Source: Candidatus Micrarchaeota archaeon (GTDB taxonomy: Archaea > Micrarchaeota > Micrarchaeia > Norongarragalinales > SBBD01). From it: a stretch of DNA of 42,704 bases. Positions 1-42,704 of this stretch are shown in pieces; position 1 is the first letter of the stretch, and every line of letters begins with the position of its first letter. The translations under genes and the position numbers were made by a program. The stretch spans positions 1-42,704 of the forward strand of contig JBDRLB010000052.1 in NCBI GenBank assembly GCA_043813365.1. The letters run 5' to 3'. The notes under the pieces were generated by a model, which saw only the letters and a program-made list of their open reading frames with translations, ran no database searches and was not told the DNA's origin.

Positions 1-501
1 GGGACGCTGAAGAAATTGAACAGGCAGGAGCTCGAGGGAGTGATTGCGCATGAGATGTCCCATATCAAGAACTACGACATAAGGATGATGATGTATGCAG
101 CGGTGATGGTGGGAGCGATTGCGATAATGGCGCACATGATGCTGAGAATTGGCTTCATGGGAGGAAGAAGCAACAATAAGGGAAAGGGCGGCGGGATTAT
201 TATGGTACTCGGGCTGGTAGCAATGATTATCGCGCCGATAGTTGCGAAGATGGTGCAGTTGGCAATTTCAAGGAAGCGCGAGTACCTTGCGGATGCTTCA
301 GGTGCGCTGCTTACGCGCTACCCCGCAGGGCTTGCTGGGGCGCTTGAAAAAATACAGAAGGATACCTCCACAATGGAAAGCGTCAGCGAGGCCGTTGCGC
401 CGCTTTTCATCTCCAACCCTTTGAGGAACCGCTTTCTCGGGAACTTGTTCAGCTCGCATCCTCCGCTGGAGGACAGGATTGCAATATTGAGGAAGATGTA
501 A
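1..501 (+). CDS. htpX: Zinc metalloprotease HtpX (peptidase M48), 5'-partial
   Basis: ELEGVIAHEMSH (HExxH), two hydrophobic segments, SRKREYLAD and C-terminal FSSHPPLEDRI motifs. The frame is open from base 1, so the true start lies outside the window. Confidence 0.95.
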   Translation, partial: GTLKKLNRQELEGVIAHEMSHIKNYDIRMMMYAAVMVGAIAIMAHMMLRIGFMGGRSNNKGKGGGIIMVLGLVAMIIAPIVAKMVQLAISRKREYLADASGALLTRYPAGLAGALEKIQKDTSTMESVSEAVAPLFISNPLRNRFLGNLFSSHPPLEDRIAILRKM

Positions 502-502
502 A

Positions 503-826
503 ATGGAAACCGGAATAATCGAGGTGCAGGTGACGTGCGGAAGCCTCCGCGATGCGAAGAAGATTGCTGAAACGCTGGTTGCGGAGAAGTTGGTTGCATG
601 CGCGAACATCAACGAGGTTGAAAGCGTTTACAGGTGGAAGGGGAAGTTCGAGCACCATAGCGAATGGACGGTGCATATGAAAACCGCTGAAGCGCTATAT
701 GCAAAAGTGGAGAATAGGAGCAAGGAGCTCAACTCCTACGAGCAGCCCGCGATTTTCGCTGTTGAGCTGAAACCCATGGAGGAAGGATTTAAGAAGTGGG
801 TGCTGGAGAACGTGAAAATATTGTAA
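503..826 (+). CDS. cutA: Divalent-cation tolerance protein CutA
   Basis: AKKIAETLVAEKLVACAN, SVYRWKGK and ELNSYEQPAI (family HPYExP-like) motifs; 107 aa; starts 1 nt after the htpX stop. Confidence 0.93.
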   Translation: METGIIEVQVTCGSLRDAKKIAETLVAEKLVACANINEVESVYRWKGKFEHHSEWTVHMKTAEALYAKVENRSKELNSYEQPAIFAVELKPMEEGFKKWVLENVKIL

Positions 827-843
827 AGTGTAAGAATGGCAGT

Positions 844-2244
844 TCAGACTACTCCGCAAAGAACCTTCATCACTTTCACTGCTTTCAGGGGGTCATTGTA
901 ATCCGGGATGTTGTTCTGCCTCAGGACCGTGACGCCTTCCGCGGAATATTTTCCGCCCATGAAAACGCACACTATGGGCTTGTTGGGGAATTTCTTGTGG
1001 GCTGCAACAACGGCTTCCGCATCCTCCTTTGTGCGGGTCATCGTTTGCAGTGTTTGTATCACAATCAATCCGTCGATGCTTTTATCAGCAAGAAGTATGT
1101 TGAGAGCTGCCTCATACCTTTCAGGAAGGGCATCCCCCACCAAATCAAGCGGGTTCGCGCGGGAGTAAGCGGGGTGCATCTTTTTTGTAGCATCCAATTT
1201 GGAGATGATTTCTGGCGATAGTTCCGCAACGTTTAGTCCGTGGAGGTCGCAATAATCTGCAGTGAGGACGCCGACACCCCCGCCGTTTGTTATAATTGCA
1301 ACATTGTTTCCGTTGATACGGGGCTGTTCGGAAAGCGCTTTTGCCAAATCAAATAAATCTTCAACTGATTCCGCCATGAACACCCCCGCCTGCTTCATTG
1401 CTGCTTCATAAACGGCGAATGAGCCCGCAAGGGAGCCGGTATGGGAGGCTATTGCCTTTTCACCGCGGGAGGAGCGGCCGCCTTTCAGCAAAATTATGGG
1501 TTTTTTCTTCGTTACTTCGGTGGCGATACGCAGGAACTTCCTGCCGTCCCGGATCCCCTCCAGATAAAGCGTGATTGCCGTGGTTTTTTCATCCTCCGAG
1601 CAGAACTCCAGGAAATCAGAAACATCAAGGTCGGCGGAATTGCCAAGGCTGACTAGCAGCGAGAACGCGTATCTCGCCTCTAGCGCCCAATCAACAACCG
1701 AATCGGCAAGCGCGCCGCTCTGCGAGATGAATGCGATTTCTCCTGCTTCAGGCATCGAGAGTGCGAAGGATGCGTTCAAACCAACAGGGGGGCGCAGGAT
1801 CCCTAAGACGTTCGGCCCAAGTATCCGGATTCCTGCTTTTTGCGCAATTGAAATGAGCTCTTCCTGCTTCTTTTTTCCTTCGGGGCCGCTTTCGGCAAAG
1901 CCTGCTGAAATCACAATTGCGGCCTTTACCTTTTTTTCTGCACAGTCCTTCATCACATCAAGAACTTTCTGCGAAGGGACCGCAATTACTACCAAATCAA
2001 CTGCTTCAGGAACATCCGTAACTTTCGCGTAGCATTTTTTCCCCAATATCTCTTCCTCATTGGGGTTTATGGGGTAAACATGCCCCCGGAAGGTGGCATC
2101 GTTATAGCCTTTGAAAACCGCGCCTTCTACGAGGCTTTTCAGCACCCCGTAACCGACCTTGTTGGAATTGCTGGAAGCGCCGATTACTGCAACGCATTTC
2201 GGGTCCGTCAGCGCATCCATTGCATTCCTTGTTGAATCATCCAT
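844..2244 (-). CDS. acdA: Acetate--CoA ligase (ADP-forming), alpha subunit
   Basis: CoA-binding VAVIGAS...KVG, YPINP, ISAGFAE, ILGPN, AFISQSGAL, phospho-His motif SHTGSLAG, TNGGGVGV, NPLDLVGDA. Confidence 0.93.
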   Translation of the reverse strand: MDDSTRNAMDALTDPKCVAVIGASSNSNKVGYGVLKSLVEGAVFKGYNDATFRGHVYPINPNEEEILGKKCYAKVTDVPEAVDLVVIAVPSQKVLDVMKDCAEKKVKAAIVISAGFAESGPEGKKKQEELISIAQKAGIRILGPNVLGILRPPVGLNASFALSMPEAGEIAFISQSGALADSVVDWALEARYAFSLLVSLGNSADLDVSDFLEFCSEDEKTTAITLYLEGIRDGRKFLRIATEVTKKKPIILLKGGRSSRGEKAIASHTGSLAGSFAVYEAAMKQAGVFMAESVEDLFDLAKALSEQPRINGNNVAIITNGGGVGVLTADYCDLHGLNVAELSPEIISKLDATKKMHPAYSRANPLDLVGDALPERYEAALNILLADKSIDGLIVIQTLQTMTRTKEDAEAVVAAHKKFPNKPIVCVFMGGKYSAEGVTVLRQNNIPDYNDPLKAVKVMKVLCGVV

Positions 2245-2253
2245 AATACCATC

Positions 2254-2883
2254 TTATTTCAGCACTATCCTCGCATCCACAACCGAAAGCTCTTCCTCGC
2301 CCGCAATTACGGGATTGAAGTCCAGCTCAAGTATGTCCTCATTCTGGATGAGCTCGGCCGCTTTGAATACGATCTCGGCCAGTTTTTGCAGGCTCACTTT
2401 CTTCCCCCTGTAGCCCCGGATGAAAGCGGCTGCCTTCGTTTCCATTATGAGCTTCTCGATTTCTTCGGAAGTGATGGGCAGAACGCGCAGGGAGCGTTCC
2501 TTCAGCAGTTCCACGAAAATCCCTCCGAGCCCGAAAACGATCACTTTGCCGAAGCTGGGGTCGTCCTTGCCGCCTATGATGAACTCCACTCCCTCTTTCT
2601 GTTCCTGTAGCAAATACTCTTGAACCTCTAGCCCTGTTGCTGCCTCGTTGAGCACATCGAACTGCTCCCGTAATTCCGATTGCGAATGGATGTTCAGCCT
2701 CACAAGCCCGCGCTCGGTTTTGTGCACTGCTTCCTTGCTTATCAGTTTCAGCACGTAAGGGATCTGCAATTGCTTCGATGCCTTGAGAAGGTCGGGGTAG
2801 CTTTTAGCACGCACGCTTTTTGCGAATGGGATGGAATATTTCCCCATCAGCTCTTCCGCTTCTTCTGGCAAGGCAATGTGCAT
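2254..2883 (-). CDS. acdB: Acetate--CoA ligase (ADP-forming), beta subunit (ATP-grasp)
   Basis: PYVLK, VHKTERG (beta His motif), EFIIG..DPSFG.VIVFGLGGIFVE, ELDFNP, VVDARI. ATG at 2883 preferred over TTG at 2922; ends 9 nt before acdA. Confidence 0.9.
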   Translation of the reverse strand: MHIALPEEAEELMGKYSIPFAKSVRAKSYPDLLKASKQLQIPYVLKLISKEAVHKTERGLVRLNIHSQSELREQFDVLNEAATGLEVQEYLLQEQKEGVEFIIGGKDDPSFGKVIVFGLGGIFVELLKERSLRVLPITSEEIEKLIMETKAAAFIRGYRGKKVSLQKLAEIVFKAAELIQNEDILELDFNPVIAGEEELSVVDARIVLK

Positions 2884-2975
2884 AAATCTCAACTTGGGGA
2901 GGGAATCATCGGCAAAATGCAATTGGCCGAAAAGATTAATGTAGATCCGTATTTGAAGGTTTGCTTTAAAATCGC

Positions 2976-4481
2976 CTAAACGAGGTCGATGATTATCTTC
3001 TCCACTTCGAATATCTTGTTCTTCTGGAGGTTCTGCATCGCGAAATCAAGCTTTGATTGGGAAGTGGAGTAAAGCTCGGCGAGCTCGTCCCCCATCTCGA
3101 TGTTCTCGCCCTTCTTGACCTTAAGCAATACCCCTGCCTTTTTCTCGTTCGGCGCGCCGAGCATCCGGCAGATGCGTGAGAGCGCGCGGTTGTCGATGTG
3201 CGCGATTTTCCCGCGCTCGTCCGCATAAATCTTCGCATGGGTATGGCCGAGAACGATGTCCGAGGATTTGATGTTGGGGTTGCCTCCTTGTGCGGCAATC
3301 ATCTCCTTCATTTTCGCGTAGGCCTTGCCGCTTTGCATCTGCTGCATTGCCACCTTGTAGCCCTCCTGCTGCGAAATCCCGCGCACCATTTGCAGGATTA
3401 TGCCGCACATCTGGCATGCCTTCTCAAAAAGCATGTTATGCTCATTTGTTTCAAATGTTCGAAGCACTTCCCTAGCTTCCAATGCAGGCCCAATGCCATC
3501 CGTTACAGGGGAGGAACCGTCGGAAATGAGGCACTTGATCTTCATATCCAAGCTGGTGCCTAAGCTTTCGAAATCCCGCGCGAGGTTGTGCGCCTCATCC
3601 AGCTTCTCGATTTTTGCGCCTTTCCCGACAGGGATGTCTATGAGCACGTATTGTGCGCCCTCCGCCTTCTTTTTTGCAAGGATGCTTGAAAGCAGGAGCG
3701 CTTTGGGATCCAAACGTAGGGGGTTGCGTATCTTGATTAGCCTGTCGTCCGCACTTGCCAACCTGACTGCGCCGCCCCATACGAGGCATGCGTTCGTTTT
3801 TGCAACTGCAGCCTCAATCTGTGAAACGGAAAGGGAAACGGGTGCGAGCACTTCCATGGTGTCGGCAGTGCCGGAAGCGGAGGAAATTGCGCGAGCTGCT
3901 GTTTTGGGAACCTTTATACCGAGTGAAGAAATTATGGGCACGATCAGCATTGCAACCCTGTCGCCAGCAACTCCGCCGATCGAATGCTCGCTGACAACTA
4001 TGGAATGATTGATCTTCAGCATTTCTCCTGATTCCGCTATTGCATTCGTGAGTGCAACTGTCTCGTCCATGCTTAAACCGTGGATGTAGATTGCGGTGAT
4101 GAATGCCGCAAGTTCAGTGGGGGAAAGGATTTCGTGCATGAGGTCGCGGATTATCGAACCAACCTCTTTCTGCGAGAGTATTTTGCCATCCAGCTTCTTC
4201 TTTATGTAATCTAGGGAAAGGGGGCGCTGGAGCGTTTCAAGCTCGATGATTTCCCCGTTCTGCGCATCCAAAAAAGCGGATACTTCCTGGAAAAGCCCGA
4301 TCTCATTCTCGGAGATCATTTTCTCCGAATGGTCAACAATCGCAACTGCGGTTTTTCCCCTCAGTTTCAGCTGCACGCGGTCGTAAAGCGTGAGGCCTAG
4401 CTCCTGCGCCTTGATCTCGTTCAGCACGACCTCGTTCTGGCCCTGCTCCACCTCGAACACTTTTGCCTTAAGCTGAACCAT
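2976..4481 (-). CDS. AMP phosphorylase / archaeal thymidine phosphorylase family protein (divergent active-site motifs)
   Basis: About 500 aa with the archaeal N-terminal extension, HSIGGVAG, PKTAARAISSASGTAD, WGG, SILAKK, DIPVGKGAK, GIGPALEA and GAP.EKKAG motifs. Confidence 0.88.
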   Translation of the reverse strand: MVQLKAKVFEVEQGQNEVVLNEIKAQELGLTLYDRVQLKLRGKTAVAIVDHSEKMISENEIGLFQEVSAFLDAQNGEIIELETLQRPLSLDYIKKKLDGKILSQKEVGSIIRDLMHEILSPTELAAFITAIYIHGLSMDETVALTNAIAESGEMLKINHSIVVSEHSIGGVAGDRVAMLIVPIISSLGIKVPKTAARAISSASGTADTMEVLAPVSLSVSQIEAAVAKTNACLVWGGAVRLASADDRLIKIRNPLRLDPKALLLSSILAKKKAEGAQYVLIDIPVGKGAKIEKLDEAHNLARDFESLGTSLDMKIKCLISDGSSPVTDGIGPALEAREVLRTFETNEHNMLFEKACQMCGIILQMVRGISQQEGYKVAMQQMQSGKAYAKMKEMIAAQGGNPNIKSSDIVLGHTHAKIYADERGKIAHIDNRALSRICRMLGAPNEKKAGVLLKVKKGENIEMGDELAELYSTSQSKLDFAMQNLQKNKIFEVEKIIIDLV

Positions 4482-4586
4482 ATGAAAAGCACCTCCGGAA
4501 AAATAGTAAAGGAAGGCGGAATTTTAAAGCAGATGGATGAAATGCCAGCAAGGTCACGACTGGGAAGAAATTTCAGGATTTATGAA

Positions 4587-5264
4587 TCAATACCTCCTGT
4601 TGCTGTAGCCGCCGTAGTTTGGGCGGTCGGAATAGCCGCCCCGGTTGTAGCCGCCGCGGTCCCCATAGCTGCCGTGGCGGTAGTGGCCGGATTCGTCCCC
4701 TTCGGAGCCTTCCTCCCGGGGAGGTATTTTCACGAATAAGTAGTATTTTTCCTCCGCTTTGAGCTCGAGCATTATTCGGTGGAGTACGATCTCCTCTATT
4801 TTCTGCAGGTGGGGCATCCGGTTGTTGATGTCCTCGAATGAAGTGAAAGGAGTAGCCTCCCTTTCTGCAATGAATGCCTCGAGGTTCTTCTTCCCAACCC
4901 CTGGCAAAAGCTCAAGCGAATGGATGCGGATATTTATGCTGCCTGCCCTGTTGAGGAAGCCTACGTAATCCTGCTCATGGTCCGTCAGGATTTTGCGGAT
5001 GACGTTCTCGACTTCGCGTTGGGAAACATTGGTAAGGTCCTTGTAAACAAGCCGCGCCTTTATTCTTTCCACTTTGTCGCGCACGTTCTTCCCGATGTAG
5101 ACTTTCTCGAAAGGCGCTACTACCGCGCCGGGCTTCAGCACCACTTCAAGAAGGGTGAAATAGCTCTCCCCCAAAAGCTGCGCAGTTGGCTCCTGCTTGC
5201 CCTCTCCCGCCTTCCCATGAGGGAGGTAATCAAGAACTAGACCGTACTCTTCCTTCCTGAACAT
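4587..5264 (-). CDS. DUF655 putative RNA-binding protein (HhH) with Gly/Arg/Tyr-rich tail
   Basis: EEYGLVLDYL, AQLLGESYFTLLE, RIHSLELLPGVGKK, PFTSFEDI; conserved position directly downstream of rpoF. Confidence 0.9.
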   Translation of the reverse strand: MFRKEEYGLVLDYLPHGKAGEGKQEPTAQLLGESYFTLLEVVLKPGAVVAPFEKVYIGKNVRDKVERIKARLVYKDLTNVSQREVENVIRKILTDHEQDYVGFLNRAGSINIRIHSLELLPGVGKKNLEAFIAEREATPFTSFEDINNRMPHLQKIEEIVLHRIMLELKAEEKYYLFVKIPPREEGSEGDESGHYRHGSYGDRGGYNRGGYSDRPNYGGYSNRRY

Positions 5265-5270
5265 TTTCGC

Positions 5271-5600
5271 TCACTTCGTATACGGCTTTATGATCTTCGC
5301 AATCTCCTTCACTTTATCCGCTGAAAATTCCAGCTTCTCCTTCGAGAGTATCGTCCTGACGAGATCTTCCTTGCCCGGAAGGAGGTTTACGAGCTCCATG
5401 ATCTGCTTTTCGGAAAGTATGTTCAGCTCCTCGAGCTCCTTTGCGAGCTTCTTCGAATCTTCCTCGGAGAGCTTGGCGAATTTTTCCAGATATTCGAGAG
5501 TGTTCTGCTGCTCATAGCCTAGCTCAGTGTCCTTCTTGCGCTTTTGGAGCAAATCCTTTGCATGTGCGAATGTGACTACCTTTTCCTCGACTACCTTCAT
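5271..5600 (-). CDS. rpoF: DNA-directed RNA polymerase subunit F (Rpo4)
   Basis: ELGYEQQNTLEYLEKFAKL and LVNLLP motifs; 109 aa; synteny between rpl21e and DUF655. Confidence 0.9.
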   Translation of the reverse strand: MKVVEEKVVTFAHAKDLLQKRKKDTELGYEQQNTLEYLEKFAKLSEEDSKKLAKELEELNILSEKQIMELVNLLPGKEDLVRTILSKEKLEFSADKVKEIAKIIKPYTK

Positions 5601-5615
5601 GTGATCACCGTTGAA

Positions 5616-5891
5616 TCATATTTTTACCAAATGCGCGCCGTTAACTACGAGCATCTTGGATTTATTGATGTCCTTGAATTTGATAACTACTGAAGTGCCC
5701 TGCATCCCTACAACATCCCCTGTTTTCTTATTGAAACGGAGGTAGGGCATGCCGTTCTGGAAGCGCGGGTTAATGTCGATGCGCACTTTTTCCCCTGGAG
5801 TGAACTTCCTCAGATGTATCGTTATAGGCAGGCGGCCCTTGCTCTTCAGGTTCCGGCCTTTTCCGGAGTATTTTCCGTGAGATCGTTTCAT
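5616..5891 (-). CDS. rpl21e: 50S ribosomal protein L21e
   Basis: MKRSHG, F.PGEKV.I.I.P, GMP..RF.KKTG.VVG.QG, K.L.V...HL. ATG at 5891 preferred over the TTG start at 5909. Confidence 0.93.
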   Translation of the reverse strand: MKRSHGKYSGKGRNLKSKGRLPITIHLRKFTPGEKVRIDINPRFQNGMPYLRFNKKTGDVVGMQGTSVVIKFKDINKSKMLVVNGAHLVKI

Positions 5892-6092
5892 TAGTACCAC
5901 TCTCTGCAAATTATAGAAACCACAATCTACTGCTGTGACCCCCTGCTGCTTCAGAATCAGCGAATGTTTGGTGATTTAAAGCAATATAAAGCTATCTTTT
6001 TTGATCGTGATTTGAAGCGCAGCCACACCTACCTGATTGAAAGATGCAACACGTGATGCATAATTCATACATAAATAGCTAAAAAACGAACA

Positions 6093-6105
6093 GAAAGTTT
6101 TTATA
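6093..6105 (+). promoter_or_regulatory. Putative BRE/TATA promoter for the 6143 gene
   Basis: GAAAGTTTTTATA ending 37 nt upstream of ATG 6143. Confidence 0.5.
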
Positions 6106-6142
6106 CTTGTTACTACCCAATAGTAGTAGTCATATTTGTGGG

Positions 6143-6412
6143 ATGCCTATGGTTATTCTTCACGACGAGCCGGACCCGATCCAGGCAGTAGGAATAATGT
6201 TCGCCTTGCTGCTTATCTGGAGCCGGATGTATGCGATGGATTTGGGGCCTGCAGAGGCAGTAGTCAATTTCTTCTCGCAGCCATGGGCAATTGCCGCTTA
6301 CATAATGGTAATGCTCGTCCCGAATTTCTTCTTCAGGGTCTTACCGGGCTCGTTGGTTTACTTCGTTGTCGGGATCATATTAGTACTCGCACTGAAATCA
6401 GGGTTGGCTTGA
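6143..6412 (+). CDS. Small hypothetical integral membrane protein (~3 TM)
   Basis: Three hydrophobic stretches; ATG at 6143 or 6149; TATA-like element upstream; next gene starts 11 nt after the stop. Confidence 0.6.
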   Translation: MPMVILHDEPDPIQAVGIMFALLLIWSRMYAMDLGPAEAVVNFFSQPWAIAAYIMVMLVPNFFFRVLPGSLVYFVVGIILVLALKSGLA

Positions 6413-6423
6413 GGTAGAATGAC

Positions 6424-6681
6424 ATGGTAGACATAGAGGAGATGGGGCCGTTCTTCATGCTTTTCGTAATGGCAATCATCATCCTGAACATGCATCTCGG
6501 CATTTCATACTCGGACATGCTCATGCCCTTCAGGAGCATTACAGGCAACCCCGCGTTCTTCGGGGTTGATTCGGTCCTCCTGCTCTCCGCAATCATCATT
6601 TTCGGCGAGAAATACTGGCACAGCATAGGCTGGCTGGTGACATTCGTATTCGTATTCGGGCTCATCTGGATACTTGGGTAG
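6424..6681 (+). CDS. Small hypothetical integral membrane protein (~3 TM)
   Basis: 85 aa, highly hydrophobic; GAGGT SD-like sequence at 6411-6415. Confidence 0.65.
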   Translation: MVDIEEMGPFFMLFVMAIIILNMHLGISYSDMLMPFRSITGNPAFFGVDSVLLLSAIIIFGEKYWHSIGWLVTFVFVFGLIWILG

Positions 6682-6786
6682 AGGGGAAAGGGCGAGGAAG
6701 ATGCGGATCCTTTGACCGATTCGCAAGGCAAATTAAAGGGGGAGCGTGCGATCCGCACAAGGGGGAATATTCCCCCGCCGCGGATG

Positions 6787-6804
6787 TTTATAAAGCTTTA
6801 TAAA
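6787..6804. promoter_or_regulatory. Perfect 18-bp palindrome TTTATAAAGCTTTATAAA (two TATA boxes)
   Basis: The sequence equals its own reverse complement; each half is a consensus archaeal TTTATAAA box; it lies upstream of the half-TBP gene. Confidence 0.7.
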
Positions 6805-6860
6805 TCCCCCAAGAGTTAAGCTTAAATACCTGTTTTGGATAAAAAGGGGGCGATCTTTGA

Positions 6861-7154
6861 ATGAAGAAGGGAAAGAAAAGGCGCAAGATTAACATGTCCT
6901 TCAAGGTGGAGAACATCGTCGCATCCGCCAATCTGGAGGTGGAGCTGGACCTATTCAACATTGCAATGGAAGTCGACAACGTGGAGTACGAGCCGGAACA
7001 GTTCCCGGGCGCAATAATGCGCTTGAAGGAGATCGGCACCACTTTGCTGCTTTTCAAGAATGGGAAGGTCATCTGCTCTGGAGCGAAGAGCGAGAAGCAG
7101 ATCGAGCAGTCAATAAAGAGGGCTGTTGAGCTTCTTGAGGACTTCATTAACTAA
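6861..7154 (+). CDS. Single-repeat TATA-box-binding protein-like protein
   Basis: KVENIVASA, LDL..IA, EYEPEQFPG, LLLFKNGKVICSGAKS make one complete TBP repeat; only 97 aa (86 aa from ATG 6894); SD-like GGGGGCGAT upstream of 6861. Confidence 0.9.
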   Translation: MKKGKKRRKINMSFKVENIVASANLEVELDLFNIAMEVDNVEYEPEQFPGAIMRLKEIGTTLLLFKNGKVICSGAKSEKQIEQSIKRAVELLEDFIN

Positions 7155-7164
7155 AGTGATCATC

Positions 7165-7347
7165 ATGGCAATCAGCAAAACGGGAGTTGCATCCCTCCTG
7201 CTCGGGATATTTTTGGTGGCGGTTACGGCTTACTTCGGCTTCCCGGGCGCAACACTTTGGGCAATCATCGGCTCGACGATTCTCGGCGGCCTCATGCTGC
7301 TCGGATTGTTCCTGATGCTGATCGGCGCGCTCATGCTCGTGATCTGA
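7165..7347 (+). CDS. Small 2-TM membrane protein (60 aa)
   Basis: MAISKTG followed by two long hydrophobic helices; ATG 10 nt after the half-TBP stop with GTGAT SD-like motif. Confidence 0.7.
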   Translation: MAISKTGVASLLLGIFLVAVTAYFGFPGATLWAIIGSTILGGLMLLGLFLMLIGALMLVI

Positions 7348-7488
7348 ATTTTATTAACGTAAAGTTCGCGAAGGCGACCCGCATTGGGTTCCTATTTTGG
7401 ATCATGTTAGTTCAGCCTTCCGTTGAGCTTTTCCCAAAACTCACTTCTTTTTTATTGTTGCGTTTCATGAATACCCCTTGCGGTACCC

Positions 7489-8004
7489 ATGCATCTGCTC
7501 ATAGTTGAATTCGATTCCCATTCGAAGCACTTAAGTGACCTGAAGCAGGAGCTCCATAAGCGATTTGGGGTGGCTGTCAGCGCGCACCATTCCCTGATGC
7601 ATTCGGATGCTTTCATCCCCCAGAAGCGCAAATGGGATGCGGAGAAAATACTCAATCAGCTGCAATCGGAGTTTTCAAGCACTCGTGAGGGGAAATTCAT
7701 GGTGCTTGCGCTTGTCCCGTACGATATTTTCGCGGATGCGCTGAATTTCGTGTTCGGGCTTGGCGAGCGCGGCGGCAATTTCGCCGTGATCTCATATTTC
7801 CGGCTCGACCCTGCGCTCGGGAACATGAAGGATGAAAAGCTGTTTCGGGAACGGATTGTTAAGGAAGCAGTGCACGAGGTGGGGCACATGATGGGCCTCG
7901 AGCACTGCCGGAACAAGAGATGCGTAATGACTTTCTCGCCAAACCTGCTGTTTGTGGATAAGAAAACGCCCGAGTTCTGCGAAAGGTGCAAATTCCTCCT
8001 CTGA
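7489..8004 (+). CDS. amzA: Archaemetzincin family Zn protease (peptidase M54)
   Basis: LNFVFG, VISYFRL, RIVKEAVHEVGHMMGLEHC, CVMTFS, VDKK...FC.RC (HExxHxxGxxH plus Cys4 Zn site). Confidence 0.92.
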   Translation: MHLLIVEFDSHSKHLSDLKQELHKRFGVAVSAHHSLMHSDAFIPQKRKWDAEKILNQLQSEFSSTREGKFMVLALVPYDIFADALNFVFGLGERGGNFAVISYFRLDPALGNMKDEKLFRERIVKEAVHEVGHMMGLEHCRNKRCVMTFSPNLLFVDKKTPEFCERCKFLL

Positions 8005-8094
8005 AAAAAAACTATTGCTGAAGAGGCGGGTTTTTGGAATATGCTGGGAAATAAACTACCAATCACTCATTGCAACATTCCTTTCCCCTTCAAT

Positions 8095-8421
8095 TCAACA
8101 ATCAGAGCTGTAGAATTCCTCGCGGAACGATATGGGGAAGAGCGAATAATACCTCCTCAGCGTTTTCGTGCAGTACGTGTTGGCTCCGGGCTGCGGGGTA
8201 TATCGCATGGAAATGTCCATTTCTATGAAAAATTTGCCTTCCTTCTCCTCGTATTTAACTAGCTTGTATGCGGCTTTTTCCCCGTAAGTTGTTTTCGCAT
8301 CCTCCAGTATGAACCGCTCGACAGTTTCCCTGTCGAGCTGGGTTCCGGACTGCCTCGGTATCAGCGAATTGAATAGCAACGCAAACAGCAGCACTGCTAC
8401 CAAAACAGCAATCTGGCGCAT
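8095..8421 (-). CDS. Hypothetical secreted or membrane-anchored protein
   Basis: N-terminal signal/TM segment, two Cys, and its own BRE-TATA about 30 nt upstream. Confidence 0.7.
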   Translation of the reverse strand: MRQIAVLVAVLLFALLFNSLIPRQSGTQLDRETVERFILEDAKTTYGEKAAYKLVKYEEKEGKFFIEMDISMRYTPQPGANTYCTKTLRRYYSLFPISFREEFYSSDC

Positions 8422-8450
8422 TTTTCCCCCCTAAGTAGTAACCGGCGAGT

Positions 8451-8466
8451 TTATTTAAAGGTTTTC
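8451..8466 (-). promoter_or_regulatory. BRE-TATA promoter (GAAAACCTTTAAATAA on the minus strand)
   Basis: Archaeal consensus about 30 nt upstream of ATG 8421. Confidence 0.65.
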
Positions 8467-8606
8467 AGGCGTTGCCTTTGAAACTACTGGCGGAATATTC
8501 CCGGAATCACCGGACGCCGGCGTCCAGGGTCGGTTACACTTTGATAACAATACTAACAGCTGGAGCTGCGATTTATCATTACAAGAAAAGGGCGGCGGTG
8601 TAAAGC

Positions 8607-8618
8607 AAAGGTTTATAT
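8607..8618 (+). promoter_or_regulatory. BRE-TATA promoter (AAAGGTTTATAT) for the AAA ATPase
   Basis: Consensus-like element 38 nt upstream of GTG 8657. Confidence 0.55.
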
Positions 8619-8656
8619 TTATTGTTAATGTAGATTAACATTAATTCTACTTTGCG

Positions 8657-9913
8657 GTGATCGACATTAACGAAAAAATTAGGCGGCTCCTGCTCATATA
8701 CAACCCATTCTGGAAAAGCCCACTTGAATTGAAGTATAAGGAGAGGCGGATTTACCGGGAAATCAAGGATCGCCTTTTGGATAAGCAGGTAATTTCCCTC
8801 TGCGGCCTGCGCAGGGTAGGCAAAACGATGATCCTTCGGAAGATAATTTCGGAGCTTATCTCCGGGCATGGGGCGGATTCGGTTTTATATTTCTCCTTTG
8901 ATGATTTCTCGCAGCTCGAATTATACGAAATCATCGACGAATTCGAATCAATCCATGGCCATCCTCCCCGCTTCCTGGTTTTTGACGAGGTGCAAAAGCT
9001 TGCGAACTGGGCCGAGAAGGTCAAGATCCTTTATGATGCCGGCAAATACAAGATCTTCGTTTCAGGCTCGGACTCGCTCTTCCTTAGGAAAGGCAGCAGG
9101 GAAAGCTTGGCAGGAAGGATATTGGAATATGAAGTGGCCCGGCTCAGCTTTTCCGAATACCTCGATTTTGTTGAAAAGGGCCAATTGGCCAAAAAACCTC
9201 TCTTGTACCAAAAGGAATTGGAAAAGGAGTTTGAGAAATATCTCTTCACCGCAGGCTTCCCGGAACTCGTCGGCGACACAAGGGCCGATTTTGTGCGCCA
9301 ATACATCCAAACCGCCATCCTTGAGAAAATCCTATTCATCGATATGCCCCGCATTTACCCGATCGACGACCCCCAGCAATTGAAATCCATTCTAGAGATA
9401 TTGGCCGATAGGCCCGGGATGATTGTCGACGTCACGTCCTTTTCAAGGGAACTTGGGATCTCACGGCAGACGCTTTCAAAATACCTCGGATGCCTTGAGA
9501 TGGCGCACCTGGTCATAAAACTGTACAATTATTCGCGGAACAAGAGCACTTCGGAAAAACGGCTCAAAAAATATTACCCGAACTTCCTATCCCCTGCATT
9601 GCTGGAAGGGAAGGATGGGGCGTATTATGCCCAACTGGTGGAAAGTTGCTGCGCGATAAACACCAAAGCAGGGTTTTTCTGGCGCGATAAATACAAAAAC
9701 GAAGTCGACCTGGTTTTGCAGGAGAGAGGGGAAACCATTCCGGTTGAGGTGAAATTTTCACGTTCGCATATTGATGCCCCCGGAATATCGAAATTCGCAG
9801 CAAAATTCAAATGCAAGCAGGGCTACGTCCTGACGAGGGATATGCATAAGATGGGCAAATCGGGATTGGAAATCGAATGGCTGCCCGTGTTTGAATTTTT
9901 ATTGAAATACTAG
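8657..9913 (+). CDS. AAA+ ATPase, AAA_14 family with C-terminal DUF4143
   Basis: YNPFW, Walker A GLRRVGKT, Walker B LVFDEVQ, VSGS, ESLAGR, AGFPE, HTH-like region (ELGISRQT) and EVDLV...PVEVK end. Confidence 0.9.
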   Translation: MIDINEKIRRLLLIYNPFWKSPLELKYKERRIYREIKDRLLDKQVISLCGLRRVGKTMILRKIISELISGHGADSVLYFSFDDFSQLELYEIIDEFESIHGHPPRFLVFDEVQKLANWAEKVKILYDAGKYKIFVSGSDSLFLRKGSRESLAGRILEYEVARLSFSEYLDFVEKGQLAKKPLLYQKELEKEFEKYLFTAGFPELVGDTRADFVRQYIQTAILEKILFIDMPRIYPIDDPQQLKSILEILADRPGMIVDVTSFSRELGISRQTLSKYLGCLEMAHLVIKLYNYSRNKSTSEKRLKKYYPNFLSPALLEGKDGAYYAQLVESCCAINTKAGFFWRDKYKNEVDLVLQERGETIPVEVKFSRSHIDAPGISKFAAKFKCKQGYVLTRDMHKMGKSGLEIEWLPVFEFLLKY

Positions 9914-10123
9914 TTTTCGTGTGCGGCAGGGTTCATGCGTACCGGAAAAGCTCCTCAACGATACCATACGCCCATGACTATATGCGCCAGCCCAAACCTT
10001 TTCATGAAGCCGCATTTTTTTATACGGTTGCCTGCCGTTAGCAATAAAATCCAAATGGGTCTGTGAGCGACTTTTCAAAAGATCATCGAAATAATATATA
10101 TATATGGAGGGATTAACCCTATC

Positions 10124-12955
10124 GTGATCCTTATGCTGAAGAATGCCTTAATCTTGCTGCTGTTTTCCGCCCTGTTCGCAAACGCGGCTACCTACTATGT
10201 CGACAAGGATTCCCGCGGCGGGCCTTGCAGCGATTCCAATGCCGGAACATCGCTTTCCTCGCCCTTGTGCACAATCCACCGCAGCATTGCGGTTGTCCAG
10301 TCTGGAGATACCGTTTACGTGCGATTCGGCACTTATAATGAGATTTCAAACATCCTCAACCCCAGTGGTTCAGTTGATGTAGGGACGCTTTACATAACAA
10401 AATCCGGCTTGCCTGGCAGGCCATTGACTTTCAAGGGATATCCGGGCGAACCCAAGCCGATCATAACTGGCTACATAAACGGCCAGCCCTACATGGCTCT
10501 TGGCGCGCATCCGCAGGGCCAAAGCAACATCGTGATCGAAGGATTCGAGTTTACAAAATTGTACATGGGCGTGTGGTTCAGTGTCGGCCATAATATCACC
10601 ATCAGAAATAACTTATTTCATGACAACAAAGGCAACAGGAACAACAATAATTTCGGGGCAGTTGCGATATTTTTCAATGGTGACGGCGAGGCAACCGGCA
10701 TTGTGATCGACAACAATACCATGTACGACAATATCGACGGTTCAGGAAGCTGGAACAGCGGCGGAATCTGGGTTTACAGCTGCAATGATTGCACGTATTC
10801 AAATAACGATATTTCCCTCTCGCCAAACGGGATAAAGCTGAAAGGCGAGCCATATGACAGCAGCCACAACGGAATGATCAGCAACAACCTGATTTATGGC
10901 AATGTCATCCATGATGTTTACGATATTGGCATCGGAGTTGTCGGCGAAAGAGGTACCCCCACAAGGCTTGTAAATGTAACTGTATATGGGAACATAGTCT
11001 ACAATGCTTCGGGAAACGGATACGATGTGGGTTTCGGTCCGACCATTCCGTTCCAAAGCATACATTTCTACAACAATATAGCGGACAATAACGGGATAGG
11101 TTTCCTTCATGGGTTTGCCGCCGACGACACTAGGGTCATTAATAATATTTTATACAATTCCGGAGAAGGCATGTGCGCGCCTTCCGGCGGGTATTACCGC
11201 AACGATTTTTCACTCAGGACGAATCCGGACTATAATTTGACTATTACAAACATGGTTGAAAATTACAACTTGATCTACAGAAACGGCGACACCCCTTCCA
11301 GCATCCTATACTGCTGGTATGTGCCATATACCCTTGCAGGCTGGAGGACTTATTGGCAATCGCAGGGCAGCAGCAATGGGAGGAACACAATAAATTCGGA
11401 TCCACAATTCGTCGATGCCGCAAATCACAATTATTATTTAAAATCCACAAGCCCTGCGATTGACGCCGGAGTTTACCTCCCCGGCTTTCACTGCGCCCGC
11501 GCTGACAATAATCCCACTAATCCTTACCCTGCCAGCGACGCTTCATGCAGGCACTGGTGCGGCAACGCTCCTGACATTGGAGCATACGAAAACTGCGGAA
11601 CATATATCCCCACCCCTAGTCCATCCGCCTCTCCTTCCCCAAGCATTACTCCGAGTGCTTCGCCTTCAACTTCTCCCAGCCCGTCTGCTTTCCCTTCAGC
11701 AAGCACATCCCCAACTCCTTCAACCTGCGCCCCGACAATTTCCGTTGACAGCACCTATTCTGGTTATTCATCATCAGTAATTGACGACGGAATAATCAAT
11801 GCAAACGGCGGAACTTCGACCACATGGGCTTCGGCTGAAAGCACAACCGCACCGCATTGGGTTGAGAAAACCCATTGTAGCCCGGTTTCCATCAATAACG
11901 CAACTATTTGGTGGGCATACAACCAATACAACAACCATTATACGACGGCACAAGAGCTGCAGGTACAGTATTTCGATGGCTCAGCCTGGCAAACGGCCGC
12001 AACAGTTCCCTACCCCGGAGCTGACCAGTTGATTTCAACGGTTGCATTGTTTTCCCCAATTTCCGCAACAAGATGGCGATTGTATCAGCCCGCAAACCGG
12101 GGCGCTGCCACTTACACTTCTGTGATGTGGCTGACGGAAATTGAATTCAAAACAGCATCTGGCGTTTCGCCTTCCCCCTCGATCGAAGCCTCTCCCTCAG
12201 TTTCGCCCTCACCAATCCCCTGCTCCGAGAACTGGAGCTGCACAAATTGGGGCGCCTGCGAGAACAGCAACCAAGCCCGTGCCTGCTTGGATTTGAACTC
12301 CTGCGGAACAACAACCACCAAACCGGCTGAAATCCAAAGTTGCACAATGCCCTCGCCTTCCCCCTCAATAAACGCGTCCGGCTCCCCCTCTCCATCCGCT
12401 TCAACTTCCCCCAACGCTTCCGCTTCCCCATCTCCTTGCATTGAAAGCTGGAGCTGCACCGGCTTCAACGCTTGTTCAGCTGGTTTGCAAAGCCGCTTAT
12501 GCACCGATGCAAACAGCTGCGGAACAACCTCTTCAATGCCTTCCCTTACGCAAAGCTGCACCGGCGGAGGCGGCAATGTATACTATCCTCCTTCTACTAC
12601 CCAACCCCCAACAAATACGCCAAATCCGTCCCCTAAATTAACACCTACGCCGACTCCTTTGCCGGTTTCCGTTCAAGCAGTGCAAATCCAGCAGGAAATC
12701 AACGAATACATCAACCTGATTCCAGAGCAGGATAAGCTGGATATTCAGCAGTTGGTGCAGCAAGCAGAAATGCTGCAGAAGCAGGGCAAAACCGAACAGG
12801 CGCTGGTACTGCTGAAGCAGGCGAGAACAAAACTAAACCAAACAATTGCGGATTCGAAAAGCAAGAAAGCTGGAACTGACTGGATACTGGGGGCGCTGGT
12901 TGCAATAATCATTCTGGCAGTAGGGACATATTATTTCAGGAAAAAATCAATTTAA
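10124..12955 (+). CDS. Membrane-anchored surface protein: right-handed beta-helix, Ser/Pro linkers, discoidin/F5/8C-like module, two Cys-rich repeats, C-terminal TM
   Basis: Signal peptide (ANA/ATYYV), SDSNAGTS..SP..TI...GDTVYVR.GTY cap, Asn-rich beta-helix coils, LKSTSPAIDAG and PDIGAYE, C-terminal hydrophobic helix plus RKK. Start is GTG 10124 or ATG 10133. Confidence 0.85.
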   Translation: MILMLKNALILLLFSALFANAATYYVDKDSRGGPCSDSNAGTSLSSPLCTIHRSIAVVQSGDTVYVRFGTYNEISNILNPSGSVDVGTLYITKSGLPGRPLTFKGYPGEPKPIITGYINGQPYMALGAHPQGQSNIVIEGFEFTKLYMGVWFSVGHNITIRNNLFHDNKGNRNNNNFGAVAIFFNGDGEATGIVIDNNTMYDNIDGSGSWNSGGIWVYSCNDCTYSNNDISLSPNGIKLKGEPYDSSHNGMISNNLIYGNVIHDVYDIGIGVVGERGTPTRLVNVTVYGNIVYNASGNGYDVGFGPTIPFQSIHFYNNIADNNGIGFLHGFAADDTRVINNILYNSGEGMCAPSGGYYRNDFSLRTNPDYNLTITNMVENYNLIYRNGDTPSSILYCWYVPYTLAGWRTYWQSQGSSNGRNTINSDPQFVDAANHNYYLKSTSPAIDAGVYLPGFHCARADNNPTNPYPASDASCRHWCGNAPDIGAYENCGTYIPTPSPSASPSPSITPSASPSTSPSPSAFPSASTSPTPSTCAPTISVDSTYSGYSSSVIDDGIINANGGTSTTWASAESTTAPHWVEKTHCSPVSINNATIWWAYNQYNNHYTTAQELQVQYFDGSAWQTAATVPYPGADQLISTVALFSPISATRWRLYQPANRGAATYTSVMWLTEIEFKTASGVSPSPSIEASPSVSPSPIPCSENWSCTNWGACENSNQARACLDLNSCGTTTTKPAEIQSCTMPSPSPSINASGSPSPSASTSPNASASPSPCIESWSCTGFNACSAGLQSRLCTDANSCGTTSSMPSLTQSCTGGGGNVYYPPSTTQPPTNTPNPSPKLTPTPTPLPVSVQAVQIQQEINEYINLIPEQDKLDIQQLVQQAEMLQKQGKTEQALVLLKQARTKLNQTIADSKSKKAGTDWILGALVAIIILAVGTYYFRKKSI
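12221..12559 (+). repeat. Two 41-aa six-Cys repeats (CxExWSCTx[WF]xAC...Q.R.C.D.NSCGTT...P...QSC)
   Basis: Copies at 12221-12343 and 12437-12559, separated by a Ser/Pro linker. Confidence 0.85.
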
Positions 12956-12962
12956 AGGCTCA

Positions 12963-13625
12963 TTAACAATACACGCCAAGGGAGTAGTTGTAAACACTTG
13001 CATTTATTCCCTGCCAGACTAGCCTTATTACAAATACGTCGTCCATTGGCGGATTTCCGGCTTCAATCCTTGTTTTTGTTAAATCCGCATCGAAGCTGAA
13101 GTTCAACATGCCAAAATGCCTGACGTTTGCTGAAGATGCGTTCAATAGAATTGTGCCGTTGATGCGTTTTGTTATATTGACAAATAGTTTGGCATTCCAT
13201 TCGTCATCGTAAAATTCGTTGAAAGGATACCATGGAATCCCGTTCCAGAAGCCATATGGAGAGGTTGTTGCGTTCGCGCATAGAAAATTGGCAACTGTTG
13301 CATTCGCTAGGATATTGTCAGAAAATGCCAGCGCCATTTTTCCAGAATAATTTGCAAGAGTGGCGTAAAGGCGGTCGCAATAATCGTCTGCAAAAGTGGT
13401 TGCATCGCATCCCCACATGGCGTATCCGGCATCAACTGCGGCATCGACAATTGTCTTGTTAACTGTTTCCCTCATGTCCTCCATCCTCTCCGCAACCCTC
13501 CTGACTTCCAAATCCTTTTCAGCAGCATACCTGAAGTCCTTGAATATCACCAGATAGGAAGCGGCAACGAATAGCACCAATGCTACTAAAGTAATTGCAA
13601 CGAATGAGAAGAATCCCTTTTTCAT
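12963..13625 (-). CDS. Class III signal-peptide (pilin-like) protein
   Basis: MKKG/FFSF plus hydrophobic helix; many N-x-S/T sequons; start ATG 13625 overlaps the upstream stop (ATGA). Confidence 0.75.
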   Translation of the reverse strand: MKKGFFSFVAITLVALVLFVAASYLVIFKDFRYAAEKDLEVRRVAERMEDMRETVNKTIVDAAVDAGYAMWGCDATTFADDYCDRLYATLANYSGKMALAFSDNILANATVANFLCANATTSPYGFWNGIPWYPFNEFYDDEWNAKLFVNITKRINGTILLNASSANVRHFGMLNFSFDADLTKTRIEAGNPPMDDVFVIRLVWQGINASVYNYSLGVYC

Positions 13626-14641
13626 GATATCCACGCCTCTTTCATCGAGTAGTTCAGACTGTCCTGGTTCTTCAGGCAATAATCAAGGCGGTTGACCCCG
13701 CAATTATCCTTGCATCTGCACGGAGCAGGGTATTTGTAAAGCACACTCCTGAAACGGTCCGGTATGCTCTTGAATACTCCATGCACACCGACGTCATCGA
13801 TGAACGTGGTATTGTGGCCGCCTACAAATGAGGTCTCGAGAGCGAAGAAGCCGGAGGAATAAGTCGAATCAATAGCGGAAATGCTGACCTCGTAAGTGGA
13901 GCTCGAATACTTGAAAATTGTGCAATTGATGAGATTGCCGGAAAAACTAAGATTGATATGGTAGCGGAAATAGTATGAAGTATCGGCATGATGATAACCA
14001 AAAGGCGGGGATGAAACAAGCGTATTTGGCGCACCCCTATCCATGGACGAGGCCCAATCATCTAGCCGGATGATGGACGCATTAACACCCGCCGCCCAAA
14101 TGTTCTGCAGCACGCACGCATACCTTCCGCCTGCTGAATTTGCGCGGCCGCTAAGGCCAAAGATCATGGATCCGCCAGGAAAATTAAAAATACTCGTTGC
14201 AAGCGGGCTGAATTTTGCTTCGACCCAGTAATCATCGCCTTCAAATCCGCGCAGTATTGATCGGTAATAGGCCGGGGTTGCAGATGTGTTGGTAATGTTC
14301 ATGTACCCCCAATTGCCGGCACCGCCTTCTTTCGGGTCCCATTGCCAGTTGCCGCTTAAGGGAACGAATTCGGCAACATCCTGCGGCGTATTGAATGGGA
14401 AATAATAATCCCCGATCATTGCGGTCAGGTTATGGCCGGTGTAGGAACGGAAATCGTCAGAATGAAGGATGATATCGTCCTTGAAATTGACGCGCAGGAA
14501 ATCCCTGGCTTGGCTTTCCATCGCACCGTATTTCTGGGTTTCGAAATGAGCATTGGAGAGCACCATGTACGCAAGCGCTAAAAGGGAAAGCGCCGCTAGC
14601 GAATACATCGCATCAATTGTGAAAACAAATGCCTTTCTCAT
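13622..14641 (-). CDS. Class III signal-peptide (pilin-like) protein with a ConA-like beta-sandwich domain
   Basis: MRKA/FVFTIDA plus hydrophobic helix; ATGA overlap with the upstream gene supports ATG 14641; DSTYSSGFFAL...FIDDV pattern. Confidence 0.75.
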   Translation of the reverse strand: MRKAFVFTIDAMYSLAALSLLALAYMVLSNAHFETQKYGAMESQARDFLRVNFKDDIILHSDDFRSYTGHNLTAMIGDYYFPFNTPQDVAEFVPLSGNWQWDPKEGGAGNWGYMNITNTSATPAYYRSILRGFEGDDYWVEAKFSPLATSIFNFPGGSMIFGLSGRANSAGGRYACVLQNIWAAGVNASIIRLDDWASSMDRGAPNTLVSSPPFGYHHADTSYYFRYHINLSFSGNLINCTIFKYSSSTYEVSISAIDSTYSSGFFALETSFVGGHNTTFIDDVGVHGVFKSIPDRFRSVLYKYPAPCRCKDNCGVNRLDYCLKNQDSLNYSMKEAWIS

Positions 14642-14991
14642 GAGCAGCTTTTCACCGTAAGGGAGCAATGGCTCCTTGTTGTACCAGCGATGCACGTAAG
14701 CACCCGCGTTGCCGCAAACGTATGCTTGGGGCAAACAAGGGTAAAGTAATTGGCGGACTGCGAGCCGTTTGAATACAAATACGCCCAGCTAGAGGTCGGC
14801 GCGCTGAATCCTTGCGAAGGCGTAATTAAATTCTGCGCAAGAACATCCGCGTAATTGCTGGAGGAGGTTTCAATCAAAAGCGCCCTCTTCTGCATGTTGT
14901 CCATTGTTTGCACGCTTATTCCTATGACTACGGTCAGCACTGCCATCGCTATCACGAAATCTATGCTGAATATCTGCCCTTTCAATTGCAT
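14638..14991 (-). CDS. Class III signal-peptide (pilin-like) protein
   Basis: KG/QIFSIDF plus hydrophobic helix; four C-terminal Cys. Confidence 0.78.
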   Translation of the reverse strand: MQLKGQIFSIDFVIAMAVLTVVIGISVQTMDNMQKRALLIETSSSNYADVLAQNLITPSQGFSAPTSSWAYLYSNGSQSANYFTLVCPKHTFAATRVLTCIAGTTRSHCSLTVKSCS

Positions 14992-15461
14992 GCACCCGTA
15001 TCGATATGCACCCTTATCCCGTCAGGCACATCGTTCCTCTTGTAAATGCAGAGCTTGTCGAACGTGCCGCAGCGCGTCAGGTTCGCATTCGGCACCAATT
15101 TGCAGGAAGTGTTGTAGCTCGTGGAGGTATTCGTGGTATCGCTCCAAATGAGCAGATTGTAAGGGTCATTTGGCGCTACGGAAATATTGTAGAAGTAATC
15201 CACCTGCCTCGACTGCAAGCAGGGGGCTTGCATTTCAACCCTCATGCCATGCATGCCAGCAGCAGGGTTCCCGCCGTAAACGCATACATCGTTGATAATC
15301 CTCCCCAGGTCGCGCGTGATCACATTCTGGCTTGAATGCGCCGCAATGCTGTCCGACTCTGAGGAAAACATCTCCAAATACGAAACCAGCCAGAATACGA
15401 GAAGGATCGCAAATGTGAACGCGAAGAACATCTCTACCGCAAACTGGCCGCGAAGCTGCAT
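14982..15461 (-). CDS. Class III signal-peptide (pilin-like) protein
   Basis: RG/QFAVEM (Q+1, E+5) plus hydrophobic helix; six Cys; first gene of an overlapping 4-gene unit. Confidence 0.8.
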   Translation of the reverse strand: MQLRGQFAVEMFFAFTFAILLVFWLVSYLEMFSSESDSIAAHSSQNVITRDLGRIINDVCVYGGNPAAGMHGMRVEMQAPCLQSRQVDYFYNISVAPNDPYNLLIWSDTTNTSTSYNTSCKLVPNANLTRCGTFDKLCIYKRNDVPDGIRVHIDTGACN

Positions 15462-15489
15462 AAGTACCGATCGGATTACGCGTCCCGCG

Positions 15490-15502
15490 TTTTAAATAGT
15501 TT
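15490..15502 (-). promoter_or_regulatory. BRE-TATA promoter of the pilin-like operon (AAACTATTTAAAA on the minus strand)
   Basis: About 29 nt upstream of ATG 15461. Confidence 0.6.
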
Positions 15503-15519
15503 GTGAAACGGGGAGAGGG

Positions 15520-15825
15520 TTAACGCGCATCCCTTTTGCGTTCGGCCTTTTCTTTCTTCCCAACTAGTTCTATGAGTCCGTCAATGCGCTTCTCGAACTC
15601 CTCCTTGTCGAGCTTCTGCCCTACCGCCTTGTGCAAATCGATCATCTCCCTCCTTATGGAAACCGCGCGGCCTTCCAAACTGGAAACTTTGGAATCCAGC
15701 ATCTTGCTCCTCTGTATTATCGAGTGCTTGAGATCGTAGGCAAGCTTCACCATCCAAAGGAGTGCGGCAAGCACAACCAATAGCAATGCAACTGAAGAAT
15801 CGCTGAACCCCTCGACTATTGCCAT
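15520..15825 (-). CDS. Hypothetical single-TM coiled-coil protein
   Basis: N-terminal TM followed by a heptad-like charged region; ATG 15825 with GTGAT SD-like motif, 1 nt after the upstream stop. Confidence 0.7.
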   Translation of the reverse strand: MAIVEGFSDSSVALLLVVLAALLWMVKLAYDLKHSIIQRSKMLDSKVSSLEGRAVSIRREMIDLHKAVGQKLDKEEFEKRIDGLIELVGKKEKAERKRDAR

Positions 15826-15826
15826 A

Positions 15827-16144
15827 TCAATCACTTTGCTTAGCTGCAACGGTTATCCTGATGCGGCTCCTTGCAGGCGCGCTTTCCTTCTTGTAATCTG
15901 AAAACGCGCTGCTGATGTGCATCAGCGCCCATTGCTGCTCAATTTTGTTTCCTGCGAGCTTCTCCAGGTGCACCTTGTCCTCGTTTATATGCGAGAGGTA
16001 CATTGCAACATCGTTCGCCTTCCTCTCGAGGCGGGAGTATTTTGAATTGAACACCTTCGCGGACCTCTTTACGAGTATGCCGAAAAGGATTGTCGCCACA
16101 AGCAGCCCACCTGCAGCTAAGTATATTTCGAAATCCGAGCCCAT
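15827..16144 (-). CDS. Hypothetical single-TM protein
   Basis: N-terminal hydrophobic helix, helical basic remainder; abuts the next gene. Confidence 0.65.
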   Translation of the reverse strand: MGSDFEIYLAAGGLLVATILFGILVKRSAKVFNSKYSRLERKANDVAMYLSHINEDKVHLEKLAGNKIEQQWALMHISSAFSDYKKESAPARSRIRITVAAKQSD

Positions 16145-16319
16145 AAGCAGTTTACACTCTTCCCGAGTTTTTTAATCTTTCTATGGAAAAAACAGAAAAT
16201 GGCGGCGGTTGGGGGAAAGGGATTGCATGGAAGGCGTTTCAGTTTAACAGGCATAGTTTGGCGCACTTCGGGTCAGCACAACCTTTTTGAATTGCGCCTT
16301 CGTGAGGTTAGTGAACCCT

Positions 16320-19181
16320 ATGAATCTGCGGGAAACGCTCGAGCGCGCAAAGGCCGAGAAGAAGGCGGCTGCGAAGGAGGAAACGCCCCAAGTCGCCCCT
16401 AAGCAGGAGGAAGGCAAGCCGGAAAGGATATTGGTGGAAAGCTATAGGGACGTGCGCATCTACAAGGAGTCCTCAGAGCCGCTTTACCTTTATGAAATAC
16501 CGTCCCCCCATTTGAAAGGGGAAGAAAGGGGGCTAATCAACACGCTTTTGGAGATAACAACGGGCGTGATGTCGGAAAGGGAGAGCCAGAGCCTCAGCAA
16601 GGAGGAGGTCAAGGCGAAGTACCTCAAGAAGGTGCTCGAGATAATTGAGAACACGCCAGAGCTGAAGATCCCGATCCATGCAAAGCAGTTCTATGCGGAG
16701 GCTGTTGTGAAGGAGATGGCTGGGTATGGCATAATCGACCCATTGATCGAGGACGATATGCTCGAGGAAATCATGATCATCGGGCCGGGCAAGCCCGTTT
16801 ACGTATTCCACCGGAAATACGAGATGATGAAAACAAACATCGTTTTCTACGAGGACAAGGATTTGCTCAATTTGATAGACAAGATGGCCAGGACGGTGGG
16901 AAGGCGCATCGACATTCAGTCGCCATTGCTCGATGCCCGGCTTCCGGACGGCTCGAGGGTAAATGCGACCATCCCGCCCGCTTCGATAAACGGCGCAACC
17001 CTGACCCTTAGGAAATTCCGCAAGGATCCGTTCACCGTCATAGACCTGATAAAGTACGGCACCATGGATTTCGACATTGCCGCATTCCTTTGGGTCATTT
17101 CGGACGGATTCGGGGCGCTGCCTGCAAACATACTCGTTTCTGGAGGGACAGCTTCGGGGAAAACTTCGACCCTGAATGTGCTCGCATCATTCATCCCGAC
17201 TGATGAGAGGATCATCTCGATAGAGGACACCGCAGAATTGGCGCTTCCCCTTGATCATTGGATAAGGATGGAAACGCGGCCTGCTTCAGTGGAGAACGCC
17301 GGGGAAATATCCATGGATACGTTGGTGAAAAATTCGCTCAGGATGAGGCCCGACAGGATAGTCGTTGGGGAAATCAGGGGCCAGGAAGGATTCACGCTAT
17401 TCACTGCCATGAATACTGGGCACAGGGGGGCTGTGAAGGGAGAGGCGAGGGTGCAGCTTGCCGATGGGAATTTGCCCCGGATGGCAGATTTTGCAGGCAA
17501 ATATTTTGCAGGGAAAAAGGAGATGGAGGAGGACGGTTTCGAATTTGTTGAAACCTGCGGGGAGGAGTGCGCGATCAGCTTCAACAAAAAAACGCTTGAT
17601 CTTGAGCCTAAAAGGATAACCCGCGTTTGGAGGAAAAAAACAAAGGAGAAAATGGTTGAAATCACGTTCAAATCCGGCAAAAGAATCACGCTTACACTGG
17701 ACCACCCTACATATAAGGCGTACGAAGGGATACAGGAAATTGGGGCGGGGGACATCACGGCGGGGGATTTCTTGGGGATCCCTTCAGTTATTGAAACTGA
17801 GCCAAAAAACAACGCCATTCTATCTCCGTATTTCGCGGGGCTGGTTTATGGGGATGGCTACATAGACAGAAATGCGATACAATTCGTGAACGCAAAACCC
17901 GGGCTCGTGGATGAATTTGAATCTGAGCTTTCGAAACTGACAAAACATAAAATCACGCATCTGGATTACCCGGCATATCAAAGGGCGGAAGTATGGGATA
18001 GGGAATTGACTAAAAAATTGAAGGCTGAATACGATGTGCCTTTTGGGAACAAGACAAAAATTTTCGAACTAAATGAAAAACTGCTCACTTCGGGGAACCA
18101 GGAAATTTCGGAGTTCCTTAAGGGGATGTTCGATTGTGATGGCTGGGCAAACATTCACTCGGGTTCCGTATGCCTATCCACTTCAAACTCCGAATTTGCA
18201 AAAATTTGCCCCATGCTGCTTTCCAGGTTCGGGATAGCTAGCAGCACTTATACCGCACACAGGGACGGAAAAGGGAATGCTGGGCCGTATTTCACCATCA
18301 GCATTTATGGGAAGGAAAACCTCGAAAAATTTGGGGAAAATATCGGCTTTAGGCACAAATTGAAGATGAAAAATTTGGATGAGGTGATTTCCGCCTCAGG
18401 GCACTCGTATGATCTGGTTCCGAATCTTGCCAGAACGCTCAGGAATGCCAGGCTTGAAGCGGGCTTCACACAGGCGCAATTGGGAAAACGCATCGGGAAC
18501 ACAACAAGGTCCGTGGTTGAGGCGTATGAAACCGGCAAACGCCAGCCTACAAGAAGGATGCTCAAGAGGATAACAGAAATGCTCTCCAATAAAACTGCAA
18601 TCCAGCTGAAAATGCTTGCGGATGCAAAAATAAGGTGGGAAGAGGTCGTTTCCGTAGAAATCGGGGAACATGAAGGCTACGTTTACGATTTGACAGTTGA
18701 GGACAACCACACATACGTTGCAGACGGGATCATTGTGTCAAATTGCCTCGGAACAGTCCATGCAAATTCCGCCCACGAAACCCTAATAAGGCTGCAGAGC
18801 CCGCCGATAATGGTGCCGCCCATAATGGTGGGCGCATTGAACTTCATCATTATGCAGCACCGTTTGCACGACAGGAGGAAAGGGGTCATCAGGAGGATAA
18901 CGGAAATCGCGGAAGTGTCCCAAGATGAGACCGAGCAGCCGAAGCTGCAAATCCTTTACCAATGGGATGCCGCAAAGGACCTGATGCAGCCTACGGGCAT
19001 ACCCTCGAATTTCATCCAGATGCTCGCGACATTCACCGGCTTGAAGAAGGAGGACATTTACGAGGAGATCGAGAACCGCAAGAAGATCCTGATGGATTTG
19101 AGTGCCAGGGGGGTGCGCGACCTGGAAGAGGTGTGCAAAATCACCCAAACCTATGTCCTCAAAAAGCGCGGGAAAATCTAA
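16320..19181 (+). CDS. Type IV pilus / Tad (TadA/CpaF/KlbA-like) assembly ATPase, intein-containing
   Basis: [25 protein letters not shown], Walker [32 protein letters not shown], His box MNTGH...TVHANS split by the intein. ATG 16320 preferred over TTG 16287. Confidence 0.95.
17430..18743 (+). mobile_element. Class 2 (Ala1, KlbA-type) intein, 438 aa, with LAGLIDADG homing endonuclease and XRE-type HTH
   Basis: Junctions [13 protein letters not shown] and [13 protein letters not shown]; block B TLDHP; block F VYDLTV; endonuclease motifs FAGLVYGDG and [10 protein letters not shown]. Confidence 0.93.
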
Positions 19182-19376
19182 TCCGATTCCTGTTTCTTAA
19201 AAAAAACCGCTAGAGGAAAGCGGAGCAGGCTTCATGTCCAAGGAAGAGTTTTTTTCACAAAGGGGGTTTGGGCATTTGACCAAACTAAGGGGGAAATGCG
19301 TGCCCCCTCGGGTTGGTCGTTGGGAAAGAATATTAAATAGGGTCAAAGTAATGAATTCATTTTAAAGGTAGGAATT

Positions 19377-20522
19377 ATGGCAGATGAAGAGAAGACCAGC
19401 AAGCTCTCGAACCTAAAGGAGCAGATCGAGAAAACCGAGGTATCGAAGGAGGAGAAGCCGGTTGACATCAAGGAACGGGATGTAAATGAAATAATCCGCA
19501 GGCTGAAGGAGAAGGAGGAAAAGCCGGTAATTACGAACATCAATGAGCGCATCGTGAACATCAAGGAACGGGTGGAGGGCTCCGGAGGCGCGATAAAATT
19601 CGGGATGCGCGACCTCTCCGTGATGCAAGCGGACATTTCCACGATGTCAACCAAAGGGCTTACGCTGATCGGCGGGGTTTACAACTATTTCCGCGGACCG
19701 CTAACTTCACTTACAAACATGATCGCAAGCATCCCTCTCTCCCAGGGATTGAAGGAAAATCTCGAATCCGCAGGGATCAAGTGGTCGCCCGAGGAATACC
19801 TGGTTATCATTTCAACTGCCGCAACGCTTGTGTTCGTCATCGTGCTGATGCTTTTCGGGAGTATTTCTGGCGGCCTCGGAGATGTTTCCCTCCTTGCGCT
19901 CTCGCCGTTCATTGCCATAATCGCATTCATGACTACCCTTATAATCGGGTTCATCTACCCGTCGGCAATGGCGAACGAACGCGCCTCGAAATTGAACCGC
20001 GAGCTTCCTTTTGCGTTAAGGCAGCTTGCAACCCAGGTGAAGGCGGGAGTAAGCTTCCACAAGGCTATGAATTCCATTGTAAATTCAAGGTACGGCGCAT
20101 TGAGCGAAGAATTCAAGAAGGTTTTGAATGACATAGACAAGGGAAGCAGCACGGAGCAGGCTTTGCTGAAGCTGGCTGCAAGGACGAAGAGCCGTGGGCT
20201 GAAGAAGGCGATCGTGCAAATATTGCGGGCATTGAAGAGCGGAGGCAACCTTTCCGAAACAATAACGGCAATTGCGGATGATGTGTCCTTCGAATTGAGG
20301 ATGAAGGTCAGGGATTTCACGGAGAAGCTGAATTTCATTTCCGTCATCTACATCATGATCGGGGTTGTTGGGCCGGTAGTGATGGTGATATTGTCCTCAA
20401 TTGCACAGCTGCCCCTCATAGGCGGGAATTTCCCGTTCGAATATATAGTACTGGCATTCTTGGGGATTACTGTAGTCATGATAATGCTGCTGTTCATAAT
20501 CAAGCGCATGGAACCGGCGTGA
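19377..20522 (+). CDS. Type II secretion system F-family (TadB/TadC/ArlJ-like) platform protein
   Basis: ELPFALRQLA..VKAG, YGALSEEF, ALKSGGNL, multiple TM helices; follows the ATPase. Confidence 0.9.
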   Translation: MADEEKTSKLSNLKEQIEKTEVSKEEKPVDIKERDVNEIIRRLKEKEEKPVITNINERIVNIKERVEGSGGAIKFGMRDLSVMQADISTMSTKGLTLIGGVYNYFRGPLTSLTNMIASIPLSQGLKENLESAGIKWSPEEYLVIISTAATLVFVIVLMLFGSISGGLGDVSLLALSPFIAIIAFMTTLIIGFIYPSAMANERASKLNRELPFALRQLATQVKAGVSFHKAMNSIVNSRYGALSEEFKKVLNDIDKGSSTEQALLKLAARTKSRGLKKAIVQILRALKSGGNLSETITAIADDVSFELRMKVRDFTEKLNFISVIYIMIGVVGPVVMVILSSIAQLPLIGGNFPFEYIVLAFLGITVVMIMLLFIIKRMEPA

Positions 20523-20526
20523 TAAA

Positions 20527-21423
20527 ATGGCATTAAGAGAGCAATACGAAAAGATGCGGAGGTATTACAACGCTGTAGGGATACGCCTGCCGTTCCCGGC
20601 ATTCATTGCAGGGATATTCATACTTTCCGTGTTCGCTGGCATCTCGCTTTTCGTATTCTTCAATGATTTGCTTACCGCATTCATCGGCTTTGTCGCATTC
20701 CTTACGCTTGCCATTGTCGTTCCAGTGAGCATACGGAGCCAGCGTGTTGAGAATGTCGAAACTAACCTTCCGGATGCGCTGAAACACATGGCCGCAATCC
20801 TCCGCGCAGGCGGCACTACTGAGGATGCCCTTGAAGAAGTGGGCAATTCCGATTACGGCCCGCTCAGCGCGGACATCAAGCAGGGGCTGCTGGAATTGAA
20901 GGAAGGGAAACCCTTCGACGAGGTGCTGCAGGATATTGCTTTGCAAACAGGGTCTCCGCTTTTCAGGAGAACTGTAACCATTATCGTGGACGCGAAGCGC
21001 GCCGGCGCCGGGCTTGCGGACGTCATGGAATCAATTGCGGATGACGCGCGTGACATGATTCGCATCCAGAGGGAACGTGCCTCCAGGACGACGATGCCGG
21101 TGCTGTTCCTATACATTTCATCCCTTGCACTTGCGCCCTTCATATTCGGATTCACGCTTACTATAGTGTGCTTCATCGGAAGCGGCATGACAACCGCGCT
21201 TGGCGGGGCAGGGCTCGAAATAGGCAATCTGAAGGCGCTAGTCGTAATATTCATCGGCATCCAGTCCACCATTGCAATAATGGCAATAGGCATCATCAAG
21301 GAGGGAAGGCCGATCAAGTACCTGCCGCGCGTGCCATTCATGATCCTGATCTCGCTGATCGTTTACAATATGGGCCTTATCATCGGCGGGTTGCTTATAG
21401 GGAGCAGCGTGCAGTGCAATTGA
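20527..21423 (+). CDS. Second T2SSF-family platform protein
   Basis: VETNLPDALKHMA..LRAG, DYGPLS, AKRAGAGLADVM, TM helices; 4 nt after the previous gene. Confidence 0.9.
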   Translation: MALREQYEKMRRYYNAVGIRLPFPAFIAGIFILSVFAGISLFVFFNDLLTAFIGFVAFLTLAIVVPVSIRSQRVENVETNLPDALKHMAAILRAGGTTEDALEEVGNSDYGPLSADIKQGLLELKEGKPFDEVLQDIALQTGSPLFRRTVTIIVDAKRAGAGLADVMESIADDARDMIRIQRERASRTTMPVLFLYISSLALAPFIFGFTLTIVCFIGSGMTTALGGAGLEIGNLKALVVIFIGIQSTIAIMAIGIIKEGRPIKYLPRVPFMILISLIVYNMGLIIGGLLIGSSVQCN

Positions 21424-21453
21424 ATTGGGAAAGGGAGAGGCATGGCTGCGCAG

Positions 21454-21468
21454 GATAAATATTTAAAT
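21454..21468 (+). promoter_or_regulatory. BRE-TATA promoter for the mini-pilin (GATAAATATTTAAAT)
   Basis: TATA ends 23 nt before ATG 21492, compatible with a leaderless transcript. Confidence 0.55.
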
Positions 21469-21491
21469 GCCGGAACAGTAGTATGATCAGT

Positions 21492-21605
21492 ATGGAAAGG
21501 AAAGCGCGTGCTCAAACGGCAATAGAATACCTGCTTCTAGTGGGAACTGCGGTAGTTTTCGTCACCATAGTAGCGTACTTCATCAAGACGGCGCTCAATA
21601 AGTGA
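21492..21605 (+). CDS. 37-aa class III signal-peptide mini-pilin (not in the ORF track)
   Basis: Manual translation MERKARA/QTAIEYLLLVGTAVVFVTIVAYFIKTALNK*; [RK][GA]/QxxxEY prepilin motif; alternative in-frame ATG at 21483. Confidence 0.85.
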   Translation: MERKARAQTAIEYLLLVGTAVVFVTIVAYFIKTALNK

Positions 21606-21686
21606 AGGGGTAAAATCTGATTAAAGGAAAACGATTATATCGTTTAGGGCGGATTAGTTTAGGGCAATCGGGGTAGATCCGACTTT

Positions 21687-22802
21687 ATGGCAAAAGATTA
21701 TTACGAGATTTTAGGCGTGCCGCGAAGTGCGGGCAAGGAGCAGATCAAGGATGCATACAGGAAGCTCGCGATGAAATGGCATCCGGATGTAAGCAAGGAG
21801 AAGGAAGCGGAGGCAAGGTTCAAGGAAATTTCGGAGGCATATGCGGTGCTGAGCGACGAGGGGAAAAAGCAGCAATATGATGCATACGGCTCCACTGATT
21901 TCTCTAGGAGGTACACGCAGGAGGATATTTTCAGGAACACGGATTTCGAGACCATATTCAGGACCATGGGCTTCGGGGGCGGCGCTTTCGGGGATGATTT
22001 TTCGGACCTTTTCGGCAGGATGTTCTTCGGCGGGGAAGGGGGGCGCAGAGGGCATGGCGAGGACCTCCAATACGAGATCGGAGTTTCCCTGCAGGATGCT
22101 GCAAATGGTGTTGAAAGGGAATTCACAATCCCGAGGATGGCGAAATGCGAGCATTGCAAGGGAAGCGGAAGCGGGGATGGGAAAAGGAGCGAATGCGGCA
22201 CTTGCAGAGGAAGCGGGCAGGTAAGGAACGTCCGGCAAAGCGGCTTTTCGCAGTTCATCAGCATCATGCCTTGCAGGAATTGCGGCGGAAGCGGAAAAGT
22301 CATAACGGATCCATGCAAGGCATGCAAGGGAAGCGGCAGGGTGAAAGCGGACGAGACGCTGAAGGTGCACATTCCAAAGGGTGCTTACGATGGGTTTGCG
22401 ATGCGGCTGAAAGGGAAGGGGAATTACTCCGAAGGTCATGAGGGCGACCTGTATTTGGTGATTTCAATTGCACGCCAGAAAACTTTCAGGCGGGAAGGAG
22501 GCGACCTGCATTGCGAAGCGGAGGTGCCTTTTGCAGTTGCGGCATTGGGCGGCGAGATTGAGGTGCCGGGCATCGACGGGAAAATCAGCCTGAAAATCCC
22601 GCCTGGAACGCAGCCGGGCAAAATATTCCGGCTTCATGGGAAGGGAGTGTATGATTTGCGCACCCGGGAAACTGGGGACGAATATGTGAGGGTAAACATA
22701 ATTGTTCCGGAAAAGCTATCAAAAAGGCAGAGGGAACTGCTTGAGGAGTTCGAGAAGGAAAATAAAAAGGAGAGGGGATTTTTCGGCAAGATATTCAGAT
22801 GA
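21687..22802 (+). CDS. dnaJ: Molecular chaperone DnaJ (class A)
   Basis: KDYYEILGV, HPD, G/F-rich region, four CxxCxGxG motifs, C-terminal domain (IPPGTQ, GD.YV). Confidence 0.97.
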   Translation: MAKDYYEILGVPRSAGKEQIKDAYRKLAMKWHPDVSKEKEAEARFKEISEAYAVLSDEGKKQQYDAYGSTDFSRRYTQEDIFRNTDFETIFRTMGFGGGAFGDDFSDLFGRMFFGGEGGRRGHGEDLQYEIGVSLQDAANGVEREFTIPRMAKCEHCKGSGSGDGKRSECGTCRGSGQVRNVRQSGFSQFISIMPCRNCGGSGKVITDPCKACKGSGRVKADETLKVHIPKGAYDGFAMRLKGKGNYSEGHEGDLYLVISIARQKTFRREGGDLHCEAEVPFAVAALGGEIEVPGIDGKISLKIPPGTQPGKIFRLHGKGVYDLRTRETGDEYVRVNIIVPEKLSKRQRELLEEFEKENKKERGFFGKIFR

Positions 22803-22832
22803 AAATGATAAGATGGGGGCAAATAGGGTGCT

Positions 22833-24686
22833 TTAGCGTTTTTTGCCGTGCTTCTTCGATGGAGCAGCTGATTTTGCCGCCTTCTTTGGGGCGGAAGGCA
22901 GCTTCACCATCTTTTGCGGTTTTTCCTCCTCGGAATCAAACAGGCTGTTCCCCTTCATAAGGTGCAGGGGCTCCTCTTCGAACAGCGGCTTTACACTCGG
23001 CAGCTCCTTCCTGATTTTTTCAATTTTCTTGTGCACGGAGTCGTTGGTGAAAGGCACGGGCTTATTGCGCACCTTGATTTCCGGCTGGGGCATGTCTTTC
23101 ATTGCACCCTTATTATTTTCTTTTTTGGGTTTTGCCGCCTTTGTTTTTTCGGCCTTTTTCTGGGCAATGCCTTTTTCGGGTTTTTTAACTTCCTTTTTGG
23201 GTTCGCGGTCGTCGGAGATTGTTTTGAGCGCGGCCTTCATCTCCATGAGCTTCGAATGGAGCCGCTGCAGCTTTGCCTCGGTTGAAAGCGTCTTGATGAT
23301 TTCCTTCTTCGCGTCCTCAAAAGTGGGCTCCGGCTCGGCTGCTGGCTGTTCGATTTTCTTCGGATCATCACGGTGCTCTATCACTACGAATGACTTGTCT
23401 CCCGAGGGTATTGACGATTCCGCGCCCTCATTCATACCTGCGCGCTTCTTTACAATCTTTTGCATCTGCGGGGATATCTTTTGGATCGCAGGCGGTTCCT
23501 CAGCGATGTCGCTTTCCGAATAAGAGGGTCCGGGTATTTCGTTCCTCTCCTGCGCTTTGGGCTGCTCCATAATTTGGGACTTCGCAATCGGGTTCGCTGG
23601 CTTTAGAATTGGCTTCTCAGCTGAAGGCATCTGGGGTTTTTGCGGCATGTTGGAAGGAGGTTTTTTGCCCCGGATTATGCTGGAGAGCCTCGATCGGACG
23701 TCATCCTCCGGTTCGGCTTCCGCAATGGGTGCCTCCGCATTTTCCACTTCGTCATATTGTGAAAGCTTCTGCTCAAAATTCTCTATCTCCTGTGTAACCG
23801 AAGGCTGGTTTTCCATCTCGATCGCGCTCGCCATTGCAGGGTCTTCCGCAATTCTTTCAATGGAGGTCTCAATTGCCTCCGCACTGTCCGCCTGCCCGAC
23901 CTTTTCCTCGAGAATTGCAATGGGCGGCTTGTTCGACCTGAAAGGCTGGGGGAGGAACCTATCCGTTGCAAGCCTCAGGCGCTTGAGGATGCCCGGCTTC
24001 TTGACGGGCTTATCGGCTGCGATTATTTCCTCCGCCTGTTGGGGAATTGCTTCGGCTGCAATCCGCATCGGCATTTTTGAGGGAGGCATCTCCTTCTTGC
24101 TGGGTTCCTGCTCGGCCCTTTGGTGCATTGCAGGATGGATGGGCTTCACTTTCGCCTCCTCTTCCTGCCAATCCCTTTCCGGGGAGAGCTGATCGGATTC
24201 GAAACGAGATTCCATGGAAGGCTGTGGCTTCCAGTCGTAATTGAAGCTTTTCATGCCGCTTGTCTTGAAGTTTGATTGCGCAAGCCCCTGGAAATATTTC
24301 TTGTTCACGGTTTCCTTCAGGGATTTTTGCGCCTGCCTAAGTTCCCGGAGGGCGGAATTTATCTCCCTCCGCTCCTTATCAATTGTTTCCTCCTCCGCTT
24401 TGAGCAGCTGGACGTTCCGCTTGTGGGAATTCTGGCGCGCCTCAAGCTCGGAGAGCGCCCTTACGACTGTTGCCTGCTCCTGCAATATTTCCTGCATAGC
24501 TGATTCGAGGTATGTCCGCTGCGAATCCAGCCGCTCCATTTCGCTTTCAACGTCATCACGGACCTTCTCGAGTTCCGTGTCGATTTGCAGCGACTTGCGC
24601 CTTATTGCGACAACGGCCCGCTCTGCGTTTTTCGCCTCAAGATCCAGCTCCAGCAGGCCCTTCAGACGAGGTTTCGGAATCTCCAT
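22833..24686 (-). CDS. Hypothetical protein: N-terminal coiled coil plus long P/E/K-rich low-complexity region
   Basis: 617-aa ORF, GGGGGATGA SD-like motif upstream, heptad pattern in the first ~130 aa, no TM or signal peptide. Confidence 0.8.
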   Translation of the reverse strand: MEIPKPRLKGLLELDLEAKNAERAVVAIRRKSLQIDTELEKVRDDVESEMERLDSQRTYLESAMQEILQEQATVVRALSELEARQNSHKRNVQLLKAEEETIDKERREINSALRELRQAQKSLKETVNKKYFQGLAQSNFKTSGMKSFNYDWKPQPSMESRFESDQLSPERDWQEEEAKVKPIHPAMHQRAEQEPSKKEMPPSKMPMRIAAEAIPQQAEEIIAADKPVKKPGILKRLRLATDRFLPQPFRSNKPPIAILEEKVGQADSAEAIETSIERIAEDPAMASAIEMENQPSVTQEIENFEQKLSQYDEVENAEAPIAEAEPEDDVRSRLSSIIRGKKPPSNMPQKPQMPSAEKPILKPANPIAKSQIMEQPKAQERNEIPGPSYSESDIAEEPPAIQKISPQMQKIVKKRAGMNEGAESSIPSGDKSFVVIEHRDDPKKIEQPAAEPEPTFEDAKKEIIKTLSTEAKLQRLHSKLMEMKAALKTISDDREPKKEVKKPEKGIAQKKAEKTKAAKPKKENNKGAMKDMPQPEIKVRNKPVPFTNDSVHKKIEKIRKELPSVKPLFEEEPLHLMKGNSLFDSEEEKPQKMVKLPSAPKKAAKSAAPSKKHGKKR

Positions 24687-24740
24687 TTCATCCCCCCATA
24701 AAATTTCCCAAAGAGTCCATCAAATAAAATTGTCCCAAAT

Positions 24741-27575
24741 TCAATTCTTCAAGTTTGCCCTGTTCACCGCTTTTGTGATTTTTATGAACGGCACCCCCTG
24801 CGAGTCCTTTGCGATTGCCCCCTGGATCACCACCTGACCTTTTACGGGCGCAGTGAATACGCCGTAGATTGTGCCGCTCTCGTCCTCAAGCTTGATCATC
24901 GATTGCGTGGCGCCTTTCCTCACTGTAGAGGCGTTCGCAGTGATCAATACCCTCTTCCCCTCTGCCGCAGACTTCACCAAATCATAGATGCGCTGCTTAG
25001 AGGATAAAGGTTTTTCCGTTTTTAAGCTTAATGCAGGCGGCTTTGCGGCTGTTTTTTGCGATGGCAAGGATCCGGCAAGTTGGGGGGCCTGTGTGATTGC
25101 GCCTTTCGGTTGCCGCATGCCCTGTTTTGATGCCGGGCCTTTCATCTGGGAAGGCGAGGTTTTTTTCGGGCCCGTTTTTGAAGCTGGCTGCGGAATTTCA
25201 GGCTCCTCTGCGTCCGCCTCCTGCTCTTCGGGATTTTCCTCGGACTCCTGCAGCTCGTCCTCAAGCCGGGAGGTTTCCTCTGCCTGCTCGATCTGCTCAT
25301 CCCCCACATTCCCTTCTATCTCCTGCTCCTCCAGGGGTGCCTGATCGGAAGGTTCTGCTCCGGCGGGCATCTGGGGCGTCCTTGGCAATGGAGCGGTTTT
25401 CATCGGCGCAGCTACTTTTGCATTCCTCTTTGGTGCCCCAATAGGTTCTAGGTTTTGTGCGTCCGTTGAGATTGCATTTGCAGGTTCGCTTCCTTCAGCA
25501 CCTTCAACGGGAGTTTCCTCTACCATCTGGGAAATTTCCTCGGTGCGCTTTGTTTGCACAACGCGTTCCTTGCGCACCTTCATCAGCTCGTCGCGCAATT
25601 TCTGCCTTATTGTCTGCAATTTCTTTGCATGCGTCGCCTTGATGCGCTTGTACTCATCCTCCTTGATCTGGCCTTCGATGTATTCCTCCTCGTTGCTTTC
25701 AAGTATCTGCTCAAGCGCCTCCTTTTCCTCCTGCAAATCTGAAATATGCGGCGGCATCTCGTCCCCTTGCGTTGCTAATTCAAGTTTTGTTTGCAGTTCG
25801 TTTATCATGAGCCGTGCATCCTCGACATCCTTCTTCAGGCCCGCCATGTCTTCGCGCGACACGTAATTGTCCAGCTTGCCGCTCATGGATTCGGTCATGT
25901 TCACTAGCTCTTTCAGCGATTCGGCAAGTATGTCCTGCTTCCCGCGGTAAAGCGTGAACTCGTTGAGCTTGCGGTTAAGCTCCACATAAACCCTTCCAGT
26001 CTCATCCGCCAGCCGCTCCACCTTGGAGACGGTATTGTCAATTTTAGAGCTGCGGTCGGCGATGTCCTTGCTTACTGTTGCGATGTTCTTCAGGCTTCCT
26101 ATGGCATCAAGCATGCCCCTGACACGGTTGAGGTTTTGACCCATGTCCCCGGTCATGGTCTCCATTTTCTCCAAGCGGAATGCCGCATCAGAGATCTGGC
26201 GGTCGCGTTTATCCAGCTCCTTGGCGAACCGCTGCGGCTCAAGGTCCGAAACCATCTCAATGAACTTGTCCAGCTTGGCCTCCTGCTCTTTGGTTGAGCT
26301 TTCCTTTTCGAACAGCATGGTCCGCAATTCCCCGATGCTCTCCCGGATTTGCTCGATGCGTTCCTCCATGACTGACCGCGAGCCTTCAGTGGATTCCACC
26401 TTCACTTTCAGCTTTTCTATCTCCAGCACGATCTTGGCCATTTCCGCTGCTGACATCCCGCTTTCCTCCCCGCCCCCTCCCCGGGTTGTCGGAAGCAATG
26501 GGGACGATTCCTCCTGCTGGGGCGCATTGCCGGATGAATCTGCGGCCCTGTCCGTCTGTGCCTTGTTGTATTCCGCCAGTTCTTCGGGCGTCATTTCCTC
26601 CGGAAGCTTGTCTGCCCACGAGGGCGCGCCTCCCGATTGCGCCGGTGCACTGCCGGATTGGGGAGCTGGAGAGGCTCCTTTTGCAGTTGCTGCCGATGCA
26701 GCCGGCTTTTGTTCTCCCTTGTTCAATTTGCCCATTATTCCTCCTAACATAGATCCCGACCTTTTTTCAGTTTCATTTGACGGATCTGCGGGGGGTTTGA
26801 AATCAAAATCCCTTTGCGGTTCGCGGGTTTTCTTCGGGTTAACGTTCAACGAGCGCATAATATCCGATGCGGGGTCGTCATATGGAAGCGTGGGCTCCTG
26901 TGGTTTTGCGGAGAATTTTGCAAGCCTTTCCTTGAAGGAGATGGGCTTGATAGCTGGCTCCGGTGAAATGTCCGGCAATGGCGCTTCTGCAAATTCATTT
27001 TCAGGGAGGCCGGAAATGGACCCTTCGGGTTCGGGGGAATCTTCAAGTTCATCCGCCTCAATTCGATCCTCCAATCTTGCCCTCCTTGGAATGGTTGGCT
27101 CCGAGAATTTTTCATACAGCCCCGAGGGCGATTCCACTTCTGTGCTCTCGCCGGAATAGCCTCCGGAGATCAGCCGGTTGATGCGCGAAAGCTTCTTGGT
27201 GTTCTCGACCTTCAGCTCGCTGTAGCTTTTTTCCGAAATCGCTCCCTCATTGTATGAATCCTCAAGGAAGGAAAGGAGGGATTCGATGTCATGCTTGTTC
27301 TTCTGCAGCTTTTCCTTCTTTCCCGCAAGCCTGTCATCGTAGTCTTCGGTTTCCTCCTCGGACTCGAGCTTCCTCAGGTTATCGAGGTTGCGGAGTGCCG
27401 CAGTTCGCTCGCTGTTGTAAAGATCAGGGGAAATGGTGCCAGTTTTGTAGGAATGCCCGAGGAAGGAGAGCAGTGCAAGGATGCCCTTCTCCAGGTTTTG
27501 CAGGTCCGCAGCTGGCGCTGGTGCGGATCCCTGCGAAGTGCCTTTTCTGGAAGGGATTTTTTTCACATGACTCAC
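24741..27575 (-). CDS. Hypothetical large cytoplasmic coiled-coil protein with three SHOCT-like motifs and a putative C-terminal OB fold
   Basis: 944-aa ORF, central ~300-aa coiled coil, repeated Y..G.I....Y motif, beta-rich C-terminus (IKLEDESGTI). GTG start uncertain (27575 or 27566). Confidence 0.82.
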   Translation of the reverse strand: MSHVKKIPSRKGTSQGSAPAPAADLQNLEKGILALLSFLGHSYKTGTISPDLYNSERTAALRNLDNLRKLESEEETEDYDDRLAGKKEKLQKNKHDIESLLSFLEDSYNEGAISEKSYSELKVENTKKLSRINRLISGGYSGESTEVESPSGLYEKFSEPTIPRRARLEDRIEADELEDSPEPEGSISGLPENEFAEAPLPDISPEPAIKPISFKERLAKFSAKPQEPTLPYDDPASDIMRSLNVNPKKTREPQRDFDFKPPADPSNETEKRSGSMLGGIMGKLNKGEQKPAASAATAKGASPAPQSGSAPAQSGGAPSWADKLPEEMTPEELAEYNKAQTDRAADSSGNAPQQEESSPLLPTTRGGGGEESGMSAAEMAKIVLEIEKLKVKVESTEGSRSVMEERIEQIRESIGELRTMLFEKESSTKEQEAKLDKFIEMVSDLEPQRFAKELDKRDRQISDAAFRLEKMETMTGDMGQNLNRVRGMLDAIGSLKNIATVSKDIADRSSKIDNTVSKVERLADETGRVYVELNRKLNEFTLYRGKQDILAESLKELVNMTESMSGKLDNYVSREDMAGLKKDVEDARLMINELQTKLELATQGDEMPPHISDLQEEKEALEQILESNEEEYIEGQIKEDEYKRIKATHAKKLQTIRQKLRDELMKVRKERVVQTKRTEEISQMVEETPVEGAEGSEPANAISTDAQNLEPIGAPKRNAKVAAPMKTAPLPRTPQMPAGAEPSDQAPLEEQEIEGNVGDEQIEQAEETSRLEDELQESEENPEEQEADAEEPEIPQPASKTGPKKTSPSQMKGPASKQGMRQPKGAITQAPQLAGSLPSQKTAAKPPALSLKTEKPLSSKQRIYDLVKSAAEGKRVLITANASTVRKGATQSMIKLEDESGTIYGVFTAPVKGQVVIQGAIAKDSQGVPFIKITKAVNRANLKN

Positions 27576-27597
27576 ATCTCATACTCTTTCCGGCATA

Positions 27598-30500
27598 TTA
27601 ACGTTTCCCACCGAAGCTCTTCAGCCTCGCATTCACCGACTCCAAATATGTTTCGCTCATCTTGAACAGCCCTTGCTTTAGCTTGTCGTTTGCAATCTTC
27701 AGCTCAAGCTCTACATCATATGTATCCGTGCCTTTCGCCTTGAGCTCGCCTATCTGCGCCTGCGCTGCCGCAATTTTCTCCTGCACTCCGGTTATCTGGT
27801 CCAGCTCCTCTTCCGTAAGCGCGAATGTGGAGTGCAGCAATGGCCTGAATGACACGAACCACGGCTTTCCATCATTGTATTCGGGGTTCTGCACAAGGCC
27901 CGTGCCGATCGTAAGCTTTGTGATCTTGCTCGCATACTCGATCCCGTACTTCGTCTTGACCCTGCCGATGTCTCCCTCGTACTTCGTGCGCAGCTGGATT
28001 TCATTCGCGATGTTTGCACGCACGGCTCCCTTGAAATCGAGCAATACTTGGGAGATCATGAACATGCCGATTCCCCACTTACGGAACTCGCGGTACCCCC
28101 TCTCCAGCTGGGAGTAAGCGCCTTTTCCTCCGTATTTCGGAAGCAGCCGGTGCACTTCATCGTAAACAATGAGCAGCTTGAGCTCCTTTGACTCAAGCGG
28201 ACGCATGTCGAAAACGGACTGGATGGATCTTCTGACGAAGCCATCCAATTGCGCAGGCTGGAGCTTGTTCATCACGAAAACGGTCATCTCCCCGGGGTTG
28301 AGGTATTTCTTGTAATCGATGGGATGGTTCGGGTCGAGAACGTTGAATATGGTCACCTTGTAGCTCTTCACATCCTCCGGCTTCATGCCGAATTTCGCAT
28401 ATAATGAAAGCATCTGCTTGTCCTTGTTCGGCCTGATGAAACCGGTCCATTGAGCAGTAGGGTCGAAGACTACGATGGGGATGCCGCGCTTCATCAATTC
28501 TTCCGATACCACCTGCGCGGATACTGACTTGCCAGAACCGGTGCCTCCCGCTGCAATTGAGTGTGTCTGTAGCTTGTCTATGTCTAGGTAACAGGACACA
28601 TCCGTTTCTGCTATCCTTCCAACCGGAATGGCACGCGGGCCTGGTTGCGGGAGCTTCTTGTAATCCAACGGCATCACGTACCTCTGGCCCTTCAATTTGC
28701 GCAATTTATATGCTGAGTATGCACGCCTTCCTCCGATGAACATTATTATGCCAATTATTAGCGCGTAGGTAAGCCAGCTGGAAGTGACTGTCTGCACTAC
28801 CAAGCCGGTGACGGAAGTGCCCGCTACTTCAAGCGAATCGGAGCCTACTGAAACTTTCCTTCCTTCGAGGTAAGTTGCCGTTACCTGGAAAATGTAAACT
28901 CCAGATTCGGTGTTCCCGGGAATCTGGGCGGAAGTTGTTCTCGTCACAATGTCGGAGATCTGCACCGTTTCGGAAGAGCTGTATATGGATTTGTCGTCGG
29001 TGAGGCCCTTCAATGCGTATTGCAAACTGACGTCGGTTGCAGCCTCCGCCTCCCCGCGGTTCACAATCGTGACTTCCGCGCGCATCAGGTCGCCCGGCCG
29101 GACGACTTTCGAAAGAACTGCGACTTTTATATCGAGCAGTGGATCCTTCGATTTTTCCACCCGGATCGTTATCGGGATTATCTTTACGACATTGCCGAGT
29201 TTGACAATCATGTCTGCAGTGTAAACTCCGGGGAACGTTGTGTCTGGAATATTTATCGCAATCTTCACTGATTCCGATTGCCTGCTCTTCACAACCAGCG
29301 TTGGCTTCTCTACAGTAATGAATGCGGCAGCATCACCCTCAACAAGGAACGAGCCCGTAAGGTCCGTATCGAGGTTGTTTACCAAATCCACAACTTGCGT
29401 GCGCTTATCTCCGGGCTTAACTGTAAGGTCTATTGCGCTTGCCCTCACCTCAGGAGGCCCTATTCTTCCGCCGCCTTCCCCTCCGCCGGACCCATTTCCA
29501 GCGCCCGCGCCGCCGGCGCCTCCAGCTGTCGGAGTAGCAGTCCCTCCGCCAGTGCCTGCGCCCGTTCCGGTTCCTGCACCGCCTCCGCCGGTTGTAGGCG
29601 TTGCTGTTGTGGTGGCAGTAGGAGTTGCGGTGGCATTCCCACCACCGCAATCCTGACTGCAAACTGCGTTGCTTTCCCCAGTAGAAACTTCGCAAACACC
29701 ATTGCCGCAGACGTACTCGGCAAGGGCGAAGCCCATACTAGCATTTGATGTCACATGCGTGAGCGTGCCCCTTGCAGAATCCCTAATCGAACTGACTCTT
29801 GTCCAATTGTCCATGCAGCCAGAAACGTTCTGGTAAAGCGAACATACATAAATCCCGAGATTGCCCTCGAAGGAATACGGCATCCCGAAGTAATTGAAAG
29901 TGATGTTCGCACTTGCGTAAGTTAGGTTGAGCTTGTATGTCACTCCGGAAAGTGCACCCGCCCCGATCCTGCTTGTCGGGATTATGCCCCAAATTACGGG
30001 ATCATAATAGCTCGCCCTCAAGGGCACGGAAGCAAGTATCAGGTTCTTGTTCCCAATGGAGGCATTCACATAGTAAGTGTCGTTGTAAACAAGCTGGCTG
30101 TAATGGCCGGTAGCGTTCGAGAAGAAATCATACATCACGGATGAAATGTTTGCCGAATTCAGCAGCCTGAACTCTACGGAAAGCGGCGATGCAGTAAGCT
30201 GCTCCGTATCCAATGCTCTTCCTGCAAAAATGATGGCGCTTCTTACTTCAAAAGTTCCCGAAGTGTAATTGCAGTTGTCAGAAGCATCGCATACCCGCGC
30301 ATTCACAGTGTAATTCCCTGCGACGGAAGTGTTGGTGAATACGAGCCTATAGAAATACGAATCGCCGCTCCGCGATAGATAGCTGAATGTGACAGCCTGC
30401 GTGCTTCCTCCGGGGTAGGTGATGTTCGCCTGCACCGCAGTAGAATTGAGGTACATCGTGCCGGTATCGGTCGCATTTATGGTGAGGTTCGCGTACTCGT

Positions 30501-33500
30501 TGAGCACTACTGTCCCGGGAGTAAGGAGTTCCACAAGCGGCGCTGTTGTGTCATTATAGCCAATTGCGCGCTGCTCCACTTTCGTGAGGTTGATGCGCCT
30601 TGAGAGGTCGAAGGCAGTGACGTTCAGGTCGTAAGATTTTCCAGTTGCAAGTGCCGGTGCAGTGAAATTGAGTATCCATATTCCCGAAGAGTAGGTTTGG
30701 GAATTCAATGTGACAAGCGTCTTTATGGAAGAGTCCTGCATAGTAAGGTTGAAAGCTATGTTGGATGAAAGCGGGATGCCTGCATAAGTCACATTAACAA
30801 ATGCAGAAATATTCTGGCCAGGGTTGACTCCGAGAATGGGCGAGCTTTCGGTCGGGGAAATGATAGTAACGTTATACGGGTGGACGGTGATGTTTACGAG
30901 CGTCACGCGATCTGGAGGCGTTGCCGTGCCGTTCTGCGTAGTGGCATTCCCGTAATAGCTTACTAACATGCTGGCTGCAGGAGCTGTGAAATTCACCTGG
31001 ATCGCGCCGCTTCCAAGCGGGGAAATCAGGAGGCTCGATGTGTTGAAGCTTATTATTGAGGAAACATTTCCTTGCGAAAGCACGTCGAGGTATAGGAGCT
31101 GGTTCCCTATGTTGCTGATTGAAATTGTGCCCAGCACTCCGGTGGTGCCCTGAATGACCTCAGCGGATAATGTTGAAGGAGCCTGCGTCCAGCTCAGGTT
31201 GGAGGGGATCACAACGGAAATTATCGCGCTATCCCCGGATGTATTGGTGGCGTTCGCAATGAGCAGCCCGGTGTAAACTCCAGGGCTGAAGCCGTTCGGG
31301 ACAATTACCTGGATGTCGACGTCCCTAGAGCCTCCGGATGTGATTGATGCGATGTTCGTTGGATTGAAGGATACTGTGAATGAGCTGCAGACAACTCCGC
31401 TGGTGCAGGAGTAGGTCACGCTGGAGAGGCCCGATGTGCCCTCCGAAATTATCGTGAACTGGCTGGAGCCGGCAGTGCCTGCGGGAACGGACATGCTCAC
31501 AGTTTCCTCGCTGATGTTCAATATGGATTCCGAGGGGATGCGGAGCTCAATTGTTGTCAAGTTCACCCCAGTTGTATTGTCAAGGTTCGTCCAGTTGATT
31601 GTGACGTTCGCATAATAGGTGCCTGCTGCGGTTCCCTTTGAAACGGAAAAGTTCATCAACACTGCAGTGCCGTTTGATGCGAGCAAGGTCCCCAAGGAGC
31701 TGCTGTTGGGGTAGGAGGAGAAGTTCTGGGGAAGGCTGATGTTGTAGGTCACATTGAAAACGCGGCCTACTCCCGTGTTATTGAAGGAGATTGCCGCGGT
31801 CGTGTTGGCGCCTTGGGATATCGTCATGTTGTAAAGAGTTATTGCAGGCGCAAACAATGAGACATTGGATGTGCCGATGACGGAAATGTTGAAAAGCGAA
31901 CTGCAGCTGACGGTATTTATGGTGTCATTAGCGCATACAATTATCGACTGGTTTCCTGTAACGGATGAGTTGTAGTATGCCGAGAAATAGTTGCCCGTGC
32001 CGGAAAGGAATGCCTGGTAAACAGAACCGTTTGCAGTGATGTTCACCCATGCTCCCGTAATGCCGAAATTGTCTGTGATAGTTGCGGAAATCAGCGCATT
32101 CCCGTAAATTGCCTCTATGCTTGTCGGGGTCGCATTCGCATTGGAAATTACGGGCGGAAGGTCAGTGACGTTGAGTGCGAGCGTTACCTGCTGCGATGCT
32201 GGAGAGCTGTTGCTCGCCAATATGCTGACAGTCCCGGGATAGTAGCCAATGGATGCGGAAGCAGAAACAATATAGCTCACGGAAACATTGCGCGTTATTT
32301 GCTTGTCAATGTCATACGCAACCGTCTGCATCCCGTCATATAGCAGCACAACAAGTGGCGGATTGAGCCCGGAAGTCACGAAGGTGAATGTGGATTTTAC
32401 GTTGCCGTTGTTCGATACGGTGATGTTGCCGATGACCCCGGTGGAATTCGTTGATACAGTGATGTTGCCGAATGTCGCTGGTGAGCGCGCCCATGTGCCA
32501 TTGGAAGTCAGGGTGAAATTAAGCATCACCGAATCCGTAAGACCGCTTGCATTCGCCTGCACGAATGTATAGAACGATCCTGGCGGCTGCGTTGGTGGGA
32601 CGGAAATGGAAATGTTGGAAGTGAAGTTGGACCCGGCTGCAAGGAGTCCCTGTGAATTCGGCAAAATGGATATCACGCAGCCCGGGCAGAGGACGCCTAT
32701 GTCTCCGCCAGTTGTTGTCAATTGAACATTCAGCAGCTGCTCATTGCCTGTTGCGGCAGTGGTGACGTTCGTAATTACGCCGCTGAAGCCGTTGAAAACG
32801 CTCAGCGACTTAGCTGAATCCACGATGTCAACGATCGGGTTTGCGGAAACGATAATATCCGTGCCGTTGGTTACGCTCAGCACTTGCAAATCAGGGTCCC
32901 TCCAGGTGGCATTTACAGTAATCCGGATCAGCTTCTGGGGAGTGGCGGGTAATACCGTCACAAGCACGGCCCATGTGCAGTTTCCTCCGGCAGGTATGTC
33001 GTTGCAGGAGCGGAAGGTATCGTTGTAAGTGATCTCGGAATTCGAATCATCCGAAATGGTCATGTTGGTCATATATGCGGGCACGGGACCGTAATTTGTA
33101 AGGTTGAGGGAAATTACGAATTGGAAACCCGAGGTTTGCGTGATGCCTGAAGCGGTTATCTGCACAGGTGAAATCGCAATGCTAGTATTCGTTTTCCCTA
33201 TGGATTCGAAATAGCCTGCAAATGAGGAGTTCACGTTGCTTTCCGGGGGCAAATCTACTGCATATATCATGACACTGTAGGTTCCATTTATTGTCGGGGT
33301 GTAATTCACCGCATACGTGCCATTGGAGAGCGGGTTCAGTGTGATGTTTTGAATAGTGCCATTAGGCCAGCTTATCGAGGCGTAAACATTGTTGACTCCA
33401 GTATCATCAAGCGCATACGCGGTGATCTGGGTGTAATTCAGGTTCGTCTCCAACGACTGGTTGGGAATGAGCGAAGTGTTGATGATCACGGGCGGCCTCG

Positions 33501-36500
33501 TGTCAAGCTCGGTTATGAACACCTGCGAGAAGTCGTTGTATGCGCTGTAGAATTTGGGCTGGTCGTCAAGTATCATGCATTGGAAGTTCACCTGCCCCTT
33601 CTGGCCGGGCGTATAGTTGTATGTTGCGAAGCCGCTCGAATTGGTGGTGATGTTCTCCGAATAGGTGCCTCCGGTATCGACGTAGGCGAAGGTGATGTTG
33701 TAATCCGGTATTTCAGCGCCGGAGTCGTGGTCGAACGCCTTGCATACTATCGTAACATTGAGCGGGAACGTGAGGATCGAGCCGTTAGACGGGTAAGCGA
33801 CGCTTACGTCCGCAAGCCCGGAGATCCTGATTATGGAGGAACTGCTTGCAGTGTCGTAATATGCCTTGGCGGACGTCACCGTGAAATTGCGGTAGCCAGT
33901 TTGCTGGCTCGTGAGCGCAAACGCAACCGGTGCGGCATTGGAAACGGTCGAGGCAAACTGGCTTGTTTCATTCGACCATGTGGCAATTAGGGAGATCGGG
34001 TTGCTGTTTTCATCCAGCACTGTTACTGCCAAATCGGCCGAATTCGCCTTGCTGTAGAACGAGCCGTTGAGGGGCGTCGTTATGTTGGAGAAAAGCACCC
34101 CGTTTACCGTTACGGGGGTGCTATTGGTATCCGAATCCTCGTTCCCTGCCTTGGAGGAATTCATGTAAAGCAAGTAGCTGCCCGGAGTCATGTTTTCCGG
34201 CGCATCATATATGAGGTTGCAGTAGCCGTTGATGTCCGTAGTGCAGTTGTATACGGGGAAAAGCGAGGAATTGAACAGCATTACAAGCGCATTCGCAGCC
34301 GAGCCTATATTCGCATCCTTCACGTGTATTGTGAAATTAGTCGCGTTCGGATAGAACGAATTGTTCCTGTAGATTGATGAATAGTCCGGCTGTATCTGGT
34401 CGATGATGAGCTGCCTCTTGAGCAATACGGAAATATTATGTGTGCTTGTGGAGGTGTTGTAGTAAAGGTATGCGTTATTGTCAATGATGCAGCTCACATT
34501 ATGTATCCCCGCAAGCTCAGAGGAGGTGACCCATTGCCATTCCGTTGTGCCGTTGACCGTGGTATTTGTGGTTTGCTGCAGCCCGCCGTCCTTGAAGAAC
34601 TCAACCGGGTAATTGGTGATGTTTGCATTCGTATCGTTGTCAATCACCTGGCAGATTACGGGTATGATGGAGCCTGCAACATCCTCCGTGCCGTTTGCAG
34701 GCGTAATTATGGTTACGCGGCTCCAGCCCCTGATGTATAGGGGAGTTGAGTTGGTGCCGTTTTCGTAATATTGCCTCGAGGCATTCGTGTAAATCGTGGT
34801 GCCTCCGAGCTTGTAGTTTTTTGGCACGGTCCAGTTTGCAACGTAATTTGTTGCCAGCAGCCTGGTGGTCTCGTTGTACCAGCTTATTGTCGCATCGGTG
34901 ATGTTGCTGCTGCATTCGTCCCTGATCGATGCGCTTAACGTCTGGTTGCGGTTCCGCAGTGCGATCCCGCCTGCAAAATTGGGCAGCACGGCAGTGTAAA
35001 GCTGGCCGTTAACGGTCAGGGAAGTATTGCTTGAATTGACATCCTTGTAGCACGAGTCAACGGTTTGCGCGTACCAGTATTGGATGCCCGCATTTGTAGT
35101 GCAAACTGGGTCATGCTGGATGGTGCAATTGCCATCCGTTGTTGCGCAGGTATAATTCGTGCCGTATTGTGAATTGTTCAGCGTGACGTATATGGTTGCC
35201 GCAGTGCCGTCTGGGTATATGCCGTAGTCCGAATCGTATATCCTTGCCTTTAAGGTTGCGATATCGGTTCCAATCCTTCTTATGGAGGTGTTGCTCGATG
35301 CATCAATCGTAACTGTGACGTCATCCTTTTCGGTCGTGAATGTCTTGACTTGGGTCGTGTCGTTGTAACCGAACGGGTCCTGCGTCGTGAAGTAGTAATA
35401 ATTGGTTCCCATGTCGCCGCAGGTGAAGTGGTGCTCGAATGTGGATGTGTTGGTGCCGCCGCCCGCGATGGTATAAACTATGCGCGAATCAATCGGGGCG
35501 AATGACACATTGTCGAGGCTCTTCCAGAGCGTGACGTTGTTCGGGTTTGTATCCGCATCCGTGACGGTAACCGTGAAAGTGTAAAGCCTTCCCCAGCCGT
35601 CTGATGTTGGGGAGACAGAATCAAAAGAAAGCGAAGGCGTGCTTCCTAGGAAGAAAGCCCATCCTTTCATTGTTGAATTCGAGATGTAGTAGTTCTTCGA
35701 AGCTGAGAACGTTATGTTGTAATAGCCCATGGGCCTGTTCGAGGAATCCCAAGTGCAGTTGTAATAGCCGCCTCCCTGGGTTATTGCGGTGCAAGTTACC
35801 GGTTGGAGGGAGCCTGTGCGCACGCTGAATGAGGGGGTTGCACCGGAAACAAGGGAGCATTCATCATAGAGCGAAACATTCATCGGCACCCGGTCTCCCC
35901 TAAGGAAGCCGTCACCCTCTGGAAAGGTGATGAACGGGTAAAGCGGCGCGTTCAGCGTGACGGAGTAATTGCTGGAGTTGGTATTCTTGTAGCACATGTT
36001 GCCCGTTGTGCCGCCCTTCCATTTCTGGACTGCGGCAGTATAGCTGCACGTGGGGTCGAATTGGTAGTTTGCATAGCCGCTGGCATTTGTGGAGAGCAGC
36101 GTTCCGTCGTCATAAAGGGAAGTGTTGGTTGTAATCCACATTGTGATGTTCCAGCCTAGCCCGAGGTATTCGTCCTTGTCCGTGTCCCTCACAAGAATCG
36201 AAAGCATGCTTGATGCGCTCGCGTTCCTTTGGATGGTAGATCCGTCACCAATTGCCATCGAAAGGTTGACATCATCCGCTTCGAGGCTGAAATTGCCGAA
36301 GGTGGAATTGGTGACATATCCCCTTGAATCAGTTGATTCGAACCGGAAGTTCCAGCTCCCAATGTCGGAGCAGGATAATGCGCCAGAATAAATTGAGAGG
36401 TTCACGAGCTGGTTCGAGGGAGCGACAACTGTTGTGAAATTATATAGCGTCCAGTCCTCTGTGTCGTTTTTCTTTGCAAAGAGCCTGACAGTGTTGGTGT

Positions 36501-39500
36501 CCGCATCGTCATCGGTCACAATTACGGAGAATCTGAATTCTTCACCCCAGCCGCCAAGCGTCTTCAGCGCAGTTGCATTGGAGAACAGCGGGGTGGTTTC
36601 CAGGAAGAAGCTTTCATAATACTTGAAGGTGTTGTTCGCATGGTAGTAGGGCTTGGAGGAGTTCATCGTGACGTCATACCACTGGTAAAGCAGGTTGGAA
36701 GTATTGAAGATGCACTGGTAATTGCCGTTAAGTGGATTCGTGACTGGCGAGCATGCATATATAGCGGCAGTTGCATTGTGGATCGGGTTCAAGCTTACAT
36801 TGGCAGAGCCGATGTCAAGCCCGCAATCATCAAGAAGCGTGGCCTGAATGGTAACGTTGGAACCCTTTGAAACTGTAGAACCCTGGGGCGAAGTGATCGC
36901 ATTTGAAAGGTAGCCAATAACAGTTAAGTTCATGTAATTGCCGGGAGCAGTTGCGTTCGTGGATTTGTAGCATGCATCATCAATTATCCCTGCAGTCCAT
37001 ATCTGGTTCCCTACAAAATAATCGCAAGTTGCAGAGAATGGCAATGGGAGATGGCCTGAAGAATTTGTCTGCGTGCTATTTTCCTGCAGATTACTGCCGT
37101 CAGTTGTAACCCAGAATTTGCCACCCACTCCGGCTACTGCATAAGATGAATTGTCGATATTGTAAACCCTCACTACTAGCGGCCACAGCTGCGACGACCT
37201 GTTGATGACGCTGTTGTTCCCGTAAACTATGGAAACATTGATATCGTTCTTCTCGACCTCATAATTGGTGCTCGGGATCGTACTTTCCACGTTGGTGCCG
37301 TCATTAAGGTTGAAGAAATACAGGGTATTGCTGCTGATGTCGCCACATGTGAAAGTCGTGACATTTATTGTGCACTGGCCGCCTCCGGAAATGTTCATGC
37401 TTCCTTTTGACACGTTGGTCGAGCCTCCGTTTGTGGAAGTGAAGAGCGTGCATAGCACGGTATCCCCTTGCGGATCGCTGATATCAACGGAGAAGCTGAA
37501 GCGCTCGCTCCAGCCTCCGAGCTCGGGAGTGACATTCTGGTTCGAGTAAAGCGGAGGGGTATTCACGAACTCCGTCCAATTGTAGAAGGTAGTGACATTG
37601 CTCAGAAAGCCGCTTTCCGATGAATTGATCTTAAAGCTCCAGTTGCCTCCTTGGTGGAAAGAGGTGTTGAGCGTGCAATTGAACATTCCGCTGCCCATGT
37701 TCTCAACCGGGGAGCAAGTTTCGAGAACGTCATCCGGCGAGATCAGTTGTATGCCCACTGTTGCAGCAGGGCGGACATCAAGGCACTCCGATGTTGCATT
37801 TATGCTTATTGTCAGGTTGTTTGCTACAGGGACTTGCGTGCCATACGGCGGGAATATTACGGGATTCTCGAGCTGACCCCTTACTGTGAACGAATGCGTC
37901 CCGGATTCGTTGATGTCTTGGTAGCACTTGTTCCCCAATGTGCCCGCGAACCAGTTTTGGGCCTGCGAGCTGTAGGAGCAGCTGGGGTTGAAATAATTGG
38001 TTGCAAAGCCGTTTGAGTCCGTAAGCGAAATGTTCCCCGAATCATACGAGGAGCCGTCGGTTGTGATCCAGAATGAGACGTTCAGGTTAGCGGGAACGTA
38101 CGCATTGCTGTGCACATCGTAAACCCTTGCCCTGAAGGTGCCGTTGCCGTTGCCTTCCCTGTCGATGGTCTGCCCAGCGCCTGTTGAGAACTGCACTTGC
38201 ACCAGTTCTTTTGTTATAGTAAACGAGCCCTCCTCGGTCTCATTCGTATTGTTGTTGCTGGAATCTGTTGCATTGAACTTGAAGTAATTCACTTCAATGT
38301 CGTCGCACACGAAGCGGTGCCTGAACGAGACGGAAGTGGGGTTGGTATAGGCAACAGTAGTCTGGTTGTAAAGCACCCAGCTCCCTCCTGCACCAATTTT
38401 CTTGAAGAAGTAGATTGTGAAATTATCTCCTTCGATGTCATTCGCAGTAACGGTGAAAGTCCAAAGCCTTCCCCAGTCATCAGAGACCGCATCCACCTGC
38501 GGGTTGGTAAGCGATGGCTTTGCAGTGAGTATGAAGCCGTTGTAGTTCGTCACTTGGGAGGAATTGTAGTAATCCATTGTGGAATTCATTGTGACGTTGT
38601 AATTCCCAACTTGCAGGTTTTCGGTATCCGTTCCGGGGATGGTGCAGTTGTAATACCCGCTGAGCTCGTCATAAACCGGCGTGCAACTGTATGTGCTGCC
38701 TCCGGCACTCAGCTGTGCGGAAAAGGTAACGGCGGTCTGATTAACGGGATTGGGGCATTCGTCTTCAACCAGCCCACGCAGGTCAATGCCCTGGCCGCGG
38801 TAAAATTTCTGCCCGGTTGGCTGCGTCAAGGTCACGTTCAAGTCGGTAGTGATGTTGAAATCATATTCAGTAGTGTTTGCCAGCTTATAGTCGGGGCTTT
38901 CAAACAAAGTGATGTACCAGTTCTGGTCGCCTGCGCCGAAAACGCAATCCGGATCGAAATCAGTTTTGTTGAGGTAGCCGTTCGGGTCGGAATAAAGGTC
39001 GTAAAATTGGGTGTATGCTGAGCCGTTCGTTGTAACGTTTACTCGGCCGAGCAGCCCGCCTCCGAGGTAACTGAGCCCTTGCGCATCAACATCCCTGGCA
39101 CGTACGGTGAAAACTCCCTGGTCGGTGGTTGACCTCCTTATCGAGAGATTTGCTCCCCAAATGAGTTCCAGCAGTATGTCATCTTTTTCTACAGTATAAT
39201 TCGTGTAATTGGTCTGGTAGGGCGCGTCGCTATTCGTGGCGTTCCATTTGAACGTGTGGTTCCCTTTTGCAGTATTTACCCCGAATGAATAGTTGAAGGT
39301 TACAAGTGTGCCCGAGCCATTTGCAGTTGTTGTATATATGTTCGTCTCCGCCTGCCCTATTTTGCTTTCCCACAGCCTGACGGTTACTGTATCGCTGTCG
39401 GGCTCGTCCACCATTACCGAGAACGTGAAATTCTCGCTCCAGCCCCCTAGTGTAGGCGTGACGTTGTAATTGTATAGTATGGGAATGCTTGAGATTATGA

Positions 39501-42500
39501 AGTTCGAAAGGGTGGTGTTCGCTCCCAGATTGTAATATTGCTTCGTTGCATTTGTTGTGATGTTATAAGAGCCGTAAGGCCTTCCGGTCGTATTGAAAGT
39601 GCAATTGTAGCCGCCATTCGCCTCGTCGTTCACTTGCGAGCATATCACGTTAGTGGTGGAGCGGGATGCGTTGAACAGAACGGTTGCGGAAGTGACCGGA
39701 ATGGAGCAGTCGTCAGAAACGTTGGCCCGGAGCGTTATGTTATTCCCTATAACATACCGCTGGGAATTGAGCGGTGAAAGGAAACGGATGTTCAGGTCTC
39801 CTACGACCGTGACATTGAAATCGGAGGAATTCGTGTAGCTGTAGCAGATGTCTGTCATCCCTCCCTTCCATACCTGTTTCGCTGCGGAATAGCCGCAGGA
39901 GGGGTTGAAATACACTTGCGCATAGCCGCTTGCGTTTGTTGTTGTTTGGTTGCCGGAATCAAACAATGCCGCATCATTGGTCGCCCAGAAGGTGATGTTC
40001 GCATTATTCACGTAAGTCTGGTTTTCCGTGTCGTAAACCCTTACTGAAAGGTAGGCGGCGGCGCCGTTCCTGTTTACGGAGGTCTCGTTTCCCGCCGCAT
40101 AAATCACATTTACGTTTGAGGAAGTGAGGTTCGGGCCTTCGGCAACCGAAGTATTGAATGCATTCGTGGGCTCTGCGTTCAGGATGTAGAATTTGAAGAA
40201 GTTGTCCGTGCCGATCTCCTCGCACGTGAAATCATGAACCTGGACGGTGCAGTTTCCAGAGCCTGCAACGGAGTTCATTCCCTTCAATTTCCAGGTGGAA
40301 TTCCCGTCAATTGAAACGAAAAGCGTGCATGTGACATTGTCGCCCGCAGGGTCGTAGATCTGAACCGAATAATTGTAGGCGCGGGTCCAGCCTGCTTGTG
40401 CAATGCTGACTGAAAGGTTCTCCGCTGTTGCGGTGACGTCGCGCAAATAGAACCATTCATCATAAGTTGTGGAGTTGGAATTGAAATATGCCCTGCTCGA
40501 GTTGAATTGTATCGAATAATTCCCCTGCTGCTTGTTGTTCGAATCCCATGTGCAGTTGTAGTAGCCATCATTTTCATCATTTATCTGGTTGCAGGAATAA
40601 ATCGAATTGTTCGCGGAAACGATCCTCACCGATGTAGTCGTGCCATTTATTCCGCCCTCCATTTGGCAGTCAGATGTCTCATTAAGCCTTACGAGTATCT
40701 GGTTGGATTTGTTGAAGTGCTGCTGCTCAGTTGGGTTGAGGATGGTGTTCTTCAGCTGACCATATACGTCAATTGTAAAGTTTGCAGAGAATTTGTTCTT
40801 GTAGCACGCATCATTATCTACTGCCGCAGCCCACTTCTGCGGCATTGCATAGTAGTTGCAGGTCGCGCCGAAGTAATAGGAAGTGTTGCCTAAGGAATCA
40901 GTTGTGTTTTGGGAGCCGGAATCGAAATTCTCGCCATCGGTTGAAACGTAGAAAACAGTTCTCGTTCCGTTTCCGACAGAGACCGTGCCGCGGTCAGTAT
41001 CATATATTGCAACTCTGAGTAGTTCGGTGCTCGAACCTTCGCGTGTCGCGTTCTTCGCATCCCCTTCTATGTAAACGAGCGACACGTCATCCTTGTCAAC
41101 AGTGAAAGTAGAGCCAGTTACCTCCGTAGTCTGGCCGAACCTGTTGGTTGCATTGAATTTGAATTGCGATGTTCCCGCAGGGGTCACGTCGCCGCAGCTC
41201 AGGGTTTCGGGGAATGAGAGCGTCCCATAGCTCGTGCCCTGGCATTGCTGCGTTTCAATTGCAACCCATGAGTAAGAGGAGTTGAGGCGCTTGTAAAGCG
41301 TGACGTTGAATGCCTCATTGTCATTCTGCTTGCAGTCCACTTGGAAAGTCCAGGATTCGCCCCATCCCGCTGTGACATGGTTGACCTGCGGGGAAGTAAG
41401 GTCGGGATTGATTATTATCCTGAAGCCGGGAGCGCGGGTTCCGTTGTACGAATGGTAATAGCCCTTTGAGGCGATTGCGGTTACGTTATAGCCGCCATAA
41501 ACCTTCCCGTTTGTATCGAAAGAATAATTGTACGTGCCGTTGCCTAAATCCGTGATCCCAGAAGTTATGGAATAGTTCTGCTGCTCGCCGAACAGGTATA
41601 TCGAGGTTGTCGCCCCAGTGATATTCAAGTAGCACTCATCCCTCGCATTGAATGAGATCGGAACGATGCTGGTGCGGTTGTATGCCTCCCCATTCGGCAC
41701 GGAAATGGTTGAAGACATATTGCTCCAAAGGGTTATGTTGTAAGCAGTGGTGTTGATGGACTTGTAGCACGTATTGCCGACTGTGCCAATCTTCCATTTC
41801 TGCAGCCCTACAAGGTAACTGCACGTTGCATCGAAGGTGGAATTGAAGAAGCCGTTTGAAAGCGTGCTCAGCCCTACTCCCGAATCATATTCCGAACCGT
41901 TTGTTGTGATCCACCTCCTTCCTGAAGCCTGCCCCAACGGCAAATACTGGTTGAGGTCTACGTCGAAAACCCTTACGGAGAAAGTCGTTGATTCGGTGTT
42001 GTTCCGGTATTGAGTTGTTGCATTGCCAGTAATGTAATCAAGACGTATGTCATCTTGCTCAACTGTGAAATTCTGCACCCCTGCGGTAGTTACCAGCCCT
42101 GAAGAGTCGGTTGCATTCCACATGAAATTCCATTCTCCCAAATCATCCGGTGCGGGGCATGAGAAGTCCGTCTTTGAATATGAGAAAACAGTATTATTGC
42201 AGTCGCTGTTGCACGTTGGGGAGGCAACAAGCGTCCATGAGCCGCTGCTTACGGGTTTTATATACAATGCGCCGGTAACTGAATCGCCATCCTCATCCAC
42301 CAAGGTCGCATAGAAAGTGAAGTTCTCCGAGTAGCCGCCTGTGCTTCCCGCGTCCCCGTCATTGGTGGAAGTGTTCACAACCGGATTGGTAAGGACTGGC
42401 GAGGTTTGGACGCGGAACGCATTCAGGAACAGGGTGGAGTTTACGTTGTAAAGCGCCTTGGAGCTTTCAGCTGTGATGTTGTAGTATCTTGCATCGAGGC

Positions 42501-42704
42501 TGGTGGTGTTGAGGCTGCAGTTGTATACCCCATCCGATTGGTTGAGTATGTTTGTGCAGTAATAGGTGTTCGGGTCGCGGGTGTAATTGTAGCTTATTGC
42601 CAAGCCGGTTGGAAGCACCGCACTGCACTCGTCCGTCACGTTCAGGCTTATTGTCACATTGGTGCCGCGGTAATAGTTCTCCCCTTGAGGGGTAAGCATG
42701 GAAT
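27598..42704 (-). CDS. Giant (>5,033 aa, 5'-partial) surface protein with Ig-like repeat array, single TM and C-terminal HerA/FtsK-like (DUF87) ATPase
   Basis: Uninterrupted 15-kb ORF open to the window edge; TM WLTYALIIGIIMFIGG (~28729-28776); Walker A GGTGSGKS (28525-28548), VFDPT, Walker B IVYDEVH, REFRKWG...ISQ. Confidence 0.92.
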   Translation of the reverse strand, partial: SMLTPQGENYYRGTNVTISLNVTDECSAVLPTGLAISYNYTRDPNTYYCTNILNQSDGVYNCSLNTTSLDARYYNITAESSKALYNVNSTLFLNAFRVQTSPVLTNPVVNTSTNDGDAGSTGGYSENFTFYATLVDEDGDSVTGALYIKPVSSGSWTLVASPTCNSDCNNTVFSYSKTDFSCPAPDDLGEWNFMWNATDSSGLVTTAGVQNFTVEQDDIRLDYITGNATTQYRNNTESTTFSVRVFDVDLNQYLPLGQASGRRWITTNGSEYDSGVGLSTLSNGFFNSTFDATCSYLVGLQKWKIGTVGNTCYKSINTTAYNITLWSNMSSTISVPNGEAYNRTSIVPISFNARDECYLNITGATTSIYLFGEQQNYSITSGITDLGNGTYNYSFDTNGKVYGGYNVTAIASKGYYHSYNGTRAPGFRIIINPDLTSPQVNHVTAGWGESWTFQVDCKQNDNEAFNVTLYKRLNSSYSWVAIETQQCQGTSYGTLSFPETLSCGDVTPAGTSQFKFNATNRFGQTTEVTGSTFTVDKDDVSLVYIEGDAKNATREGSSTELLRVAIYDTDRGTVSVGNGTRTVFYVSTDGENFDSGSQNTTDSLGNTSYYFGATCNYYAMPQKWAAAVDNDACYKNKFSANFTIDVYGQLKNTILNPTEQQHFNKSNQILVRLNETSDCQMEGGINGTTTSVRIVSANNSIYSCNQINDENDGYYNCTWDSNNKQQGNYSIQFNSSRAYFNSNSTTYDEWFYLRDVTATAENLSVSIAQAGWTRAYNYSVQIYDPAGDNVTCTLFVSIDGNSTWKLKGMNSVAGSGNCTVQVHDFTCEEIGTDNFFKFYILNAEPTNAFNTSVAEGPNLTSSNVNVIYAAGNETSVNRNGAAAYLSVRVYDTENQTYVNNANITFWATNDAALFDSGNQTTTNASGYAQVYFNPSCGYSAAKQVWKGGMTDICYSYTNSSDFNVTVVGDLNIRFLSPLNSQRYVIGNNITLRANVSDDCSIPVTSATVLFNASRSTTNVICSQVNDEANGGYNCTFNTTGRPYGSYNITTNATKQYYNLGANTTLSNFIISSIPILYNYNVTPTLGGWSENFTFSVMVDEPDSDTVTVRLWESKIGQAETNIYTTTANGSGTLVTFNYSFGVNTAKGNHTFKWNATNSDAPYQTNYTNYTVEKDDILLELIWGANLSIRRSTTDQGVFTVRARDVDAQGLSYLGGGLLGRVNVTTNGSAYTQFYDLYSDPNGYLNKTDFDPDCVFGAGDQNWYITLFESPDYKLANTTEYDFNITTDLNVTLTQPTGQKFYRGQGIDLRGLVEDECPNPVNQTAVTFSAQLSAGGSTYSCTPVYDELSGYYNCTIPGTDTENLQVGNYNVTMNSTMDYYNSSQVTNYNGFILTAKPSLTNPQVDAVSDDWGRLWTFTVTANDIEGDNFTIYFFKKIGAGGSWVLYNQTTVAYTNPTSVSFRHRFVCDDIEVNYFKFNATDSSNNNTNETEEGSFTITKELVQVQFSTGAGQTIDREGNGNGTFRARVYDVHSNAYVPANLNVSFWITTDGSSYDSGNISLTDSNGFATNYFNPSCSYSSQAQNWFAGTLGNKCYQDINESGTHSFTVRGQLENPVIFPPYGTQVPVANNLTISINATSECLDVRPAATVGIQLISPDDVLETCSPVENMGSGMFNCTLNTSFHQGGNWSFKINSSESGFLSNVTTFYNWTEFVNTPPLYSNQNVTPELGGWSERFSFSVDISDPQGDTVLCTLFTSTNGGSTNVSKGSMNISGGGQCTINVTTFTCGDISSNTLYFFNLNDGTNVESTIPSTNYEVEKNDINVSIVYGNNSVINRSSQLWPLVVRVYNIDNSSYAVAGVGGKFWVTTDGSNLQENSTQTNSSGHLPLPFSATCDYFVGNQIWTAGIIDDACYKSTNATAPGNYMNLTVIGYLSNAITSPQGSTVSKGSNVTIQATLLDDCGLDIGSANVSLNPIHNATAAIYACSPVTNPLNGNYQCIFNTSNLLYQWYDVTMNSSKPYYHANNTFKYYESFFLETTPLFSNATALKTLGGWGEEFRFSVIVTDDDADTNTVRLFAKKNDTEDWTLYNFTTVVAPSNQLVNLSIYSGALSCSDIGSWNFRFESTDSRGYVTNSTFGNFSLEADDVNLSMAIGDGSTIQRNASASSMLSILVRDTDKDEYLGLGWNITMWITTNTSLYDDGTLLSTNASGYANYQFDPTCSYTAAVQKWKGGTTGNMCYKNTNSSNYSVTLNAPLYPFITFPEGDGFLRGDRVPMNVSLYDECSLVSGATPSFSVRTGSLQPVTCTAITQGGGYYNCTWDSSNRPMGYYNITFSASKNYYISNSTMKGWAFFLGSTPSLSFDSVSPTSDGWGRLYTFTVTVTDADTNPNNVTLWKSLDNVSFAPIDSRIVYTIAGGGTNTSTFEHHFTCGDMGTNYYYFTTQDPFGYNDTTQVKTFTTEKDDVTVTIDASSNTSIRRIGTDIATLKARIYDSDYGIYPDGTAATIYVTLNNSQYGTNYTCATTDGNCTIQHDPVCTTNAGIQYWYAQTVDSCYKDVNSSNTSLTVNGQLYTAVLPNFAGGIALRNRNQTLSASIRDECSSNITDATISWYNETTRLLATNYVANWTVPKNYKLGGTTIYTNASRQYYENGTNSTPLYIRGWSRVTIITPANGTEDVAGSIIPVICQVIDNDTNANITNYPVEFFKDGGLQQTTNTTVNGTTEWQWVTSSELAGIHNVSCIIDNNAYLYYNTSTSTHNISVLLKRQLIIDQIQPDYSSIYRNNSFYPNATNFTIHVKDANIGSAANALVMLFNSSLFPVYNCTTDINGYCNLIYDAPENMTPGSYLLYMNSSKAGNEDSDTNSTPVTVNGVLFSNITTPLNGSFYSKANSADLAVTVLDENSNPISLIATWSNETSQFASTVSNAAPVAFALTSQQTGYRNFTVTSAKAYYDTASSSSIIRISGLADVSVAYPSNGSILTFPLNVTIVCKAFDHDSGAEIPDYNITFAYVDTGGTYSENITTNSSGFATYNYTPGQKGQVNFQCMILDDQPKFYSAYNDFSQVFITELDTRPPVIINTSLIPNQSLETNLNYTQITAYALDDTGVNNVYASISWPNGTIQNITLNPLSNGTYAVNYTPTINGTYSVMIYAVDLPPESNVNSSFAGYFESIGKTNTSIAISPVQITASGITQTSGFQFVISLNLTNYGPVPAYMTNMTISDDSNSEITYNDTFRSCNDIPAGGNCTWAVLVTVLPATPQKLIRITVNATWRDPDLQVLSVTNGTDIIVSANPIVDIVDSAKSLSVFNGFSGVITNVTTAATGNEQLLNVQLTTTGGDIGVLCPGCVISILPNSQGLLAAGSNFTSNISISVPPTQPPGSFYTFVQANASGLTDSVMLNFTLTSNGTWARSPATFGNITVSTNSTGVIGNITVSNNGNVKSTFTFVTSGLNPPLVVLLYDGMQTVAYDIDKQITRNVSVSYIVSASASIGYYPGTVSILASNSSPASQQVTLALNVTDLPPVISNANATPTSIEAIYGNALISATITDNFGITGAWVNITANGSVYQAFLSGTGNYFSAYYNSSVTGNQSIIVCANDTINTVSCSSLFNISVIGTSNVSLFAPAITLYNMTISQGANTTAAISFNNTGVGRVFNVTYNISLPQNFSSYPNSSSLGTLLASNGTAVLMNFSVSKGTAAGTYYANVTINWTNLDNTTGVNLTTIELRIPSESILNISEETVSMSVPAGTAGSSQFTIISEGTSGLSSVTYSCTSGVVCSSFTVSFNPTNIASITSGGSRDVDIQVIVPNGFSPGVYTGLLIANATNTSGDSAIISVVIPSNLSWTQAPSTLSAEVIQGTTGVLGTISISNIGNQLLYLDVLSQGNVSSIISFNTSSLLISPLGSGAIQVNFTAPAASMLVSYYGNATTQNGTATPPDRVTLVNITVHPYNVTIISPTESSPILGVNPGQNISAFVNVTYAGIPLSSNIAFNLTMQDSSIKTLVTLNSQTYSSGIWILNFTAPALATGKSYDLNVTAFDLSRRINLTKVEQRAIGYNDTTAPLVELLTPGTVVLNEYANLTINATDTGTMYLNSTAVQANITYPGGSTQAVTFSYLSRSGDSYFYRLVFTNTSVAGNYTVNARVCDASDNCNYTSGTFEVRSAIIFAGRALDTEQLTASPLSVEFRLLNSANISSVMYDFFSNATGHYSQLVYNDTYYVNASIGNKNLILASVPLRASYYDPVIWGIIPTSRIGAGALSGVTYKLNLTYASANITFNYFGMPYSFEGNLGIYVCSLYQNVSGCMDNWTRVSSIRDSARGTLTHVTSNASMGFALAEYVCGNGVCEVSTGESNAVCSQDCGGGNATATPTATTTATPTTGGGGAGTGTGAGTGGGTATPTAGGAGGAGAGNGSGGGEGGGRIGPPEVRASAIDLTVKPGDKRTQVVDLVNNLDTDLTGSFLVEGDAAAFITVEKPTLVVKSRQSESVKIAINIPDTTFPGVYTADMIVKLGNVVKIIPITIRVEKSKDPLLDIKVAVLSKVVRPGDLMRAEVTIVNRGEAEAATDVSLQYALKGLTDDKSIYSSSETVQISDIVTRTTSAQIPGNTESGVYIFQVTATYLEGRKVSVGSDSLEVAGTSVTGLVVQTVTSSWLTYALIIGIIMFIGGRRAYSAYKLRKLKGQRYVMPLDYKKLPQPGPRAIPVGRIAETDVSCYLDIDKLQTHSIAAGGTGSGKSVSAQVVSEELMKRGIPIVVFDPTAQWTGFIRPNKDKQMLSLYAKFGMKPEDVKSYKVTIFNVLDPNHPIDYKKYLNPGEMTVFVMNKLQPAQLDGFVRRSIQSVFDMRPLESKELKLLIVYDEVHRLLPKYGGKGAYSQLERGYREFRKWGIGMFMISQVLLDFKGAVRANIANEIQLRTKYEGDIGRVKTKYGIEYASKITKLTIGTGLVQNPEYNDGKPWFVSFRPLLHSTFALTEEELDQITGVQEKIAAAQAQIGELKAKGTDTYDVELELKIANDKLKQGLFKMSETYLESVNARLKSFGGKR
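34700..42704 (-). repeat. Tandem ~320-aa protein repeats (8 visible units) inside the giant ORF
   Basis: Recurring xx[WY]xxx[FWY]x[FY] (typically GGW.E.F.F), KDD[VI], C.Y...Q.W..CY and D[ED]C motifs with anchors near 42330, 41365, 40390, 39440, 38475, 37510, 36548 and 35593. Boundaries are approximate. Confidence 0.85.

What the first reader, a model, noticed from the sequence alone, without database searches (positions are those of the whole stretch)
6861..7154. Stand-alone half-TBP: one TBP repeat with intact DNA-contact motifs
Seen: a 97-aa ORF with exactly one TBP repeat, retaining the Asn of ENIV, both intercalating Phe positions (EQFPG, LLLF) and the acidic EPE stirrup, plus a basic N-terminal tail (MKKGKKRRK). 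It has promoter and SD-like signals, a clean stop and an unrelated gene 10 nt downstream, with no visible second-repeat remnant. Known: canonical TBP is ~180 aa with two repeats, thought to derive from duplication of a single-repeat ancestor. Inference: a homodimeric, symmetric TBP-like factor with two potential TFB-binding stirrups, or a competitor of canonical TBP.
Basis: partly seen in the sequence, partly recalled or inferred. Interest (0 to 1): 0.78.

Follow-up and report, generated by a model that had tools for sequence, protein, structure and literature searches.

The report
Half-size TATA-binding protein, sole copy
This small archaeon and its whole order carry only one lobe of the normally two-lobed TATA-binding protein, at the usual gene position and under very strong selection, so two identical copies probably pair to start transcription, which gives a living test of how this universal factor arose.

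Summary
ORF 6861..7154 (+) encodes 97 aa with exactly one TBP repeat (Pfam PF00352, 99.2 bits). A stop codon lies directly before the ATG, and an unrelated gene starts 10 nt after the stop.

It is not an accessory paralogue. It is the only TBP-domain gene in this 1.34-Mb Micrarchaeota genome and in 36 of 40 genomes of the same order. It sits at the DUF655-Rpo4-L21e locus, where other families of the class keep a fused two-repeat tbp. Selection is extreme: 100% amino-acid identity against 84% nucleotide identity within the genus.

A homodimer model passes its controls (0.66 against 0.01). The interface is the central strand S1, which I recall to be the inter-repeat seam of canonical TBP.

Profiles that separate N from C repeats (231 of 246 correct) score this protein as neither.

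Best reading (0.78): the organism's sole TBP, working as an exactly symmetric homodimer, with TFB/BRE setting polarity.

No paper describing this was found. This scan has noted the same thing at least 8 times on other genomes.

The parts
6861..7154 (+). CDS of the single-repeat TBP (97 aa plus TAA stop)
   Evidence: ORF. Pfam TBP 99.2 bits as one stretch. Only TBP-domain hit in the genome.
6861..6896 (+). Basic N-terminal tail (aa 1-12, MKKGKKRRKINM)
   Evidence: K/R-rich but variable in sequence across 55 family members. pLDDT is low at residues 1-4. Residues 8 and 10-13 fall in the predicted dimer interface.
6897..7145 (+). TBP repeat (S1-H1-S2-S3-S4-S5-H2), aa 13-95
   Evidence: Profile positions 1-85 of 85. 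AF2 model pLDDT 88.3. rmsd 0.8-0.9 A to one lobe of 1mp9 and 2z8u.
6787..6804 (+). Two copies of the palindromic TATA-like box TTTATAAA (6787-6794 and 6797-6804)
   Evidence: Sequence. A TTTATAAA box recurs upstream of tbp in 6 of the 10 own-order loci inspected. Function not tested.
6821..6828 (+). CTTAAATA, the TATA-like box nearest the start codon (starts at -40)
   Evidence: Sequence. TTTAAATA is the most enriched upstream 8-mer in the genome (35 seen against 2.6 expected).
5616..5909 (-). Ribosomal protein L21e gene, divergent neighbour and synteny marker of the tbp locus
   Evidence: Pfam L21e. Found beside tbp in 9 of 11 fused-TBP loci and 5 of 5 own-order loci.
5271..5600 (-). RNA polymerase subunit Rpo4/F gene (synteny marker)
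   Evidence: Pfam RNA_pol_Rpb4. Found beside tbp in 9 of 11 fused-TBP loci and 5 of 5 own-order loci.
4587..5264 (-). DUF655 gene (synteny marker)
   Evidence: Pfam DUF655, 189 bits. Found beside tbp in 11 of 11 fused-TBP loci and 5 of 5 own-order loci.
7165..7347 (+). 60-aa hydrophobic protein gene 10 nt downstream, possibly co-transcribed
   Evidence: Conserved directly downstream of tbp in 6 loci of family f1 at 44-58% identity. Not found beyond the family.

Best explanation
This gene is the organism's only TATA-binding protein. It encodes one TBP lobe, and I propose the following mechanism.

1. Two copies pair through their central S1 strands and H2 helices. This builds the usual ten-stranded DNA-binding saddle, here with exact rather than approximate two-fold symmetry (predicted).
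2. Each subunit supplies one pair of kinking phenylalanines (F48, F65), the central minor-groove residues (N18, V20, S73) and one acidic stirrup (E44-P45-E46) (inferred from homology).
3. The dimer binds TATA boxes, which lie about 29 nt upstream of start codons (inferred).
4. The single TFB docks on one of the two identical stirrups. Promoter polarity comes from TFB's contact with the BRE, as already holds for archaeal TBP in general (established knowledge applied here).
5. The basic N-terminal tail may add DNA-backbone contacts or stabilise the dimer (speculative).

The one-lobe gene replaced the fused gene at the same locus in or before the common ancestor of the order, which is probably Norongarragalinales by the names on close homologues. 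Since then it has evolved under constraints that make it neither an N-type nor a C-type repeat.
For: **Sole copy**
- PF00352 finds one place in G000 (1.34 Mb, 88.6% complete).
- phmmer --max on the six-frame translation finds nothing else below E 4.3.
- In the order, 36 of 40 genomes have exactly one strong TBP-domain place, in open frames of 97-182 aa. The only other hits are two sub-threshold ones of 19.5 and 18.9 bits in G025 and G013, which each also have a strong place.
- hmmsearch on the fetched own-order loci shows one domain per ORF.
- Of the 4 genomes with no hit, G002, G023 and G014 also lack the DUF655 neighbour. In G036 the DUF655 neighbour sits on a short contig fragment (locus reaches C112 position 4011), so the tbp side may simply not be assembled.

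**Orthologous locus**
- DUF655, Rpo4 and L21e flank the fused two-repeat tbp in other families: 11, 9 and 9 of 11 loci.
- They flank the single tbp in 5 of 5 own-order loci.

**Selection**
- Same genus (G001): 100% aa identity over 85 codons at 84% nt identity, dS 1.39, dN/dS about 0.03.
- Against another family (G015), the TBP core is 92% identical, while L21e is 47%, Rpo4 50% and DUF655 56%.
- 52 positions are invariant in 55 sequences.

**Fold.** AF2 pLDDT is 88.3. The model superposes on one lobe of S. acidocaldarius and M. jannaschii TBP at 0.8-0.9 A over 75-80 residues.

**Dimer**
- The two-copy model scores 0.66 (runs 0.66, 0.65, 0.68) against a best control of 0.01.
- The runs share at least 97% of their contacts, and partner pLDDT is at least 86.
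- The mark was reached by 20 of 30 proteins solved as homo-pairs and by 1 of 23 solved as single chains.
- The interface is residues 8, 10-27, 70-72, 78-89 and 96, with residue 19 pairing with residue 19 of the other copy.

**Symmetry**
- N- and C-repeat profiles classify 231 of 246 repeats correctly in cross-validation, with median differences of +8.7 and -9.7 bits.
- The 24 own-order singles score -2.5 to +1.2 bits.
- Both lobes of the top PDB TBPs match about equally: 67.4 and 64.0 bits for 2z8u, 66.4 and 61.7 for 1mp9. For 1ais the values are 54.1 and 65.4 bits.

**Partners.** The genome has one TFB gene with two cyclin repeats and one TFE-alpha gene.

**Promoters.** The AT-rich peak starts 28-31 nt before start codons in two single-TBP genomes and two fused-TBP genomes alike.

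**Literature.** Passages of PMC6640164 state that archaeal TBP binds the TATA box symmetrically and that TFB sets the orientation, citing Cox 1997 and Bell 1999.
Against: - **No experiment and no expression data.** No RNA run holds the stretch.
- **The dimer model may pass from memory.** Solved two-lobe TBP structures could explain the pass, as the tool itself warns. My own alignment was used, so the calibration counts hold only roughly.
- **Assembly quality.** All genomes of the order are metagenome-assembled and 68-97% complete. None was shown to be closed. A canonical tbp that is systematically unassembled is very unlikely but not excluded.
- **A diverged partner could be missed.** A second TBP-fold protein too diverged for sequence searches would not have been detected.
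- **A predicted correlate was not seen.** TATA-window 8-mers are no more palindromic than chance (7.7% against 6.25% expected). They are no more palindromic than in a relative with a fused TBP (10.2% in G117).
- **The residue roles are recalled.** The mapping of F48, F65, N18, V20 and S73 to the DNA-contact residues of yeast or archaeal TBP rests on my memory of the structures plus the alignments. It is not a test run here.
Confidence: 0.78

Rival explanations
1. The half-TBP works as a heterodimer with a second, highly diverged TBP-fold protein that sequence searches cannot recognise. The saddle would then be asymmetric after all.
For: Other families of the class (f13, parts of f14 and f17) carry two or three unlinked single-repeat TBP genes, so hetero-pairing of separate lobes probably exists in the class. 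Brindefalk 2013 (PMC3597702, passages read) reports very diverged ~95-aa TBP-domain proteins in Thermococcales.
Against: No second TBP-domain hit was found in G000, even at E up to 100, or in 36 of 40 order genomes at E 0.01. The extra copies in f13, f14 and f17 are easily detected (87-128 bits), so a partner of that kind would have been seen. The homodimer model passes its controls. The extreme conservation and the N/C-neutral profile score fit one chain having to serve both positions.
Confidence: 0.06
2. It is an accessory factor or competitor, acting beside a canonical two-repeat TBP encoded elsewhere in the genome. This would resemble halobacterial TbpA.
For: G000 is only 88.6% complete. 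Single-domain TBP paralogues beside full TBPs are known in Halobacteria and Thermococcales (PMC3597702).
Against: No fused TBP was found in any of the 36 order genomes that have the locus, including genomes of 5-20 contigs. The gene occupies the orthologous tbp locus. It is far more conserved than its ribosomal and RNAP neighbours.
Confidence: 0.03
3. The single lobe no longer acts as a general TATA-binding factor. It has another role, such as monomeric nucleic-acid binding or regulation, and initiation in these organisms relies on TFB alone or on an unknown factor.
For: Single TBP domains serve other functions in RNase HIII and DNA glycosylases (PMC3597702, abstract and passages). No binding data exist for this protein.
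Against: All residues that I recall as TBP's DNA-kinking, minor-groove and stirrup residues are invariant. AT-rich boxes stay at the canonical distance from gene starts, as in relatives with a fused TBP. One normal TFB is present. The protein is 40-44% identical to canonical archaeal TBP lobes.
Confidence: 0.1
4. It is an artefact or a decaying remnant: assembly collapse of two repeats, or a recent truncation.
For: Tandem repeats can collapse in short-read assemblies.
Against: The same architecture appears in 36 independent genomes across 10 families of the order (f1-f5 and f7-f11). dN/dS is about 0.03, with saturated synonymous change. The repeats of fused relatives are only 44-73% identical in protein, too different to collapse. 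Contig pieces from public runs are identical to the window and bridge the stop codon into the next gene: X1 record 1 (6951-7167) and X4 record 14 (6974-7176). These may come from the source sample, so they count as weak support.
Confidence: 0.01

Closest known systems
Canonical archaeal TBP (two PF00352 repeats in one chain of about 180-190 aa; e.g. PDB 2z8u M. jannaschii, 1mp9 S. acidocaldarius, 1ais/1pcz P. woesei)
   Same: It has the same repeat fold (rmsd 0.8-0.9 A). Sequence identity to either lobe is 40-44%. The motifs ENIV, EYEPEQFPG and LLLFxxGK are shared. It sits at the same chromosomal locus as the fused tbp of sister families. The predicted dimer seam lies on strand S1, which I recall to be the pseudo-dyad seam of the fused protein.
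   Different: It has one repeat per chain, not two, so the saddle must form between chains and is exactly symmetric. It has a basic N-terminal tail. It scores as neither N- nor C-type. It shows much lower divergence than the fused forms, seen as short branches.
Halobacterial TbpA-type single-domain TBP paralogues (Brindefalk et al. 2013, PMC3597702, passages read)
   Same: It is a stand-alone single TBP domain whose sequence is close to genuine TBP repeats.
   Different: According to the paper's passages, TbpA coexists with full-length TBPs and is not essential. Here no full-length TBP was found in the genome or the order. The gene also sits at the tbp locus.
Thermococcales monopartite TBP-domain proteins (~91-97 aa, e.g. 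the P. furiosus entry in Table 3 of PMC3597702)
   Same: It has a similar length (about 95 aa) and a single TBP-fold domain encoded as its own gene.
   Different: Those proteins are strongly diverged from TBP (a separate cluster in that paper) and always accompany a normal TBP. This protein scores 99 bits on the TBP profile and stands alone. I did not compare the sequences directly.
Fused two-repeat TBPs of other Micrarchaeia families and of Diapherotrites
   Same: They are 55-60% identical to the half-TBP and sit at the same locus. Basic Lys-rich tails are common among them.
   Different: They are two repeats in one chain. Their repeats are unusually alike (44-73% in the fetched loci, up to 91% in metagenome proteins). 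Most carry little N/C signature.

Membership tests
TBP family (Pfam PF00352 repeat) | Sequence match to the TBP repeat profile above the curated cut-off | tested here: met
   99.2 bits against a cut-off of 22.9, covering profile positions 1-85 of 85. 98.7 bits in the genome search.
TBP family (Pfam PF00352 repeat) | Fold of one TBP lobe (S1-H1-S2-S3-S4-S5-H2) | tested here: met
   AF2 model pLDDT 88.3, with strands and helices in that order. Foldseek gives 1mp9 rmsd 0.8 A over 80 columns and 2z8u rmsd 0.9 A, with 44 PDB hits at E <= 0.001. This is a predicted model, not a solved structure.
Canonical TBP (general transcription factor) | Two tandem repeats in a single polypeptide forming a pseudo-symmetric saddle | tested here: not met
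   One stretch only. TGA lies directly before the ATG and an unrelated gene starts 10 nt after the stop. No second repeat was found anywhere in the genome.
Canonical TBP (general transcription factor) | Conserved DNA-kinking Phe pair, central Asn/Val and acidic stirrup in each repeat | tested here: met
   F48, F65, N18, V20, E44, P45 and E46 are invariant in 55 sequences and align with the same motifs in both lobes of 2z8u, 1mp9 and 1ais. The functional roles of these positions are recalled, not tested.
Canonical TBP (general transcription factor) | Encoded at the orthologous tbp locus of the lineage | tested here: met
   DUF655, Rpo4 and L21e lie beside the fused tbp in 11, 9 and 9 of 11 loci of other families, and beside the single tbp in 5 of 5 own-order loci.
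Canonical TBP (general transcription factor) | Binds and bends TATA DNA and recruits TFB | not testable with these tools
   Only indirect evidence exists: one TFB gene is present, and AT-rich boxes lie at the usual distance from starts.
Obligate homodimer forming the saddle | Two copies associate through the S1/H2 seam | tested here: inconclusive
   The model supports it: 0.66 against a best control of 0.01. The mark was reached by 20 of 30 solved homo-pairs and 1 of 23 single chains. The pass may reflect memory of fused TBP structures, so this is not a measurement.
Accessory monopartite TBP-domain proteins (TbpA / Thermococcales type) | Coexists with a full-length TBP in the same genome | tested here: not met
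   No full-length TBP was found in G000 or in 36 of 40 genomes of the order. All genomes are incomplete MAGs.

The most novel reading that the evidence does not exclude
The one-lobe gene may be the parent form within Micrarchaeia rather than just a reduced TBP. On this reading the class cycles between single, duplicated-unlinked and re-fused TBP genes. The fused TBPs of sister families would then have arisen again by tandem duplication of a single lobe, replaying the origin of TBP. These observations fit that reading:

- N and C repeats of fused Micrarchaeia TBPs are 44-73% identical to each other.
- Most of these repeats carry no N/C signature.
- They cluster by lineage rather than by position in the protein.
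- One metagenomic fused TBP (P0129, repeats 91% identical) has both repeats inside a clade of single-lobe genes of family f20.

Gene conversion between repeats is the conventional alternative and is not excluded.
Probability: 0.25. Interest if true: 0.9.

Novelty: new variant of a known kind. Interest (0 to 1): 0.8.

Why it matters
- **A textbook assumption becomes testable.** TBP is held to be a fused internal duplication of a lobe that once worked as a homodimer. No organism has been reported to run its transcription on the unfused form. An entire archaeal order that does so would make that ancestral state directly testable.
- **Questions it opens.** Does an exactly symmetric saddle bind TATA? 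How does a single TFB choose a side? Does it raise bidirectional initiation? What did the fusion add?
- **Comparison material within one class.** Sister lineages of the same class carry fused genes or two to three unlinked lobes.
- **A practical consequence.** Annotation pipelines label many of these genes 'hypothetical protein'. Surveys that count TBP as present hide the architecture.

Tried and rejected
- **Symmetric-promoter test.** I expected a homodimeric TBP to go with more palindromic TATA boxes.
  - AT-only 8-mers in the -46..-17 window are palindromic in 7.7% of 881 occurrences in G000, against 6.25% expected by chance.
  - The other genomes gave 1.4% (single-TBP G015, only 71 occurrences), 4.6% (fused G097) and 10.2% (fused G117).
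  - There is no support. Gene starts were crude ORF calls. A seeded PWM and an anchored profile show a near-symmetric S-TTTWWAAA-S box with only a weak A-rich upstream flank, which is descriptive only.
- **Which repeat was kept.**
  - A repeat tree (86 columns, quick search, SH-aLRT only) did not separate N from C.
  - No alignment column discriminates them among the class's fused TBPs; the minimum overlap is 0.25.
  - Profile scoring says 'neither'.
  - The question is unresolved. An unequal crossover between the repeats, giving a hybrid lobe, is possible but not shown.
- **Direction of change.** A tree of the three neighbour genes (390 columns, unrooted) lets the fused genomes sit on one side of a branch, but support is only 51. 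No outgroup was included.
- **Expression.** No RNA holder was listed.
- **Contigs of public runs.** They cover the stretch only in low-depth fragments, and no piece spans it.
- **Two close two-repeat relatives.**
  - P0122 (77% identity, on a 1.2-kb contig) looks like an assembly chimera of a half-TBP and a Diapherotrites-type TBP, so I did not use it.
  - P0123 (202 aa, 72% identity) has an N repeat that groups with the order's singles. It lies on a 1.3-kb contig of unknown taxon.
- **NG86 rows.** Those for L087 and L003 are off by one codon and were ignored.
- **Supplements.** I did not open the supplementary tables of the DPANN comparative papers (PMC8407392 and the bioRxiv preprint 2021.01.12.426361). 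They may list TBP lengths.

Full report
**What is there.** The window holds an ORF at 6861..7154 on the + strand (ATG to TAA, 97 aa).
- The codon just before the ATG is TGA. A six-frame scan lists the open frame as exactly 6861-7151, so the protein cannot extend at its N-terminus.
- Pfam's TBP model (PF00352) matches once, at aa 13-95, over the full profile (1-85 of 85). The score is 99.2 bits against a cut-off of 22.9.
- Against PDB sequences the protein matches both lobes of archaeal TBPs almost equally: M. jannaschii 2z8u 67.4 and 64.0 bits, S. acidocaldarius 1mp9 66.4 and 61.7, P. woesei 1ais 54.1 and 65.4.
They are invariant in an alignment of the window protein with 54 short family members, which I hand-picked from the 120 listed.
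- The basic N-terminal tail varies in sequence but is always K/R-rich.
- The next gene, a 60-aa hydrophobic protein, starts at 7165, 10 nt after the stop.

**Whose genome it is.** The window is contig C52 of a 1.34-Mb, 78-contig, 88.6%-complete genome. Sources name the close homologues (81-96% identity, mostly 95-116 aa) Candidatus Micrarchaeota, Micrarchaeia or Norongarragalinales archaeon. Many carry only the label 'hypothetical protein'. I infer a DPANN archaeon of class Micrarchaeia, probably order Norongarragalinales. That name comes from homologues, not from this genome.

**It is the only TBP.**
- PF00352 finds one place in the genome.
- phmmer with all filters off, using the half-TBP and a two-repeat Diapherotrites TBP as queries against every six-frame segment of at least 25 aa, finds only this ORF. 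The next hits have E 4.3 and 0.95.
- Across 40 genomes of the same order (11 families, 28 genera, G000 included), 36 have exactly one strong TBP-domain place. Each lies in an open frame of 97-182 aa. The only further hits are two sub-threshold ones (19.5 and 18.9 bits) in G025 and G013, in frames of 1340 and 283 aa; those two genomes each also have a strong place.
- A family HMM run on the fetched own-order loci shows one domain per ORF. The 182-aa frame of G010 is just a long stop-to-stop frame with the domain at its end.
- Of the four genomes without a hit, G002, G023 and G014 also lack the neighbouring DUF655 gene, so the locus is simply not in those assemblies. In G036 the DUF655 gene sits on a short contig fragment, so the tbp side may not be assembled.
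- One TFB gene with two cyclin repeats and one TFE-alpha gene are present.

**It sits at the tbp locus.**
- In the window, DUF655 (4587-5264), Rpo4/F (5271-5600) and L21e (5616-5909) lie on the minus strand, divergent from the TBP gene.
- I fetched 10-kb stretches around the fused two-repeat TBP genes of eight other families of the class (11 loci). DUF655 lies beside tbp in 11 of 11, Rpo4 in 9 of 11 and L21e in 9 of 11. All three lie beside the single-repeat gene in 5 of 5 own-order loci.
- This confirms independently what earlier agents of this scan noted on other genomes.
Within the order the single repeat is fixed.

**Selection.**
- Against a genome of the same genus (G001), the 85 core codons are 100% identical in protein and 84% in DNA. 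dS is 1.39 and dN/dS about 0.03.
- Against another family of the order (G015), the core is 92% identical. The neighbours are 47% (L21e), 50% (Rpo4) and 56% (DUF655) identical.
- Within the genus, the downstream small protein is 58% and the M54 peptidase 56% identical.
- In the 50%-identity representative library, the order's proteins appear in the top 150 as a single representative, P0054.
- This is one of the most constrained genes of these genomes, which rules out decay or artefact.

**Structure and pairing.**
- The monomer model (AlphaFold2, 55-row alignment) has mean pLDDT 88.3, with the order S1-H1-S2-S3-S4-S5-H2. It superposes on single lobes of 1mp9 and 2z8u at 0.8-0.9 A over 75-80 residues.
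- A two-copy model scored 0.66 (runs 0.66, 0.65, 0.68) against a best control of 0.01. The runs share at least 97% of their contacts, and partner pLDDT is at least 86. The mark was reached by 20 of 30 proteins solved as homo-pairs and 1 of 23 solved as single chains.
- The interface is residues 8, 10-27, 70-72, 78-89 and 96. Strand S1 pairs antiparallel with its mate, with residue 19 against residue 19.
- From memory of the TBP structures, this is the seam between the two lobes of the fused protein, at the centre of the ten-stranded sheet. It is not the saddle-to-saddle dimer of full TBPs.
- The tool warns that such a pass may come from likeness to solved structures. It shows compatibility, not binding.

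**Neither N nor C.**
- I built separate profiles of N and C repeats from 123 two-repeat TBPs among the 50%-identity representatives. In four-fold cross-validation they classify 231 of 246 repeats correctly, with median score differences of +8.7 and -9.7 bits.
- The 24 own-order single repeats score between -2.5 and +1.2 bits, which is neutral.
- No column separates N from C among the class's fused TBPs, and trees of repeats do not resolve the matter. Which repeat survived is therefore open.
- A neutral score fits either a hybrid lobe from an unequal crossover or long evolution under the need to serve both positions.

**A wider pattern in the class.**
- In 151 genomes at least 85% complete, all of one class, 148 have TBP-domain hits. 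This count includes G066, an unpublished genome of family f13, so the f13 tallies may not be published without its depositors' permission.
- Three architectures occur (verified on fetched loci).
  - Fused genes of 188-223 aa occur in families f12, f15, f16, f18, f19, f21, f24 and f25.
  - One single gene occurs in the own order, f20, f22, f23, 15 of 25 f14 genomes and 3 of 6 f17 genomes.
  - Two or three unlinked single genes occur in f13, for example G060 and G070. In f14 they occur in G057, G078, G085 and G155, and in f17 in G136, G150 and G170.
- Where there are several singles, one sits at the conserved locus and the others elsewhere. Loci showing this are L062, L065, L067, L070, L073 and L076.
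- The fused TBPs of the class have unusually similar repeats. Identity is 44-73% in 12 loci and up to 91% in metagenome proteins, although that list was ranked by likeness to my query. Most carry little N/C signature.
- A tree of the three neighbour genes (390 columns, unrooted, quick search) recovers the own order (99) and f13+f14 (100). It lets all fused genomes lie on one side of a branch, but with support of only 51.
- Parsimony with fused TBPs in other archaea favours loss of one repeat. Re-fusion from a single lobe is not excluded (see the section on the most novel reading).

**Promoters.**
- AT-only 6-mers peak 28-31 nt before predicted start codons in two single-TBP genomes (G000, G015) and two fused-TBP genomes (G097, G117) alike. 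Promoter geometry therefore looks ordinary, and most mRNAs are probably leaderless.
- TTTAAATA is the most enriched upstream 8-mer, with 35 seen against 2.6 expected.
- My prediction that a homodimer would go with more palindromic boxes failed.
- Upstream of tbp itself lie two palindromic TTTATAAA boxes and CTTAAATA. A TTTATAAA box recurs upstream of tbp in 6 of the 10 own-order loci inspected.
- Passages of PMC6640164 state that archaeal TBP binds the TATA box symmetrically and that TFB sets the direction (Cox 1997 and Bell 1999, cited there; I did not read those papers). This is why an exactly symmetric TBP is plausible in an archaeon.

**What is known.**
- Brindefalk et al. 2013 (PMC3597702; abstract and passages read) describe single-domain TBP proteins: halobacterial TbpA and about 95-aa proteins of Thermococcales. 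Both are found beside a full TBP. The paper discusses a monomeric ancestor.
- Two DPANN comparative papers simply count TBP as present (PMC8407392; bioRxiv 2021.01.12.426361; passages only).
- Six full-text searches found no paper reporting a single-repeat TBP as the only TBP of an organism or clade. Subscription journals and supplements were not searched.
- This scan has flagged the same family at least 8 times on other genomes. My tests agree with those notes.

**Verdict.** This is a real, strongly selected, order-wide single-lobe TBP that replaces the fused gene at its own locus. It most likely works as a symmetric homodimer with TFB/BRE giving polarity (confidence 0.78). The gene, its uniqueness, its locus and its selection are shown. 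The fold and the dimer are predicted. DNA binding, TFB recruitment and the role of the basic tail are inferred.

Noticed in passing
window 27601-42699 (-): Giant ORF of at least 5033 aa that starts only 5 nt from the window's end, so it may begin beyond the window. It has Ig-like (Big_7) and NPCBM-associated domains, and a HerA/DUF87-type ATPase segment near residue 4660. It is preceded by two further large ORFs without Pfam hits (22836-24686 and 24744-27575).
   Followed up: no
window 16287-19178 (+): PilB/T2SSE-type ATPase gene interrupted by an intein carrying LAGLIDADG and HTH domains. Two T2SSF (PilC-like) genes follow at 19377-21420.
   Followed up: no
window 6761-6776: Perfect 16-nt palindrome GGGGGAATATTCCCCC, just upstream of the two TTTATAAA boxes of the tbp promoter. 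It is not seen in the upstream regions of the 9 relatives printed.
   Followed up: partly
L061/L062 (G060), L063/L064 (G070), L065/L066 (G057), L067/L068 (G085), L070-L072 (G136), L073/L074 (G150): Other families of the class carry two or three unlinked single-repeat TBP genes. One is at the conserved DUF655-Rpo4-L21e locus and the rest lie elsewhere. In G150 two lie 1 kb apart on one contig. They are probably hetero-pairing lobes.
   Followed up: partly
proteins P0129, P0127, P0130, P0124 and others; P0137, P0140: Metagenomic two-repeat TBPs whose repeats are 82-91% identical to each other, pointing to recent duplication or gene conversion. Some DPANN TBPs also have Lys/Ala/Pro-rich C-terminal tails of more than 130 aa. 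P0121 has three repeats (283 aa).
   Followed up: partly
L078 (G167 contig C43, 8.4 kb), 2712-3266: A family f13 genome with single-lobe genes also holds a very divergent fused TBP with a strong canonical N/C signature (+12.6 and -13.1 bits) and very long branches. It could be a contaminant, a mobile element or a viral TBP.
   Followed up: no
window 7165-7347 (+): A 60-aa hydrophobic protein gene 10 nt after tbp. It is conserved in that position in 6 loci of family f1 at 44-58% identity and may be co-transcribed with tbp.
   Followed up: partly
L011, L015, L017, L019, L083-L086 upstream of tbp: tbp promoters in the order tend to carry two TATA-like boxes 10-25 nt apart. The first is often CTTTATAAA. 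This may be a dual or autoregulated promoter.
   Followed up: no

Follow-up and report, generated by a model that had tools for sequence, protein, structure and literature searches.

A probable SPEARE-type giant surface protein gene with a HerA-type ATPase domain and a conserved coiled-coil partner gene in a Micrarchaeota-like archaeon

The giant gene and its ectodomain

The window, that is the whole stretch of 42,704 nucleotides that was analyzed, was found to carry on its minus strand a giant open reading frame (ORF) followed by genes for a 944-aa and a 617-aa protein (Table 1). The ORF listing gave 5,034 aa for the giant ORF, which is open at the window end, in agreement with the more than 5,000 aa claimed in an earlier note on this DNA. 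The gaps of 22 nt between the giant ORF and the 944-aa gene (27576-27597) and of 54 nt between the 944-aa and 617-aa genes (24687-24740) also matched the sizes first reported when taken from the ORF coordinates.

Table 1. Features located in the window; residue numbers refer to the 5,034-aa ORF.
Feature	Coordinates	Strand	Basis
Giant surface protein gene, C-terminal 5,034 codons and stop	27598..42702	-	ORF listing and translation; 5' end runs off contig
Ectodomain part 1, residues 1-2600, about eight diverged ~320-aa Ig-like repeat units, sequon-dense	34903..42702	-	Self-comparison; Big_7, Big_1
Ectodomain part 2, residues 2601-4642, non-repeated beta-sandwich domains and Gly/Thr/Ala-rich linker	28777..34902	-	NPCBM_assoc, Glyco_hydro_123_N_2, MG2, Filamin (Pfam)
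Juxtamembrane beta-sandwich, family-conserved	about 28825-28902	-	Conserved columns before TM in alignment A1; model strands 17-27, 32-42
Single transmembrane (TM) helix, residues 4643-4658, basic stretch after	28729..28776	-	Translation; AF2 model helix 59-88
Cytoplasmic HerA-type (FtsK-HerA superfamily) P-loop ATPase core	27817..28689	-	Pfam DUF87 4.8e-11, HerA_C 1.2e-10; AF2; profiles
Walker A, GGTGSGKS, residues 4719-4726	28525-28548	-	Translation
VFDPTAQW, residues 4745-4752	28447-28470	-	Translation
Walker B, LLIVYDEVH, residues 4843-4851	28150-28176	-	Translation
REFRKWG...SQ block, residues 4871-4885	28048-28092	-	Translation
Conserved three-helix C-terminal tail	27601..27813	-	Model helices 380-405, 411-425, 429-448, pLDDT about 90
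944-aa cytoplasmic coiled-coil partner (P0002 family), GTG start	24741..27575	-	ORF listing; directly downstream in 78/80 loci
Partner's two N-terminal helical motifs	27165-27503	-	AF2 model, family
Partner's conserved helical core (partner also has long disordered linkers)	25518-26450	-	AF2 model, family
617-aa coiled-coil/disordered protein, lineage-specific	22833..24686	-	Relative in 1/80 loci (L036)

Only about 40% of the giant gene, its C-terminal part, lies in the window. In a close relative, a single 12,373-aa ORF was found on a 187-kb contig with the same downstream synteny as the window, and residues 7342-12373 of that ORF were collinear with the window ORF (63% identity over 5,043 aa). 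The N-terminal 4,191 aa of the giant protein were placed on contig C46 of the same genome; this link to the window's contig (C52) was made by synteny with the relative and not by reads, and no overlap was found when the ends of C52 were compared with C46 or C73. The protein in hand thus amounts to 9,225 aa, with about 3,200 aa unassembled, and the alignment with the relative suggests a full gene of probably about 12,000 codons. On C46 the N-terminus consists of a short cytoplasmic stub, weakly AbrB/MazE-like (Pfam MazE_antitoxin, E 0.0074, below the cut-off), and a signal-anchor helix. The AbrB-like N-terminus was present in genome G001 and absent from the orthologue in G003, and the stub would be at most a genus-level feature. 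The order in the whole protein is probably AbrB/MazE-like N-terminus, signal anchor, Pro/Ser/Thr linker, dozens of glycosylated Ig-like modules, juxtamembrane beta-sandwich, TM helix, HerA-type ATPase and three-helix tail.

The join between ectodomain and ATPase, which had been taken from one ORF only, proved to be genuine. The arrangement of TM helix, ATPase and tail was common to 203 of 1,303 scored giant proteins (2,768-8,810 aa, 34-84% identity; 41-84% among the 120 relatives listed), whose labels were Micr-, Aenigmat-, Nano-, Nanohalo-, Parv-, Woese- and Pacearchaeota, and it is also found in the 12,373-aa ORF of the relative. Five DNA-type sequencing runs from three studies contained at most 0.37 of the sampled words, and no RNA run was among the matches listed. 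Logan contigs from four runs were 99% identical to positions 22705-42704, in pieces of at most 877 nt among the matches listed, none of which spanned the TM/ATPase junction or reached beyond the contig end. A chimeric contig joining an ectodomain to a foreign ATPase would fit the position of the contig ends within repeats and the shortness of the public contigs covering the region, but the identical junction occurs in hundreds of independent assemblies and on the 187-kb contig of the relative. Because the junction recurs in this way, such an artefact has a negligible probability and is refuted for practical purposes.

In the 4,655-aa ectodomain, 265 N-x-S/T sequons were counted compared to 99 ± 8 in 200 composition-preserving shuffles, and none was found in 344 cytoplasmic residues. 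Self-comparison of the protein gave offsets of 320, 640, 960 aa and so on, with units covering residues 1-2600 at roughly 30% identity, and no DNA tandem repeats were found in the giant ORF. The ectodomain contains 77 cysteines (1.65%). The description of this part as repeat-, sequon- and Cys-rich therefore held for the sequons and, at the protein level, for the repeats; the cysteine content is only moderate. The TM helix WLTYALIIGIIMFIGG is followed by the basic stretch RRAYSAYKLRKLKGQR, as had been noticed, with about 375 residues C-terminal of the helix. The positive-inside rule and the presence of sequons on the N-terminal side only both place the ATPase on the inside, in line with the original proposal, and the C-terminal region is predicted to be cytoplasmic.

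Proteins of this design have been published from Nanohaloarchaeota as SPEARE or 'giant membrane-anchored extracellular proteins' (Hamm 2019, PMC6642349; Reva 2023, PMC10266531; both sources available in part), and the suggestion that the locus encodes an undescribed system does not stand. Laminin-G is a criterion of Hamm 2019 that, in the available portion of the text, Reva 2023 does not use. At E <= 0.01, LamG gave no match in either the 4,600 aa of the window or the 4,190 aa on C46; about 3,200 aa of the protein lie in the unassembled part, and ectodomains vary widely across the family. The available 9,225 aa showed no laminin-G, protease or beta-propeller domain.

Among the matches listed, at least 563 of 587 species-genome pattern matches were confirmed, and 429 clusters at 50% identity matched at E <= 1e-30. 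The giant family was present in 15 of the 301 phylum genomes sampled (12 of 176 high-quality ones), but in 7 of 7 other genomes of the source's family. Several paralogues with very different ectodomains were found per genome; a paralogous pair on contig C73 of this genome has an ATPase 46% identical to that of the window and its own partner gene. With its saturation in sequons and its many Ig-like domains, the ectodomain is similar to archaeal surface-layer glycoproteins, and the giant protein could be a part of the cell envelope irrespective of any host, a coat or sheath glycoprotein that is anchored in the cytoplasm and has nothing to do with symbiosis. The patchy occurrence in the phylum and the divergent paralogues argue against a coat because an essential coat would be expected to be universal and uniform, and this explanation is regarded as improbable.

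A HerA-type ATPase domain behind the membrane

Pfam searches with the C-terminal 450 aa of the giant protein gave DUF87 at 43.6 bits (cut-off 23.2) and HerA_C at 41.2 bits (cut-off 22), and the AF2 model of the ATPase core had a mean pLDDT of 86.4. The motifs GGTGSGKS, VFDPTAQW, LLIVYDEVH and REFRKWGIGMFMISQ were all located in the ~375 aa after the helix, confirming that the P-loop ATPase is intact. The Walker A Lys, the Walker B Asp-Glu and the REFRKWG...SQ block were invariant in 11 of 11 diverse sequences. In the C-terminal tail, D412, E414, E416, A420, K423 and Y435 were invariant (alignment A1), and this three-helix tail is the 'coiled coil at the tip' of SPEARE descriptions. ResIII matches were obtained for 8 of 11 family members and explain the original 'restriction enzyme' label.

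HerA was the best match to the ATPase in Foldseek (4d2i, 2.7e-13), in VIA-align (4d2i_B, Z 25.8, rmsd 3.0, 256 aligned) and in the profile search against the PDB (3.3e-14, with eight HerA-type chains at E <= 2.1e-8). Together with the Pfam scores above their cut-offs, these results support the HerA-like nature of the domain that had been recognized from its motifs. Weaker profile matches were obtained with FtsK (0.011), IcmO (0.025) and TcpA (0.26), and no chain named VirB4 appeared at E <= 1. In VIA-align, the other superfamily members were VirB4 (4ag5, Z 23.4, rmsd 2.6, 235 aligned), TrwB (1e9r, 18.4), FtsK (17.5), TcpA (17.2) and EccC (about 17). Because the HerA and VirB4 scores lie within about 2.4 Z, the fold alone cannot separate the two.

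The sequence evidence bears on a proposal by Reva et al. 2023 (PMC10266531, available in part), in which the giant protein would be a 'straw' into the host for T4SS-like effector injection, powered by a VirB4/TraG-like domain. The structural closeness of VirB4 4ag5 is in keeping with this proposal, but the profiles favour HerA, and T4SS-DNA_transf (18.8 bits, under its cut-off of 20.1) and TraC-F-type (27.7 bits versus 567) did not reach their cut-offs. Moreover, the gene directly downstream in the 80 related loci is the coiled-coil partner, whereas in the SPEARE loci of two cultured nanohaloarchaea (SVXNc and BNXNv) a second VirB4-like ATPase is reported immediately downstream. To our knowledge, there is no case in which Ig-like beads form a tube, which also counts against a 'straw', and effector injection of this kind seems quite unlikely. 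Hamm 2019 and Reva 2023, as far as the available portions go, disagree on the nature of the SPEARE cytoplasmic domain; here it is assigned to the HerA branch of the FtsK-HerA motors.

With HerA of Sulfolobus (4d2i) the domain shares the RecA-like core, Walker A, the DPxxxY/W strand, the Walker B DE and the R-x-x-R-K-x-G-x-G...SQ block, and it differs in being membrane-tethered behind a giant ectodomain. The HerA equivalogs were not reached (HerA_Thermprot, 32.8 bits versus 800; helicase_HerA, 25.1 versus 970), and no NurA, Mre11 or Rad50 was found among the neighbours in the window or the conserved neighbours of the 80 loci. A separate soluble 567-aa HerA-like gene was found on contig C62 of the same genome. 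The ring-ATPase fold and a membrane tether are shared with VirB4, VirD4/TrwB/TcpA, FtsK, EccC and CedB/CedD; those motors use N-terminal helices as the anchor, whereas the giant protein has a C-terminal-side single helix after the ectodomain. Within 10 kb downstream of the giant gene in the 80 loci, the conserved families included no T4SS channel or pilus, T7SS or CedA partners. The comparison with the Ced system made in the earlier note failed on sequence, with CedD at 29.3 bits against a cut-off of 600 and CedB without a match at E <= 0.01.

Conserved neighbours of the giant gene

A P0002-like gene, of the family of the 944-aa protein, was found directly downstream of the giant gene in 78 of 80 related loci (74 loci, plus 4 detected by HMM), and the remaining two loci have less than 250 bp of downstream sequence. 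The partner gene is co-directional with the giant gene at a median offset of 26 nt (74 loci). This linkage supports the functional association that had been postulated for the first downstream gene. The 944-aa protein is predicted to be helical with long disordered stretches (AF2 mean pLDDT 61.5). Neither the 944-aa nor the 617-aa protein matched a Pfam family at E <= 0.01; no Pfam match was obtained with the partner's motif segments alone, and Foldseek against the PDB gave none for the partner at E <= 0.001, the best being the OST1 cytoplasmic domain (0.12) and CdvA (about 0.45). The nearest ESM Atlas clusters were unnamed archaeal ones, and the relatives were all labelled 'hypothetical' and without Pfam domains. 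Judged from sequence, P0002 appears to be an uncharacterised coiled-coil family and a dedicated partner of the giant gene. A complex prediction of the ATPase (A1 85-450) with the partner core (A2 370-705), run without controls, scored 0.01 against a mark of 0.32, which speaks neither for nor against such a complex.

A family of ~2,000-aa single-pass anchored glycoproteins was found in 35, and an archaeal MinD in 19, of the 47 loci with at least 9 kb of downstream sequence. The copies of both in this genome lie just upstream of the N-terminal half of the giant gene on C46, where MinD passed TIGR01969 (209.8 versus a cut-off of 201.75). A helical motif was common to the glycoprotein tails (30 of 32) and the coiled-coil partners (60 of 74), and as background it was present in 2 of the 223 other ORFs in the neighbourhoods and, across this genome, in 4 of 1,830 ORFs; because the pattern was written after the sequences were inspected, only the background rate is an independent figure. 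In the literature on SPEARE genes, as available in part and supplements aside, no link was found to the coiled-coil partner, the second glycoprotein or MinD.

The 617-aa gene gave a different result. A relative was found in 1 of 80 loci, the closest relative (L036), and at the corresponding position by synteny in G001; comparison with the partner family by hhalign gave a probability of 0.1, and neither a Pfam nor an NCBIfam family was matched. The two coiled-coil scaffold genes originally proposed are thus reduced to one, since the 944-aa gene is supported and the 617-aa gene would not be a conserved member of the module. In the window, the partner genes adjoin a type IV pilus operon, and DnaJ is also a neighbour. 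Pilus linkage was considered as a general feature and rejected, as L036 was the one locus of the 80 in which pilus genes adjoin the giant gene. DPANN-specific cytoplasmic coiled-coil proteins (CCPs) by type IV pilus loci have been proposed to act in host interaction (Hamm 2023 preprint, 10.1101/2023.02.24.529834, available in part). The window's partner genes, compared by description, share with CCPs the coiled-coil character, the DPANN setting and the neighbouring pilus operon; in the available part of the preprint, however, CCPs are tied to pilus loci and not to SPEARE genes.

Relation to SPEARE proteins and proposed function

These findings indicate that the region very probably comprises the 3' end of a SPEARE-type gene, in a DPANN archaeon that is Micrarchaeota-like, together with a dedicated coiled-coil partner and one lineage-specific gene. 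Shared with SPEARE are thousands of residues of extracytoplasmic adhesion-type domains (Big_7, Big_1, NPCBM_assoc, MG2 and Filamin in this case), a single TM helix close to the C-terminus, a P-loop ATPase that is conserved, cytoplasmic and capped by a helical tip, and several copies per small genome. The likeness was established by description and through proxies, not with the NAR1_1133, SG9 or SVXNc_0300 sequences; the proxies were a 7,378-aa Nanohaloarchaea protein (53% identity over the TM and ATPase part) and a Nanohalarchaeota MAG locus (L023, 58% identity). Similar intracellular sequences in Micrarchaeota had already been reported by Hamm 2019 (PMC6642349, available in part). Apart from the lack of a laminin-G match in the available 9,225 aa, the protein differs in its N-terminal AbrB/MazE-like stub and signal anchor in this genus and in its likely length of about 12,000 aa, compared to 9,409 aa for the largest protein in cultivated archaea according to PMC10266531 (available in part). 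SPEARE-type proteins take up several percent of tiny DPANN genomes, and to this kind a Micrarchaeota member is added here with a partner essentially always encoded beside the motor, a second glycoprotein and MinD as frequent companions, and the 617-aa gene outside the conserved set. No paper pairing DPANN with DUF87 was found, and the YN1 attachment-organelle paper (PMC11420986) makes no mention of HerA, ATPase, SPEARE or coiled.

Physical contact with a host is a requirement for DPANN archaea, and the host-dependent setting assumed in the earlier note agrees with the DPANN assignment and the Micrarchaeota labels of the relatives. To the best explanation as a whole, covering SPEARE-type identity and a host-contact translocation mechanism, we assign a probability of roughly 0.45; the mechanism taken alone, a host-contact apparatus with a ring motor, falls somewhat short of even odds. 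The ectodomain would bind the host cell surface, and the ATPase domains under the membrane would form a HerA-like ring, gathering several ectodomains at one site. Where the cells touch, ATP hydrolysis may then drive a polymer across the symbiont membrane; nucleic acid would be the likeliest substrate, with unfolded protein as the alternative. The coiled-coil partner, the ~2,000-aa glycoprotein with the same helical motif and MinD would form and place the cytoplasmic base. In support of a motor, the superfamily members with a membrane tether in the fold list (VirB4, TrwB, FtsK and EccC) are translocation motors. The patchy distribution of the family counts against this explanation. Moreover, no multi-pass, channel-capable membrane protein was found among the conserved neighbours of the 80 loci, whose conserved partners are soluble or single-pass, and six single helices would make a poor pore, which counts against a conduit.

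The same partner set, with its coiled coil and MinD, has less in common with a secretion system than with a module for scaffolding and positioning. It may be that nothing is pumped and that ATP-dependent assembly of a HerA-type ring clusters, anchors or remodels the giant adhesins, while the partner, the glycoprotein tail and MinD build a plaque on the cytoplasmic side and set its position; the result would be an organelle for attachment without a conduit. The partners themselves (a cytoplasmic coiled coil, a single-pass glycoprotein whose tail shares the motif, and MinD) and the lack of a conserved channel protein nearby fit such a hub, as do the many matched HerA structures that are, by their entry titles, assembly platforms (SIR2-HerA, DUF4297-HerA). 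However, the characterised membrane-tethered members in the fold list are all translocation motors, and a static anchor would have no use for the catalytic residues, whose conservation is strict. The scaffold reading is considered a tentative alternative, rather unlikely as it stands.

Going beyond the host-contact mechanism, the giant adhesin, its obligate coiled-coil partner, the ~2,000-aa glycoprotein and MinD might together be one DPANN-wide trans-envelope machine, a positioned, ATP-driven contact organelle for the uptake or hand-over of nucleic acid or protein, although this is doubtful at present. The four-component set is not described as a unit in the SPEARE/DPANN literature examined, which was available in part. 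Such an organelle could be the large complex that cryo-ET has shown in the envelope where DPANN cells meet their hosts, a 21-nm barrel in Microcaldus (PMC11329633, available in part). For biochemistry, small expressible pieces are offered by the cytoplasmic domain of 375 aa, by the motif and core of the partner and by the tail of the glycoprotein.

Architecture of the giant protein

The genome (G000) comprises 1.34 Mb in 78 contigs with a completeness of 88.6%, and the window is one entire contig (C52). The ORF listing recovered the three minus-strand ORFs described in the earlier note with the same sizes and gaps (see table). Among the matches listed, those closest to the giant protein (84% identical) are labelled Candidatus Micrarchaeota, and the remaining window genes are archaeal (DUF655, RpoF/Rpb4, archaemetzincin, acetyl-CoA synthetase subunits and a type IV pilus operon).

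Features of the window and of related contigs (C46 and C73, other contigs of the same genome; L-numbers, related loci)
Feature	Location	Strand	Remarks
Giant ORF	window 27598..42702	-	5,034 codons, open at contig end
944-codon ORF	window 24741..27575	-	22 nt after giant ORF
617-codon ORF	window 22833..24686	-	54 nt after 944-codon ORF
T2SSE with intein (LAGLIDADG + HTH)	window 16287-19181	+	type IV pilus/archaellum-type assembly ATPase
Two T2SSF platform genes	window 19377-20522, 20527-21423		3' of intein-bearing T2SSE
Two small ORFs, MQLKGQ.../MQLRGQ...	window 14638-14991, 14982-15461	-	each start followed by hydrophobic helix
Six-ORF block	window 12963-16144	-	no Pfam match; contains both small ORFs; divergent from pilus ATPase operon
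943-aa secreted protein	window 10124-12955	+	signal peptide, weak DUF1565 (beta-helix) match, NedA-like galactose-binding domain
N-terminal giant-gene ORF, 4,191 aa	C46: 3-12575	-	C-terminus off contig start; L084, L085
Archaeal MinD; 2,144-aa anchored glycoprotein	C46: 14952-15788, 15838-22269	-	L084, L085
Paralogous giant protein, at least 2,833 aa	C73: 6642-15140	-	N-terminus off contig; TM + ATPase 46% identical; L086
Coiled-coil partner of C73 paralogue, 536 aa	C73: 4942-6549	-	L086
HELGH membrane protein (example)	L045: 14709-15179	-

The ectodomain comprises residues 1-4642. Self-comparison of the protein revealed approximately eight diverged units of about 320 aa in residues 1-2600, and a DNA repeat search found no DNA-level repetition in the ORF. 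Downstream of the repeats lie non-repeated beta-sandwich domains with Pfam matches to Big_7, NPCBM_assoc, MG2 and Filamin. The number of N-x-S/T sequons in the ectodomain was 265 compared to 99 +/- 8 in shuffles, there were none on the C-terminal side of the membrane helix, and the cysteine content of the ectodomain was merely 1.65%. A basic stretch follows the sole membrane helix (residues 4643-4658).

The C-terminal portion of approximately 375 residues exceeded the Pfam cut-offs for both DUF87 and HerA_C. When the TM helix, ATPase and tail of 11 diverse relatives were aligned (A1), the Walker A glycines and lysine, VFDPT.QW, the Walker B DE followed by H-R-L-L, and REFRKWG.G...SQ were invariant. 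The AF2 model of this region (mean pLDDT 86.4, pTM 0.78) had Sulfolobus HerA as its top Foldseek match in the PDB (4d2i, 2.7e-13). In a VIA-align fold comparison with 48,161 chains, Z was 25.8 for HerA, 24.2 for DndH-C and 23.4 for VirB4, followed further down by TrwB (18.4), FtsK (17.5), TcpA (17.2) and EccC (about 17). The A1 profile matched eight HerA-type chains among PDB sequences at E <= 2.1e-8, compared to 0.011 for FtsK, 0.025 for IcmO and 0.26 for TcpA. Within the FtsK-HerA superfamily these findings place the ATPase domain in the HerA/VirB4 part, with sequence favouring HerA. The domain is no orthologue of a curated family, with scores of 32.8 bits vs 800 for HerA, 29.3 vs 600 for CedD and 27.7 vs 567 for TraC. 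A separate soluble HerA-like gene (567 aa) is encoded elsewhere in G000.

A Woesearchaeota-labelled protein of 3,933 aa (P0090), whose precomputed Pfam list includes PF05763, has an additional domain of about 200 aa beyond the ATPase and helical tail; the cytoplasmic end can therefore be extended in some lineages.

Full length, relatives and distribution

The ORF on C46 and the N-terminus of the window ORF share a repeat type (E 9e-64), and in the same comparison the C73 paralogue gave no match. A close relative (G001) has a single unbroken ORF of 12,373 aa, carried by a 187-kb contig. Over its first 85 residues this ORF shares 56% identity with the beginning of the C46 ORF, residues 97-4145 align to the C46 ORF at 43% identity, and residues 7342-12373 correspond to the window ORF, with 63% identity over 5,043 aa. 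The genes 3' of it come in the order of the window: orthologues of the 944-aa and 617-aa genes, then DnaJ, two T2SSF and the intein-bearing T2SSE. The intein-split T2SSE and two T2SSF are arranged identically, and a small divergent upstream gene is common to G001 and C46. Because C46 and C52 match the ends of one syntenic ORF, the window ORF is read as probably the last 40% or so of a protein roughly 12,000 aa long, of which some 3,200 aa would be unassembled. Comparison of the contig ends of C46 and C52 found no overlap, and public contigs aligned to the region were too short to extend past the contig end. In a second relative, an N-terminal-match frame lies near the end of a 1.30-Mb contig and the ATPase near its start, which would fit a single gene spanning a circular join. 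The fusion of ectodomain and ATPase is real, as the same join occurs in other assemblies, including the 12,373-aa ORF; a chimeric assembly is extremely improbable.

At the N-terminus of the C46 ORF, a short cytoplasmic segment is followed by a signal-anchor helix and a Pro/Ser/Thr linker. The cytoplasmic stub had a weak MazE/AbrB match (E 0.0074, below cut-off) and was absent in one more distant orthologue.

The design, put forward in the earlier note as a candidate undescribed system, has been published. Hamm et al. 2019 (PMC6642349) coined 'SPEARE' for very long, mostly extracytoplasmic Nanohaloarchaeota proteins that have a TM helix close to the C-terminus; their intracellular part is conserved and was read there as a restriction enzyme. 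The authors described comparable sequences in Woese-, Aenigm- and Micrarchaeota plus Altiarchaeales, and detected a SPEARE protein by proteomics. The restriction enzyme label is explained by ResIII matches, present in 8 of the 11 A1 members. Reva et al. 2023 (PMC10266531) reinterpreted the intracellular region as a VirB4/TraG-like ATPase with a coiled coil after it, and suggested a secretion 'straw'; such a T4SS straw appears unlikely here. The giant protein thus adds a new and very large member, from Micrarchaeota, to the SPEARE kind. The nearest proxy for the named SPEARE sequences, a Nanohaloarchaea protein of 7,378 aa, was 53% identical.

A search limited to proteins of 2,768-8,810 aa scored 1,303 candidates, and 203 of them, labelled Micr-, Aenigmat-, Nano-, Nanohalo-, Parv-, Woese- and Pacearchaeota, share the C-terminal part. 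Of 1.84 billion cluster representatives searched with a profile, 429 matched at E <= 1e-30, and a species-genome scan confirmed at least 563 of at least 587 pattern matches. Distribution was patchy, with a match at E <= 1e-30 in 15/301 sampled genomes of the phylum (12/176 of the high-quality ones); all 7/7 other genomes of the window's own taxonomic family carry a match. A 3.5-kb contig labelled Candidatus Heimdallarchaeota (L046), with a TM + ATPase 58% identical and a coiled-coil partner, is more likely a mis-binned DPANN contig than a genuine Asgard copy.

Conserved neighbours

Eighty related loci were surveyed, each with up to 10 kb of downstream sequence. Clustering of the downstream ORFs gave one family (P0002) in 74 loci, the window's 944-aa protein included, and its genes were co-directional in every case; the median offset was 26 nt and the median length 542 aa. 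An HMM built from 45 members added four loci (L036, L053, L035 and L022), bringing the partner to 78/80; the other two have <250 bp downstream. The family has no Pfam domain, every relative is labelled 'hypothetical', and no solved structure matched the partner significantly. In the model of the 944-aa protein, two helical hairpin motifs at the N-terminus (pLDDT about 95) and a helical core at 376-686 are accompanied by long disordered linkers. The C73 paralogue, whose ectodomain differs from that of the window protein, has a partner of its own. The 617-aa protein was unrelated to the partner family and had a relative solely in the closest relative's locus among the 80. Only the 944-aa gene, therefore, is conserved of the two scaffold genes initially proposed. 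DPANN coiled-coil proteins adjoining pilus loci, possible relatives of the partner, are described in the Hamm 2023 preprint (10.1101/2023.02.24.529834).

Forty-seven loci had 9 kb or more of downstream sequence; of these, 35 carried a second anchored glycoprotein family (about 1,950 aa; a signal peptide, then NPCBM_assoc and MG2 domains, and a single C-terminal TM helix with a short tail) and 19 an archaeal MinD. Both genes are located downstream of the giant gene in most other DPANN loci; in G000, where MinD passes TIGR01969, both are on C46 immediately upstream of its start. A helical motif, roughly L-x-x-L-E-x-x-Y-x-x-G-x-I-S-x-x-x-Y-x-x-L-K, was found in 30/32 glycoprotein tails and 60/74 partners, compared to 2/223 other neighbouring ORFs and 4/1,830 ORFs of G000; only the latter two background rates are independent, because the pattern was written after the sequences were seen. 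The SPEARE passages covered by the analysis mention neither the obligate coiled-coil partner nor the shared-motif glycoprotein nor MinD.

Possible function and minor observations

These findings establish the architecture, the HerA-type fold, the conservation of its catalytic residues and the tight linkage of the genes. By analogy with its relatives, the ATPase would lie inside the cell and form a ring, which would gather several ectodomains at a single membrane site. The membrane-tethered proteins of the fold list (VirB4, TrwB, FtsK and EccC) are translocation motors, and for this reason we favour, at a probability of about 0.4, a reading in which a polymer would be transferred at host contact, driven by ATP. 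The base may be built and placed by the coiled-coil partner, the tail of the second glycoprotein and MinD. The main weakness of polymer transfer is that no channel-forming protein is conserved among the downstream neighbours in the 80 loci, which makes a scaffold that clusters ectodomains with no transport a serious rival, if a less probable one. Predicting the ATPase and the partner core as a two-chain structure gave no answer and weighs neither way. A host-independent coat role is unlikely, and a small remainder falls to none of these readings (transfer, scaffold, straw, coat or chimera).

In the window, the MQLKGQ/MQLRGQ N-termini are predicted class III (type IV pilin-like) signal peptides; from this and from their position divergent from the pilus ATPase operon, both ORFs are probably pilins. 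The 943-aa secreted protein is a further candidate glycan-binding surface protein. Sparse neighbours in few loci were histidine kinases, a response regulator, a small GTPase and a small HExxH membrane protein. A multi-pass membrane protein of about 157 aa with a HELGH motif and no Pfam family, possibly a small metalloprotease, was found in 15/80 loci; it is of interest because the ecto and cytoplasmic parts of SPEARE were reported in different size fractions (Hamm 2019, PMC6642349).
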